NCBI GenBank assembly: GCA_038496445.1
Contig: JALMLS010000268.1
Location: 124,001 to 188,000 of the forward strand
Origin: Trichosphaerium sp. ATCC 40318
Taxonomy: Eukaryota > Protista > Tubulinea
Reading direction: 5' to 3'
DNA: 64,000 nt
Shown here: one piece after another, positions 1 through 64,000 of the stretch
How positions within the stretch are numbered: position 1 is the first letter of the stretch
Layout: each line of letters begins with the position of its first letter
The notes under the pieces: generated by a model
What the model saw: only the letters and a program-made list of their open reading frames with translations
Database searches by the model: none
Told to the model about the DNA's origin: nothing
Made by a program: the position numbers and the translations under genes

Positions 1-552
1 CATACAATAAGTATTTGCAGTTGTTCTGGTATTACTGTTGATGGAGTAAAGGAACTTAAAGATGTTCATGAAATTTTCTTAACTAATCCAAAAGACTCGT
101 GGCTTAAACACCTTGGTAATGTCCATACTATAAATATGTTAGATTGCACTGAGAACACTACTGAAGAAGGTATCAAGGCTCTTAAAAATGTTAAGAAAAT
201 TACTCTATGGCATCCAAAAGACTCATGGCTTAAGCACCTCTGTAATGTCCATACAGTTAAGATTTTACATGATTATAATCGTAGAAAGAAATATGTAACA
301 GATGAAGGAATCAAGTCATTAACAAATGTTAAACTCCTAGTGCTTAGATGTTGTAATATTACAGACTCAAGTTTGAAGCACTTGGTTAATCTTGAGTACC
401 TTGATCTTATCAGTTGTGATGTTATAACAAACGCATGTTTTAAGCACATGAAGTCACTCAAATCCATTTCAATACTTAGTTGCCCAAGATTAAATAAAAA
501 GTATATAAAATCATTGGGCATAACTATTTATAAAGAAGGTAAGTTCCATTGA
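1..552 (+). CDS. Leucine-rich repeat protein, 3' part (probably F-box/LRR family; 5' end outside window)
   Basis: Intronless LRR units such as NVHTINMLDCTENTTEEGIKAL and LTNVKLLVLRCCNITDSSLKHLVNLEYLDL; C-terminal half resembles the 55071-55985 protein (SWLK.L.NVHTV.I ... C.KHMKSLKS); stop at 552. Confidence 0.8.
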   Translation, partial: HTISICSCSGITVDGVKELKDVHEIFLTNPKDSWLKHLGNVHTINMLDCTENTTEEGIKALKNVKKITLWHPKDSWLKHLCNVHTVKILHDYNRRKKYVTDEGIKSLTNVKLLVLRCCNITDSSLKHLVNLEYLDLISCDVITNACFKHMKSLKSISILSCPRLNKKYIKSLGITIYKEGKFH

Positions 553-575
553 AAACATTTGCTTTATTTGGCATT

Positions 576-3500
576 TTAATGAAAGTGGGAGTGTGTACTT
601 GTCTTGTATCTGGAAGAAGGATCTATAACCAACAAAAAATAAATAAAAACTTTAACAAGAAAAAAAAATTCACGTGCCAATCGTGTGCATGCTGAAACTT
701 GACTGCAAATCTGCTGGCTCGGCAGCTACCAAAACTCTAACAAAGTATTTAGATACACGCTAAGGATAAGCTTCAAAGTATTTCGATGATAACATGTGGA
801 GAGCGTGGTTGGTGTAAATCCGCGGATTTTCTATTTTTTACGAACCTGTAAAAGCGTGCTGCATTGTTGAGAACTTTTTGAGGTTCTTTCTCTTTCATAT
901 CAAAGAATTCTTTAATCATATATGCAGTATCTAGTGCTGATAGTACTGCTCTATTTGCGCCTGTACCTTTTGGCCAGAAAGGTTCAATCAAAGCGTCACC
1001 TGAAATACATTTTTAACAAAGAATTACAAATAACTGTGTTAGAGTAACGCACCGACTAGAGATACCGGTAGGCAAGGGTGGATAGCACAACCTTGTTTAG
1101 GATCTTTTACATCAAGCACGAGGAATGGTTGTTTAGCTTGCTTCTTTTTAGAGAAGTCAAACACAGCAACATCATTGAATCCGCCTGTGATAATAAATTA
1201 AAAATAGATTTGCAAAGAGATCACGAACCTTTGCTTGCAAGAGAAAATTTACACGTTTCAGGTAATCCAACGTGAGTAGCAACAACACGGACAAGTTCTT
1301 CTAGTTGAACACGATCAACATTAGCAGAGGATAGCAAGCCTTGATCATCAGCCAAGTTCTCTCTGCAAACGCCTTTTATTGTATAAATAAAAATAAAAAA
1401 TGGACTATTGGCGAACCTCTAGCCAGCAGTGTCGACTTCTTTGCTGTCATTACAAAGTAATGTGTCTCGCCTAAGTAATGCGTGAAAACTTTGGTTTATA
1501 ACCGGGTTTCATACCTCTGTAGTAAACAAGATTTTCAAGTTCAATCTCATACTTATCCTTTAATTCCTTAAAGAACTTTTGATCATAAATGGCAAGAATA
1601 CCTAAGCGCCATAAGGTTGTAGTCTTTGTTGTTTTTCTTTAATAAAAGTCTTACCAAACTCTCTAATATCTTGCTCTGGTTTTGTTTTTGTATTAACAAA
1701 GTTACACGTAATACCAATAGCTCTGCTGCCTTGGAAGATTTTTCTTTCGAAAATAATTATTATTGTGTTCTGTGTTTATGACGCATCTTACCTTTCAAAT
1801 TCAGCGAATTGGGCAACTCTAGAACCTTCTCCATCACCTCCTACTAGCACATTGTACTTAAGAAGTTCAGGAGCAAGGTTTTCAAGCTCAGAGTCAACCT
1901 TTGCTGTCCACATGTAACAGTTCGATTTCTGTTAGAAGAATATTAGCATATATCCAACGAACGATATTTCCACGTGTACCTCTTCATAGGCTGGTTCTCC
2001 TATGCCAACAAGAGAAGTCATATGTAGAATCTTGACCCCAAGAATGAGAGCAATCTTCGTTAGTAAGAGTTGAAGTTGTCTGATCGCGATGTGGTTGATT
2101 CCTCCAGTGCAAAATTTGCCGTAAAAATATTTAGCACCTAATATATTGTAAATATCAGTCGAGTGGATATCGCTTCTCAAAACCATCTGACTTACCAATA
2201 TTTTTGAAATCGCGTATTGAAGAAGGCCATAAGTGAAGTAGATTGTTTCTAGAAAATTTTCTTCTCTTTTCTAACACAACAACATGTGCTCCAAGCATAG
2301 CACTCTCAATAGCTGTACGTAAACCCGCAGGTCCAGCACCTGCTACAAGAACACGACATTTATCCATGTTATTGCACTTGTACTCTGGCTAGAAGAAAAG
2401 TCAGACCACGAGTCAAAAAAAAGCCAAACAAATCAGAAATTAATCAAAAAAAAACTAACGAACCTGCTTCATTCTCTTTGTCAACAAAGTCCATAAAACC
2501 TTCGCTCTTACGTTATCTGATGTTTCGTCTTTAAGAAGCTCGAATAGATTACAATCTTTTTCCGCATTACAGCTTTCTTTCAAAGCGCCGAACGTTCTCA
2601 GACTCTCTTCGAAAGTAGAAGCATCAACAAAAGCTGTAAACAATCGACCTGTTTCGTTATCTGTAGATGCTTTGAAATCTGATTGCTAATCACGTGATTA
2701 ATATTTTTGAGCACGTGTAAAGTTACAAAGTAATAATAATGACAAAGTACTTACACGAATATCCTTGCTGAGAATCTCATGGTAACTCTTCAAAAAATCA
2801 AGCTGGCTGATACCTTTTTGTTGACCTTCTTGCTCGGCTACTTGTTTGAAAGCTTTTTCAGTGTGGCGCCTCAATATGAGCTTGGATAGACTTGATCCTA
2901 CGAGCGACTCTTTGAGCTGATAGAATTCGTCCTTATCAAGGACTCCACTGTTATCAATATCAAACCTAAAGAAGAGACTGTGAGTAACAAACGTCTTTTC
3001 GTTTGGAAAAAAAAACAACACGTACTTTTCAAACTCGTGTAGTGCCTCTTCAATTTTTTCAACAGTCCAATCTATTTATCACTATTAGAGGTACGTAAAT
3101 ACTCGCTTGTAGTACCTGGAAACTCTGGGGCTAATAATAACGCTAGATGGCGCGTCTCATTATCGTAAATATCTTTATACGCATGTAGAAACCCTTCCAA
3201 AGAAAGTCTTATAGAAATAAGCATTTTGAATGTGTACTTTAAAGTTCAACACTTACGATCCTGTTTTTACATCAAGCCCTGCTTTCTTATAGTGGTAATC
3301 GGTTAGCTTCTCCAAGAGACAATCAGATACACCAGGAACAAGCCTTCTAAGTAATCTTTTAAACTCATTACACTCAAGTGTATCAGATTTATCAGCATCA
3401 GCTTCTTTAAAAATAGTTATTGCCGAATCAACTTCATCTTCGCTAAGATCTAAATAAAACAAAAATAAAATTAGTCACGTGATCTGGTGAAAGGCAAAAA

Positions 3501-4662
3501 AAGCATTTTCAAGAATCATCAAGTCGGGCAATGAAGAAGCTAAGCTTCAATAATGAGCGCTCGCAGAGTTACTTCTAGATGGATAATATAGATATACAAA
3601 GGGCAGTGCATTGGTTAGTGTTTTTTTTTGTTAAACGTGCTTGAACCTTTGAACTGCTCGTAATACTTTTGTCTCTCAGCCTTTAATGCAGCTTCAGCTG
3701 CTTCTCTTTTTTCTTTCGCTTCTTGCTCAAGTCTTAATTTCTCCTCTTCCTCTTTCTTCTTTTTATTCTGAACAAATAAAAAATTATTTTTGTTGATTGC
3801 TCATTATCTAGTTTTAAAACGAACCTGCTTCTGTAACCTCATATTCTCCCTTTGCTTTAACATTCGTTCTTTATCCTTATCAACTGCTGAGCTTGCAGAG
3901 GAAGTCTAAACAGAAAACGAGTTAATTAAGACTTAACTTCAAAAAAACTCTCCTAACTAATGCATACCTTTTGTGGAGCCGCTGTTGTTGCTTTAGGCGC
4001 AGTCGTTGGTGTCTTACGAGAAGCATTAGATTTATCACCACTTCCATAATCAGCGCCTAGTTTAAAAGTCATCAAAATCGCGTTTTCTACGCCGCAGGGC
4101 CACGTATAAGACATTACCGGTTGATTTTTTAAGTTTTTTTATTATTTCCTCTTCCTCAACATCTTCGATGCAAGTTGCGTTTATTCTTACATGATAACCT
4201 CTAAACAAGCGTTCTACTTGCGTAGAATGGCCTGGATACACGCCCTAAAGGCAAAACTTAGAAAATCGTATTAATCGACTTATTCTGCTGTACTCTTGAT
4301 GATCCTTGTACGCTTTCACCACACCAAGCAATGTATGCTAATTTGTTCTGTCCGTTAATTTCTTGTTGTACCAAAGCGAACTGAATCTTGCTGTCGTCTA
4401 AGCATTCGCATAGTTCTTCAATGCCATCCTCTCCTGACTCCTTTACTTCCAATTTTGATTTCGAACCTTTGGCATAACCGACAATAACACTACAAAACAT
4501 TCGTAAATGCCTCTTATACCTTATTGACGTACAAATTAATACCAGCAGAGGAAGAGACCTCTTTTACCTAAAAACCGCGTTAAAAACGCGCATATCATGT
4601 ATAAAGCAATAGTTACGTACTAGTTTGGCGATTTCTGGATCTGAGAAGTCTACAGTGCTCAT
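576..4662 (-). CDS. ADF-H domain + coiled coil + EF-hands + MICAL-type flavoprotein monooxygenase (multi-exon)
   Basis: ATG at 4662 ([14 protein letters not shown]). ADF-H motifs VIVGY...[19 protein letters not shown]...[12 protein letters not shown]...YHVRINA; EF-hand loops [12 protein letters not shown] and [12 protein letters not shown]; MICAL motifs [76 protein letters not shown]; TAA at 576-578. Exon phases from the ATG into the monooxygenase domain join in frame. Confidence 0.85.
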
Positions 4663-5424
4663 AACAGGAACTACTTACAAAAAAAGTGGATTGACTTGGT
4701 AGTGACCAGTTGCCCCGAGGCCTTCGTATTCAAAGATGCGGAGGTTTTTTAGTTCCTAACAGCTACTGTTTCTTTGAAGCCTTCATGAGACATAACAGAC
4801 ATGTGATTGACACTTTGAAAAATATGTAAAATTCAAAGTTAAGTACTACGGATGATCAACTGAAGATATAGAATTATGTTGTGCAGTTGAGCAGAGCAAT
4901 GACCAAAATCAGCGCATGCTACTACGGTAACCATCCCTCTTTACTTTATTCTGCAAAAAACAAGAACATCTCTTTTTTAAAGTCAAGTTTCACGAGATGA
5001 ATAAACAACAATTTGTTGGCACTTTTGCTCATAATTGATGGAGTTTAGTTTCATTTGGGATGTTGTTAGGAATGCAAACGACCCAAAATCGGGAACATTA
5101 CTCAAAATCCATCTAGAATCAAAAACTCCTAACACCGGCCATCTGAAAGACCATTTCACAATGATGTCATAATCTTACACTAATTGCCAAGAGGTACTGC
5201 GTAAACTCTGATTGGACTTAGAGCCAAAAACAGCATTTATTACAAGGTCCTAAAGAAAACCCTCACACAATACTGAATCAGTATAAAACCCATGTAAAGT
5301 TTGAATACCATTTTTGTCCACATGAACTAGCAAAAAGCTTTGATGCGCTAGTTGGTTGATCGTATTATTAAAATAAAAAAACCTAATAAAGTTGATAAAA
5401 ACATAATTCTCATAGCCCAAAACG

Positions 5425-7266
5425 ATGCACAGCCTCTTTACTCTGTGTGGAAGTGTTTATTTACTTCTAATCATCATCACAGTTATTAGTACGTCGTATA
5501 AACTCAGCACACAAGAGAACAATTCTTCTAGCTTCTAAAGACGTTTATTTTCATTCTACGTCTTGTTTATCTTATACGGGTTCTAGACGCAGAATATAAA
5601 CAGTATACTGACTTTCAAGTTTACGATACGTATTGTAGGTACTCATATAAAACATTAACAAAACCTAGTACGATACTCGTATATCCACGTGTCGCAGGAT
5701 CAACAGCTTTTTTATGACTTAGTTTTTCTAGTTCTGCAGGTGATGACGACGACAACGACAGAGACACTAACTACGCGCGTGAAAATAAGCTTGAAATAAA
5801 CAATAGCCCTGAAAAATTCGGCCTGATAAAATTTGATGTGTTTGAGCCGTTAGGTACGCCCAGATTTGTTTTTTTAACGTGATTTTTTTTCTTCGTAGTA
5901 CAACTTTTGGCCAACCGTTCCAAACTAGGCCCTGTTCCATTAAATGCTAGCATTCTCAGCGCTACGCTTTCATTTGTTGCTGGATCAGACCATATTGAGG
6001 ACGCTTATATCTACGAGGTTTTAAAAGAATGGAATGACACGACTGTTACTTATAATAATTTCCGCACGTGATTTAGTATATGTTTATTTATGTAACAATT
6101 GACAGCAGAGGCTCCACCAGCGTCCAATATTGTAACAACATCTATCAATAGCGAGCCACTTGCAGCTAGAGACAATGATTGGTTGCACTGCGACGTATTA
6201 TGTGCGCTCATTGCCGTGGAGTAATTCTAGTTTTAACTGAATTGTTTAGCTTCTATTAGAAAATGGTCAAGCAGTATACTTACGAACAATGGATGGATGA
6301 TTCGTACATCCAGTTGCGTATATAAACATCCAATTATATAAATAACTATGAGCTAGGTAGTAGAAAATCGACAATATCTAGTTCTGAGGTTTCTAATAAC
6401 CAAAAACCATTTCTAAACGTAACATGGTTTGAACCTAATGTACTCTCTTATTATAAGTTAAACCCACAATAACAACCCTGGTAGTGTACTTTTGGAAATA
6501 TCTTGTGTAGATGCAGTGACGATGTATTCGAGTCAACCTATGATTGCATAGGAGAGCTTAATGGTCTCGCAAGGCTTCCACTCAGAAAAACAATTTGGCA
6601 AAGTACAAAAAAAAAAGTACAAACTCAATGTAACTTTTTTTCCGTAGATCAATTGGTAACTGCCGTCAACTCTACACTTGTGTTCGGTGACCGCAACACT
6701 GCTCTTTATTTGCTCGAGTGTCATGATATTAAAGGTATCACGTGATCGTCTCACAAGAAAACTGCTAACGGAGCGAAAAAAAAAGGAAATATTTCAGTTG
6801 ACTATAATATTCATTCTACAGCCGAAGTAACTATAGCTGAATGGGAAGCAGGATGTTCAATCGATTCCAAGATAGTTTCTTTCGCAAAAGAAGATCCATG
6901 TACTTCAGCTGAAGCTCAAGAAAAAGGTTAAAAGTCAACTTTTAGAAAGAAGCTAATATGATATTAGGTAATACTCTCGTTGCTGTTTTCAGCAACAAGT
7001 GCCATACAGTTAAGACCTATATTTGGTGGATAGTATCTATTATTATAGTCTTCGTTATAGTAATTGGTAAAGGTTTTTTCTAATAACTGTGCTGCGACTT
7101 ACTCTTGTTTTAAGCTGTAATCTTGGTTGTAACATTTTATCCTCCTGCGAAATCTCTTGTGATGCCATTCAGACTTAGTTCTGAAAAAGTTACACGAAAT
7201 CGTGCAATGACTTCTGGTATTATTATGACAGCTTCATCGAAGGCTGATACTGAAGCTGAGTCTTGA
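5425..7266 (+). CDS. Type I membrane protein with DNRLRE/CBM96-like extracellular domain (multi-exon)
   Basis: Hydrophobic N-terminus MHSLFTLCGSVYLLLIIITVI; motif FGLIKFDV...VPLNASILSATLSF...IYEVLKEWNDTTVTYNN; C-terminal TM helix YIWWIVSIIIVFVIVIAVILVVTF, short tail, TGA at 7264-7266. Internal exons approximate. Confidence 0.6.
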
Positions 7267-7609
7267 TATACTTAAGCGCCTCTGTAACTATATTATAAAA
7301 GTAAACTTTGTTGTATCATAACTTATGACAAAACTGCTGCTGAAAAATGCAGATAACATCATTCAATAAACAAGTTGATTGCACAAATAAGTTATAGGCC
7401 GGTTCGTGGTAAAACGGTTTACAAGCAAGCGATACGCTAGAGTCAGGATAATGAACCTTTATATTGGAGACAATCAATCAAGTGAGATACTACTTAACCT
7501 CCAATGGGGACATTATAGTGCCTTGTTCCTTCTTGTGCAATCTTTTATGCAAACTGTACACAATAATGATTTAAGAAGTATGTTGCTATCACATGAGAAT
7601 TTTTTATTT

Positions 7610-9014
7610 CTAAATACCGTAGCAAGAACGTGTATTTTCTCTACATGCTTTTAACACAGTTTCTATATCAATATTTTTTAATGTTGCAATTTGTTTGGCG
7701 ATTACAGGAATATAACCACTATGACAAATAGCACGTGAAGGTGACGGCGTCATATATGGTCCATCAGTCTCCAGGAGTATTTTATCAAGAGGCACATACT
7801 TTGCGCACTCACGAATATGTTCTAGCAAAAAAGTTGGCTCGCTGTAACAGAACCTGTTTGGTTGTTTGCTATAACTGACGTACTGTTGTTTGGAAAAGTA
7901 ATCGCTCCTGTGAAACCAATATACACATTAGAAAAGTCCTTTAAAAGTCTAGTAGCATCCTCAGCAGTGTCTGTGAAGCAATGAACATGACATTTGTGAT
8001 CACCTAATAGTGACAGTTAACGAATATGAACAAGAATTTGCGTCAGTTTGCATACTTGGCATACACGCTTTCATAACATCATATGTCTCTTGTACTGCTT
8101 TACGACTATGTACAACTACTGGAACACCTTTACGAGCAAATGAATTAGCACAAAGTTAACAAATGTGAAAAACTTCAACAAGAAAAAAAACCTCTTCGCA
8201 CACTTTACCTAGTTGTACTGCTGACTTAAAAAGAAGGAGTTAACAATGGTTCAAAGCACACAGTTACCATACCAACAGTTGTTGAGAGAAGGCATCTATT
8301 TGAGCATCTCGTGGTGACAAATTCTTAAAAAAGTCTAATCCTGTTTCGCCCCAAGCAACAGCCTTTTAATATTATCATTTAAAGCCAAGCAGAATTAGTT
8401 GAGAATAGTACCTTTGGGTGTAACATTCTTTCTGTTATTTTAGCAGCAATAGTATCATTGTAGTACTTAGCGTTGTGTGGATGTATTCCTGCGAAGAGAA
8501 TGAGCAATTTGGTTGTTTTTGTAGATTGTTATTGATACGCCTGTAAATGGCTTGATTATGCATGTGGCGTACCAAAAGCTGCGTAACAACGAGGATCAGT
8601 TAGAATTTCAGGGAACATTGAACAAGCTTCTGACATTATAGCTGCTGGGTCACAAAAGACGCTAATAGCGCCCTCAAAATTGTTTGGGTGTTTGAACCGT
8701 TGGAAATACGTTCTTTTTGTACGTTAATATGTAATTTGCGCATCCTACGCGTACTTGATGTCATTTATACGCTTTTTTTGCATTGTGTATTCGATATGAA
8801 CATGAGTGTCTACAAAACCTGTCTCGCATGTTGGAATGTCGATTGGTTTGCTGTCGGCTTATTAAAAACGTTACCTAAAGCAACAAAATGACACTCAACT
8901 ATTTCTTCCTCCACGCTTGCTTCTTCCTCTTCTACCACGCCCACCGCGACCACGACCTCTGTTGTTACGACTTTTTCCGCGGGTTTGGGTAGCGTTTCCG
9001 CTGTTGTTGGCCAT
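7610..9014 (-). CDS. TatD-family metal-dependent DNase with RGG-rich N-terminus
   Basis: FVDTHVHIEY (HxH), GIHPHNAK, AWGETGLDF, VVVHSR, CHVHCFT, ILLETDGPYMTP motifs; exon 1 encodes RGRGRGGRGRGRSKRGG. Confidence 0.9.
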
Positions 9015-9286
9015 GTTGGTAAAAAGTCAGAATAAGTCTATAAAAAAAAAGCTGCTGGGACTTATCCTGGTTCCTAAAGTGTATAACACGGTGTATTATA
9101 TCTTATAGAATTGAAAGAAACAAATATTGAGCATTTTACGTTACAAGGTGAGGCAAGAATACAGTTTATTTGCGGTGTAAACTTTTCAGTCATTATTGCA
9201 AGCATGTACCGCTGAATAAACGCTTTGTAGGCTAATTGAGAGTATAATTAAGAAATTTCCTATACTTTATCACGTGACAATACAGT

Positions 9287-12200
9287 ATGGACACGTTTTT
9301 ACTACCTTCTTTGATGGCTGAGCTAAACAAAGCCAAAAAACATTGGGAACTTCATGGTAATAACATTTTTTTGTTTTATTTTTTTTTTCATATCTATCGC
9401 TCGTTTAACACTTGGTTATCGGTATATAGGTAACGTTGTAGGTGAAGATCAATGTGAGTGTATAGCTCAACTTCTAGGAGAAACTGGTAGCATTAATTCG
9501 CTTGATCTATCCGGTACAAACTGCTTCGATTGGATTTTCTTTCGAACGGAAAAATGGCTTTCTATTTGTAGGTTTTTTTTAGCACCTCATATTTTCGAAA
9601 TAGATAACGCAATAGGCGATCATGGATGTCAAGAACTTTCACAATTGCTTCTAACACCCACGCTCACAAAATTAGATTTATCACGTGAGTGACTACAAAC
9701 GTTTTTTCGGTTTGATCTCATGTTAATATTTCGTCGTAGACAATTTTATTGGCAATGACGGGTGTCAAGCTCTTGCTGAAGCATTATCACAAAATCATTC
9801 TCTTACAGAACTCGTACTACACCGTATGTCATGCTAATAATTGCACCTTAATTCACAATGTGTAGATAATGTTATTGGAAACAAAGGATGCGAGGCTTTA
9901 GTTGAAATGCTTCAAACAAACTACACTGTAGCTCACATCGATCTGTCTAGTGAGTTAAACTAGTATGTACATACATGCTAGACACTAACAAGGTTCTTTT
10001 TTGAAGGTAATATTCTGAGCCTGGGACGTACTAACACAATGTTGACAACGCGGTTAGAAAAGAATTATACTCTGCTTGACTTTAACATTTCAGGCACAAT
10101 AATATTGCACGCTTGTCAAGTTTGTTAATTGAATTTGTAGATAATCATCACTTACCTTTATCTACTTTGGATGGTCTATTAGAAAGGAACAAACAAATAG
10201 CAGACTATATAACTACCCTCTATGCTTGTTTTTCGCCTGCAAGCGAGAAACAAGTACGACAAGTTGATATCAAAAACGTAAATCAACAAGTATTCCCTTC
10301 CAACAACATAAACTTCAAACTCGTGGTACTAGGTGCGATATTTTAAGACCTAACAGAATTCGCTATTAACTACTTTTAGGTCATGGAGGCGCAGGTAGGT
10401 AGTTCGCTTTAGGACTTACAGCTGATTTGATAAAGGAAAAACTACGATGATTAACAAATTGCGTAACATTCCAAAGTGTCATGTGACGTCTACTATTGGC
10501 ATTGATGTTACACCCCTAAAGTATTGTAATTTATAGTTTAGTTTTATCTTTAACATTTTTGGAGCGTAGGGTTAACCGGAGCGTACAGTTTAATGTTTAT
10601 GATTTCGGCGGTCAAATTGAATATTTGGATATACATGATTTATTCTTGTCTAATGCCTACACAACTTACATTGTTATGGTATGTATTTTATATATAATTT
10701 CATTGATTATAGTTATAGGTTGACATATCAATGGATGAAAATGATATTCACTTTCATGTTAATCAATGGTTGAAGCTTATTGAAGATAAACTTGGACAAA
10801 CAACCAGAAATTCCGTTGTTGTAGTAGGCTCAAAGTCAGATTTAGTATCTAAGAAGATACTCAAGTCTCGCTTATCTTTATTAAAATCAAGAACAGATCA
10901 TATCAGAGACTCAAGTGTTCTATTGTGTTCATCCGTAACAGGTAAGAAAAAAACAAGAATAGTTATAGACAACTTAAGTGTTCATTGTGTTAAGGCAAGG
11001 GTATATCATCTATTCGTAATATAATATCTTCAATGGGAAGAGATTTACTTAAACGTAATGATATGAAAGAAATACCTAATACACATTATTTGATATTGGA
11101 GATTCTGAAAGGACAAAAACCAATTTTTTTTCAGCTGTAAGAATTATCTTTTTTTTTCACCCCTAGTTTTTTTACCTTTTTATTTTCTTGTTAGAGACTA
11201 TGATTACCTTGATGAATGCGCTATAGAAACATCACATGAAATACAACGCGCACTAGAATTTTGGAACCAACACGGTCATATAATGTTCGAACAGGTGCGA
11301 TTCTCGTTAAGTTGGCAAAAAAAAAAGAGTTAATTTCCTTTAGAACTCTGGCGTCATTTGTACAAATCCTTCAAGTATGTCTAAGATATGTAGCGCATTT
11401 GTTGGGCATGATACACATATTGAACATCTTTTGGATAAAGCACAAGTGCAATGTGAAAAGTCTTCAATTGTTCAAAGAGACACAGCATTATCAAGACTAA
11501 AAGCACTTGATACAATGCAAGGTTGTAACGACCACACAGCAAACCAGATTTTAAGGTTTTTAACACGATTAAATATTTGTTGGCCCTTAACATCAAGAGA
11601 AATGGCACGTGACATATAATACTAAACTACGCTAGAATCTAATGTTTATTGCTTAGATTGAATATCAGACAGATGGGTAACAACAGTGAAAACAGAAAGT
11701 TAAGTCTTAACAATGGTTTAGGTTTATATTCCCAGGTTTGAGGCCCATTGCTGATATCATATATCTACCTCCTTTGAATGAAAAAGACTACAGAGAAAAG
11801 ATTATCGTGGAGAAAGATGGCCAGATTTTTGCATACAAATATCATAGAGACATAGAACAAACAAAGTATGTCATAAAAAAGTCTTGTTCATAGATTTTTC
11901 TTATAAAATACTCTCTAGACCGTATTCTATATTATCTGACATCTCAGTGATGCGATGGAAGTTCGTGCCTCCGAGGACATTCAAAAAAAGTGATTTTAAC
12001 CGATTCCAAGCAACTCATCGAGGTTTGTCTGAAGTTGAAAGTGAAAGATAAACTAACTTCTACTAGACGCTCTTGATATGCGATATGCTCTCTTCTGTAA
12101 CCAAATGATACTGAGAGACTTCTATGGAAATACAGTACTTCTTCATCTTCATACTGAAGGGTTCATAGAAGTTGTTGCTCGTGGCGTATGCCCAAAAATT

Positions 12201-14369
12201 GTAAAAGTGAGGCGCTGTTGATGAGCTTTTTTCTTTCTGACGCTTTATTTCGAGAACAACTTGCTCACATTGTTGGCTCCACATCAGTTTAAAGTATCCA
12301 ACGAGTCATATACGCCAGTTAAGCTTTGGGATATACCTTGCGCTGATAAATTATTAAAAGAAGACTACTGGGAAAGAGGACTCTGTGACAACGACTTTGA
12401 GTGGCTCACTCTGAGAGAAGATGCTCCTACTCAAGTACGAAAAATGTTTTATTTTGCATGGTTTTACTTACTCTGTTTGTTCTCTAGGTTCTTAAAGAAG
12501 CTTACTTAGTTGTTCGCAATATGTTTTATGATTTTGTTGGTAAAGAAAATAAGAACTACTACCAGTTGACAAAGGTGAAGTACTTTAATAATCCAATATT
12601 GGAAGAAGCTTTCGAGGCAACATACAATGAGTTTGTCAATGGATATCTTCAAAGCACAAATCCAATAAATAATAAGTCCTCAGAGGAAGGTACCCTATTT
12701 ATTTTAATGACATTGTTGTTCATAAAGAGCGATCTAGGAGCAGAAAGCGAGAAGACGAAATGGAAACAATGGTAAACTTTAGTTAAAAAGTGCTTTCTTA
12801 GAATATTCTTATTTTTTTGCTTTCACGTGCATCTATTTACTACTACAACTCATCATTTCTTAAGACTTTTATTATTAATTTAAACTTTTATTAGGATTGC
12901 AGATGAATTGGAAAAACATGTGATGCACGTGTCAGGAAATAAGAACATAAATTGTAATGGAAAAAAAAGTCAAGAAAAAATACAACCTATTGACACTTGT
13001 GTTTTTAGTGATCCTTGGCTGGCATACTGCTTCTGAAGAAGAAAGTCTAAAAATTGCTAGAGAAGGTTTCACAAGACCGAAAACTCTGGGACAAAATGGA
13101 GATTCGGGACAGTTCGGAAAAGGGTGAACATTTTTTTGGTTTTTTTTAAGTTGAACTTGTAAAGCTTACGGGTTTTTATGCAGAATATATTTCACTCAAT
13201 ACGCTGGTTATGGTATGAACTGATTGCCGTATTTTGTCAGTATGCTTACACTTTTAGGTTCAAAATATACAGACAAGAATCAACGGAACAGTATCCCAAC
13301 CGGAGAATCATGTAATGACAACAAAACGAAAATAACTTGTTCTCTAAATAATATACTTAGGTATGCTCCTTTCTTATGTACTTATGGGTAAACCCTATTT
13401 TGTTACTGATGAAAAAATGAAACATGGTAAAAAAGTACGTTTGCCAAGTATAATAACAACAATAATCCGGGTTTTTTTAAAAGAGAAATTATGATTCACA
13501 TTATGCCATTGTTGCTAGTGACGGTAAGACTATATGTAAGCCGCCAAAAAGTCCTCGTGATAAATTTGAAATGGAACCTTCTGGAGATGAGATTGTAGTG
13601 TTTGAGAAAGATCAGGTACTTATCCTCTAAGAAAAAGAAATAAATTTAAAACTAAGAATTCGTCTGCTTTTGTTAATAGGTTTTGCCAAAATTTCTTGTT
13701 TACTACTCACGGACAGGTCATCCAAGAATGAAAGAGCAGGAAGTAAAATGGAGAGATGTTGAGTATTTAATACTTTGGGTACGCCTTAATTGGATTAATC
13801 TGGCGACTAACTGACTGCAAAGTTCGATAAACTTACAGAACCAAATAGCAACTTAATCAAAAAAATTGAATCTAATACGGAACCACGTGTTGCGGTACAA
13901 AATTTCAACTATTGAGTTAATACTTATAAGGTACTTTAAGATTTTGAGAATGACTACACGTACAGAGATACGACTATGGTTACAGGATTATGGCGATAAA
14001 TACGCAGAAAAAATAAAAATAGTATTGAACAAGCTTGACTCAAACACAAATAGTTGTGAGAATATTATAAAGTAAGTACAAATAATTTTTCACATTTAAT
14101 TTATCACGTTAACTAATACACATAGATTAATCCGATCATCAAAAGAAAAATGGAAACATAAGCCTGTTTTGGTTGTAGAAGGTAAGTTTTTTTCTAAGAA
14201 AAATTGTCGGTTAAATAATTGTTTTGTTGCAGAGCGACCTGAACTTCAGAAGCATTTAGAAAATTATAATAACGTATATGTAAGTAAAGGTAGTGATGCT
14301 ATAGAACAATTTTGTTTAAAGAAACCTGAGACAACCTTCAAAACACTCATCACCAATTTATTCGCGTGA
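9287..14369 (+). CDS. Roco-type protein: LRR - ROC GTPase - COR-like - PARP-type ADP-ribosyltransferase - receiver-like domain
   Basis: RI-type LRR exons (NAIGDHGCQELSQLL, NFIGNDGCQALAEAL); G1 GHGGAGKTT, G2 STIGID, G3 YDFGGQ, G4 GSKSD; COR-like ALEFWNQHGHIMF and FIFPGLRP; ART motifs GWHTASEE, QFGKGIYFT, LLSYVLMGKPY, YDSH, GDEIVVFEKDQVLPKFLVYY; C-terminal LILWFD...PVLVV; TGA at 14367-14369. Confidence 0.85.
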
Positions 14370-14572
14370 AACAAAAAGAAAAAAAAAAGAAAAACAGTGT
14401 AAATAACATAAAACTCACCAAAATTATGATTGGAATCATAAAACGTCTTATTTAAATACAAGGCTCTAACACCAAAAGTCACTTTTTTCAGAAAGCGATT
14501 TTTTAGAAACCACGTGCCTCATACAAAATAAAACGTGCGCTCAAGTTTTTTGTTGTTATTAACTTACATGTT

Positions 14573-18515
<3,943 letters not shown>

Positions 18516-18845
18516 TTGTAGTTAGGCTACAAATAGCGTTCAGTGTCAGTCGTTGAGTGACAGATTGTAAAATGTCCAGGTCAACTTTGGTTTTTTGTCC
18601 GAAATAGTTAATTTTTTCTTCTCATGTTTTCGAGCTGGTTTGTGAGCACAGGTAACCCTACTAAAGTATGCAAGCTATCGTATTGGTACATCCTTGTGGA
18701 GTACTTTGTGTGGCGGTAACTGGAAAAAGTCACGTGTTTGCTACTAAGCGAGAGTTACCTTTTAAAAAGTAGCTTAAATATTGAATTGAAATAACGTTGT
18801 TTCAAGGTCGACAAACTTAGCCAAATTTATTTGTTCACACGATTT

Positions 18846-20357
18846 CTAGTTGTCTACTAATAGTTCTACAACACATTCAAATGGTGGACTAATTTCAAAA
18901 TCTTTTCCATGTGAAACACAACATGTGTCTTGGTAATGGGCAAAGTGTACTTGTTCTGGATCCATGAAGCAATCACCAGGAGCGAACTTTATCATATAGG
19001 GAATACGCAATATGTCATTAACATGCTGCGGAAACGCAAATAGTCTAGTATGTTGGTCGTCCCTCACATTTCTAAACTTCCTACAATCCAATTAACTTAA
19101 CTAACATAACATCTCTATACCATATTTCACCAGTACTGTACCGATATGTCACACTGATACCTTCAATAACTTTGAACGTAATGTGAGTTGCCGTAGTTTT
19201 ACCTTCACACGGTGGTTTTGGTGGACGATCCCTATTAAAAACAGTTAAACATAGAGTTGTGTACATACATCTTGTACACTTCAAATCCATACAACTGTTT
19301 GTGTAGACTATCAGATATATCGGATTCAGATCTAACAACAAGACAATGTATATCGGGGAAATACCCTGAGCACATATCTCCCCATTTTGATATCCACCAA
19401 CAGTTTTCTTCACATTCTCGTCTCCACAAGTAGCAAGCAAAAACACAAGGTAAACTTGATTCAATCTTCTTTGCCAATTCATAGTGCTTGGCCATACCTT
19501 GAACAATAATTAGCGTATAGTATAGTAATGTAACAAGTATGTCATACAAGCAAGTATCCACAAATCCGCTGAAGAATCCACATAGGGATCAATGTCATCA
19601 GAGCCTTCTTGGTAGTGTTTCCACATTAGATTTAAAACATCATGCTGCACAATTATTTGGACTTTCTTGTCAATGCAGTGTTGAATCCATTTTGATGTTG
19701 TTTCAAGGTGTTTCAACAAGTGTTTTAATACAGAAATACAATTATTTTGTATTTTAATCTCCATTAGTTGTTCGAAAGAAGCAACAGAAATAATTTGTCT
19801 TTGCAGTGTTTTGGCAATTGTATCATCTCCAACCTTGAAAGTATCAATTCCATAACAAGGTGTTCAACTTACCGTATATAATGATTCAAGTACTTTTAAG
19901 AAAACTCCAACATTACTACTTTCAATATGCTTCAAAGCCAATTTGGGATCACGATTTGAAAGAAAGTTGAGCATTGCCAAAACAGACTCCTTGGTCTCAT
20001 GTGATCGAATGATATAATCAAAAGCACCACCAGTGACATCTTTTAACATGTTGTTAAGGTGCCTACAATGTGTGTAAATACATAGCAAGAGATAAAAGGT
20101 ACTTACTTTGAGTTTAAGCATAGCAGTGCTTTTGATGCCTTAACAACCATGAGTGTATCGCTATTATCGTTTTTAATAAGTATTAGCAAATCGCATATAT
20201 GCTCATAATCACTGAGAGAAGGTAAATAGGTAGTAGCAATACTACAAAGCAGTTAGGTACAACATTAACAAGTTTCTTGCTCAATCTTTGGTTTTTTGTC
20301 TGCTTTTATGCACTCCTGTTTGACTACACGTTTTCTCTTTCTTGCAGTGGATGCCAT
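18846..20357 (-). CDS. BTB/POZ-like domain protein, paralog 1
   Basis: MASTARKRKR (NLS-like); spliced CDLLILI...VVKASKALLCLNS.HLNNML (BTB-like) then ESVLAMLNFL; same exon structure as paralogs 2-4; ends ISPPFECVVELLVDN. Confidence 0.7.
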
Positions 20358-21163
20358 TGCCGATATAAATTTATAAACTGGTTAAGTACCCTCGATACTT
20401 GAGAATAAGTAGAGAAAAGCACTCAAGTTTCTAGATTGTTCATAGCCACATGTGAACATTTACAACGTTTAAAAGTCTTGTTGTTGTTTACACGTGTGAT
20501 TGTCTATAAATCTATCGAACAAATACAAATTAGGAAAGCACGTGCCACAAGCTTGTTGCGATAGCTCAAAAAGTATTTTAACAATAGCGCTGGTGTTGTA
20601 GTATATGAGGAACCTCATTTTTTGGTAGATTCACACCAGGGAGTTATCTTTGATTGCGCCTACAACTCCAGTACTCAAAACGTTGACGTTTTGAGCACAA
20701 GTTTTTACAAAAATAGAACTGTGATTCCACAGAAATATTTACAACCTTTTTCTTCCCCAAAACGTTATCGTTTTGGAGCAACTTTTGATTAGACTTTTTG
20801 CTAATATTCTTTAAAAAACCTCTTCACTAGCCATCTAACAGAACGATTATGGGCCATTGGAAGGACAACAGACTTCTTGATGGCTAGTACAGCGCTTTGA
20901 AGTAGTATAAAGAAAAAAAGTTCACAAGAAATTTGGCCTTACGAGAGGTAGGTTTTGTTTTGGATTGAGGGTGATTCAGTATGGGGTACTAATTCAATTA
21001 ATACAACCATGGTACAAGGCCGAAGTGGATTGCTTTTGATGTTAGTCACATTAATGGAGTTGAGTGTCCTCCGTTGAGTTTCTTTAGTTTCGATTTCCAA
21101 ACCGTTTTATTTGTTCATTATTAAGTTCCTCAAGGCACTTAACCAAGGAAAAGTACAAAAGTA

Positions 21164-22736
21164 ATGGCAACACCTGCTACTACCGCGTCAAAGAGAAAAC
21201 GTAGAATTAACCCAGAGTGCTTGAAAGCGGACAAAAAACAAAAGATAGAGCAAGAACATGAACAAACGTACAAATTACCTCTTAACGTTGCCTAAAATGC
21301 TGTACTAGTGATGATTCTATCTCTTTGCCTTGTCTAGCAGAGTATCAACATTTATGTGATGTGTTTATAAACATTAAAAAAGGAGATAGTGATACACTCG
21401 TGGTTGTTAAGGCATCAAAAGTGATGCTTTCCTTAAACTCAAAGTAATATTTGGCATTACACGATTTCACCCACTCACTCATTGTAGGCACTTTAACAAC
21501 ATGTTAAAAGATGTAACTTGTGGTGCTTGTGATTATATCATTCGATCACATGAGACCAAGGAGTCTGTTTTGGCAATGCTCAACTTTCTTTCAAATCGTG
21601 ATCCCAAAATGGCTTTGAACAATGTCACAAGTGATAATGTTGGAGTTTTCTTAAAAGTACTTGAAACGTTATATACGGTAAGTTGAACATACGGCATGTT
21701 ATGGAATTGATACTTTCAAGGTTGGGGATGATACAATTGCCAAAATACTGCAAAGACAAATTATTTCTGTAGCCTCTTTTGAACAACTTACGCAGATTAA
21801 CATACGAACTAATATCCCAACTTGTATTTCTGTATTAATTCATCTGCGTAAACACCACTTAACAACGTCAAAATGGATTCAACATTGCATTGATAAGAAA
21901 GTCCAAATAGGAGTGCAGCGTGATATTTTAAACTTGATGTGGATACACTACCAAAAAGGTTCAGATAACTTTAATCCATACATTGATTCTTCGGCTGATT
22001 TGTGGATACTTACTTGTATGTCCTACTTATTACATTTATGCGCTTATTATTGTTCAAGGTATGGCCAAGCACTATGAATTGGCAAAGAAGATTGAATCAA
22101 GTTTGCCTTGTGTCTTTGCTTGCTACTTGTGGCGACATGGATATGAACGAAGATGTTGGTGGATATCAATATGGGGTAAAATGTGCTCAAGTTATTTTCC
22201 ACATATACAAACGCTTAAGTGTAGATCTGAATCTGACATATCTGATAGCATGTACAAACTATTGTACAAAAAGAAACAAATGTAAGCAAGTGTATGAGCA
22301 GCATGCACACTTCTATATTTAACTGGTTTTTAATAGCAATCGCCCACCAAAACCACCACGCCAAGGTAAAACAAGTACAGTCAATATTAAATTGGACATA
22401 CAAGGGTATAACCTACTAACAACTTACTGTGCTGGAGAACTATGGTAAGGCTTTAACATTCCACTTTGTTGATTTTTTAATAGGGACTTGCATGTTAAGC
22501 AACGTGCAAACCAAACAAAGGTTTATTTGTTTCCAAAACATGTTAGTGATATTTTACGTGTACCATACACAGTTAAATTTCATCCTAATAATTGTAAAGC
22601 TTCAGGAAAAGGTGGCATTTGCTTCTTCTACCAACCTGACAAAGATGGTGTAGTAAATTATTATGTGAGAAATTCCAAGACATTTGCAATTAGTCCTCCA
22701 TTTGAATGTGTTGTAGAAATAACAGTAGACAACTAA
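21164..22736 (+). CDS. BTB/POZ-like domain protein, paralog 2
   Basis: MATPATTASKRKRR; EYQHLCDVFINIK...VVKASKVMLSLNSKHFNNML; conserved GT-AG introns; ends ISPPFECVVEITVDN. Confidence 0.7.
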
Positions 22737-23359
22737 TTAAGAACACATTCAATAAATCAAACATCATTGTAAATGTGCTCTTGTCCGCCAGCTAGACTTG
22801 CTATAATTAGAGACCACATAACAATTTCATAAACATGAAGTTTTTTACTTGACCAAAATAAAGAATGCACGAAACCGAAGTGCATAGGCAACGCTATTTA
22901 ATGGGATGCGGCGGCATCGAAACATAAAAAATGAGAAAATAAAGCGAAAATCTCATGCTATGTATCTCGTTCAAGTGGTGGTAGCAGGTTGTCAAGTATT
23001 CTGTGGGAATAGTCTTGGCCTTATTTCATACATTTTTATTAATTTCAATAGTGTCTCGATACCAAAGCCAGTATGAAACCAGTTGTATCCTCCTTATCAG
23101 TTATTGCTTACAAACGTATACGTGTGAATCAATTAATTGTGAAGCACCAAGCCTGAATACCACAATAAGATCTTGCAGGCTGAACGTACATCAACAAGAT
23201 ATAAACAACGTGTTGAGCCAAAGTTGTAGTTAGACAACTTTTCGCTAGCTATCTGACAGAACTACGCCCTATTAGGAGCAAAGACAACCTTTTAGAGGCT
23301 ATTATAACGAGCTGAGGTTGTTGTATAAAGAAGGAACAAATAGTACTCAAGAATATTTG

Positions 23360-23866
23360 TAGCGATTCGACGTCGAATCGCTAGAGGCACTTAACTTCCA
23401 CTCTTAAGGCAGTATAGCGATTCGACGTCGAAGTCGAATCGCCGGAAGCACTTAATTGCACCAGTATGTCAGACTTAACGCAATTCTACCAATGTCTGAC
23501 TTGCCTGTGCAGAATCACTGAAGGTACTTTCACAAACGTTTCCAGTGAACATCATTGATATGAATAGGCGCTAAAAATCAACATCATACGCACTGGATGG
23601 TTTGTAGGTGTACTTTTTGGTAAAGAAGTAAGTGCTCTTTTTTTTACTCAGCAATGGAAAAAAAACTACAGCATGCGCATTCTCGTCCAAAAAACGTTTA
23701 AATCGTATCACTATGCTGTAGTCACTGTAAAAGAATGAGCAACCATAGAATCACTGGAGGTACTTAACTGCTTCCACTCTTAAGGGAGTATAGCGATTCT
23801 ACGTAGAATCGATAGACTGCCTTATGGTACAATTAAGTGTTTCTAGCGATTCGACGTCGAATCGAC
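23360..23866. repeat. Cluster of four palindromic hairpin units with inverted-repeat flanks (possible MITE/non-autonomous element)
   Basis: Perfect 24-bp palindrome TAGCGATTCGACGTCGAATCGCTA at 23360-23383; variants at about 23415, 23791 and 23844; flank CACTTAATTG(C/T)ACCA appears in inverted orientation at about 23449 and 23825. Confidence 0.75.
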
Positions 23867-24296
23867 ACTGATTTTTTGGTTATTTTTGCATCGTTCTATT
23901 TAGAATAGCCGCCTTGTAGAGACACGGATGAACAAGTAGTAGTGTCGTTTAACCGGTTTAAGCTACGACTGGCAAACTGTTATTGTTTTGTAGCCGTGCT
24001 CAAAAAAAAAATCAGTGAACCCAACAAAAATAGTAGACACGTGATTAATTGTAAACAAAAGAATTGAAATAAACACTATAAAGTGCACTCCTCGGCAAGA
24101 ATTTATTGCAATAGGGCCCCTCAGCACGTTGTACATGACTATTAATTCTTAATGGTTTTTGGTTTTGCGATAAATATTGCTTGAGTCTGCTCGTAAAAAG
24201 GAATCAGTTCTGAATGCAAAATTGTTTTGCAATTGTGTTCTGCAGTTTTTCCCAAAGGCCTTAATCTGGTTAAGAAACAAAGCTACTACATCGACA

Positions 24297-25832
24297 ATGG
24301 CAACTCCCGCCACAACAAAAAGAAAACGTATCATCGTGCAAGAGGACATAAAGCAAGACAAAAAACAAAAGATTGACATAGAAGATACACACATGTACAA
24401 ATTACCCTTCCTCGTGTTACATAACATTCTTTACTAGCGCTTCTTGTACCTCTTTGCCTTGTCTCGCAGAGTATCAACATTTATGTGATGTGTTTATAAA
24501 CATTAAAAATGGAGATAGCGATACACTTGTGGTTGTTAAGGCATCAAAAGTGATGCTTTCCTTAAACTCAAAGTAATATTCAACAACACGATTTCACCCA
24601 CTCACTCATTGTAGGCACTTTAACAACATGTTAAAAGATGTCACTGGTGGTGTTTGTGATTATATCATTCGATCACATGAGACCAAGGAGTCTGTTTTGG
24701 CAATGCTCAACTTTCTTTCAAATCGTGATCCCAAAATGGCTTTGAACAATGTCACAAGTAATAATGTTGGAGTTTTCTTAAAAGTACTTGAAACATTATA
24801 TACGGTAAGTTGAATGTCTTGTTATGGAATTGATACTTTCAAGGTTGGAGATGATACAATTGCCAAAACACTGCAAAAGAGAATTATTTCTGTTGCTTCT
24901 TTTGAAGTGCTGTTGCATATAAAAATACGAAGCATGACAACATGTATTTCTGTATTAACTCATCTGCTTGAACACATTGTAACAACTTCAAAATGGATTC
25001 AACACTGCATTGACAAGAAAGTCCAAATAAGGGTACAACATGATGTGTTAAACCTGATGTGGAAACACTACCAAGAAGACTCAGATTTTGTTCCATACAT
25101 TGATTCTTCAGCGGATTTGTGGATACTTGCTTGTATGACATACTTGTTACATTACTATACTATACGCTTATTATTGTTCAAGGTATGGCCAAGCACTATG
25201 AATTGGCAAAGAAGATTGAATCAAGTTTGCCTTGTGTTTTTGCTTGCTACTTGTGGAAACGAGAATGTGAAGAATACTGTTGGTGGATATCAATATGGGG
25301 GAAAATGTGCTCAACCTATTTCCCTAACATGGAGAACCTTATTTCTAGATCTGAATCAGACATATCTGATAGTTTACACAAACTATTGTATAGGATAAAA
25401 GTGTACAAGATGCAAACACAACTCTATGTTTAACTGTTTTTACCTATAGGAATCGCCCACCAAAACCGCCATCTGCAGGTAAAACACATACAACATGTAT
25501 TGATTTCCAAATAGACAGCTACGACACACTAAAAACATATATTACTGGAGAATTATGGTAAAGCCACATACAAAATTATTCGTTGATTGTTTAATAGGAA
25601 TCTGTGTCTCAAAAACGAAGAAAACCAAACTAGAATATATCTGTTTCCAGTACACACAAATGATATTTTACGTGTTCCTTACATGGTTAAATTCTTGCCT
25701 GAAAACTGCAAGGCTTCAGCAAAAGGAGGAATTCACTTTTATCACAAGCCTAAATGCTATGTTCAACATGCAAGTACATTTGCAATTAGTCCTCCATTCA
25801 GATGTGTTGTAGAATTATCAGTTGACAACTAA
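24297..25832 (+). CDS. BTB/POZ-like domain protein, paralog 3
   Basis: MATPATTKRKR; exons 2-3 nearly identical to paralog 2; ends ISPPFRCVVELSVDN. Confidence 0.7.
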
Positions 25833-26302
25833 CGAACAATCAATAAATCAAACATCATTTAACACAAAGTCCTTTTCAATCAAAAGTAGTGAAAGTAAAA
25901 GCTACAACCCATGAGATCGATTTACAGTGGGTTGATGCTTTCATCCGTCACATAATCACTGGCCGAGTGATAGAAATGTGTACTGAAAGTGAAAACACAC
26001 CTGTTGACAATAGTTATTGTAATACCCTAGAACACTGTACTCTCCATTGTTAGGAGGCACTTTTGGACATGCTAGATCGCATTTCATCAGTGTAGTTTGC
26101 GAAAGAAATCTTAGAAAACTGAAAATTGGTTGGGAGAAAAATGAGAAAACAAAACCCACGTGATCAAGTAGCGGTTTGTTATATTTTTGCGCTAGTTGCT
26201 CAAAAAAATAACTGTAGCTGGGCTACTGCCGCAAGTGCCATCTTTTAAAGAGGTTCACATTTTCAACCGCTTTGTTGGTTAACGTCAAAAAAACCAACAA
26301 CA

Positions 26303-27850
26303 ATGACAACGGCTCCTACACGAGCGAAAAGAAAACGTGCAGGAAAGAAAGGAAACGTGAAAGCAGAAAAAAAACAAAAGATAGAGCAGGAACAACCGTA
26401 CTAACTACCTTTTGTAATATCGCCCTTAAATTGCTGCTAGTACTACACTTGACACCGTCTCTTTACCGTGTCTTGCAGAGTATGACCACTTGTGCGACAT
26501 TTTAATAGCTCTCAATAAAAGCGATGGTGCTCGCCTTGCAGTTGTTAAAGCATCTACAGCGATGCTGTCCCTAAACTCAAAGTAACCAACCCACGTGTTT
26601 TACTGTATTTGACTGCATTTTAGGTACTTTAACAATTCATTAAAAGATGTTGCCGGAGGAGCTTTTGATTATATCCTAAAAACCCATGAAACGGAGGAGT
26701 CTGTTTTGGCGCTATTGAACTTTCTTTCGAATCGAGACCGAAGGGATGCCTTGAAAAGCGTTAAAAGAACTAACACTAAAATTTTCTTAAAAGTACTTGA
26801 AACTTTGTACATGGTAAGTTAGACAAAATTATTATTGTACCAGTAATTATCATCATAGATTGGGGATGACACAATCGCCAAACCACTACAAAGACAAATT
26901 ATTTTGGTGTCGTCTTTTGAACAGCTCACGCAAATCAAAATACAAGGGAAACTTGCAACTTGTAAGCTCGTATTAACTCACCTGCTTGAACACTACGATA
27001 CAACTACAGAATGGATTCAACACTGCCTCAACAAGAAAGTCCAAATAAGAGTACAACATGATGTTTTAAACCTGATGTGGAAACACTACCAAGAAGGTTC
27101 GGATAACTTTAATCCGTACATTGATTCTTCGGCTGATTTGTGGATACTTGCTTGTAAGTACTACTTGTTACATTACTATACTATACGCTTATTATTGTTC
27201 AAGGTATGGCCAAGCACTATGAATTGGCAAAGAAGATTGAATCAAGTTTGCCTTGTGTTTTTGCTTGCTACTTGTGGAGACGACAATGTGAAGGAAACTG
27301 TTGGTGGATATCAAGATGGGGGAAAATGTGCTCAACATATTTCCCTAACATGGAAAACCTTATTTCTAGATCTGAATCAGACATATCTGATAGTGTACAC
27401 AAACTATTATATAGGATAAAAGTGTACGATGTATGTACACAACTCTATGTTTAACTGTACTTAATAGGAATCGCCCACCAAAACCACCATGTGAAGGTAA
27501 AACACGTACAACAAGTATTGACTTCCAGATAGACAGCTACGACACACTAGAAACATATAGCACTGGAGAATTATGGTAAAGCCACATAAACAATTATTTG
27601 TTGATTGTTTAATAGGGGTTTGTGTCTTGATAAAGAAGAAAGCCACACTATGATATATCTGTTTCCAGTACACACAAATGATATTTTACGTGTTCCTTAC
27701 ATGGTTAAATTCTTGCCTGATAACTGCAACGCTTCAGCAAAAGGAGGAATTCACTTGTATCACAAGCCGAAAAGCTATGTTCGAAACGGAAAGACATTTG
27801 CAATTAGTCCTCCATTCATGTGTGTTGTAGAATTATCAGTTGACAACTAA
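26303..27850 (+). CDS. BTB/POZ-like domain protein, paralog 4
   Basis: MTTAPTRAKRKR; EYDHLCDILIAL...VVKASTAMLSLNSKYFNNSL; 3' half nearly identical to paralog 3; ends ISPPFMCVVELSVDN. Confidence 0.7.
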
Positions 27851-27961
27851 CGAACAATCAATAAATCAAACATCATTTCATCTCAAACACAATTGAATGT
27901 CAATTACTTTTTAATCTAACAGAAGTTTTATCTAACAAAACAGCTTACAATTAATACCAAG

Positions 27962-29499
27962 TTAGACAACTGTAAACATGTTAATCCCCTGAGAACTCAA
28001 AACACAACTATCACCAAGTGCTTTAATACCTTCAGATGTTATTTTATCACAACCTCTTATGTTAACATGGCGAGCACCTACAATATAACTTATACCTACA
28101 TCTGTAATCTCCCTACATCTGTTAAGGGTTATATCAAAAACACCACCAAGTTGAGATAAACCTTCATCCGTAATAGAAGTTAATCCTGTCAAATCAATCT
28201 TCTTAACACCTCCCAAAGCCTTCAACCCTCTATCAGTTACATTACAACCTTTAATACCAATGGAATATACTCCAGCAAGCTCTATAATGCCATCATCTGT
28301 TACTTTGGTACCAGTAAGGGAGATGGTGTGTACACCCTTTAATGCTTTGATACCCACATCCGTTACTTTGGAGCAAAGAGATAAGTCTATTTCATGAACA
28401 CCAGCCAAGGCTTGAACAGCCTTATCATTGACTTTACTACAACCAAATAGATTTATAGTATGGACACCAGCAAGACATTCAATAACACTAGGCTCAATCG
28501 ATTCAAAGTCACAAAGATCAATAGTGTGAACTCCAGCAAAAGCGGCAAAACCGCATCCTTTAAAATTAGGACAGTCTTGAATCGAAAAATACTTAATGCC
28601 AGTTAAGTGCTTGCTGAATTCTTCATTAACCTTCAGCTCCGATAAATGAAGTGAATGTATACCTGCAAGTGCTTCAAAGCCGTATCCTTTGATTAGGGAG
28701 TTTTGTGTGCACATCAAGGAGTGAACACCAGCAAGACATTCAATACCTTTATCTGTAATTTTATGACAACTGATCATCTCTATTGTATGTACACCTGCAA
28801 TGTAAGACAAGCCTTGGTCTGTAATAGAACAATGTCTCATACTAATAGTATGAATACCTTCTAATGCCTTAAGTATTTCATCATTCGCTTGATAATTACT
28901 AAGGTTTATAGTATGTATACCTCGAAGAAAATGTAAATATTCACTTGGGAGACGGTAATAACTAGACTCCAAATCAAGGTACTTAACACCTGCCACGTGT
29001 TTTAACCAATCAACAGGTGGTTTGGAATTATCAATAGCAAGAGACTTTACACCTTTTAATAGCTTGAAGACATCAGCAGTGAGTCCGCTACAACCTCTAA
29101 TGTGAAGTGTTTTCGCTGTTGGGAATAATGCTATTGCTTCGTTTGTTATGAGCCTACAGTTTGTCATATCGATGTGTTGGGCTCCAGCAAGAGGTATTAG
29201 ATCTTTATCAGTTACTTTCAAGTACTTGCAAACGATTAGAGAGTGTTTAAGGATATTTTCGTATTTAGATATTGCAGCGATGTGTTCTTTATTTCTAATG
29301 GTTACTGTTGCGTATGTTGTAACGTGGTGTATAATATCCGCCAACATAGTACACGTTTGAGCAACGCTAAATTTAGAATGCTGTAGAAACGAGAATATTG
29401 TTCCTAAGACCTCTGGTGGCATCGAACAAAGTGAAATACTAGGCGTAAAACGTCAAACACAAAAAAAAATTGTTATGTGCCCTTATCTTACCTCTCCAT
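27962..29499 (-). CDS. F-box/LRR-repeat protein
   Basis: Short first exon (ATG at 29499, then gtaag donor); F-box LCSMPPEVLGTIFSFL...VAQTC; many LxGVHTIxLxxCxxITDxGI repeats in a single exon. Confidence 0.85.
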
Positions 29500-29753
29500 G
29501 GTAGACGCTGTTTATAAACACTTCAAAATAACTGTGGAAGTAGTGCGTAAATCAGATATTGTGCTGTACATTAGTGTATCACTTAACATGTAAAGCCAGA
29601 CTTACAATAAAACAAACAACGAATACAACTGAACAGACTTGAATAAAATTGGCTCCTTAAACGGCGCTACCGCTCGCTGTCAACTACACTTAAAACCGTA
29701 CACAATAAACAATATAGTCTCTTTATTTAGAGTACAAGATGAAACAAACCTCT

Positions 29754-31223
29754 TTAATCTTGTTTCAATTCAAATCTCTCGTGTTTTGGTTCTTGGTCCC
29801 TTTTGAAGAAAAAATAAGTTTTGACAACAAAAAAAAAACAAAAAACGAAGTTGAAGAAGTATCAAGCATTCAAAACTATGTATCGTACTTTCTGATAACG
29901 TAAAAGTCGACGTAGTCACCAGTGTAGATATCACGCTCACCAGCTGATGTGAAAGCATCTTTGAGCAAGTCGACAGTCTGCACAGAACGTTAGTTTACAG
30001 CGTAAATGATTATTCAAAAAAACAATTTATTTCTATCTTCGACGCTATTGTACGTACTTCTTCTTCACTCAATAAAGCTGGAGTACCATCTCCTTGATGT
30101 TGACGACCAAGCTAATGTATTTTAGAATAAAATAAATGCATCCAAGTGCGACACAATAAAAATCCGCAAAAATCAAAAATTTCTTCCTTTCATGACATCC
30201 ACAGCGTTTAATTAGCGTATAAATACATACCTGATTATCAAGAAGTACTTGAATGAGATTATTTCCTGTACCAGAGCAAGAGTAGTTAAGCTACAAACAA
30301 AAAAATTAAAAAAGATTTTTTCAACAAAAAAAGACCAACGTACTCTTTGGTATGATCCAATTGCATCATAACTCCATACAGCACCCTTACCTATAAAAAA
30401 AGTAAGCATTCACGTACACCAACACTCGAAAAGAAGGCCAGATTTTGCGCCACGACACCAAATTTTTGGGTTTTTGATTTTTTTGCTTCAAAACCGCTTG
30501 TTAGTGTACGTACCGTCTTTATCAACACCAGCCAATACGTTAAACGCGTAGTAAGGGAAAAATCTTCTGTAGTAAAGAGTATTGGACAACATTTGAGCCA
30601 TACTCGATGAGTTAATTTCGCGACCGTGTGCGTGAAAGTAAGCTTTCTGCGTAGTATTTCATTAGGTTTTGATAACGGTTTGGATTAAAACTGACGATAA
30701 ATAACTGCAATTGGTTGTTTTCACTCCAAGTACGCTGGTACGCTATTGAATTAACGCCCAAGGAGATTCTGACGTTATCTAGGTATTTATTGTTAACGTA
30801 CCAATTGAGCTTGTAATCTTTTGTGTAGGGTAATGTGATCGGCGCGCATACCGCTTGTTGCCAAAGCGCAATGTTTAGTTCTATGTTTAATGTGAGCCAC
30901 AACATTATTTTAACGCTGATAATACGTACAGCATGGTTACTTTGTTAGCAGTACGTGTGTGAATAGAATACCCACTGCTGAGACGTGTGTCAGCAGCAAC
31001 TACGCAAAAATCTTCTCCTGCTACTGCTACAGTGGTACTAACGACTCGTTATTTAATTTAGCACAAATAATCGGTATTACCCTCCATTTAATGTGTAAGG
31101 TGACCATTGTGGCGTTTCCTTGGCTCCAACTGCTTGGGAAGGTGTTTCTTTTGTTTTGTAAGGTAATACCGCCGTTGGTGATCTGTTATACAACGTGGAC
31201 GGATCGTGCTGGGAGAGAAACAT
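29754..31223 (-). CDS. PSMB1: 20S proteasome subunit beta type-1 (beta-6)
   Basis: [71 protein letters not shown]-terminal ERFELKQD. Confidence 0.92.
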
Positions 31224-31322
31224 TATGCTCTGCTGACGAATATTTGATTTCAAGCGAGATTTTAAGGGAGGGTCAGCAAGATACGTTAAGCCGGAAAAAA
31301 CAGCTCAAATTTCCGTACGACC
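31224..31322. promoter_or_regulatory. Putative bidirectional promoter
   Basis: About 100 bp separates the divergent ATGs of PSMB1 (31223) and the CH/filamin gene (31323). Confidence 0.5.
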
Positions 31323-34300
31323 ATGCAAGCCAGTCCACGAGGTATAAAAACCGATAAGGAAGGCCAGGTGAGTTAACAATAATAAAATGATTAAAATTCG
31401 TTTTCTTTCCTCCAATCGCACCTGGCGTACTGACATAACGCAATTCAGATCTATGTTAAATGGATAAATCATATCCTAAAGCAGAATGGGCATGAGCCGA
31501 TTAAGGACCTTGCAACCGACTTGAAAAATGGTCTCGTGCTCATTAAATTGGCTGAAGTTATCTCTGGTCAAAAAGTAAAGAAGCGCTACTTCACCAAACC
31601 AATAGTGAAAGCGCAAAAACTAGATACATTGAGTGTAGCACTTCAAGAGCTTCGTCGCGCAGGTGTTAGCCTACCAGACATCTACGCAGGAGGTAAACGC
31701 TTCTAGCAACTCGACTAGCGCTTCGAAAACGCTCCAGCACTGTCACTGATGTATTAAAACCTAAATTTCGTGTAGATATTTATGATGGTAAACCAAATAC
31801 ACTTCTAGCATTCTGTTGGCGTACAGTACAAGTGTACTATAAGAAAATGGCACCTGTTAACGATGGTAAGGTTTTGAGGAATTCGGCAAACACTTTCCAA
31901 ATTTATCGTTTGAAAATTTTTTTATTTATTTATTTCTGTAGAGGACCGTGTTGATGACTTGGAGACAAATCCTGATGCTAAGAAACCACGTGGTGCAAAT
32001 GATTTCAGTACACAGATGTATGACTGGGCTCGTGGATTTGTAAGAAGACACCCAGAAGCAAACGAAAAAAAGATAATGGAAAACGGCGTAGAGAGGTGCA
32101 TTTTTTTTTTTTCAGTCAAAGTCTCTTGTATTCTTAGTTGATTCCATTGGATCATTATAGAATAAGAGCTTAGAATTCTTGGTTTTAATGAAGCCATTCA
32201 CAGAGCTTTTTGTTTTGGCTCAGTGAGCACCAAGTACTTTTTGTTGACTATTTTTTTAGTTTCAAAGATGGCGAGGTACTCGCTATTATGGTTAACGAAG
32301 TGAAGCCAGAATCAGTGAGCATGGAAACCCTTCGTGCTGTAAGTGATACATTCACTAAAACAAGCAATTAATTTTATTAGAAACCTGATAACCGAAGCAA
32401 GTTATCTTACGTAGTAGATACAGCAACAAAAGTTGGTCTTCCTGACTTACTTGATCCTGAGACAGTAGCGAATGGAAAAGCTCCTGAAAATGAAGTAGTA
32501 ACATACTTAGCAGAGTTTAGAAAGATGGTAGAGAAACAGAAACAGAACTCTCCACTCTATGCACCAGCAAAAGTGCGTTTCTTCATTTTTTTTTTCTCTT
32601 CGGATGAAGAAGTTGTTTTGTCTTTCTTCTTTTTTTCTTAACAACCTCTTTAAGGCCACAAAGTTCACTATTAAGAACGTTAAAAAAGTAGCTGATACTG
32701 GTGATGAAGCAGAACTTAAAAGTTCTTTAGAAGAGGCTAAGAAAGCTATTGATTTATTAAAGGATAAAGTTAAAACTCAAGTACGACTTCAATGTTTTGT
32801 TGTTTTGAAAAAGGTCTTGTTGTTAATAGCTTCTTTAGGCTAAAAACTTCCCTGACAGGAAGACAAAGATAGATGCTACATTAAAAGCGCTTGATAAAGC
32901 GCTTCCAGAACACGCTCAACTTGCTTCAGATCTCGTCAAGGATCCTAGCAACTATGAAAAGTCATCAGAACTTGTTGCTAAAACACAAGCTTTGAATGAC
33001 TTAATTAATGATTTACTACATGATACTGCATTGTACGATGCTATGGACGCATTCGACGATATTTTGGGTGATTTACAGGACTCAAGCGGAAGACTTAAAC
33101 AAGGCATCAACACAAAGAAAGCAGCTGAACTCTCAGGTACTTATTTTTTGACTCTACTTTCGTTTGTAGTTTTGACATCTAATAGAAGCTATTAATGATG
33201 ATGAAGAAGATGATAATGGACCTTTAGAATCCTCAGCTAGGGCACCAGCAGCATCAACTAAGCTTGGTTCAGCTCGTGGCAAGGCAGTCCAAAAAAGAGT
33301 TTTGAATTGGAATAATGAATTCAAGTTTCACTTCGAGATGTCTGAGACTTCACAAAAAATTCCCAATCAACATATTTTCACAGTACACGTACGAGCGCAA
33401 TAATTTTTTTATCAACTTTTACAAAACCACGTGTTATGGGATGCTCAAAAGCTGATAATCTTTTAATTTTTTTTTGAAATTTATTGATTTTTTCTAGGTT
33501 ATAAAAATTGAGACTGGAGCTGTACATGACTTACCTTTAAGTCATTTAAAACCTATTATTGATGGACCTGAAAAGTGCGAGGTTGAAACAGCCAAACGAG
33601 GGTACCTTAGTTTTATAATTATCACGTGTTTGTTGACTGATAACTTTTTTTAAAGGCAAACGTTTGAATTTATATGGTCTGCAACAGTTCCAGGTTTTTA
33701 TACAGTTGATGTTGAATATAAAGGTATTTAGTATTAATGTTCAAAGTCATTTGTATACTAAACTTTGTTCTAATAGAGGAGCGCTTATTTGATTTTGAGC
33801 CTGTAAAAGTATATTACGGAAATCGTACGTGACATTTTTACCCATTTTTGATTACAACACTTCCAAGTAGCTTTGTCAAAACACATCCAACGCTCAAGGT
33901 GTTATCATGTGATATTTTTGAAACTCTTCGTTCGGCACCAATGTCATCTTGTTGAACGCCAACGAGGGCTTCAAGAAGAACTACAAAAAGCTTTGAAAAC
34001 TTTTTTTTCTTTTTGTTCTTTTCTTATGTTGTGTAGTTGCAAATGCAAGCCAAAGTACTGCAAGTATTGTATCAACACTCCAAGATGTAGTAGAAATACA
34101 AGTACAGGCTAGGTACGTGAAAACGATCTTGTAAAACAGACGTGACAGCGTTATTGGTTTACATTGATTTGTATACTAATTTTTTTCTTCACCAGGGATA
34201 AGGATGGTAAGGCAATACAAAAAGGAAGAGATAAATTTGAAGTACAAGTATATGGTTCAGGACTTCAAGGTACTTTTCCTCTGCCTTGACAACTTTTCGT

Positions 34301-34569
34301 CAGGAAACAAGTCATTTTAATGAGTTCCTAAAGATAGCGAAAGAACCTTCTTGTTTTTTTCTTACTTCTAACAAAAAAACCTTCTTTCGTTGGGTGTCCA
34401 ACTAATACATGTGTTAATAGGTGTAACGATAAAAGATAATCATAATGGTACATATACAATAAAACTACCAGTAGGAGACTGGAGCAAAAAACATAGTGTA
34501 GAAATCTTTGCTTATAATGAAAAACTGAAAGGATGTCCTATTGTAATTGATGCACAGTTCAAGAACTAA
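31323..34569 (+). CDS. Actin-binding protein with tandem CH domains and C-terminal filamin (Ig-like) repeats
   Basis: CH1 YVKWINHIL...IKDLATDLKNGLVLIKLAEVISG...DIYDGKPNTLLAFCW; CH2 SFKDGEVLAIMVNEVKP...GLPDLLDPE...VVTYLAEF; filamin repeat VQARDKDGKAIQKGRDKFEVQV...IKDNHNGTYTI...LKGCP. Confidence 0.85.
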
Positions 34570-35045
34570 AGGAACGAAAACAAATCAAACTGCACTTTTT
34601 CTAAAAAGAAAGAAATAACCGAAATCATTTGTGCATTTATGTGTGTAGTGTAATAAAAACCTCGATAGATAGTATCGATATTGTAAAAAACCTTCACGTT
34701 TTGAGTTGTTGTGTGGGTTAGATGCAACAGGACCACGGCTTCGTCTATGTAGTTCTGAATCCTAATTTATCTATAATGGCCTTACGAGATGTTTAGATAT
34801 CTATGTGTGAAGCTAGATAATTCACAAATAGTTGACATTTATCACGTTTTAGCCTCCATTTTCTTGCCACCATTAGTACAAGTATAAAGCAACATGAATA
34901 AAGATGTTTAGATACTCTAAACGTGGTAAATGTCAACTGGTAAAAAATTGTGCTTCAAAACGGCATTAAATCAGTTCTTTGAACAGAACGTTTACCAACA
35001 CAAAAACTGTTGCCACTTTTTTTCAGAAATCTATTTAAAGAAGTC

Positions 35046-37091
35046 ATGGAGGAAAGTTGTGATCCTGTCGTATGTTTAATCATCTTTTGAGCCGCTATTA
35101 AGATTTTATAGATCAATAACGACGCTGTACTGCATATATTCTCTTATGTAGACAATAAGAGTGTATTAGGGCGACTAGGTACGATATTTGCGGTTTTAAA
35201 ATAGGATACGTTTGTTTGTTGCGCTGATACCGTAATACCAAGCTTTACGCTACTGCGAAGCGTAACGCGTTACGTACACATCGCTTGAAGCATTTTTAGA
35301 TTTTTGTGTTTTCTTGTTTCTAATAGTACGTTCTAGCGCGTGTTTGTAAGCTCTGGAAGTCCCTCGCTGATAAAGACGTCTACTGGCGCCGTATCGCTTC
35401 TAAAATGATGTACAAAATTCCTGAAGACTATGAGTCCGTCAAGGTATGCATGAAATGCATTATGGAAGTATATTTAACTTATCTAACCTTTAGAATTTTT
35501 GTAAAGTCATGAACATGCCAATTTTACAGGCAACAAATCACGACAAGAGCGCAAAGCTAGAACCTTTTGATGAATATGATTGTTACGACCAACCAGAGTA
35601 TGGTTTCAAGTTAAAACCCTTTCTTAAGTGCGCTAAAAGTGAGTGTAACGGAACTAATTCCGTCTGATTCTCTTGCCAAAGCTCATTTTTTTCTTATTTT
35701 TTTCTTCCGTAGAACACAACAGCATCAATTGTTACTTTGTTGGTGAAAATAAATCAGAGGCTTACACAGTATTTTATTTATGGCAGCTTTCAAATACAAA
35801 GTACGACCCAAGTACGTATACTGATTAATCACGTGTTTTTTCTTTCTTTTTCTTCAAAAACAGCATCCAATTAACATGCTTTTCTGTAGGTGCAATAAAA
35901 AGAGTAATTAAAGCTCTTGGTAATGCTGGATTCGATTTTAACTTACCCAGTATCAGATACATTACAACTGTTGATACAAGTGTGCCTTTACGGTATTGTA
36001 TTGAACGAAATCTTGGGTGTTCAGTTTTGGAGCTCCTTATAGAGTCATATGGCGCATCTTCTTCTCTATGGGTAATACCAAAAGTACAATGCACGGATAA
36101 GAAAACTCTGAGTTATATTGTGGATGCACTAGTAGCTCGTGATAGACAAGATTTGGTCGATGAGTTTTTTTTAACAAATTGTAAACAATGGGATCCAAGT
36201 TTGCTTGAAATGATAATGGATAAGTCGAGTATAAGTCAAAATGTTTTATCAAAAGCAATTCATCGTTGTTATTATGTTCCGTTATTAAATATTGATGGAA
36301 GAATGTTCTTTACACGATGCCCTTACTATTCTGAAAATATTCCGAAAGTACTCAACTTTTTGGCCAGTAAAGGTGCTAAAAGTGTTCTAAATGATCATTG
36401 TATAACTGCTCATTCTTGGGGAAACATGATCATAAATCTTTTTGGGGAACAAAAGCACACCGACTTGGTAAGTACGAGAACAAAACTTAATCCAAAAAAA
36501 CTAGACGGTTTTTTTTTATTGATCTCCTAGAAAGAACATCATTGATTTATTCTCTTTTAGGTTAATATTCTACGCAAAAAGTTTGATAGAGTTCCTGGAG
36601 AAGCCAAGTGTTGTAAGAAGTCCCATCAAATCCTAAAATCAAACGATAAATCCAATCATAGCAGCGTTCAAATTTACAAAGCTTGGGCATCTCAAGACCT
36701 TTCTGTTGGATGGAGTTCAAGAGGAGCAGACCAATACTATGAACTCAGACTTTGGGGAGATAGTACTTTCTACTTGGAGACTATAATGTATCGAGAGAGT
36801 TCACGTCATAGCCAGAAAAAAACTGTTGTTTTCAAAGGAACTTACAAAAAAAACAAGAAAGAGAACACCATATCATTCACACTGGACAAAGAGGCACTAG
36901 AAAAACAAAAGGAAGGTGTAGAGTATATAAGATTAATGAGAAAAGAAGTACCATCGTTAGACAATCCAGGTAAAATAGAAAATGACACTATAATTCTTTC
37001 AGATTTTTCTTTGCCTTTAAAGCTGTTTTCGGTAATGGATGTTGTGAACAAACGACCACGTTTCTATAGCTATGTAGACGGAAGTTATTAA
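35046..37091 (+). CDS. F-box protein with helical (ankyrin-like) middle region
   Basis: Spliced F-box INNDAVLHIFSYVDNKSVLGRLARVCKLWKSLADKDVYW; later VPLRYCIERNLGCSVLELLIESYGA and VLNFLASKGA. Confidence 0.7.
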
Positions 37092-37420
37092 TAATTGATT
37101 GTAAGATAATAAAACCCCAACAGATGATGTATGTAACGTCTGTTTTGAAAGTCTATCCAAGTAGACTAACTAGTATAAGTAGCGTCTAACAATTACCCTG
37201 AAAAAACTCACGTGACGGCTGGTTTCAGTTTTGTACTTTGCGTAGGTGGTGGATAGCACCTCAATCGAAAGTCTTCCAAAACGGCAAGGTCTTGACTTGT
37301 TTTACTAGTTTTCTCTGAAAGGAATTTTTTGACTATGAGAAACGTTTTTAACTAGCATATACGGTTTACAAAAGTAGCATTAGCTTGTGTTTTATTGTAC
37401 ATCACGTTTCTTTGCAGGTA

Positions 37421-38094
37421 CTATTGAGCTTGATTGATTCTACATTGCATCTTTTTTGTTTTCTTCTTCTATTTTCTTGAGAAGTTTTTCACGTGCTTCT
37501 TTCCAGCTCGCCAACTGTCTTTTAGCTTCATTGATAAACTTGGCCTCTCCATCGTGACAGTACTTCGCACAATACTTGGCAACTTTGTACTTATGTGCAG
37601 GTGACACCCTTCCTATTAACGCTAAAAAGATAAGGATAAACTCACGTGATTATTCTGACATACAACAACATTGTTTGACGTTCAAACTAACGTTTTGTGC
37701 TTGTAAGGCATTTTTGACTTGTTTGTCTTGATCTCCATTGGAAACTTTAAATTCAATCTTTTTGTAGTCCTGGAAGGTGCATTTGTTCATACCAGGCATA
37801 ATTGAGTGACCTACTAGAGGCATTGCTGTCGTGTTGCTATTGATTTGTTGTGACACAGTTTGACTGTCAAAAAAGAGCTTCCGAATGAAAACCGAAGCGA
37901 TTTTGATTCTTACTGCGATGTGTCGGCCGCCCAGAATATGCTTCAGGCTCGTATTAATCAACTGTAGCCCGCTACCAATGGCTTTTGAATCGAAGTCTTC
38001 AAGAAGAAGTTCTCCATTATCTGAACATCAAAAACCGGAAGAAAAACGAAAGAAAAAAGACAAAAACGGGATTTGGCCTGCCAATTAGCCACCA
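37421..38094 (-). CDS. Small hypothetical protein, paralogous to 38262-38623
   Basis: Spliced ...KQCC-SLIGRVSPAHKYKVAKYCAKYCHDGEAKFINEAKRQLASWKEAREK...QAQ stop at 37421; 5' start uncertain. Confidence 0.55.
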
Positions 38095-38261
38095 TTCGAT
38101 GCAATATCACTATAGCACCTCGTAAAACCGTATTTAAAGTTCACGTGACAAAGTCATAATTATTGAATCAAGAATTAAGTGAACATTAGCTGAGAGGACA
38201 CCCCCTGAAGTTCAACATCGATCAAACTCTCAAAACTCAAACACCAAAGCAACACATCAAC

Positions 38262-38623
38262 ATGTTCAGAAGTCAATATTCTGCAGCTTACCATAGAGCA
38301 CAGAAACATCATGTTGATACCATTAAATCGGAACTAAGAAAAAAGAAGGCAGCTGAACAAGCTTCCGCTTGCGAACAGCAACTGAAGAGTTTAAGAGCGA
38401 CTCTAACCGCTGCTCAATGTGGAAGTACGATATCAAAAAGAGGTTTGTGCGTTTATACTCATTGTTCTTTGTAGCTATTATTCGTGTTGTCAATGTTAGC
38501 CATCAAGCCGAAGTGGGTGTGAGTCTTTCAAAATTCTGTTCAGACGATAAAAATACCTTTATTTCGAAGATGAAGTCATGTATGAACGCACGCGAGGCCA
38601 AGACGATGCAAGAACAACTTTAA
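38262..38623 (+). CDS. Small hypothetical coiled-coil protein (two exons)
   Basis: MFRSQYSAAY...STISKR, short GT-AG intron, then AIIRVVNVSHQAEVGVSLSKFCSDDKNTFISKMK...EQL stop. Confidence 0.6.
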
Positions 38624-38920
38624 TCCACACATCATTGCATAGTATTGCTTGTAACCGCACTCCAGTAAACAAAACATTCAATAAAGCTAGCGTTTTGTTA
38701 TCTTTTCCGTTGCGCCATTCTGTTTTTTCTTATCCATAGTTATGGTTTTTAGTCGTACAAGAGCAGCGTCACAAACAGTAAGTATACGTATGAGTACTTC
38801 GTAATTGTGCACTCAGTAGGTGTATGTACGTGAATTTATAGTTAACTTAATATTCACGTATTCCGTAAATAGGCGAGTACTTGACAAAAAAAGTCCGTCC
38901 TGTTAATTATTTCTTCAGTT

Positions 38921-40998
38921 ATGAAGGCAAGTAAATACGCTTTTTTACTTCTCACTTTGCTTGTGTTCGCAGTATCATCGCTACAAGGTAGAAAAAAGAA
39001 AAAATTAACGCAAAATAATCACGTGACCTATAGCTCCAAAACCAAACATTGTGTACTTCCTAGTCGATGATTTAGGACACTATAATGTAGAAATAACAAA
39101 CCCGGACATGAAAACACCCCATATTGTTCATTTAGCATCCCAAGGTGTTATGCTTGATCGCTTCTATGTATACAAGGTACTCAACAGCGTTCATCCAAAT
39201 AACGGTAACACCAGCTCTAACTAGTATTGTTCACCGACTAGAAGCTCGCTATTAAGTGGACGATTGCCTATACACGTGAATGAACAGGTACAACTTAGTT
39301 TGAGACATTAGCTCTTTGTTTATTTGCCAGAACTTAGATACTACTTTCCCTAATGCAGGCATTCCACCTCAAATGACAACACTTCCAGCCAAGCTAAAGA
39401 CTGCTGGTTATAGTAATTACGCTGTTGGTAAATGGCATCTGGGATCATCTCAATTTTCGCGGTTACCAGTTGGTAGAGGGTACTAGAGCTCGAGTATTAA
39501 AGCGAATACTTATGGATTGTAGGTTTGATGAACATCTTGGTTACCTTGGTGGTAAAACAGATCACTACAATGAAACAAATAACGGTGGAGATTGTGGATT
39601 CCATCCGGACTTGTGGAAGGTACGAAGAAGCCATGAGTTTCTGGTTTTTTTGCTGTAATTTAAGCTACTAGAACTACGAACCAGCTATTGGAATGAATAA
39701 CACAGGATACGCTGGATACATGTACAACAAGAAGGCGAGAATGATTATAAGCTATTTTGGAGTGTTTCCAAAGTTCTTACAGATGGTGTTAGGCTCTACA
39801 AATGATTGATTCACACAACAAATCTAAACCAATGTTTTTGTACATGGCGTTTCAAAATTGCCACCGTCCGCACTTCTTCGTAAAAGTCACATCGCTTCTT
39901 CTCACGAAACATTCTAGGTCCTTTGCAAGTGCCAGAAAAGTACAAGAACTTGTATCCAGGCGTTGATAATGAAGATAGAAGAACGTATATGGCAATGTCA
40001 AGTTTCGTTGATGAGGCAATAAAGAATATAACTGAGTCTCTTCAAAAACATAACATGTGGAACAACACTCTTATTATCTTCTCAACAGAGTACGATACAA
40101 ATAAGTACCACGATGCCTTCTCAATTAAAATAGTAACGGTGGACCTACACGACAAGGTGCAGCGGCAAATAACTTTCCTTTCAAAGGTGGAAAACGTTCA
40201 GACTGGGAAGGTGGTGTACGTGGTATTGCATTCGTTTCTGGAGGATTTTTACCTAATCACGTGATTGGTACTACAGTTGTACGTACGAACAATAGTTGCA
40301 CAAGTTGAACTTACTTATCAAAAGGATGGCTATATTCACATTTGTGATTGGTATGCAACGCTTTGTAATCTTGCTGGCGTAAATTCTACCGATGATGTAC
40401 CAGGAATGCCAGGTGTTGATAGCCTGGACGTCTGGTCTCTTATAACAGGAGAAAACAAGACTTCTCCACGAACAGAAATTCCGTTGGCTAGCTTCCCTAT
40501 GAAAAATACCAAACCAACATCCCTTCAGCTGATAAGAGGCAGGATACCTTTGTTTCGGCAATATCGATAACCAATAATAGGTAACTACAAGCTTCTTCAA
40601 GGAGTTCAGGATAGCTCTGGATGGACAGGTGTGAAGTACCCAAATGCCACAACTGTAAAAGAAAATCGCTGGGTTGGTACGTAATCGAAATACAAGGACT
40701 CATTACTCAGAGTTATTAGGACCTGATACTCTTTACGATTGTGGTTCAGGTTGTCTTTATGATATAATTAATGATCCTTATGAGTACCATGAGTTATCTA
40801 AGGAAAAACCAAAAGTGCTAGAAGCTATGAAAGCACGTGCTAATGAAATATTCAAGACGGTATACTCACCAGATAGAGGTTAGCAAAACAAGTAGCATAC
40901 GATTTTCTCACCACAAAGTAGGTCAGTCATCAAAAGAAGCTTGTGAGGTCATAAACGGAAAATGGTCAGGGTTCTGGGGACCATGGTTGCAAGATTAA
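38921..40998 (+). CDS. Secreted/lysosomal arylsulfatase (ARSB-like)
   Basis: Signal peptide MKASKYAFLLLTLLVFAVSS; PNIVYFLVDDLG; formylglycine motif YCSPTRSSLLSGR; GKWHLG; STDNGG; KGGKRSDWEGGVRG; HICDWYAT; LYDIINDPYE. Confidence 0.92.
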
Positions 40999-41721
40999 AT
41001 TATCATGAATAACCGCGTGGCGGATTTGTAACACTGAGCTACGTGTACCTTTGAAAAATGAACCAATGAAAGAAACCTTAAAAATTATGCGAGCTGTAAA
41101 AGAACATGGTGAAACGGGTGCGTAATTCCCGCATACTAGCAAGAGTTTCATTAGAATTTAGACGATGTTCAAACCTTTAGAGCCTAAAATTTGTTTCACA
41201 TCCTACCATACTGGCTATCCACAAATGTCGACTTTGTGCATCATTTCATTTTCACGTCACAAAGTATCGCAGAAAATAATGAATGCTTGTTCAAACCACA
41301 CTGGATAGCACTTCCGATTAATATTGTGCTTTATTGATAGGTACATGAATGTGTACCTATTGTTTTTGCACCATGCAATTACAGAAAAAGTTATTCCACT
41401 TTTGCACCATGCAATTTGTTGAAACGTAAGAAGATTCTTCACAAGTTTTACACAAGTTATGTTTATTAGTACTGTTTCATCAGATGGAAATATAGCAAAC
41501 ACATGGTAGGTCTATTTTGGGTTGCGAAAAACGAAAGTGGGAGAATTTGCTTCTCCGCCCACATAGTAAAAAATCTTGTTTTGTAACAAGATAGGTATTG
41601 ATTAAATTAAGGTTGTATAGTTCGGATCATTTATGCACCGTGGATACCTACCTTAATCACTCGGAGAATTACTGGATAACTTACGGTGTCAACTAATCAT
41701 AATATTAAAACACTCACAACT

Positions 41722-42551
41722 ATGAACGCTCTTACTCTCACTCTTGTCCTTTCTTTTGTTTGTGCATCATCATGTGTACTGATTAGATTTTCTCACGCGT
41801 CTACTTTTACACCTGCAGTTGATGTATATTTGAACGATCTTCCAGTAAGTTGCAACTTAGTATAAAAACCCGTGTTTACTCCTCTCCAGGTGTTCAGAGA
41901 CCTCGAGTTCAAGGAAACTTCAGACTACATTACTGTACCTCCTGCGAAATACAACGTCACAGTCCGTTTAAGTGGGAATGGATTTCGCTTTATTCAAATT
42001 AAGTAAGTGTACTTTAAGATATTCAGGATACTGTTATTGATCACCTACTAGCGATTTTGATATCACCAATGCTCAAGTTGTCACTGTAGCTGCTGCTGGA
42101 TTATTAGAACAAATAAAAACTGTTGTACTCACGGATGATAACAGACTCCCACCAGCTGTACGTGAATGAGTTAGACAACTATTTGCCACAATGTAGTGAA
42201 AAAGAAGTTGCCAAAGTTTTTCATTCTTATGATGGTTCGTTCGTTTATCTAACTGTATTGTTTCAATAGGGATACTCTGTTTTGCGATTCGCTCATTTTA
42301 TTCCTGATGCACCTGCCGTTGATATAGCCGTTGATGGAGAAGTTGTATTCACATCAATTACTTACACAAAATCGTCAAATTATGCCCAAATAAAAGCAGG
42401 CAAACATAACGTAGAAGTACGTGTTGCTGGTACTGATAAGGTAGTTATTGCTGTCAATGATATTGAGCTCGTATCTAAAAGTATATACTCTATTTTTGCT
42501 GAAGGTGTACTAAACAACACTATTTATGCTGTATTGGAAAATGACTTGTAA
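41722..42551 (+). CDS. Secreted DUF4397-like protein (two tandem repeats)
   Basis: Signal peptide MNALTLTLVLSFVCASSC; repeats IRFSHASTFTPAVDVYLND...DYITVPPAKYNVTV and LRFAHFIPDAPAVDIAVDG...YAQIKAGKHNVEVRVAGT; three introns. Confidence 0.75.
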
Positions 42552-43138
42552 TTTCTCAATAAACAAGTTTGGCTACTGTTATTGCCAAGCTACTATGATA
42601 ATTGTATTTTTGTTCTCAAAGTATTGTTCAATGTCCTGTATAGCTACTGAAGTTGTTGGAACAACAATACTTTCCCTAATTGAATGAACATTACAATGTT
42701 CTATTATTCCAAAAAAGGCCAGATAATATTGCCTTCCCACAATTTTTTTAGTATTTCTTTGAATCGTCCTTTGAACTACACGATTGTACAATGGTGTATT
42801 TCAGATTTACTTATTAGTAATAAATCAAGGTACACGAATAATATTTGAAAAGTAAAGCGAATTATATTCTGCTTTCGCTAAAAATAAAAAGGAAAAGTCA
42901 ACTTTAATAAACACGTTCTCTCGTTTCACTTTGTTCGTTGATATTTACACTGTAACTAACTCCTACACAACATTCTTGTTGGATTATTCTGTACAAAAAA
43001 GAGACGATTATTGGACATTGTACCGGTATTGTTATTTAATAGCACTTTCTTTGCGCTTGCAGTGGTTTAAGCTTAACTTTTCTGTTTTAGTTCGAAAATA
43101 TCTCGAACTCGGTTTAATCTACCGTTCTGTGTTTAAAT

Positions 43139-46100
43139 ATGGCCAACATTGATAGTACAGACAACGGTAAGTGAAACTCCTCAATTTTCAGGCCACACCT
43201 TTTTTTTTTTTTGGTAGTCACGTGCTACAATTTTCATGAGAAACTTTTCCGCTTTTCGGCGTGGGCTACCCAGGACCACACTTTTTTGCTAGAAAAATTT
43301 GCTGGAGCGTTTTTTCGCACACAATTTTGGCGCTGTCACTAAAACAAACAAAAGTGTTTGGTTTAGTATGTCCGCGCAAACCCACAAATTATTAAATCTT
43401 TTTGTGTGAAAGACTTTTGATAAGTCCAAAGAAGTTTACTCTCACTAAAAACCAATTAAAAACATTATTTGGCATCACTGTGCATAGAGGATGCTACGTA
43501 GGCATTATTTCAACTTTTTGCAAATGAGAAAATCGCAAGAAAACTTTTTCGTGATAAATAAAAAAAAGCGCAAAAGATTTTTTCTTTACTTTGTTGTGCT
43601 TATTTTTTGTACTCACAAAGGTTTGGATGTTACAAAACAGTATGAACTAGGAGGTCATCTCAGATATAAGGGAGAGGTAAAGAATGGTAAGCACAACGGT
43701 TTTGGTGAGCTGTATCGTATAAAAGGTATCGGCGAAATCAAACAAGGTGATACTCTCGAATACAAAGGTCAGTTTAAGGACAATAAGTTTCATGGTGATG
43801 GTGAGTTGTATCTCTCAGATGGTACTCTACAATACAAAGGTCAGTTTAAGGGCGGTGAGTATCATGGTGATGGTAAGCTGTATCGCACAAATGGTACTCT
43901 ACAATACAAAGGTCAGTTTAAGGACGGTGAGTCTCATGGTGATGGTGAGTGGTATGTCTCAAATGGTACTCTCGTATACAAAGGTCAGTTTAAAGGCGGT
44001 TTATTTCATGGTGATGGTGAGTCTTATTCGTGTGGTAATCTCTATTACAAAGGTCAGTTTAAGGACCACAAACGTGACGGTTTTGGTAAGCTGTATCTCT
44101 CAGATGGTACTCTCGAATACAAAGGTCAGTTTAAGGGCGGTGAGTATCATGATGGTAAGCTGTATCTCTCAGATGGTACTCTCGAATACAAAGGTCAGTT
44201 TAAGCACAATGAGTATCATGGTGATGGTGAGTTGTATCGCACAAATGGTACTCTACAATACAAAGGTCAGTTTAAGGACGGTGAGTTTCATGGTGATGGT
44301 GAGCGGTATGTCTCAAATGGTACTCTCATATACAAAGGTCAGTTTAAAGGCGGTTTATTTCATGGTGATGGTGAGTCTTATTTGTGTGGTAATCTCTATT
44401 ACAAAGGTCAATTTAAGGACCATAACCGTGACGGTTTTGGTGAGCTGTATCATATAAAAGGTATCGGCGAAATCAAACAAGGTGATACTCTCGAATACAA
44501 AGGTCAGTTTAAGCACAATGAGTATCATGGTGATGGTGAGTTGTATCTCTCAGATGGTACTCTCAAATACAAAGGTCAATTTTTGAACAACCAGTATAAC
44601 GGTGTTGGAGTGTATTTTTATCTAAATGGTACCAAGTACATTGGACAATTTGACAACAATAAGGTTCATGGTATTGGTGCGAAGTATTGGCCAGATGGTC
44701 ATAAATACATTGGTAAATTTGAGAATGCTAAGGCAGTAGGTAAAACACAGAAAAGTATTGCTGGAAAACCAGACCAGGTTGCCTTTTCTAACAATATGGA
44801 TAAAACATTCTGTGAAGAATCCTTTTTCCCTAGTAATGATATACAAGAAGATATAACACCAGTCACTGTGTGTTCTGATGGCACTACAGATGCGAGAGAT
44901 CTCAAGAAATTGTTTCCGAATCCAGATAATACTATACTTGATATCAATGTTGGAAGTGTAAAAGATAGACCAGATGGAAAAAGAAGAATGGTATTTGAAT
45001 TTTATTCTAAAAGACACTACCAATACTGTAACAGTATTATTTTGCAACAAGATAGGTCTGACTCAGGTCATTCTGGCGATATTGTATTTATCTATGACCT
45101 TTGTAAAAAAGATCCTGAGATATCACTTCATGAAGGTACAGTCTTTTAACCACTATCTTTATACTTATTGATTATTTAAATAGTAACAATTATGGCACGT
45201 GGTCTTCCTGGAGTACGTGTGATACCCCTACAAAAGGACAAAATATCAGACAAAACGATACAACAGTTTAAACACATTTATTGGTATGACCTCAGTAAAA
45301 AGGCTAGTTTAGTGAGACATCATATTGTTGATGGAGTGAGTAATAACAACTACGATTTTGTTGAGCAATTAGAAGCCAAAATAATGGTTATGGGCCATGA
45401 AGGATCAGGTATTTAAGCTTGGATGAGTGATACACTAAATATTTATTAGGCAAGACTACACTTGTGAGGACATTGGCAAAGGAAACAAATACGATAGCGG
45501 ATTCAACAATTGGTTTTGATACATCACATCTCTCGTATATTCTACACTTGTAGCATCATAGGTTTAATGTGCTTTAGGTTCCATGGCGTATCATTCACAG
45601 TGTTAGACTTTGCTGGACAGACGGAATATAAAGGATTGCATAAGTACTTTTTGGCAAAGCAACTTACAATTTACATCATCGTTGTAAGTTTGTAGTGCAA
45701 TATCACACTTGTTTTATCATTTATCAACTTTAGATTGACTTGTCAACATCAATCAAAGAGCAGCAGGAACACCTCAGATATTGGTGTCGGGCTTTAAATG
45801 AGATACTACATGATCAAGACCCAGAGCTATACTCAGTGATTGTATATGGATCCAAATTGGATATCTTTTTAGGAGATATCAATGCCAATAAACAATCACT
45901 GCTCCCTATTGGACCATTGCTAGTACAGTACTTGTGCTTTGACGGTACCACCTTTATAACGTTTTTTACAATCGCTTATCCTTGTTGTTTAGGAACAAGT
46001 GCTCTCGTTAAATTATTGGATCAGCAAGCCAAGCACTTGAAGGCCCAATATCCAAAAGTACCATTGATGTACATAGACATAAAAAAAGCACTTGAGAATA

Positions 46101-49100
46101 CAATCACAAACAAGGATACCCTCAAGGGTAACGTCATATCAGTGTATGTTGTGTTTTAGCTGCAGTGGATGTTCCTTGCTGATCAAGTATTTAATTAGGA
46201 GGAAAGTATTAGAAGTGATACCCAAGACATGTAAAATGTCTCCAATAGAGTTGATTGCAGCATTGAATTACCTTCATTCCATTGGTAGCATCATGTTTGA
46301 TGAGGTGCGCGCTTCTCAAATGAGTAGTATGCTTGCTGAAACAACTGACTTGTCTGTGTTTAGTCATCGTACATGCTATGTTTGAACCCTCCTATTCTAT
46401 CTCATATCATGAGTGCATTTCTAGCTCCCAAAGAACATCTTGATAGATTGATCAAAAACAACAATCACAATCATTGTGCCGTATTCACCGACGCAGAAGC
46501 TACATCTCGAATCTCAAAGCTATTTCCAAACTGCAATGAACGTGAAGTGAAGCAGGTGATGGACTTCTTGGTACAAATGTCGTTCTGCGTTCGCTTGACA
46601 GAAGAAGAAAAGGTAACAGATACTGCATGTACTCTACAACTCATAGTCATGTACTTATTCAGGTTGTGTATGGCGCTGATGGATACCTTATTATATCTCT
46701 ATTACCTAAAGCTGATATGTTTTACTGTCTTCCATTGACACAAAAGGAGCAAAGTATTAGGTTAGTTCAGACAAAGAACAAGAACCCACATGAGTTACCA
46801 GAAGTATTCTCTTTATCTAAATCACCAACAAAATGGAAGATATTATCGTACACACCTACAACAGACTCTAAAGTTGCACATAAAGTGGTAGAAACAGTCA
46901 CCGTAAACAAGGAAACCAATAAAATAGTACGGCGTTTATAACAATCAAAACTAATATCACGTGTTAGTCACTACCTGATGAATATGAGGTCACACCACAT
47001 GATTCAAAGTTCTTGGCATACACTTTCAACTCGCAAGATCTACCTATAGACATATTTAATGACTTACAGAGAAGACTGAGAAGTACGCCAACATGAACGG
47101 TTTATGATAAGATACTAAACACTAAAAATAGAGTTCCAAATTAAAGAGTTTCGTTTGTTTTCGAACTTGATTGTACTCTCTGATTTCTATGGCAATATCA
47201 TCACATTATATTATGTTGATCAAAGCATCAAAATTGTCATTAGAGGCATAGTACCGCGGCTATGGATGGTAATAACATGAACTAGAAATTTAAACATTGA
47301 CACTGTTAGGAATCTCTTGATACTTACCTAAAACCTTTGAACATCACTCCAGCTCCACTATGTCCAGTCAGCATACAATTTGGACAGTTTGTTGAGGTTA
47401 CAAACGATTCATATGAGTGCAAGAAGACAAGTGAGTATTAGGCATACATTTATACACGTGTAGTTGTCATACATTATACAATTAGGCCATATTTCCAAGT
47501 TAACTAACTGATTATTTCTTAGAACATGTTGTCACTGAGAGTCATTTAAAAGAAGGATTTCCTGTACTCGAACATGCACGACATAGTCTATGGGGTAGCT
47601 TACACGGAGAAAGATTTCTAAAAATAGGTAACTGGAAAACACCTCCAAAGTATCCTGGGTTACGAATCACGTTTCTCACAAAAGATGAAAAAAACGAAGT
47701 ACAAACCACATGAATAGCTTGACTTTCTTACTAAAGCATTGATATAAGGAACGTTACGATGAGTATTTGAGAGCTAGCACCATGTTTTATAAGTTCATGG
47801 GAACTGACAGTGCTTCATTTTATGAGTTGGAGAAGATTGCGTTCTTGAGCAATCCAAAACTTGAAGACAAATTTGAGGAGCAATACAATACTTTTGTCAA
47901 GAAAGTACTTCAATCTAAAAAATCAAGTAAGTCACACCCAAAGTCAGCTTTTTCTAATAGCATAGATGTGAATGACAATTCCACTGTGGATGAAGATACA
48001 CGTAAATTACAAGAACGGACTTTGAATCATTTGAAGAGCCATGTGATGCTTGTTTCAGGCAATGAGCAAATCAACCTCATACCTGGATTACATGGTACAT
48101 CAGAGGTATATCACATTTATTCTCATCAGTATTCAAGAAATAGTTAACCTTAGATTTTAGGATTCTAGTTTTAAGATTGCTTGGAGCAACTTTAGAGAAC
48201 CACACGAGAATACAAACAAGAAAGATCCAGGATACTTTGGTATGGCTTAGTACCAAGTTAGTTTAATTAACTAAAATTGCAAAGGAGATGGTATTTACTT
48301 TACTCAGTACGCTGATTGTGGTAAGTCATATACAATCAAAGCTTGCTCACTCAACCAATTTTGTATTCTTGTACTAACAATTGAGGTAGGAAGGAAGTAT
48401 GCTGAATGGAACAAAGAGAAAAATCCACGCATGTTGATATCATGGATAATGCTGGGAAACCCTTATCCAGCGACAGAACAACCAGTGCTAGGTGATCCCA
48501 ACTCTCTTCTTGGAAAAGAATGCAAGGTACAACTCTTTTTTTCTCTATGTGACTTCTTATTGGTTTTTTTTTAGAAAGGTTATGATTCTCACTATGTACT
48601 CACTAAATCAACAAATGGGTATCCATGTGGCATTGATGATAAAATAGATCAAAACGAGATTGTTGTATTTTCAAAAAACCAAGTATGTAGACATCACCGC
48701 TTAGCCTTTCTGCCATTATTCAACAATGTGTTCTTATTTAATGGTTTAGATTCTTCCACGATACCTTGTGTACTACAAAGCAATAGACAGTACCAATATC
48801 AAGTCATATGAACTCAAGTACAGGGATGCTAAATGTCTTGTTTTGTGGGTTGACGCTAATCTATCAGTTGAAAACAAGAAGATAATGGAAATGCTTCAAA
48901 AAAGGCCAAAGAAGACAGAGGTACACAAACCAAATTAAGCGATTCATCTAAAGAACTACAAGGTATTGGTAATGGAGTCATCATCTCAGGTCTTGGCATG
49001 GATTGATAAGTTCAAAGGGTTCTGTAACAACAGGTTACGTATCATCACAAATAGATATCGAAAAGGTGATGGAGATGAGAAAGCAGCAGAGAAATTGATC

Positions 49101-49299
49101 AAGAGTATAAGAAAAATTAAAACATGTGCCAAAACACCTATTCTTGTTTTTTGTGGTATGTCAACTACCCTTTATTAATCACGTGATTTTTTTGTTAACA
49201 CATAGTATGTTAGGAGACACTTCAAAGGCAAAATACCTCACGAAAAAATACAAGAAGGTATCCATCACGAATAAAGTTCAAGATGTATTGGAAATTTAG
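43139..49299 (+). CDS. Roco-type protein: MORN repeats - ROC GTPase - COR-like - PARP-type ADP-ribosyltransferase - receiver-like domain
   Basis: Exon 1 MANIDSTDN joins in phase to GLDVTKQY at 43621; MORN repeats YKGQFKxxxxHGxGxxY; G1 GHEGSGKTT, G2 STIGF, G3 LDFAGQ, G4 GSKLD; COR-like ALNYLHSIGSIMF; ART motifs GLHGTSE, DPGYFGDGIYFT, LISWIMLGNPY, GYDSH, QNEIVVFSKNQILPRYLVYY; receiver-like VLWVD...IITN...PILVFCG; TAG at 49297-49299. Confidence 0.85.
43660..44735 (+). repeat. Coding tandem repeat of about 69-bp MORN units with higher-order duplications
   Basis: Recurrent TACAAAGGTCAGTTTAAG...CATGGTGATGGTGAG; the insert AAAGGTATCGGCGAAATCAAACAAGGTGATACTCTCGAA occurs identically at about 43722 and 44457. 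Confidence 0.9.
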
Positions 49300-49672
49300 G
49301 AATGTAAGAATAGCTTACATCTTTCCTCAACAGTTTACTATTACGCAAGTTATGTAGTTCATACATTGCTTCTTGCTTCTACCAACAATGTTATAAGTGC
49401 TATAATAAATTCAGGAAACTTGTTGCAACGGTTTTTTTCCAAACATAATTTCAAAGACACCTTGAATGCTATTTGTATTCAATTGACCATGGCAAAAAAA
49501 TTCTTGTCACGTGACATCGCAAAAATGACGTTTGAACCTCATTTGCTCAACGTGTTTTGACTGGTTCGAGCACTATTTTATGACGTTTAATGCTTTGCAA
49601 TAGTGGAAGAAGAAGTATCACAGCGTTTATACGTTCCATTATGAATTCGTTAAGTTACACTTCAGCGTCCTA

Positions 49673-50976
49673 ATGCAGCTTTCAATAACTTTGATCTGGT
49701 TTTAAGCGGTAACATTTGTTGAAGCCTCAAATGTACCAGGACAAACCAATAACCATTTAGGAGTACCTCAAAATGCTGCACAATGGATAGACTTGGCAAC
49801 TGAAGCAGGTATGACCACCACACGTGGTTTCACATAACGCCCATTTTTTTAACTATTGTTGAATGACTTTTTCGATTGTAACACTTCTACCTAAAGTACA
49901 GCTCGGTCACGGTATTCGAAATCAAGCTGGTGGAGTTTCTCAGAACAATAGGAGAGGTCAAACAAACCAAGCAAACGCTGCTAGTGAACCTAACCCGTTT
50001 GCTAATGCTATTGCAGGTATTTTCATGCAATGTTGTAAGTTCTCTTTTAATTGTTTTATCATTTGCGTCACGTGTACTAAAGAAAATAGTTTGTTAGGCC
50101 AAGCACTTGACTGAGGCTGGAAAGAATCCGGAGCAGTTACCAGAAAGTCGCAAGAAGAGGCTTCTTGTTGCTCTCAAAAACGAGCCATTACAAAGATGGA
50201 ACTTGATTAAATGGGCTCAATCTCCAGCTCAGGTATTTAATACTTGTGGTAGTATTAATAACCTATTTACATACTGACGCATGTTTATTTTCCAAGGCCG
50301 TAGCGTTAGCTCAACGTTTGCAAAAACCTATTTTGGTTGAGATTGTTGTTGGAAGATTAGCTGATCAAAACAGCAATGTTTGCTGACTGGGTGGGAGACT
50401 GGTGCGTTATCAATTACACTATTTCAAAAATATTGATTGTTTTAGATGCGTTCGACTGTGCTTTCGAATCAGTCATAAATTACATCAATGCGTATTTTGT
50501 ACCTGTTGCTGTGAATGTAACTCGTCAAGGTTTTCCTTCGGAGATTCCTGCTATGAAAATGCTTGAAATGGTTTAAGAGAGGAACTGGAGGTTTGCTTTT
50601 GAGTTTGCTAGTTGTGGTGCTTTTGATGACCAAGCGAAGGTATCTTTAGGCCATTCATCACCTGTAAAGGATGAGATGCAAAATGGGTTTTTTGGTGTGA
50701 CTTCTTTTTTAAATTTTCTGCAAAAAAGGTCTCAAGAATTTCCATCAAACACAACAAATTAGACAACGCTTCAGGCATGTGACATAAAAAATTTATTCTT
50801 TTTGTTTTGTTCAAGTTTAACTGTAGACCAGAAACGGCGATATTAGAGGCGGTATGGCTGCATCGCAGCAGTTGACTCGTCAGAGAATGATCGAGACCAG
50901 ACTAAAAGTTAATGAGTTAATGACGTTTCAACGTCAACTCCAAGCCAGCGGTTATGGCAATCTTGCCTCTGTTTAA
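49673..50976 (+). pseudogene. Disabled selenoprotein gene (SelN-like thioredoxin-fold domain, Cys-Sec motif)
   Basis: Spliced reading AVALAQRLQKPILVEIVVGRLADQNSNVC-TGA(50384-50386)-LGGRLMRSTVLS...VINYINAYFVPVAVNV resembles the SELENON redox region ([20 protein letters not shown]...LLNESF). Premature TAA at 49703 (in signal peptide) and 50574; frameshifts near 50110 and 50470; SECIS downstream. Confidence 0.75.
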
Positions 50977-51003
50977 AGATATATTTGTTAACTGAGTTTC
51001 TTT

Positions 51004-51085
51004 ATTGTTTTTTGTAATGAGGAGTGTATCACAAACATACAACCTGAACGAATGAAACACTTTGATGAAATGAAAGAAAAACAAT
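51004..51085 (+). promoter_or_regulatory. Eukaryotic SECIS element
   Basis: ATGA at 51017, 12 nt, apical AAA at 51033, 3' UGAU at 51063-51066; helix II GAGTGT-A-TCA / TGA-A-ACACTT; helix I ATTGTTTTT / AAAAACAAT; starts about 30 nt after the stop of the Cys-UGA gene. Confidence 0.8.
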
Positions 51086-51560
51086 TAATAAAACAACTCT
51101 GTTGCATTTAAACCTTTGTACCCATAATGCATGAATACTTGTTGGTATAGCATATGTTACCATCGTCAGATTACACTTCTATTGTTAAAAGTAAACGTCT
51201 TGGCGTTGTCATTGACCATGTATAACTCCTCAAAAGAACGTTGGGAACAATCCACCATTATCACTTGTTACGATAAGTTGTGTGGTGAGGATTTTAATTG
51301 TTATTAAATGGTTCTGTGAATCGCACCAATTCAAAGTCTAAACGTCTCAATAACATTTGTCAAACGTATACCTATAGCAGCATTAAGCTAATAACATTAA
51401 AATGGTACAGCTTGAACCTCAAAGAATGCTTAGAAACCTAAAACGCTATAAAGCGCTTTTCATTACTATTACAACCCATTAGTCTGGTTGTATTGCCGAT
51501 TTTAGCGTTTCTATCTATATATACTAACTATATCGACAGAGTGCAGTGAAAGCGTCATCA

Positions 51561-52703
51561 ATGATACCCAACTGGACTTGCAAGGTACCAGGAATGTACG
51601 AACAGACAGAATGTAAGATTTCAGTCACAAAGGCAGGCCTTGTACGTTCCAGCTATTTAAACCATTCTGCAGACGCATATTCTTTATATCTAAAGTCTCT
51701 ATGCGCTAAAATAAGGAAAACAGTCTGTGGGGTGCCATTTTGTGTAAAACACTTTAAAACTGACCGTGGCGCATTTTACGTATTTCTGAGGCGAAATTGT
51801 CCACCTGAAAGCAATATCACACTTTTCTATTACCTTTTTTTTTTTTTTTTTTTTTTTCAGGCGTATGTTGGTGTAGGGGATACTATATTAGTGTTCGACT
51901 TGACTCAACCGTCAAAGGACCCAAGGACTCTTCTAAAAATACGAGACATTAGTTCAATATCCATCACGTGTGATGAAAAGTTTATGATTGTTAGAAGCGA
52001 AACACGGTCTGCAGTAGTTGACTTGAAAACAGGAAGCATACTCAGAGATTTTTCTATTAAGTTCAAAGACAAGGTTATCTCGAATGGGAGTATAGTTTTA
52101 ATGTGTTGTGATAGCAAAGATCCGAGTGTTTACTATGCTATTGTAAAGAAAGAAGGTAAAATAGAGCAAGGGATATACAAGTGTTGGATTGACAAGCCAA
52201 CATGCGTATATTGGTCTTCTTTGACAGATGATTTTGCAGACCAGGGATACGGACAAGTTGCTAAACACTTGTTTTTTAATAACGTACCTTCTGTTATACA
52301 TCAATGCATGCCAGGTATATATGGAACGTATTTTCCAGTATTCTTTTTGTCGAACGAAAACGGAACTAAAAACTTGGAATATCAAACATACAATGCCGGA
52401 GAAGAAGGATTTATGTGTTTGTATCATGATAAGAATGATCAAGATTTATCTGTTGCATCTAAGGTTCTTGTAACACATACATATCCTTGTTTTATAACAA
52501 TGCATGATTTGTTCAGTGACAACATTAGAGCATTCAATCTTTATGATTTGGAATATGTATCTGGCATAACAATGTTCAATGGCAGTGTTTTTTGCTTTAT
52601 GACACTTGATGATGGTATAACATTATTTAAGATTGATGATATTAATAGCCTTGAAATGGAAGTACCTCAGCAATACTATCGTACTGACAAGACTCACTCT
52701 TGA
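51561..52703 (+). CDS. Hypothetical beta-rich (beta-propeller-like) protein
   Basis: Two exons (gtacgt donor at about 51642, poly-T/cag acceptor at 51860); blade-like segments YVGVGDTILVFDL, ISSISITCDEKFMIV, SAVVDLKTG, VSGITMFNGSVF. Confidence 0.55.
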   Translation: MIPNWTCKVPGMYEQTECKISVTKAGLVRSSYLNHSADAYSLYLKSLCAKIRKTVCGVPFCVKHFKTDRGAFYVFLRRNCPPESNITLFYYLFFFFFFFQAYVGVGDTILVFDLTQPSKDPRTLLKIRDISSISITCDEKFMIVRSETRSAVVDLKTGSILRDFSIKFKDKVISNGSIVLMCCDSKDPSVYYAIVKKEGKIEQGIYKCWIDKPTCVYWSSLTDDFADQGYGQVAKHLFFNNVPSVIHQCMPGIYGTYFPVFFLSNENGTKNLEYQTYNAGEEGFMCLYHDKNDQDLSVASKVLVTHTYPCFITMHDLFSDNIRAFNLYDLEYVSGITMFNGSVFCFMTLDDGITLFKIDDINSLEMEVPQQYYRTDKTHS

Positions 52704-52839
52704 GGGCATAATTGTTCTATCATGTACATTTATAAAATTCATAAATACAAATTATTTTTTATTTAGTTAAGTCACATCTGTTTGGCTTTCTTTTTCCACT
52801 GGTGTTATGACGTTTGTTATTATGATATTCCTTGTACAG

Positions 52840-53290
52840 TTAATATGTTGGTTCACCATTGACATAGTGTACACAGTGTTTAAGTTGTCCGTGATATGTC
52901 CATATCTTGTAATCTCCTTCCAACTTATCGTTTTTATGCCACAACTTTACATCTCCACTGATTTTACCCTTAGAATAATTACGTATCACTTGTATTTGTC
53001 CATCTTCATCCCATCTCTTATACTCACCAGAAAGTTTACCATCAATATAATTACAGTGACACATAAGTATTCCAGTTTCATACCACCGCTTGTTTTCTCC
53101 TTCTAGCTTGTGATTGGCGTTATACGAAGACTGCTCTTTCACCTGACCATTTTCATACCAGTGCTTATAATCTCCTTGTTGAGTATCATTAACATAAGCA
53201 CAATGTTTCCATAGCACTCCGTTACTATACCACATCTTGTAATCTCCTTCTAGTTTATCATTAGAATAATGACATTGCTTCGCTAATGTG
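52840..53290 (-). CDS. MORN-variant (MORN_2/YwqK-like) repeat protein or fragment, intronless
   Basis: Repeats such as GDYKHWYENGQVKEQSSY and GENKRWYETGILMCHCNYIDGKLSGEYKRW; repeat frame continues upstream of the first ATG (53235), suggesting 5' truncation. Confidence 0.65.
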
Positions 53291-53345
53291 TTGACAACAG
53301 GTACATAGAAAGATGGTACTTTTATTCGTTGTGGTACAATTCTTT

Positions 53346-54657
53346 TTATTGAATAAACGAAGATAATTTATCTACACGCCAATCCAAGTATGCTTCAAGG
53401 TGTGCAACTCCGTCATCACAAGATCCGATATACTTAAAATCATTTGAATTGTCATCAACAAAGTTGAACTTGCCAACTATTTCATTGTTTATCAATAAAC
53501 GTGGGACATGAGATTGTGGTAGCATATGACAACTAGCTACAGGTTCTACTTCAAGAGAAGTTCCCATGACAATAAGTAAATCACATTTCGCAAAATCCTA
53601 GTGTCTTGAATAAGCACAAGAAAAAAAACCCAAAAGATATTACAAGTGGTACCTCGTAAACCATCTCATGGTACCGCTCAGGTAATTGTTCACCAAAAAA
53701 TACTAGATCAGGCTTCAAGACATTGCCTTTATTGCACTTTGGGACCTTTCCTGCCTCCACATCACCTGCAATCAACTAAGCTTGCATATCTTATTGAGAC
53801 AAAAAAAAAAAGTAGTAAGCACCTCTGATTGAGTCCAAAGGTACTTTCTTTTGACATTTACGACAAGTGGCTGTATAAAAAGATCCATGAGCACTTACAA
53901 GCTTTTCTTCAGGGAGACCTATATGAATTCAAAGTCACGTGATAGATAACACGAAAAAAAAAAAGAAAGAAATGAGATATTGACCTGCAAGCCTCTCTAA
54001 GCCATCAACATTCTGCGTGTAATTTCTCAGTAACACGCCCTTATCATTTAACTTCTTTATGAAATTATGAACAGGCGTAGGTTGGTAGTTACCAGGCATG
54101 AGCTGTTTCGCCAAGCGAAAGAAAGGAGCAGGATTTTCATCAAAATAATCAATAGCAAAAATAGCCTACACAAAGACGGTTAAATAGTACCAGCATAAGT
54201 ACTAAAATCGTTGTACTTCAGGATAGGGTAGGTTGTAGCTTGCTAAACTATCATATAAACCAGTTCCAGGCGTTCTAGTAAAAAAAGATGACGTTTCATT
54301 GATGAAATACGCTAAACGCACCTAAAATCAGGAATACCGCTTGAAACAGATATACCAGCACCAGTTAGTACTATTTAAACTGTCAAAACCCATATTAACC
54401 ATGTTTTGGACTTGTTTGTGATTACCTATTATGTTAGAGCCTAGTATGTATTAAACCATGCGTAATAAAACAGATCTAAACGGCGAACATTGCTCCTCCT
54501 TTATTAATTTTGCCACTTTCTTTAAATCACTAGTTGCCTGCGTATTTTGCTTTTTACTAGCATAATACCGTACACTACGGGATAAACAAGCGCCTGACAC
54601 CGTTAGAAGTCGGGTTTTCTGAAACATACACGCACCACGACGTGCACAACCCAACAT
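53346..54657 (-). CDS. Class I sirtuin (SIRT2/3-like NAD+-dependent deacylase) with putative mitochondrial presequence
   Basis: [69 protein letters not shown]; Arg-rich presequence [10 protein letters not shown]...RSVRYYAS. Confidence 0.92.
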
Positions 54658-54859
54658 GTAGAAGTTCACCTAAGTCAGACGTAGCCAAGTCATAAAAACC
54701 AAGTGACTGGTTTCAAGAGATACTCAGCACAAGTGCAAATGAAGCTGTAGTGAGAGCTTGTACAATTACACCCACCTGGCGTAAGAAAACACCAAGCAAA
54801 TACAGTCAAATAAAGAAAAAAAACAGAAAAGGTAAAGGCGTAAACACGTCTGATGTTTA

Positions 54860-55050
54860 ATATCTAAGTACATCAACTGCACCAATCAATACCTGGATGC
54901 CTTTATCATTTGTTTTTGCTTCCTCATATAAGTATAGTAAGTATGCGTGTAAGAGCCTTTAATCCTGTAGCTGTGACATTTGTTGAAGATAACGAGATGT
55001 ATCGTAAACCTGCTAGTGCAAAAAGGCTATGTTTGTTGAGGATAAATCTA
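54860..55050 (-). pseudogene. Degenerate LRR fragment
   Basis: Minus-strand reading LFALAGLRYISLSSTNVTATGLKALTRILTILI-stop...DKGIQVL matches the LRR consensus of the neighbouring F-box/LRR genes but has stops. Confidence 0.45.
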
Positions 55051-55070
55051 TCTCCTTTCATTTTTTGTAC

Positions 55071-55985
55071 TCAGTGCAGTGGCACTCTTGCCCATGTTAA
55101 CCCCTTTGATTCAACAAACTGTTTTGTGATCTGATTAAATCCATTAAATATTACGATAAACACAGACTTGAGTGACTTCATGTGCTTCAAGCAATGACCT
55201 TCAAGATTTCCAAAACAAGCTTTAAGTTCAATAGCCTCAAGATTTACAAAGTGTTTTAAACTTGCGTCATCGACATGGCAAAAATTAAGGCGAAGGTGTT
55301 TAATATTGGTCAATAATTTGAGCCCAATAGATTTGTAAAATATCTCAACAGTGTGGACATTGGCGAGACTTTTGAGCCATGATTCTTCTTTTGGGCTGAG
55401 TTTGATTGTATGAACATCTTTAAGCACCTCAGTCCATTCATCTGTTACATTACAGCGAGTAATCCCAATAGAATGTACACCATTCAGTTGTTTTATTCCT
55501 TCAAGAGTAACGTTGTTGCAGCCAGATAGCGTGATAGTGTGAACACCCTTTAAAGCCTTTAATGAAACATCTGTTATGTCTGAATCTCGTAAACTAATCG
55601 TGTGAATGCTGTGCTTTCCTTCTTGTACTAATGCAAGAACACCAGCATCTGTAACATTTACAAAGTCTAAATGAATGGCGTGAACACCAACAAGGGAAGC
55701 CAAATCACTTTCACATAATGTGATGCCAGTAGCACAGGCGACCAGAGTGTTTTTAAGCAGTGGACTGCTCTTAAGTTTATGGCAATCTGATGCTTCTTTT
55801 AATTTGAGACTCACAAACCCTATATTACAACGAATAATGTCGTTGAAGAGAGTAGAAACTGCAGAGGCGATTATACGGTCTTTTCTGCGTAAATAACGCA
55901 AAATATGCGTCAAAGTCTCCGAAGGTAGCTCACTGAAATCGGATGTACCTCCTAGTGTACACGCTACATTTGTTGTTGATGACAT
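55071..55985 (-). CDS. F-box/LRR-repeat protein, intronless
   Basis: F-box FSELPSETLTHILRYLRRKDRIIASAVSTLFNDII; LRRs LKGVHTITLSGCNNVTLEGIKQL; probable start MSSTT at 55985. Confidence 0.85.
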   Translation of the reverse strand: MSSTTNVACTLGGTSDFSELPSETLTHILRYLRRKDRIIASAVSTLFNDIIRCNIGFVSLKLKEASDCHKLKSSPLLKNTLVACATGITLCESDLASLVGVHAIHLDFVNVTDAGVLALVQEGKHSIHTISLRDSDITDVSLKALKGVHTITLSGCNNVTLEGIKQLNGVHSIGITRCNVTDEWTEVLKDVHTIKLSPKEESWLKSLANVHTVEIFYKSIGLKLLTNIKHLRLNFCHVDDASLKHFVNLEAIELKACFGNLEGHCLKHMKSLKSVFIVIFNGFNQITKQFVESKGLTWARVPLH

Positions 55986-56247
55986 GGCGCTTTTAGGGTT
56001 TGACCGGGGATTGACAAGTCCGAAACTATTTTGGAACTCAAACATTCATAGTACAGTTGCAATCAGATATCGCAGCATCTATTTTACTAATCGAATACAG
56101 AAAACCCTAAACAATCACGTGATATTTCTTGTAACCGTGTATATAACTATCATAAAAAATAAAACAAGATCAAAAATAATACAGACAATACAGTTATAAT
56201 TTTATTTCTTATTTCTTTCTTTTTTTTTTTTTTTTTTTTTTGTACAA

Positions 56248-59200
56248 TTACATATCTCGCAATAAATTTTGCTCAGAGCGCAATGCGGATATACTTTCTT
56301 TTACACGCTTTTCTAAATCCTTATAGTACTGCTTAAGCATATCAGCAAACTCCATACCAGTACCATCAATCAAAGAATTATTAAGTTTCAATGCAAACCC
56401 ACAAAGCTTTACAAAGTTCTCCATAACGATCATAAGATGATCTACATGATCAGTATTATATTTTTCTTCACGTATAGTCCCTGGCTTCAAGAAAATAGAG
56501 CAAATAGCAAGAGGACCACAGTTAACCACTAACAGAACAATAAACAACAGTAAAAAGACGAAATAAAGCGAAATCAAGCAAAAAAAACGGCAACAAAAAA
56601 AACGGATAAAAAGCGCGTACTCGGTACAACAGATCCTTGTAACACTTGCTGTAAGGTATTAACATGTGGTGGTATACAATTAAGCTCTCTACGCAATTTT
56701 GTAGATTGACTCTCAATGAGCTCTATTGCGTTTTCAATTGGCTCTAATATAATCTCTTCTTGATCTACGATCAATACTCTATTCAAAAAGTGTGGGAATG
56801 AGTGCTTAGTCTTAAATATAGTTTTTCGCCGCCTTTGACTTGCAATCTCATTCTCCTCATTCTTGCTCACTTCTACTTTAATAGCAGTTTCGAACAAAAA
56901 CTTGTCTTAAAAAAGAAAGTCAATATCCAAAAAAATAAAAACATACAAAATTGTTTTGATTTGTAAAGAAGACTGATGATGCGTACCGGCGTTAAAATGC
57001 ATATCAGCTTCTGATAGGAAATGTTTACGTTGCTCTGCACGGTGATAAGGGTGCACAGACGCGATTTGGGCATATATACATTGAGGATCGAGTTTTTCCT
57101 AAAAAAGAAGTAAGTCAATAAATACTTCAAAACAACAAAAAAGACGTACAACGTCTACATTGTTACTAAATAGAACCTCGAATCTAGTAGCACCATGCTT
57201 GCCCGTATACTGCTTCTACATTGATGTTTAGAAAAGCACCTAGGCTGACTTAAACTTACCTCGAGCTGAGCCTTAAATAAACCGAGATTCCATTTTCTCG
57301 TCTTTTTGTAAATATAAGATAATCCGTTCGTTTCACCCCACAATTTACCCAAATACGTAACGCGATAATAAACTGGGTAAACTCTATTTGGTGGGTTCTG
57401 TTTGTCTGTAATCTTAACGCAAAGATCTGCATGATCCGTTAAGACCTTTATCATTGTTGTATATTGCTGCTGAGTCTTATGAAGCGTCTCTAAAACGCTA
57501 TACACCTCAATAGCAAGCTTATAATTCGTAGCTTGTTCAAACAGTGCCTCTGCCTCTAACAGAGTACTAACTAGTCTAGACCAACCCCAGTTTGCATCGT
57601 CAGATAGGGACGCCATAGAAGTAGACGATTGAGAGCCTAGGCACATTAGACAAACTGCATGAAAAAAAAAACAAAAAATAAAGTGGTACATACCCAATCT
57701 AGGTATGTTCTTGATGTTGGGAGATATCTGAGAGAACAATATGAATTCTTCTGATAAACGCTCCATAAGAATAGGATTAACTGTTCTAAGGTATTGCAAT
57801 ATCAACGAAGCAATCAGAGTCTTACAATGTGCAGCTTCTTCCAGATTTTCATTCTATTTTTTTTGGAAATGTTAATCAAAGTCATTTTGGTGTTTTTGTC
57901 TTTTTGACACTTACCCTTTGATGTCTATTAGCAAGATTGTCAAGCCACGTTACACGAAGCTCTGGGGAATCAATAAAACCGCGAGAAATCTTGTAGCAAA
58001 GATGATTGGTAAGTTCTTGATCCTCCTCATTACTCCATAATTGATTCGCACGATCAATGAGAAGATTAATCTTTGTAATCGCATCAACTACCAATGTCTT
58101 CTCTTTGACATCGTTATTGAGAAGCTTAGTACGTCGAATATCTAACAGAGTGCCCTGAAGACCAGAAAAGTCCTACACAATGAACGTTAGTAAACACTTT
58201 TTTACAAAAAAATCAATAGGATTGTAAGCTTACAATCCTTTCTTCAGCTTGACCAATCATTTTAGAAACGACAACAGTGCTCTCAATTCTCAACCTATCG
58301 AAATTGGCTTCCTTTTTATACGATGTATGCAGAAGAGCAAATAACATCCATCCTGAGTCATCACGGATACTCTTTAAAACATGTAAGCCATCATAGAAAA
58401 ATGATAATAAAACAAGTACGTACTTGTATGTACGAGTTTGAAAGTGTAAACAGATGATACGTCAATACGCTTAGAGCAGTAGAGTTCTCATCAATGTACA
58501 CCAGATTTGGGCATATATTCACAAGAGCCTTAAGAGGACCTTTCAAGTGACATATCGTCTCCGGATCATTAACAGAAAAAAGCTCTCCAAAGATACCAAC
58601 AATCTTACGTGTAAGAGGTGACCATCCAGCAGTATCAATCTCATGTCCTAATGACCATATGAATTCAGAGATTGTATCTATAACAATCATCCTTGCTTCA
58701 CGACAAAATAGGTCCTTCTAGAAGTACAACAAGTCAATAAGAAAAACAAAAAAAAAACTTTGTTTCGTAAAAACGAACTAACCTTATTGAAAAGCTTAGC
58801 GCTGTGTTCGAGCAACGCCAAAAACCCTACACGACGTTGTTGTGGTTCTATCTTCCACCAACGCTCAAGTTCTTTATGGTGCGACCATTTCAATATGTAC
58901 AAAAATGGTACCAACCACTCAACCTGTTCGTTTTCAGGAGCAGAAGAAGTAATAATACTGTAATCACCCAAAATCTAAAAAAATAATAATTAGTCCAAAA
59001 AACCCAAAATACAGCACGTGATATAATGGACATACCTGCATCATGTAGGCAAAGTACATGCTCACAATATATCGCTGTATTGAATCAGATTTATAGCGCT
59101 TATCCTTAGCATGCTTTGAGACAAGACGATGAAGCAAGCTTATAGACTCAAGCCGAGCTAATTTGTTTTTACCATCATGATTAAAATTGAGCTCAATTAC

Positions 59201-62200
59201 ACGAAGTATCATCCCAGCAACAACGTGGCTTCTTCGTAGGTACTCAAGAAGCTTTGAATGATCCATAATATGTTGTGTATCTCGAGGTAGCACAGGTGTA
59301 TTAAGAGGAATATAGTGCTCATAAGAAGCAACAACAGAAAGAAAAGCCACTTTAAATCTCATAGACATAAGTTTCTCAGAGCTGGAAGCAATATATTTTT
59401 CAACCTAATGATCGAAAATAAGAAAACAATCCACAAAACGAAATATACATACCAAAGTCAACACTAGACCTCTATCAATCAAAGAAAGCAAATCTTTTAC
59501 AAAAACACCAATAGCTAAAAAAAAACCTCATCAGTATCTCAATCACTGTCATCAATGTGTACCGTATATATGCTCCAGGCTAGAGGTAGCATGTTGTTGG
59601 AATAACTGCTTCAATAAAAGTAACACACATTGTACACCTTCTTTGGAATATCGCTTACTCCTAGTCGTGTGCCCTATGAAAGAAAATAAATACTTTACAA
59701 TGCTGGCATTGGCTTCAAACGTACAATTTTTACTGAGTAAAATTGCCATATTATTTGCAATAACACGGAGAAGTACCCAATAGGCTTCATATCCTTGCAT
59801 ACTATGTAACTAAAGAAAAAAATTAAGAATCCTCAATTCGACTTTAGAGGTTTGAATTACCTTTGTTTTATCTTTACTCTTCATAACAGCCGTCAAGTAC
59901 TTCGCTAAAGCATGATATAGCGGTAGTGAGGTACTGTTTTCGAATGGCTTCCAAGGATAAGATGAGAAGTTAAGTAGCCATCCCAAGTATACATTAAACA
60001 AGGAATACTTGTTATCAGTTGCTATATTCTTAACAACACGAACAACTTGCAAAGCAGCCAATATTCCTTCCTAATGACAAAAAACTTAGACACATAGCTA
60101 ATTGAATAATGTGTACCTCTCCCAAAGCTTCTGGCCATGTAGTTATGATTTGAAACAAAGTATTTAAGAGGAGAGGAAAAGACTTGAATAAAGCAGTAGA
60201 GTTTGCCAAACGTATACTTGACAAAGAATCCTATGGGGAAAAAATTAGTACACGCTTTAAACTTCAAAAAAAAAGTACCTTGATAGCTGCCACATAGGCA
60301 AGTTTCTTCGTCAATAGCAGAGCATTTACTGCATTTGTGAATCTATTGATATTTGTATCTTGGCTGTACACTGTAGATACAAGATGCATCTTGATAGTCA
60401 AAGATTCTTTTTCTAGCCACTTTGGTTTGTCCGCTTTCGAAGGCAAATTAGATTGTAGGCCAAGTGTAATGCTCTTGGGCATGTTAAGCCTAGGAAGGGC
60501 GTACAGTTAGCGAATAGAACAATAAGTATCAGCGTACCCATTGTCACGCAAAAGCTCAACACGTGCATAACCAAGTACTTTTTTCTTTTTGCTCTCAACA
60601 GCGCATACAGAGAACAGTAAAAAGTGATCTTTTGTGATCACGTGGGGTAAGTTAATTTTTATTTCATCCGGGAAAGTAGGTTTCTTCGCTTGTTGAGATA
60701 CAGCAGTACGACCTGAGACGCTCAGTTAACAATCAATAGCGAAAAAGCAAAAAAAAATATCAAGTTACCTTCGTTAACGAATTTCGGTTCAAAAGATTTA
60801 CCAAATATCGCTTTGAGCCTCCTTGACTCTCCTTCCATTAAAGATACACGCACTTGAACATTACGAGCGTGTTTCATTTGTAAGGTTTGAGGATAGATAT
60901 ATACAATGTTGGAGTATCTCATATTGACCTGTCTATCGCCATCAAACTCTTGAATATCGCGAATTACTCTAGACGGTTTTGTAACATCCTTAAAGTCCTC
61001 TGGATAAGGCAATAAAGGATCTAAGCACGGCGTTACTCTTCCAGGGAGTGGACCTAGAAGTATATCAGATTAACAAATCCACAGAAACCCAACTAAAGAC
61101 ATACCCAGTTCTGTTTTCGGAGATGCAGTGTACGTCAATTTAAAATCGATCTTTCCTTTACTATACTTTTTCAAAGGCTCATCTGACTGTAACATATCAT
61201 AAAGTATGTCGTAATCAGGTGCAAGCTTGTATGGAATAAATTCTGATAGTCCACCAGTAGCTACAGCTTGATCTGGGTATTGAAGAAACAATGGAACACA
61301 AGCCCAATATATTTGCTCCAAATTCGCATCAGCGACAGTCTCAGGAAGAGCTCCTTCTTTCTTATGCCTCAACAACGTGCAGATGCGAAATATGAGATAA
61401 GGCGGACGATCTGTAGCACCGGTCATCTTGAACATGCACGTGTTCGTTCTACTCTCAATGCAAATAACTTCAGGGTGTCTTGAGAGTATACTCATCGCCT
61501 TTTCTCTATCTGGCTCAAAATAAAACTCCTCTGTAAGCTTTGACTTCTGGTGAGGATCATGGAGCGACGCTGAACAGAAGAAAGGTCCTTTCTCACCTTC
61601 AAGGGTGAGAGAATAAATAGCCAAAAGGTAGTATGCGATAGGGAGATGAATACTGAACTGTAGAGGTGGCAAAGGAAGGCGCATGGTGTCTAAACGAAGC
61701 TGTAGATGCCCTAAAGCCTCAACCCTTCTATCACTAGCTTCATTGCGTTTTAAGTGATCGACACGAGACTCACCCTAGTAACGTCTTTTAGTTAACTTGA
61801 AGAAAAAGGCAAAAAAGAAATATCAAAAAAAAAAGGCGTACTCTCTTTTTTCGGAAATGACGATGTTCAGAGTGACTGTAATCTGTTGCAACATTCTTTC
61901 CAATCTTGATACGCTTATGTGTCTCCATAGATACAGATGAAGACAACATTGACAATTCGTCAGAATCACTACTCGCCACTGGGTTACCAGTTGGTTTGTT
62001 TCCAAACGATACAGTCGCAGAGTTTACCATTGCTGGTTTAGCATCGCTCACTAATTATGTTATTAAACTAGTATTACTTAATACCGCTGCGTACACTCTG
62101 CAGGTACACCATTAGACCATACTTGAGCGCTCTGGCTCTTCGGTATAGATCGAACAGTCTTGTCAGGAGCAGTTGCGCTCTTATGACGTTGTTTACTACT

Positions 62201-63545
62201 TCCTCTCAAATTCAAATCTACTGCTGAGGCTCTTTTTGCGCGCTGGTTCAAAAGTCCTTTCAAAGCAAAAGATCCACGCATAAATGCAGGTTCTACATAA
62301 AATTATTAGAACGTTAAACGAAGAACAGATGAAAGTAAGAAGCTGCCAAAAAAAAAAAATACTTGCCCTTTTTCTTTCTGACCATGTTTATCGCAGGAGG
62401 AAACAGACTATTCACCTGTTGGTCCAAGTCTATCGCAGTTTTGTGCGAATAATTAACTGCAGTATGAGTCTCCAAACTTAATCCTGAAGAGTGTTTGTTA
62501 AACAAACAAGACATAGAAAGTAATAAAAAAAATAAAAAAAAATGAAAACAATACAAACCTCTTGTTACTCTACAAAGGCTAATAATAATATCACGTATAA
62601 GACTTGTAGACATGCAACTCTTTTCCATCATTTGACCGCCATCAATGTAAATTTTCAACTGAAAGCGAGAGGTGAATAAAAAAACCTTTTTTTTTCAAAG
62701 GATTAGAACGCACAGTTGTACGCGGAGACGTTGAAGCGCCCAATAATGGTTGTTTTTGCATAGAAAAACAAGAAGCCAGTGCTCTTGATGACATATTATG
62801 AAGTGAGGAGCGTCTTAGCATCATATTACCAGAGCCATCAGTGGTGAGACCGTATTTACGCCTAACTGATTTAACATTGTTGCGAAATAACTGAAAAAAA
62901 TCGAAATTCAAAAAAAAAAAAATGATCGCAAATTGCTAGGCTGACTGCTTTAAAAATACAACATACCCTTGTGACCATGATACAGTAGTGAATTGGTTTT
63001 GCGAGTATAGTTTACTGCATAATCTAACCCAGTAAGGGCTATCTTCGGGAATGTCGGCGTTCTTTTTAATCGTTATGAAGTGTCTGAAGCGTAAGGAATG
63101 CTAATACGTACCCAAATTGGACTGGATTTGAGAGAAAAAGTCCTTTCAACTTTTTCTCGCTTTAGATCTTCGCCTGTATGAGGTAAGAACGTATTTACAC
63201 GCGAATGACAATAAAATTTAAGCGCTGGCAACTTTTTTAATTGGTATGCACCTTTTTTAGGGAACGTGTGCGCAGCAGCTGTTTCTTCTGGTATGTAATC
63301 GATGCTATTGTATAAATCCTCCCATTCATCTATTTGAATAAGTTGTGTTGCGAATAGTACCTTGTTAACGCACCTAAGCGAACAGGAGGTAATTCAAGCT
63401 CTAATCTACGACGTGATGGTTGCTAAATTTTATTATTACAACGAGTCACTTGCGCTCGGTAAACGCTAGTTTTACTCACCAGGCGTTTATCTAAGGCTAA
63501 ATAGCGTTTGCCATCGTTTGGTTTTTCAGCGGAGTTGTTGGCCAT
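56248..63545 (-). CDS. DOCK-family (zizimin-like) Rho GEF with DHR-1 (C2) and DHR-2 domains
   Basis: DHR-1 YSNIVYIYPQTL..KHARNVQVRV, PTFPDEIKINLP...HFLLFS, VSTVYSQD; DHR-2 SPELRVTWLDNLA, YYRVTYLG, FPHFLNR, LEPIENAIE, LQQVLQGSV..VNCGPLAICSIFL; probable ATG at 63545. Confidence 0.9.
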
Positions 63546-63778
63546 GATATAAACACTCAGACGTTACTAACGCGATTTAGGGTACGCATAAGGCAAAATG
63601 CCTGTTGTCCTTTTTGTAAATGGAACTTTGTTTACCGAACTTTTTTGACTAATATAACACCGCAACGAACGACAACGCCACCGCGTGCGTTGGATTAACA
63701 TTTGCCTGCTTAAACGCAAACTAGCCGTTTATTATTTCTCCTTGTTTTGCATACATTATTGCAATAACGATCAAACGC

Positions 63779-64000
63779 TTATACGATCACAACGTCAGGT
63801 GCCTAATATCTTTAGAAGTGAAGGTTGCGGGTATTTTTACTATACCTCCTTTTTGACCTTCTCAATGTCCCAAATGATAAAGTTACCATCTAAACCAGAC
63901 GTAGAGAACGTTTTCACCTACAAAAAACAATTAAAAAAAAAACAAACGAAAAACAAAGCAATTTTAAACGCACGGTATCGCCATCTTTCTCTCTTATCTG
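63779..64000 (-). CDS. ARPC1: Arp2/3 complex subunit 1 (p41), 3' end only
   Basis: Spliced QIREKDGDT-VKTFSTSGLDGNFIIWDIEKVKKE-APDVVIV stop; FSTSGLDG..IIWD is the characteristic last WD blade of ARPC1. Confidence 0.7.

Follow-up and report, generated by a model that had tools for sequence, protein, structure and literature searches.

A locus in the amoeba Trichosphaerium sp. ATCC 40318 raises the question of whether a MICAL-type flavoenzyme can exist outside animals, at the end of one protein that also carries an ADF-H domain and EF-hands. In the literature searched, MICALs are treated as proteins of animals, invariably laid out as MO-CH-LIM (MO, monooxygenase) and controlled by autoinhibition and Rab GTPases. 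Reviews count one such protein in Drosophila and three in vertebrates (PMC9982024), the CH domain is stated always to come after the N-terminal MO (PMC4792234), and a survey of the LIM superclass detected no MICAL class protein among its non-animal genomes (PMC3305314). No description of a non-animal MICAL-type enzyme, or of a link to the Amoebozoa, was found in this literature, nor any published description of the domain order ADF-H/EF-hand/MO. The locus lies in a window of 64,000 nucleotides, the whole stretch analysed (GCA_038496445.1 JALMLS010000268.1:124001-188000), for which a sequence-only reading had proposed one in-frame spliced gene.

The spliced model contains 23 exons (2709 nt) and a frame of 902 codons that is open from ATG to stop (Table 1). 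Profile and homology searches, run exon by exon or piece by piece, place an ADF-H domain of coactosin/drebrin-like type, two EF-hand regions and a C-terminal MICAL domain on the minus strand in the order that had been proposed, the ADF-H and MICAL domains with both Pfam and PDB matches. RNA evidence consists of contigs from four public runs (three studies) aligned to positions 400-4900, which are spliced and hence behave as transcript assemblies; these assembled contigs are the sole RNA evidence, and transcript ends and isoform proportions are beyond their reach. Spliced contigs in all four runs establish that the gene is expressed, and their depth drops steeply below position 550. Splicing is supported for 21 of 22 introns, 20 as contig joints and intron 1 through a 13-letter contig overhang at 4567 identical to the end of exon 1. 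Fifteen joints are listed directly and five were derived from contig pieces and depth arithmetic, introns 2-4 among them; ambiguous joint cuts were moved to GT-AG. Within the MO region every intron (11/11) is seen as a joint in runs X1, X4 and X5. All introns but one of 197 nt measure 43-109 nt (n=21), and with GTTCGT/GTACGT donors they give the look of a non-animal protist genome, in agreement with the non-animal origin supposed earlier. The gene very probably encodes a single 902-residue ADF-H/EF-hand/MICAL-type fusion protein.

Table 1. Features of the fusion gene, in window positions
Feature	Position	Strand	Evidence or remark
Whole gene	4662 -> 576	minus	six-frame translation and Pfam scans of stop-free pieces
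Start ATG	4662	minus	in-frame stop at 4677-4675, four codons upstream
ADF-H domain, exons 1-4	4118..4662: 4662-4621, 4567-4533, 4489-4294, 4244-4118	minus	Pfam, PDB, RNA contigs
Linker and charged helix, exons 5-7	3647..4056: 4056-3968, 3905-3825, 3767-3647	minus	translation; spliced pieces in X1, X2, X4
Putative intron 7, GTTCAA...TTTAG, 197 nt	3450..3646	minus	phase 1, split GAT codon; links ADF-H half to EF/MO half
EF-hand pair 1, exons 8-9	3116..3449: 3449-3257, 3207-3116	minus	Pfam, BLASTP; joints 3207/3257, 3071/3116
EF-hand pair 2, exons 10-11	2755..3071: 3071-3026, 2965-2755	minus	Pfam, tblastn, contig joints
MICAL-type FAD monooxygenase, exons 12-23	576..2685	minus	Pfam, PDB, contigs, collinearity with L002
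GAGPAG, exon 13	2340-2323	minus	
GGDG, exon 15	1841-1830	minus	
GD-motif stretch, 14 residues, exons 20/21	999-959	minus	
GC-AG intron 22	623..677	minus	donor GCACGT; joint 622/678 (plus-strand ends CT..GC) in X1, X4, X5
Stop codon	578-576	minus	
AATAAA poly(A) signal	563..568	minus	8 nt past stop codon

The enzyme occupies about the last 490 residues, with the stop codon ~90 codons past the GD motif. Its GxGxxG, GGDG and GD...PFWPxGTG motifs are all intact, and Pfam matches FAD_binding_3 on 2158-2388 (E 1.5e-6). The Rossman_Mical profile PF25413 matches four consecutive exon pieces within 1224-1775 (profile positions 2-108), two of which (35.1 and 28.6 bits) exceed the cutoff of 27 bits. Among solved structures, MICAL1 and MICAL3 are the best matches of exons 13 and 21 (6ici, 8y6k, 4txi); exon 13 reaches 63.5 bits with MICAL3 6ici, at ~65% identity to MICAL3, and also matches MICAL1 at 63 bits. 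MICAL chains are the sole structure matches of the GD-motif exon, which aligns to residues 393-424 of MICAL1 (4txi, 30.8 bits) with the Trp of PFWP conserved. The presence of PF25413, and a GD-motif exon matched by MICAL chains alone, support the assignment of this half as MICAL-type rather than as any flavoprotein.

The window enzyme shares with Drosophila Mical and vertebrate MICAL1-3 the flavin domain, including the N-terminal helical region and GxGxxG, as well as the KFSRNN-LHLWP stretch, the PF25413 insert and GD...EPFWPxGTG. It differs in being C-terminal, with the protein stopping at about the end of the MO domain. The type-2 CH, LIM and bMERB/Rab-binding domains of the animal proteins are absent; Pfam gave zero matches to CH or LIM on any exon piece, as had been claimed, and none to bMERB/DUF3585 in the window gene. 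Instead, an ADF-H domain and four EF-hand motifs lie upstream, and the host is not an animal. Judged by these features, the enzyme is of the MICAL MO type and its architecture is not the MO-CH-LIM arrangement of the animal family.

Relatives were sought by a whole-library HMMER search with exon 12, which returned two matches and no copy of the window protein. One is a true relative, P0002 on contig L001, to whose N-terminal helical region exon 12 is homologous; the other (P0001) was discarded as a repeat artefact with 8 stretches of tandem repeat. P0002 in turn matches P0004 on L006. The latter was set aside: it is exon 1 of a MICAL of animal type, from a genome rich in microsatellites whose introns are long, and is uninformative on the architecture of the window gene. 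P0003, as query of an atlas look-alike search, yielded nothing usable. A locus 69% identical to L001 occurs in four Logan runs (L002-L005). These loci have the order charged coil-LIM-SH3-4 EF-hands-MO, with a LIM match at E 5.5e-13 and the SH3 domain and first EF pair in one ORF; in L002 the LIM domain lies upstream of the enzyme. They are collinear with exons 9-23 of the window at 35-68% identity per exon, and the C-terminal ending ...S[ST]RYK...THFH is common to the window protein and L002. Unlike the window gene they bear a coil, LIM and SH3 head in place of ADF-H, all four of their EF loops are canonical, and they have few introns.

Further fragments turned up in Logan assemblies and in metagenomes of soil and marine origin when the C-terminal half of the enzyme of L002 served as query. 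Two of these, L007 and L009, have the same C-terminal ending. L007 has a low-complexity region ahead of the enzyme and L008 a charged coil; in both, no EF-hands were found directly upstream of the enzyme and no recognised actin-binding domain upstream. The picture that emerges is of a small family of protist proteins that share a MICAL-type enzyme at the C-terminus behind interchangeable heads, with the window gene in an EF-hand subgroup. With coil-LIM-SH3 in some relatives and unrelated N-terminal regions in others, all ahead of one type of enzyme, the family is more consistent with module swapping than with descent from the MO-CH-LIM arrangement of animals. These relatives with other heads agree with the earlier view of an independently built protein.

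At the N-terminus, the Cofilin_ADF profile matches with 38.4 bits on 4261-4563 (profile positions 18-90; Pfam cutoff 22.4) and with 21.7 bits on the neighbouring piece 4065-4244 (positions 90-125). The match spans the whole ADF-H domain, the N-terminal strand being recognised by eye from exons 1-2. The best PDB matches of the ADF-H exon are 1x67, a drebrin-like protein (E 6e-4), and 4liz, of Entamoeba coactosin type (E 9e-3). By these matches the domain is of the drebrin/Abp1/coactosin type and not a cofilin. Animal Mical acts in synergy with cofilin, a synergy that is not transferable to this protein because its ADF-H domain is not cofilin. A Lys ahead of LAYIAW would be the equivalent of coactosin Lys75, which is required for F-actin binding.

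The ADF-H domain is followed by a putatively flexible, Ala/Thr/Pro/Ser-rich linker and a Lys/Glu/Arg-rich charged helix, a region with zero Pfam family matches. The coiled coil proposed earlier for this stretch reads as a charged helix, which may be a coiled coil or a single helix. Similarity of exon 7 to the linker of L001 is not significant, so the helix is not conserved with this relative. Proteins of the drebrin/Abp1/coactosin type likewise have an N-terminal ADF-H domain and then a charged helical region; the window protein differs from them in having no SH3 tail and in running on into EF-hands and enzyme.

The EF-hand module, calmodulin-like in its two pairs, was detected with low scores. 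In the window gene all Pfam EF-hand matches score 20-22 bits and fall short of the cutoff, with EF-hand_1/_7 at E 2e-4 on 3256-3474 for pair 1 and EF-hand at E 5e-4 on 2701-3075 for pair 2. The exons are nonetheless homologous to the EF region of L001, whose loops pass the Pfam cutoffs; pair 1 matches this region by BLASTP (E 4e-8), and pair 2 matches L002 by tblastn (E 5e-10). Pair 2 is also an internal duplicate of exon 8 (E 7e-4). Loop 3 (12 residues, 2961-2926) is canonical (D-x-D/N-x-D/S/N-G-x-I/L/V-x-x-x-E), while loop 1 (12 residues, 3399-3364) is near-canonical, its position 6 being Asp instead of Gly. The second loop of each pair (2 and 4) is degenerate, leaving one good loop per pair, and only loops 1 and 3 look capable of binding Ca2+. 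When the EF region of L002 was used for a word search, L002 itself was the only match. With the L001 ORF as query, SH3 matches dominated the PDB search, and nothing was gained on the EF part.

The ADF-H half and the EF/MO half meet at joint 3647/3449, which is absent from the contigs of all four runs and belongs to the sole intron with neither joint nor overhang. The intron, first placed at 3452-3646 with a length of about 195 nt, was corrected to 3450-3646 and 197 nt. The claim of one in-frame spliced gene stands for the frame, which is open over all 23 exons, while this joint is seen in no run. It may be that the locus contains two adjacent genes, one for a drebrin/Abp1-like ADF-H/helix protein that would be read through the donor as far as TAA 3620-3618 and one, downstream, for a separate EF-hand-MO protein. 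This is quite unlikely. It would account for the missing joint, for the outlying length of the intron, and for two properties of the contigs of X1: depth is 77 in the EF/MO contig (record 1) and 16 in the ADF-H one (record 2), and record 2 extends 6 nt beyond the GT donor. The depths of the two halves are, however, alike in X4 and X5 (9.2 vs 7.4 and about 8 vs 11.8, respectively).

The ends of the contigs also argue against two genes. Record 2 measures 668 nt, corresponding to 13+35+196+127+89+81+121 (662) plus the 6 extra, and ends at 3641, directly before GCACGT; depth arithmetic agrees (8.61 x 151/16 = 81 positions). It reaches no stop codon and halts 21 nt short of the TAA. Contig depth is absent inside 3450-3640 in 4/4 runs. 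The depth of 15.3 that X1 has in bin 3420-3570 equals 77.2 x 30/151, i.e. record 1 alone, and in this bin the remaining three runs show no depth at all. As 3450-3646 also contains no poly(A) hexamer, a stand-alone ADF-H mRNA is not demonstrated. Record 1 begins exactly at acceptor 3449 without a start codon, which indicates that something is spliced on upstream of it. It has no in-frame Met for 177 codons (exons 8-11), and no ATG in 3450-3646 reads into exon 8; a stand-alone EF/MO mRNA is thus unsupported. Separate transcripts for the ADF-H and MO parts had been raised at the outset, and no contig bridges the two, yet neither mRNA is demonstrated on its own.

Two other readings of the interval were rejected. 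A hidden RNA gene as the cause of its length was dismissed with a fold z of 0.45 for the 197 nt and no Rfam family, the search of 3300-3800 giving a chance-level match alone. A first exon inside 3450-3646 was dismissed because two of its three ATGs cannot reach exon 8 in phase and the third would need a 29-nt intron; none of the three has RNA depth.

Several isoforms could also be present, with the fusion made through the GT donor at 3646 or, also in frame, a GC donor at 3640, while an unseen 5' exon would supply an EF-MO form of higher abundance. Both X1 contigs break exactly at exon boundaries, a pattern typical of branch points in an assembly graph, and the depth ratio differs between runs. 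Record 2 ends just before the GC donor, whose hexamer GCACGT is that of the confirmed donor of intron 22, and either donor preserves the frame. Isoforms are still rather doubtful: no contig within 400-4900 holds an alternative exon, and the GC donor would give QFKGS-N-LS, a poorer fit to the L002 motif than the QFK-D-LS of the GT donor.

This motif also counts against the two-gene reading, given that it straddles the junction. Junctions 7|8 and 9|10 are both phase 1 with a split GAT after [Q/E]F[K/P], reading QFK-D-LS and EFP-D-WT, respectively, at the same place before both duplicated EF units. L002 reads QFPDLT in an unbroken ORF at the place where exons 7 and 8 of the window together give QFK + D + LS, and the exon 8 homologues of L001 and L002 share an ORF with the SH3 domain that precedes them. 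Splicing of exon 7 to exon 8 to make the fusion is accordingly regarded as highly probable.

Taken as a whole, the locus is probably best explained as one fusion gene for a MICAL-type enzyme that would be ADF-H-targeted, EF-switched and actin-oxidising. In the proposed mechanism the drebrin/Abp1/coactosin-type ADF-H head would hold the enzyme on the sides of actin filaments, and the linker and charged helix would give reach or permit dimerisation. The flavin domain would then oxidise actin with NADPH and O2, by analogy at D-loop Met44/Met47, and weaken the filaments; alternatively, it may weaken them through local release of H2O2. An ADF-H domain replacing CH, as had been suggested, is an analogy, and an actin-oxidising, Ca2+-gated function is inferred by comparison with known systems.

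It may instead be that the fusion is real and the enzyme is no actin methionine oxidase, acting as a targeted H2O2-making NADPH oxidase or on other protein or small-molecule substrates. PMC10705957 describes NADPH oxidase activity producing H2O2 for MICAL MO domains, which is consistent with such a role. The comparison with MICAL covers domains and catalytic motifs, and L007 and L008 have no recognised actin-binding domain ahead of the enzyme. A non-actin substrate is nevertheless unlikely, as the heads recognised so far are cytoskeleton modules (ADF-H in the window, LIM and SH3 in L002) and exon 13 is close in sequence to MICAL3.

A C-terminal MICAL-type enzyme in an amoeba, behind ADF-H and EF-hands and with relatives under other heads, alters the animal-only picture of this enzyme class. 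It would move the origin of the class before animals, and would provide a compact protein of ~900 residues whose catalysis, actin targeting and possible Ca2+ switch are separable parts. Actin methionine oxidation then becomes a question for amoeboid motility or phagocytosis. The widest form of the claim is tentative and may well not hold: that amoebae own a calcium-switched, filament-anchored actin methionine oxidase, that MICAL-type redox dismantling of actin predates animals and diversified by head-swapping, and that EF-hands took the place of Rab-released autoinhibition.

The proposed switch lies in the EF module, which is ~15 residues from the N-terminal helices of the enzyme and, as it directly adjoins them, appears positioned to gate it. 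Ca2+ on this module would switch the enzyme as EF-hands do in NOX5, and would stand in for the C-terminal autoinhibition that Rab releases in animal MICALs and that the window protein lacks. NOX5 and DUOX carry an EF-hand module fused N-terminal to an NADPH/FAD-dependent oxidase. The window protein resembles them, as a functional analogy, in having EF-hands N-terminal of a flavoenzyme, and differs in its unrelated enzyme fold, the absence of a membrane haem domain and a regulation that is putative. Ca2+ control would not be general to the protist family, since L007 and L008 join the enzyme directly to regions other than EF-hands.

A second organism, represented solely by Logan run assemblies, carries a gene in which a MICAL-type monooxygenase follows a coil, a LIM domain, an SH3 domain and four canonical EF-hands. 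This architecture, for which no published description was found, is encoded in a few large exons in contig L002 and is also present in L003–L005 and in L001. The marine scaffold L008, from a TARA metagenome, has a long Gln/Lys/Glu/Arg-rich coil followed by the MICAL-type enzyme, without EF-hands. Upstream of this coil lies an ORF with a hydrophobic segment, which may serve to anchor the product in a membrane.

Immediately after the enzyme domain, protist MICAL-type enzymes share a conserved end, P-[SK]-[ST]-R-Y-K...H-F-(H), found in the window gene, L002 and two further contigs, L007 and L009. A comparable P-A-T-R-Y sequence lies close to the end of the MO domain in animal MICAL1.

In the enzyme half of the window gene, introns 16–20 are all phase 1 and each interrupts a GGx glycine codon, with the consecutive introns 17, 18 and 19 each measuring exactly 44 nt. 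A GC-AG intron with the donor GCACGT is confirmed by spliced contigs from three runs. The same hexamer recurs at the exact end point of the ADF-H-side contig from run X1, so intron 7 could have two alternative donors that both keep the frame.

The stop codon of a leucine-rich repeat ORF lies ~10 nt from the AATAAA of the monooxygenase gene, so the 3' ends of the two are nearly touching.

Coordinates of features in the window and related contigs
Feature	Source	Position	Strand	Remark
Coil-LIM-SH3-EF-hand-monooxygenase	L002	1-4061
Coil and enzyme	L008	3689-4204
ORF with hydrophobic stretch	L008	2839-3261
Conserved tail	L007	2439-2480
Conserved tail	L009	2336-2374
Conserved tail	L002	4017-4058
Conserved tail	window	620-579
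Introns 17-19	window	1229-1601	minus
GC-AG intron	window	623-677	minus
Recurrent GCACGT	window	3640-3635
Leucine-rich repeat ORF	window	136-552	plus	stop at 552; convergent with monooxygenase gene 3' end
AATAAA	window	568-563

Follow-up and report, generated by a model that had tools for sequence, protein, structure and literature searches.

Two Roco-type genes with a putative ADP-ribosyltransferase output and a receiver-like C-terminus in the amoeba Trichosphaerium

The window analysed here is a stretch of 64,000 nucleotides from Trichosphaerium sp. ATCC 40318 (contig JALMLS010000268.1, positions 124,001 to 188,000). It holds two genes on the + strand, hereafter gene A and gene B. A previous sequence-only reading of this DNA had placed them at 9287-14369 and 43139-49299, and we confirmed both the coordinates and the domain order. 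The two models were hand-curated against the respective paralog; automatic dynamic-programming models over-spliced or ran through introns. The features are as follows.

9287..14369, + strand: gene A, 31-exon predicted model of 1130 aa (LRR, Roc, COR-like, PARP-like ART, pseudo-receiver)
9430..10332, + strand: gene A, RI-type LRR (exons 9430-9513, 9604-9684, 9740-9823, 9866-9949 and 10007-10093)
10141-10332, + strand: gene A, cap/linker exon after the LRR exons
10380..11136, + strand: gene A, Roc exons (G1 split between 10380-10394 and the exon starting at 10436; G3 DFGGQ in 10570-10678; G4 SKSD in 10719-10941)
11195..12434, + strand: gene A, COR-like region and linker, by alignment to the COR-like region of relatives
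12488..13757, + strand: gene A, PARP-like ART (H in GWHTAS, 13009-13123; Y in IYFTQYA, 13184-13212; E in GDEIVVF, 13484-13615)
13758..14369, + strand: gene A, C-terminal pseudo-receiver (CheY-like), aligned to relatives, three joints RNA-confirmed
43139..49299, + strand: gene B, 22-exon predicted model of 1527 aa (MORN, Roc, COR-like, PARP-like ART, pseudo-receiver)
43621..44700, + strand: gene B, MORN array, tandem at the DNA level (Pfam MORN, E 1.5e-27)
44701..45329, + strand: gene B, MORN-Roc spacer of about 200 residues, with no recognised domain
45330..46127, + strand: gene B, Roc exons (G1 GHEGSG/KT split at 45408/45450; G3 DFAGQ in 45578-45683; G4 SKLD in 45734-45944)
46213..47698, + strand: gene B, COR-like region and linker, with a remnant of a CPxC...CxxGH motif
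47749..48821, + strand: gene B, PARP-like ART (H in LHGTSE, end of 47749-48105; Y in GIYFTQYA, 48285-48320; E in NEIVVF, 48575-48682)
48822..49299, + strand: gene B, C-terminal pseudo-receiver (LVLWVD ... RIITNR ... ILVFCG)

Gene A is transcribed, and it is spliced as modelled at four joints. RNA contigs from one low-depth RNA-like run, which covers parts of the gene, match the joints 11294/11344, 13894/13941 (in frame), 14071/14126 and 14181/14233. The same contigs join a 5'UTR exon at about 9230 and place the 3' end at about 14417. An in-frame stop lies upstream of the ATG at 9287, and the gene ends with the stop at 14369. The N-terminus comprises four clear RI-type LRRs of 27-28 residues, with one repeat per 81-87-nt phase-1 exon. 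The repeat unit follows the pattern xNxIGxxGCxxLxxxLxxNxxLxxLDLS and is up to 48% identical to the LRR ORF of a relative, L001 (tblastn). The donor after the last of these exons, at 10094, is provisional.

Gene A may be partly decayed or compromised. The model requires two GC donors in a poor context, at 10094 (gcacaa) and 11605 (gcacgt). Moreover, an alternative donor at 11055, within the Roc exons, was found in the RNA; the only contig across the resulting joint, 11054/11195, has a depth of 2 and runs out of frame to a stop 10 codons later. Together with the low RNA depth, these features could be signs of decay or truncation in gene A, where donor T-to-C changes and the out-of-frame splice leave mostly an LRR-Roc stub or no protein at all. 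We consider this somewhat unlikely. The frame stays open across all 31 exons, including the three RNA-confirmed joints at the C-terminus, and gene B, too, has an intron at the position of the GC donor 11605. In addition, GC-AG introns are functional in eukaryotes, and the depth-2 contig may represent a minor isoform.

Gene B has a clean predicted model and looks intact. All its introns are GT-AG and measure 41-94 nt, apart from a first intron of 454 nt. Upstream of the ATG at 43139 there is an in-frame stop, and the gene stop is at 49299; the first exon is tentative, as is the start codon, for which the ATG at 43491 is an alternative. The MORN array consists of a 72-nt unit in 9.4 copies, arranged in a higher-order unit of 354 nt that occurs twice with 92% identity. 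In the spacer between MORN and Roc, Pfam found no domain and the relatives show no conservation. The CPxC...CxxGH motif, of which gene B keeps a remnant, is retained by the relatives. Elsewhere in the window, a sirtuin-like motif at 53349-53597 was rejected, as Pfam gave no confirmation.

The two proteins form one BLASTP alignment (A217-1083 / B568-1497) with 28% identity and an E value of 2e-95, a likeness far above chance. Of the 19 introns in the core of gene B, 12 are common to gene A, and these span the coding region from Roc to the C-terminus. They include all five positions named in the sequence-only reading, which agree in both column and phase, and seven more. A and B are old paralogs.

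Domain searches in the window itself were of limited use. When Pfam was run on single exons, MORN alone was recovered, because the domains are divided among many short exons. The Pfam and fold results described below thus come from relatives that are collinear with A and B end to end, at about 28% identity. Two of them, P0006 (on a 3.9-kb contig) and P0031, are uninterrupted single ORFs that hold both Roc and PARP. Gene B matches each in a single BLASTP alignment (P0006: B575-1526 / 136-1126, E 6e-94; P0031: E 5e-96), as does gene A with P0031 (E 4e-76). A Trinity transcript from Clydonella, another amoeba, carries Ank, Roc and PARP and is likewise collinear. Four outside loci are collinear with A and B. 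Word-indexed protein searches added few further members.

This collinearity bears on whether our models fuse separate adjacent genes, one for Roc and another for PARP. In the window, no RNA molecule runs from Roc to ART; for gene A, the search covered the one low-depth run. However, both domains lie together in the P0006 and P0031 ORFs and in the amoeba Trinity transcript, and the stretch from Roc to ART contains no stop, nor any site that could plausibly serve as a start or terminator. Besides, the common introns and the collinearity hold in the two paralogs and in the four outside loci. A fusion of neighbouring genes is therefore extremely improbable. The single-ORF relatives, the Trinity transcript and the introns common across all domains place the order from Roc to the receiver-like domain within one gene, as had been proposed.

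Both proteins carry a predicted Roc, that is, a Ras-like GTPase domain with G1-G4 present whose nearest relatives are other Roc domains. The motifs previously described as intact could be read in both genes: G1 is GHGGAGKT in A and GHEGSGKT in B, switch I contains STIG, G3 is DFGGQ or DFAGQ, and G4 is SKSD or SKLD, respectively. In agreement with these data, Pfam Roc scored above threshold on P0006, P0013 and P0031 (43-50 bits, cutoff 27). A profile of the family Roc retrieved LRRK2, MbRoco, CtRoco and LRRK1 as top solved matches, ahead of Rabs, with 4wnr, 3dpu and 6hlu among them. Hence, the predicted switch belongs to the Roc GTPases and not to the STAND NTPases (NACHT or NB-ARC). NPHP3_N appeared once, as a stray sub-threshold Pfam match in one member.

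The region that follows Roc is weakly assigned as COR. The COR-like domain of the sequence-only reading finds a counterpart in feature matches to an atlas, where the ten best named clusters for the relatives' COR-like part were all COR-A or COR-B (0.95-0.96), and in Pfam COR-A, which fell below threshold at the expected place in three of five members (E 0.044-0.24), with COR-B in one (E 0.18). Neither sequence nor structure, however, gave a significant match: searching the PDB with a profile of this part returned noise, and the COR part had a pLDDT below 50 when Roc-COR was modelled with AF2 from an alignment of five sequences. Protein kinase families were absent from the Pfam matches of full-length relatives, and a PARP domain sits there instead.

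The evidence for a PARP-type ART comes from motifs, profiles and predicted structure. Pfam PARP (PF00644) scored above the gathering score on six relatives (30-52 bits, cutoff 26.7), and the ART of gene A is 35-38% identical to the PARP-positive relatives P0003, P0005 and P0007. A profile of the domain, searched against solved structures, matched PARP4 best (E 2e-9), with H, Y and E aligned. The PARP fold that had been anticipated was found in the AF2 model of the ART-receiver part of P0006 (pLDDT 74), a protein that aligns with gene B in one HSP. Foldseek matched this model to PARP1, PARP10, PARP13 and PARP4 with probability 1.0, and VIA-align to PARP13, PARP15 and PARP10 with Z of 13.4-13.7. 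The triad lies in WHTAS (A) or LHGTS (B) for His, in IYFTQYA for Tyr, and in DEIVVF (A) or NEIVVF (B) for Glu.

Whether the domain writes ADP-ribose can be questioned. PARP13 and the TASOR pseudo-PARP match at Z values equal to those of active PARPs, so that the domain might be a pseudo-enzyme whose role is to read or bind NAD+ or ADP-ribose, and the proteins might be scaffolds rather than writers. The canonical HG[ST] is replaced by HTAS in gene A, with a Thr after the catalytic His where PARPs have Gly, and by HAN in Clydonella; the loops near the Tyr motif also have low confidence in the AF2 model. Nevertheless, His, Tyr and Glu are retained across the five full-length sequences compared (A, B, P0006, P0031 and P0013) at an overall identity of only about 25-30%, and the profile places them on those of PARP4. 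We therefore regard a pseudo-enzyme as quite improbable.

The C-terminal domain had no sequence-level match in Pfam or PDB. In the P0006 model, residues 307-432 adopt a CheY-like (beta-alpha)5 fold that matches dozens of receivers (VIA-align, Z 12.6-14.4). The receiver-like assignment thus stands as regards the fold, but not as regards phosphorylation chemistry: at the end of beta3, where receivers carry the phospho-acceptor Asp, these proteins have Asn, within ITN in P0006, B, P0031 and P0013 and within VLN in A. P0006 also has FC and TN at the places of the conserved Thr/Ser and Lys. This domain is a pseudo-receiver, a "dead" receiver fold without its phospho-acceptor Asp.

Altogether, A and B probably belong to a lineage-expanded subfamily of Roco proteins, the family of LRRK2, and are putative GTP-gated ADP-ribosyltransferases. 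The architecture, folds and motifs are observed, whereas the mechanism is a proposal modelled on LRRK2 and the bacterial Roco proteins. The enzyme downstream of Roc-COR would be governed by the nucleotide state of this module and by its dimerisation. Here it would be the PARP-type ART, which would modify either itself or a target with ADP-ribose taken from NAD+. The N-terminal repeats may bind a partner, a ligand or a membrane, and the dead receiver might act as an intramolecular lid or as a docking or dimerisation surface, not as a phosphorylation site. With their PARP-type ART and pseudo-receiver, the proteins are best read as a Roco variant with a novel output. The sequence-only reading knew of no characterised family of this kind, and our literature search, in turn, yielded neither a paper nor a review in which a Roc-COR-PARP class is listed.

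The N-terminal modules of these proteins vary among members, in line with the contrast between LRRs in A and MORN repeats in B noted earlier. The module is an RI-type LRR in A, MORN in B, and ankyrin or LRR in the relatives, and its type does not track the core tree. This variability, the tripartite arrangement of repeat, NTPase and effector, and the recent tandem duplication within the MORN array of gene B are all compatible with NLR-like innate immune receptors, in which the repeats would sense a ligand derived from a pathogen or signalling danger, Roc-COR would switch on, and the ART would modify targets of the pathogen or the host or deplete NAD+, leading to defence or cell death. Against this reading, A and B are old paralogs with 28% identity rather than a pair with fast turnover, and MORN repeats usually bind membranes. 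Elsewhere, molluscs have Roc-COR proteins joined to TIR or Death domains (PMC9334734), and bacterial conflict systems include Roc-COR proteins as well (PMC7159879), both of which favour a defence function; by contrast, LRRK2 and the Dictyostelium Rocos serve signalling and trafficking (PMC6337361). An NLR-like role for A and B would rest on analogy, and we find it rather unlikely. The broader proposal, in which amoebae would possess a large and diversifying family of immune receptors with a Roc-COR switch in place of the STAND ATPase, interchangeable sensors (LRR, MORN, Ank or small-GTPase-like) and a GTP-gated, NAD+-consuming PARP effector, is unlikely. If true, Roc-COR-PARP immune receptors would be a third, independent answer to the sensor-switch-effector design of NLRs.

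As putative GTP-gated ADP-ribosyltransferases, these proteins are relevant in several ways. For LRRK2, a key question still open is how Roc-COR governs the output domain, and a natural Roco protein with an easily assayed, NAD+-using output could provide an independent test bed for this coupling. For the biology of ADP-ribosylation, such a protein would be the first example of a PARP-type enzyme controlled by a GTPase switch in cis. The diversity of sensors and the family's size in a single amoeba genome would also mark it out as a reasonable candidate for a part in protist immunity.

Among known systems, LRRK2, LRRK1 and the Dictyostelium Roco kinases (Roco group 2) share with the window proteins the succession of ANK/LRR repeats, Roc, COR (COR-like in the window proteins), a catalytic output and an extra C-terminal domain, and LRRK2 and LRRK1 provide the best solved matches of Roc. 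Unlike them, the window proteins have a PARP-type ART as output, with no Pfam kinase on P0006 or P0013, a CheY-fold pseudo-receiver instead of WD40 at the C-terminus, and an LRR that can be replaced by MORN. The front half of gene A, with LRR, Roc and a COR-like region, resembles MFHAS1 and the Chlorobium and Methanosarcina Roco proteins (Roco group 1); whereas these end after COR, the window proteins have about 500 further residues, which hold the ART and the receiver-like domain. With PARP4, PARP10/12/13/15 and PARP1/2 they share the ART fold, the H-Y-E triad aligned to PARP4 and, in relatives, a PF00644 match above threshold. However, the window ARTs lack WGR, BRCT, macro, WWE and zinc-finger partners, contain an insert of about 50 residues ahead of the His motif, and are fused to a GTPase, a fusion absent from the two PARP surveys examined. 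CheY receivers match the C-terminal domain in its (beta-alpha)5 fold, over 110-120 residues with Z up to 14.4 and an rmsd of about 2 A, and in an acidic residue after beta1, but here Asp is changed to Asn at the end of beta3, Thr/Ser to Cys after beta4, and Lys to Asn after beta5. NLR/STAND receptors likewise combine a repeat sensor with an NTP switch and an effector, and also have RI-type LRRs; they differ in using a NACHT or NB-ARC ATPase instead of a Ras-like GTPase, and the effector here is an ART. Finally, the mollusc Roc-COR proteins with TIR or Death (PMC9334734) offer a parallel in which an invertebrate Roc-COR is joined to immune adaptor domains.

Both gene models were curated by hand, guided by translated comparison of the two loci:

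9287-14369, + strand: gene A, 31 exons, 1130 residues, no internal stops
43139-49299, + strand: gene B, 22 exons, 1527 residues

Both start codons are preceded by in-frame stops. All introns of gene B are GT-AG and, apart from a first intron of 454 nt, span 41-94 nt; this model is least certain at its first exon and start codon. Gene A requires GC, not GT, at donors 10094 and 11605, the latter coinciding exactly with an intron position common to gene B. One public sequencing run contained about 6% of the words sampled from gene A, and its contigs are spliced and carry Illumina adapter, indicating an RNA origin. These contigs extend gene A to a 5'UTR exon joined near 9230 and to a 3' end near 14417. 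The RNA check proposed in the sequence-only reading was partly borne out, and for gene A only: four joints were confirmed (11294 to 11344, 13894 to 13941, 14071 to 14126 and 14181 to 14233), but no contig of this run spans from the Roc GTPase to the PARP-type ADP-ribosyltransferase (ART) domain. Moreover, one 151-nt contig (depth 2) splices 11054 to 11195 from a donor that lies 82 nt before the modelled site. This form is out of frame, reaches a stop ten codons on, and may represent a minor isoform or a sign that gene A is compromised.

We found that A and B produce a single BLASTP alignment (A217-1083 with B568-1497, 28% identity, E 2e-95). Within the aligned core, 12 of B's 19 introns occupy the same column and phase as in A, and another two fall no more than three columns from A introns. 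The alignment and common introns substantiate the paralogy claimed earlier, and the five intron positions named at that time are all among the common ones. These are scattered across Roc, the COR-like part, the linker, ART and the C-terminal domain. Hence, the unit from Roc to the C-terminus was already one gene before A and B split. An erroneous merger of neighbouring Roc and PARP genes is also very unlikely, because B aligns with the outside relatives P0006 (one alignment, B575-1526 with 136-1126, E 6e-94) and P0031 (E 5e-96), and A with P0031 (E 4e-76, BLASTP).

Relatives were sought with the B exon 47749-48105 as query in a full HMMER scan against 1.84 billion representatives, which returned 16 matches. 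Domains were identified by Pfam and AlphaFold on relatives of A and B rather than on the spliced proteins themselves.

Relatives used for domain identification
P0013: 1508 aa, Trinity transcript of Clydonella sp. ATCC 50884 (EukProt); Pfam ankyrin repeats, Roc (43 bits, cutoff 27) and PARP (30.3 bits, cutoff 26.7)
P0006: 1131 aa, single ORF filling a 3.9-kb Logan contig; Pfam Roc and PARP
P0031: 933 aa, Logan contig; Pfam Roc and PARP

The only named relative comes from the amoebozoan Clydonella. Four metagenome contigs bear collinear genes in which Roc, COR-like, PARP and receiver-like parts follow ankyrin repeats (L004) or LRRs (L001-L003). Of note, the DNA around the LRR-type relative in L001-L003 is gene-dense and intron-poor (GC 58%). 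Genes for a P450, a protein kinase and an SMG1-like PI3K-related kinase lie next to it, along with many ORFs that have no Pfam match, and the source may be a compact eukaryote or a giant virus.

The nucleotide-binding motifs of Roc and the ART triad can be read in both genes.

Motifs of A and B (Roc from the multiple alignment)
G1: A GHGGAGKT, B GHEGSGKT
Switch I: STIG in both
G3: A DFGGQ, B DFAGQ
G4: A SKSD, B SKLD
ART His: A WHTAS, B LHGTS
ART Tyr: IYFTQYA in both
ART Glu: A DEIVVF, B NEIVVF

Searched against solved structures, the family Roc profile matched best the Roc domains of LRRK2 (E 1.6e-12), Methanosarcina Roco, Chlorobium Roco and LRRK1, all of which outranked Rab proteins. The region that follows is the weakest link, and we name it COR-like, not COR. 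Pfam COR-A appears sub-threshold in the correct place in three of five members (E 0.044-0.24), and COR-B, also sub-threshold, in one. In an ESM-Atlas feature search with P0006 335-640, the best ten named matches were all COR-A/COR-B clusters (0.95-0.96; 181-196 features in common). The COR part gave no match when searched as a profile against the PDB, and an AlphaFold model of Roc-COR from a five-sequence alignment was unusable past Roc (pLDDT under 50). Between the COR-like part and ART, a CPxC...CxxGH motif with the look of a small zinc ribbon occurs in P0006 (~640-670), P0031 (~420-450) and L004; gene B (47310-47430) has lost the second Cys and gene A most of the segment.

The ART-region profile matched PARP4 (E 2e-9), PARP2 and PARP12, with its His, Tyr and Glu aligned to the catalytic residues of PARP4. 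PARP4 has H-Y-E, yet PDB entries name it a mono-ADP-ribosyltransferase, and the output of A and B may be either mono- or poly-ADP-ribosylation. Gene A carries Thr after the ART His, where PARPs have Gly. The AlphaFold model of P0006 700-1131 (mean pLDDT 74) retrieved PARP1, PARP10, PARP13 and PARP4 at probability 1.0 in Foldseek, and PARP13/15/10 at Z 13.4-13.7 in a fold search. Residues 307-432 of this model match response-regulator receivers (Z 12.6-14.4, rmsd ~2 A over 110-120 residues), and the Atlas feature search gives a weak pointer to this fold class too. Pfam and PDB gave no sequence-level match for this domain. The receiver-like domain noticed earlier thus has a receiver fold on the model, but Asn stands in for the phospho-acceptor Asp at the end of beta3 (conserved ITN motif), Cys for Thr/Ser after beta4 and Asn for Lys after beta5. 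The C-terminal domain is a pseudo-receiver. A human 'uncharacterized Rossmann fold protein' (PDB 28tm, released 2026) matches it as well as bacterial receivers do (Z 13.5). Altogether, alignments, motifs, Pfam and folds on relatives confirm the domain order described from the sequence; of the four domains predicted there, Roc and PARP were recovered in P0006 and other relatives, the receiver fold in the model of P0006, and COR as sub-threshold Pfam matches and Atlas clusters.

As first observed, one paralog carries LRRs and the other MORN repeats. Gene A begins with four clear RI-type LRRs (27-28 residues), one per phase-1 exon, plus one or two degenerate ones. The MORN repeats of gene B (Pfam E 1.5e-27) are encoded by 72-nt units in tandem (x 9.4), and this array repeats a 354-nt higher-order unit at 92% identity, indicating a recent internal duplication. 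The ~200 residues between this array and Roc (44701-45329, + strand) have neither a Pfam match nor a counterpart in the relatives. In a maximum-likelihood core tree of seven sequences, every full-length row available, the ankyrin-type Clydonella protein groups with LRR-type L001 (97/92) and ankyrin-type L004 with P0006 (100/100), A and B falling on the latter side. Repeat type is therefore not congruent with the tree. This fits the proposed exchange of N-terminal modules, catalogued as ankyrin and LRR in the outside relatives and LRR and MORN in A and B, but with seven long-branched rows it is only suggestive.

The window is eukaryotic DNA (G+C 33-40%) with many short GT-AG introns (40-100 nt) in which a CTAAC-like branch site is frequent. 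It also encodes F-box/LRR proteins, a DOCK-type exchange factor, a sulfatase and a calponin-homology protein.

Neighbouring features
14700-18600, - strand: isoleucyl-tRNA-synthetase-like gene (ORF translations, by eye), directly downstream of gene A on the opposite strand
~19.1-20.1 kb, - strand; 21.4-22.7 kb, 24.8-25.8 kb and 26.9-27.8 kb, + strand: copies of an unannotated family
27965-29452 and 55074-56045, - strand: two F-box plus LRR proteins, large single exons (Pfam F-box, LRR_6, LRR_4)
52843-53597, - strand: sirtuin-motif-like stretch (14 protein letters), closely followed on the same strand by MORN_2 repeats (Pfam E 9e-20)

The unannotated family, with at least four copies on both strands within 19084-27847, has peptides in common such as GIDTFKVGDDTIAKTLQRQIISVASFEQL and IVQGMAKHYELAKKIESSLPCVF; its sole Pfam match is a weak DUF4411 (E 0.006). 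Pfam gave no sirtuin confirmation for the 52843-53597 stretch. If that part is real, it would be a second MORN protein fused to an enzyme that uses NAD+, at a distance of 3.5 kb from gene B.

A single polypeptide combines repeats, a Roc whose nucleotide-binding motifs are intact, a COR-like region, a PARP fold with the H-Y-E triad and a dead receiver. By analogy with LRRK2 and bacterial Roco proteins (PMC6337361), the nucleotide state and dimerisation of Roc-COR would set the activity of the downstream enzyme, whose output here would be ADP-ribosyl transfer from NAD+. The repeats may recruit a partner, ligand or membrane, and the pseudo-receiver could serve as a regulatory or docking surface. 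The defence role proposed for A and B is unproven. Their architecture is of solid interest for the Roco and ADP-ribosylation fields and is open to ordinary biochemistry.

As far as the literature covered reaches, the combination of Roc-COR and PARP is undescribed, in agreement with the novelty suspected by the sequence-only reading. A 2019 review divides Roco proteins into LRR-RocCOR, LRR-RocCOR-kinase and DAPK1 groups and mentions neither PARP nor ADP-ribosylation (PMC6337361). Two surveys of how PARPs evolved name no partner of the Roc, Ras or GTPase kind, and full-text searches for Roco or Roc-COR along with PARP or ADP-ribosyltransferase returned otherwise unrelated papers. Two of the conflict-system papers retrieved mention Roc-COR without a PARP fusion, and in molluscs Roc-COR is fused to TIR or Death domains (PMC9334734). 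Beside these systems, A and B are a new output variant of the known Roco family.

Follow-up and report, generated by a model that had tools for sequence, protein, structure and literature searches.

A decayed, truncated duplicate of a predicted Cys-Sec thioredoxin-fold selenoprotein gene in Trichosphaerium, and its intact parent

Locus A, at positions 49689-51181 of the window (the whole 64,000-nt stretch of Trichosphaerium sp. DNA that was analysed), is most probably a dead, 5′-truncated duplicate made at the DNA level, whose parent, the paralog B, is a working selenoprotein gene; we put the probability of this joint reading at roughly 0.85. A and B lie 79 kb apart on the same contig, and B is a member of an unnamed family of thioredoxin-fold selenoproteins which has Sec and Cys forms in both bacteria and eukaryotes. 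Locus A itself is an ordinary truncated duplicate and tells nothing about loss of selenium use; it serves as a pointer, and what is of interest is the intact gene from which it was copied, together with the family of that gene.

The duplicated segment and its parent gene

When the 70 Mb assembly was searched with two exon pieces, exactly two copies came up, A and B; the B matches fall on the minus strand of G000:C27, at around 253.4-253.7 kb. The two copies share 94% identity across 1503 nt of exons and introns, and the similarity of the block reaches window position 53289, with its counterpart at G000:C27:254466-250753 in inverted orientation and at 94-97% identity. Alignment to B makes locus A part of a 3.6 kb inverted duplication, in which the 3′-terminal two thirds of the selenoprotein gene are followed by downstream ORFs (Table 1). 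The window has a GC content of ~36%, short GT-AG introns, and F-box/LRR, MORN and DOCK genes, features that mark it as eukaryotic.

Table 1. Features of the duplicated block and locus A (window positions), and location of the parental gene (contig positions)
Feature	Position	Strand	Basis or detail
Duplicated block	49689-53289	.	Three collinear blastn pieces against C27:240001-270000, plus base-by-base alignment
Unrelated flank	49673-49688	+	Outside the duplicated block, non-coding
Remnant of parental intron 3 (3′ end)	49689-49724	+	The B bases lie within a 46-nt intron (joint 4430>4477, runs X1-X4)
Exon 4 copy, 84 nt, one missense change (D>N)	49725-49808	+	Alignment to B
Destroyed intron-4 splice acceptor	49880-49881	+	TTGTAAC in A vs TTGTAGC in B
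Exon 5 copy with 2-nt deletion after 50030 (frameshift)	49882-50034	+	Gap at L005 4131-4130
Exon 6 copy, 135 nt, open frame	50098-50232	+	Alignment, translation
Exon 7 copy; Cys codon 50381-50383 and Sec codon TGA 50384-50386, then L-G-G-R-L	50297-50401	+	
Exon 8 copy with three frame or stop lesions	50446-50774	+	Alignment to B
Last intron copy, GC..AG type	50775-50831	+	GC at 50775 homologous to B
Exon 9 copy (C-terminal tail)	50832-50976	+	Alignment to B
SECIS-type hairpin copy	51003-51085	+	Fold and pattern scan
Paralog B	G000:C27 about 254780-253064	minus	Nine exons, eight introns

The arrangement is best explained by the inverted copying of a 3.6 kb segment with one break inside intron 3. 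A copy broken at this point would have been without promoter, start codon and exons 1-3 from the outset, and all of these are missing from A in the comparison with B. After copying, A would have lost a splice acceptor and gained three frameshifts, one nonsense codon and changes at conserved residues.

The lesions themselves are readily seen against B. The intron-4 acceptor, whose position in B is set by the contig joint 4280>4347, has changed from AG to AA at 49881. Further downstream, in addition to the deletion in exon 5, exon 8 has lost 4 nt after 50464, equal to one CGAA repeat unit (the resulting frame change is seen at about 50464-50472), has one nonsense codon where TAT has become TAA (50574-50576), and has gained an extra G at 50728, a 1-nt insertion which shifts the frame again. 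Three missense changes, F210L, G286E and G297A, fall on residues that are conserved across the family (alignment A1). The natural stop of the frame is the TAA at 50974-50976 in the ninth exon, not the TAG at 50760. B is open at every place where A is broken.

These observations bear on an earlier note, made from the window sequence by itself, which described a SelN-like selenoprotein gene undergoing pseudogenisation. That A is a pseudogene is borne out by its lesions, set against the intact B, and the check for an intact paralog which the note had proposed is answered by the finding of B in the genome search. The TGC-TGA at 50381-50386 is present as described; of frameshifts, at least two had been listed and there are three (-2, -4 and +1), so that the damage is greater than thought. 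Both reported TAA stops exist, although the one at 49703-49705, in the frame of an ATG at 49673, lies in the intron remnant and is non-coding. Since the homology between A and B begins inside intron 3 of B, the ‘signal peptide with TAA’ of the note is likewise non-coding, its N-terminus being made up of intron remnant and flank.

Read exon by exon, B has a continuous frame of 1173 nt (390 codons) with Cys226-Sec227 and a TAA stop codon. Upstream of its ATG (L005 4780) there is an in-frame stop at a distance of 37 codons, with no other in-frame ATG in between. The encoded protein begins with MRGRPPPVPN..., has a low-complexity N-terminus and a helical C-terminal tail, and no signal peptide or hydrophobic segment was found in the translations of its exons. 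The proposal of a short, secreted or ER-located, stand-alone protein is not supported, as the real B protein is 390 aa long and without a hydrophobic leader. The Cys and TGA codons of exon 7 are identical in A, in B and in the mRNA contigs of B, and C-TGA-L-x-G-R is kept in its orthologs.

Transcript evidence for B was drawn from contigs of four public runs (X1-X4, from three studies), placed on L005:2700-5700. These contigs skip eight introns, seven of the GT-AG type and the last of the GC-AG type (joint 3334>3387, ends CT..GC, four runs), and they must derive from RNA because the introns are spliced out. Six of the eight junctions were seen in at least three runs; one was seen in X1 and X3 only, X4 placing it one base off and with an extra letter. 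Together the contigs cover L005 4855-3064, free of indels and with the TGA unchanged, and X1 provides a single 1349-nt contig which runs from L005 4830 to 3064 and includes the 3′UTR hairpin. Additionally, the product of exons 8 and 9 of B is a predicted ORF of an MMETSP transcript (P0001). The runs differ from the assembly by five to seven letters, several of which are the letter found in A, and they appear to come from strains other than the one assembled.

Substitutions between A and B amount to 3.4% in exons, 6.9% in introns and 2.4% in the 3′UTR hairpin, the coding changes comprising 16 synonymous and 16 non-synonymous. This is roughly the pattern expected for one constrained and one free lineage, but the split is also compatible with some early constraint on A, or with gene conversion. 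No A-type contig was found among the four runs at 88% likeness, in contigs that drop rare variants and from runs that are apparently of other strains; this is weak evidence for the silence of A, which we infer.

Recoding and editing were also considered for the TAA codons and frame changes of A. A variant genetic code, programmed frameshifting and nuclear RNA editing were each rejected, because B has sense codons at these places and its contigs contain no indels. A splice from the GTGGGA donor at 50391 to an acceptor at 50472, which would hide the 4-nt deletion, was rejected too, since it would remove the conserved G-G-R-L-M-R-S-T-V-L and is not the junction used in B.

The SECIS-type hairpin and the selenocysteine machinery

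Both copies have a SECIS-type hairpin beyond the coding exons. That of B is a type-2 hairpin which starts about 40 nt past the stop codon and folds at -15.6 kcal/mol (z -2.33). The copy in A retains two helices, with ATGA at 51017-51020, AAA 12 nt later at 51033-51035 and GA at 51064-51065, but it folds at -11.9 kcal/mol (z -0.92), no better than shuffled sequences, and relative to B it has no apical mini-stem. A simple SECIS pattern ([A/G]TGA, 9-13 nt, AA, GA, and two helices) has one match in each of the 3′UTRs of B, A and the orthologous contigs L016 and L018, with a spacing of 12-13 nt. The 3′UTR of a further relative, L022, fits the pattern by eye and by fold once a bulge is allowed, and the pattern is absent from the 3′UTR of the Cys form L021. 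The background of this pattern is 16 matches in 128 kb of window sequence, or about once per 8 kb, and 2-10 matches per shuffled 64 kb. L016 and L022 have GUGA cores, which are known in algae and sponges (PMC3473315).

Rfam cmscan (E up to 10) of the window region, of B and of four ortholog contigs gave no SECIS match, and the sole Rfam match on the hairpin was a weak C/D snoRNA (ceN89, E 0.22), probably due to a shared K-turn-like UGA/GA core. Across the whole genome, the SECIS model RF00031 finds a single element, belonging to a glutathione peroxidase (GPx) gene; a single match genome-wide indicates that the model is insensitive here, and its silence is not evidence against the hairpin. The GPx SECIS has the same layout as the B hairpin (AUGA-12 nt-AAA-mini-stem). 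With regard to the SECIS put forward in the earlier note, the hairpin at about 51003-51085 is present and agrees with the simple pattern, and the Rfam SECIS models do not recognise it.

The genome also contains components of the selenocysteine machinery that the note had inferred for this lineage. A tRNA-Sec scores 61.7 bits against a cut-off of 47 in Infernal, with a UCA anticodon in the anticodon loop CUUCAAA, although it was not called by ARAGORN; a multi-exon SepSecS gene is present, as is a GPx selenoprotein gene with a SECIS recognised by Rfam. In B, the UGA at codon 227 would most likely be read as selenocysteine, aided by the type-2 SECIS hairpin, insertion at this codon being predicted from sequence.

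Viewed from the window alone, A looks like a single damaged gene that begins with an ATG at 49673 and hydrophobic residues, as would be expected if the lineage's only SelN-type gene, encoding a short secreted protein, were now being lost. This is exceedingly improbable, and the claim that the gene was ‘lost recently’ does not survive: the protein is retained, B being intact at a distance of 79 kb and covered by spliced contigs derived from RNA, the supposed signal peptide consists of intron and flank, and the genome keeps its Sec machinery. Nor is B likely to be an artefact of assembly, since independent transcript contigs match B and not A. Assembly error in the opposite sense, with A as an intact second gene, might be argued from the extra G at 50728, which comes after a homopolymer of A, where sequencing errors are common. 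Nonetheless, five independent lesions would have to be explained in this way (a splice-site substitution, the -2 and -4 deletions, a two-base substitution giving TAA, and the +1 insertion), exons 1-3 and the start codon are missing, and there are substitutions at residues conserved in the family, which together make an intact A very improbable.

It is also conceivable that A is transcribed and has a residual role, whether as a non-coding RNA, as a decoy for SECIS-binding factors, or as a donor in gene conversion with B. In keeping with such a role, its exons and hairpin have diverged less than its introns, and at five positions the B alleles of other strains carry the letter of A, which could reflect either conversion or ancestral polymorphism. 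We consider a residual role unlikely in view of the lack of A-type contigs in the four runs at 88% likeness, the lack of an inherited promoter, and a hairpin that has no apical stem and a z-score of -0.92.

Sec and Cys relatives, fold and active site

Exon 8 (110 aa), used as a phmmer query against 1.84 billion representatives, brought up 64 relatives, and almost all of these begin at a Met six codons after the TGA. A start just past a TGA is the usual signature of truncated selenoprotein gene calls. In the soil metatranscriptome contigs L016 and L018/L019, ...VGRMADxxSxVC-TGA-L(G/V)GR(L/V)MRS... lies in one frame; the genomic contig L020 also reads through C-TGA in frame and has an intron at the same place as B, after LGGRL, and L022 begins at TGA-LGGRLMR. 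In the orthologs L016, L018/L019 and L020 the UGA is in frame, and the coding sequence is conserved to either side of it. L021, from a GC-rich eukaryote, has Cys-Cys at this point (C-C-L-G-G-R).

The family extends to bacteria, where a signal peptide and, after it, ...C-TGA-LGGR... are encoded on the contigs L027 and L029, and where the full-length proteins P0053, P0054 and P0063 have a Cys aligned ungapped with the Sec column. Clusters of Cys-form look-alikes are mostly from Verrucomicrobiota and Planctomycetota, and one family member comes from the nucleariid Parvularia. The retention of C-TGA in B and its relatives upholds the view that A contains selenoprotein-gene sequence with a Cys-Sec dyad, and homologs have Sec or Cys at the TGA column, as the note had predicted.

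Public gene callers split the ORF at the TGA, which would be appropriate if this codon were a true stop in B and the downstream frame were a separate product or untranslated. We give this reading almost no weight: conservation crosses the TGA in protists and in bacteria alike, Cys occupies the TGA column in L021, P0053, P0054 and P0063, a thioredoxin fold needs both halves of the protein, and SECIS-type hairpins accompany the TGA forms but not the Cys form. Selenocysteine at codon 227 of B is the reading adopted in what follows.

The exon pieces of B gave no match in Pfam, in a PDB sequence search or in NCBIfam. The bacterial Cys form P0054 matches Pfam Thioredox_DsbH with 31.9 bits against a cut-off of 27, and B is placed in the Thioredoxin_7/DsbH group only transitively, through alignment A1, because its own exon pieces give no Pfam match. 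In the AF2 model of P0054 (pLDDT 80.8), C114 is located directly before helix 1 (residues 115-122) and after strand 1 (residues 96-101). Foldseek searches with this model returned DsbH/DUF255 proteins, ERp19 and AGR2/3, with 3ira, 7tkv, 3f9u and 1sen at E values of about 2e-4 to 7e-4; a shape search of the ESM Atlas returned DsbH/DUF255, Thioredoxin_7, ERp19 and AGR2/3 folds. When the family profile is set against 3ira, the Sec/Cys column falls on the first Cys of C-H-W-C and Gly/Ala on the second. The family alignment has U/C-x-G-G/A in place of a CxxC active site, the second Cys being replaced.

In the proposed active site, Sec would substitute for the first Cys of the usual CxxC and Gly for the second, with a Cys directly preceding the Sec. 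This Cys-Sec pair would be expected, by analogy, to cycle between a selenolate-thiol and a selenenylsulfide. Such redox cycling has been proposed for the GCUG of thioredoxin reductase and for the SCUG of selenoprotein N (SelN). Both this redox chemistry and the cellular location of B are inferred.

Comparison with selenoprotein N and other known systems

SelN is a human disease gene (SELENON/SEPN1) and, to our knowledge, its catalytic domain has no solved structure; our own search of the PDB found no structure of SelN. The 20-30 residues which follow the Sec in B may also resemble those of SelN (G-R-x-x-R-x-T-V-L ... N-E-x-F). The Sec of SelN sits in a thioredoxin-like domain (PMC7474598) and in the motif SCUG, the human protein having Sec462 and, at U+4, Arg466 (PMC12839072). 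B shares with SelN a Cys directly before the Sec (SCUG in SelN; V-C-U-L in B and A), an Arg at U+4 (C-U-L-G-G-R in B), and, as predicted for B, Sec recoding by a 3′UTR SECIS. The two differ in the residue after the Sec, which is Leu in B and Gly in SelN, and in overall construction, B being 390 aa long, of low complexity at its N-terminus and helical in its C-terminal tail, and without a type II membrane anchor, an EF-hand or a signal sequence. Pfam scans (E up to 1-10) found no EF-hand in the exon pieces of B, which cover all but exon 2 and five codons after the TGA, or in the N-terminal halves of L016 and L018. The phmmer search with exon 8, a query that excludes the motif flanking the Sec, returned no SelN-sized animal protein at E<1e-3, and the family profile, used in a word search, gave three bacterial proteins. 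In the literature, we found no reports of SelN-like proteins outside animals.

A likeness between B and SelN is plausible at the level of the motif, B having been compared with SelN by its published description. The designation ‘SelN-type’ in the earlier note is not supported, as the resemblance consists of C-U, the Arg at U+4 and a thioredoxin-like domain, with anchor and EF-hand absent; overall, what the note observed is confirmed and its interpretation partly supported. We assign B, by analogy, to an unnamed family of thioredoxin-fold selenoproteins that would work in the manner of the SelN active site, rather than treating it as a demonstrated member of SelN.

B adds a conserved and unannotated Cys-Sec thioredoxin-fold family to the selenoproteome of this protist. 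If the likeness to SelN holds in a profile comparison, its soluble relatives would be easier models for the chemistry of the Cys-Sec centre, and they would give a handle on the origin of SelN, which the literature consulted reports only from animals. A tentative extension, to which we give distinctly less than even odds, is that the family is ancient and shared by exported bacterial proteins and protists (amoeba and nucleariid), and that the catalytic domain of SelN has in it a pre-metazoan sister or source, SelN having arisen by the addition of a membrane anchor and an EF-hand.

Amongst proteins of known fold, the closest comparison is with the Thioredoxin_7 and Thioredox_DsbH (DUF255) proteins, including 3ira, 7tkv, ERp19/TXNDC12, AGR2/3 and the TRX domain of SPATA20. 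The B family is like these in fold, and in having the redox residue follow strand 1 and sit at the N-terminal end of helix 1. It differs from them in having no CxxC, with Sec/Cys in the first position and Gly/Ala in the fourth, and in the extra Cys before the Sec in its Sec forms. The bacterial thioredoxin-like selenoproteins of NCBIfam (VPGUxxT type 2, the Trx7/PDZ selenoprotein and TsoB) are similar in being exported and in having both Sec and Cys forms, but their models score far below threshold (16.6 bits against a cut-off of 275, 10.9 against 300 and 11.1 against 805), and the motif C-U-L-G-G-R of B contrasts with the VPGUxxT of the NCBIfam family.

Locus A, for its part, resembles other duplicated (non-processed) pseudogenes in keeping its introns, in being cut at the boundary of the duplication, in its frame-breaking lesions and in having an intact parent. 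Nothing about it is unusual among these except that its parent is a selenoprotein gene, as a result of which A carries a fossil UGA and a fossil SECIS.

The two copies and their surroundings

The last intron of the intact selenoprotein gene B is of the GC..AG type, and its splicing was seen in four public runs; the GC donor is retained in the corresponding intron of the truncated pseudogene A. Upstream of B lies a gene which looks like a histone-fold subunit of the NF-YC type, and the gap of approximately 170 nt between the end of its contigs and the start of those of B suggests a short intergenic promoter region.

Features at and around the two copies, and the glutathione peroxidase locus (L005 numbers the stretch of G000:C27 that holds B)
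Feature	Location	Strand	Remarks
ORF adjoining pseudogene A, same duplicated block	window 51528-52700	+	copy at G000:C27 about 252550-251370
Last intron, GC..AG type	L005:3335-3386 (B); window 50775-50831 (A copy)	minus (B)	spliced contigs for B
Gene upstream of B, apparently an NF-YC-type histone-fold subunit	L005:5027-5538 and further upstream (G000:C27 about 255.0-256.6 kb)	minus	
Glutathione peroxidase gene (L026)	G000:C7:494600-495665		in-frame TGA (NVAS-x-TGA-G)

The ORF adjoining pseudogene A is uninterrupted on the A side (391 aa), where it matched no Pfam family; its copy in the B block is broken by several small indels into segments of 299 and 168 aa. The two duplicates may each have retained a different gene.

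When B in the assembly is compared with the transcript contigs of the other runs, a few letters differ, and at five positions (L005 4229, 4029, 4028, 3222 and 3200) the other-run contigs carry the letter present in A. These A-type letters could stem from gene conversion between A and B, or from an ancestral polymorphism for which strains differ in their B copy.

SECIS-type hairpins

The SECIS-type hairpin of A coincides exactly with a weak Rfam match (window 51012-51084; 21.9 bits, E 0.22) to ceN89, a Caenorhabditis C/D-box snoRNA; this match probably reflects the K-turn-like UGA/GA core common to the snoRNA and the SECIS-type hairpin. The sole SECIS in the genome recognised by Rfam RF00031 is that of the glutathione peroxidase gene (38.5 bits).

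Relatives of the family of B

A metatranscriptome protein (P0051; 330 aa), a fragment of a member of this thioredoxin-fold family, begins with the Trx half that lies after Sec; a repeat rich in Pro and Gln comes next, and a WW domain (Pfam E 2e-13) occupies the C-terminus, an architecture which suggests adaptor-linked forms among some eukaryotic members. In two bacterial metagenome contigs (L027 and L029) gene callers break the ORFs of family members at C-TGA-LGGR; these members, for which no NCBIfam selenoprotein model was matched, appear to form a family of bacterial selenoproteins that has yet to be curated.
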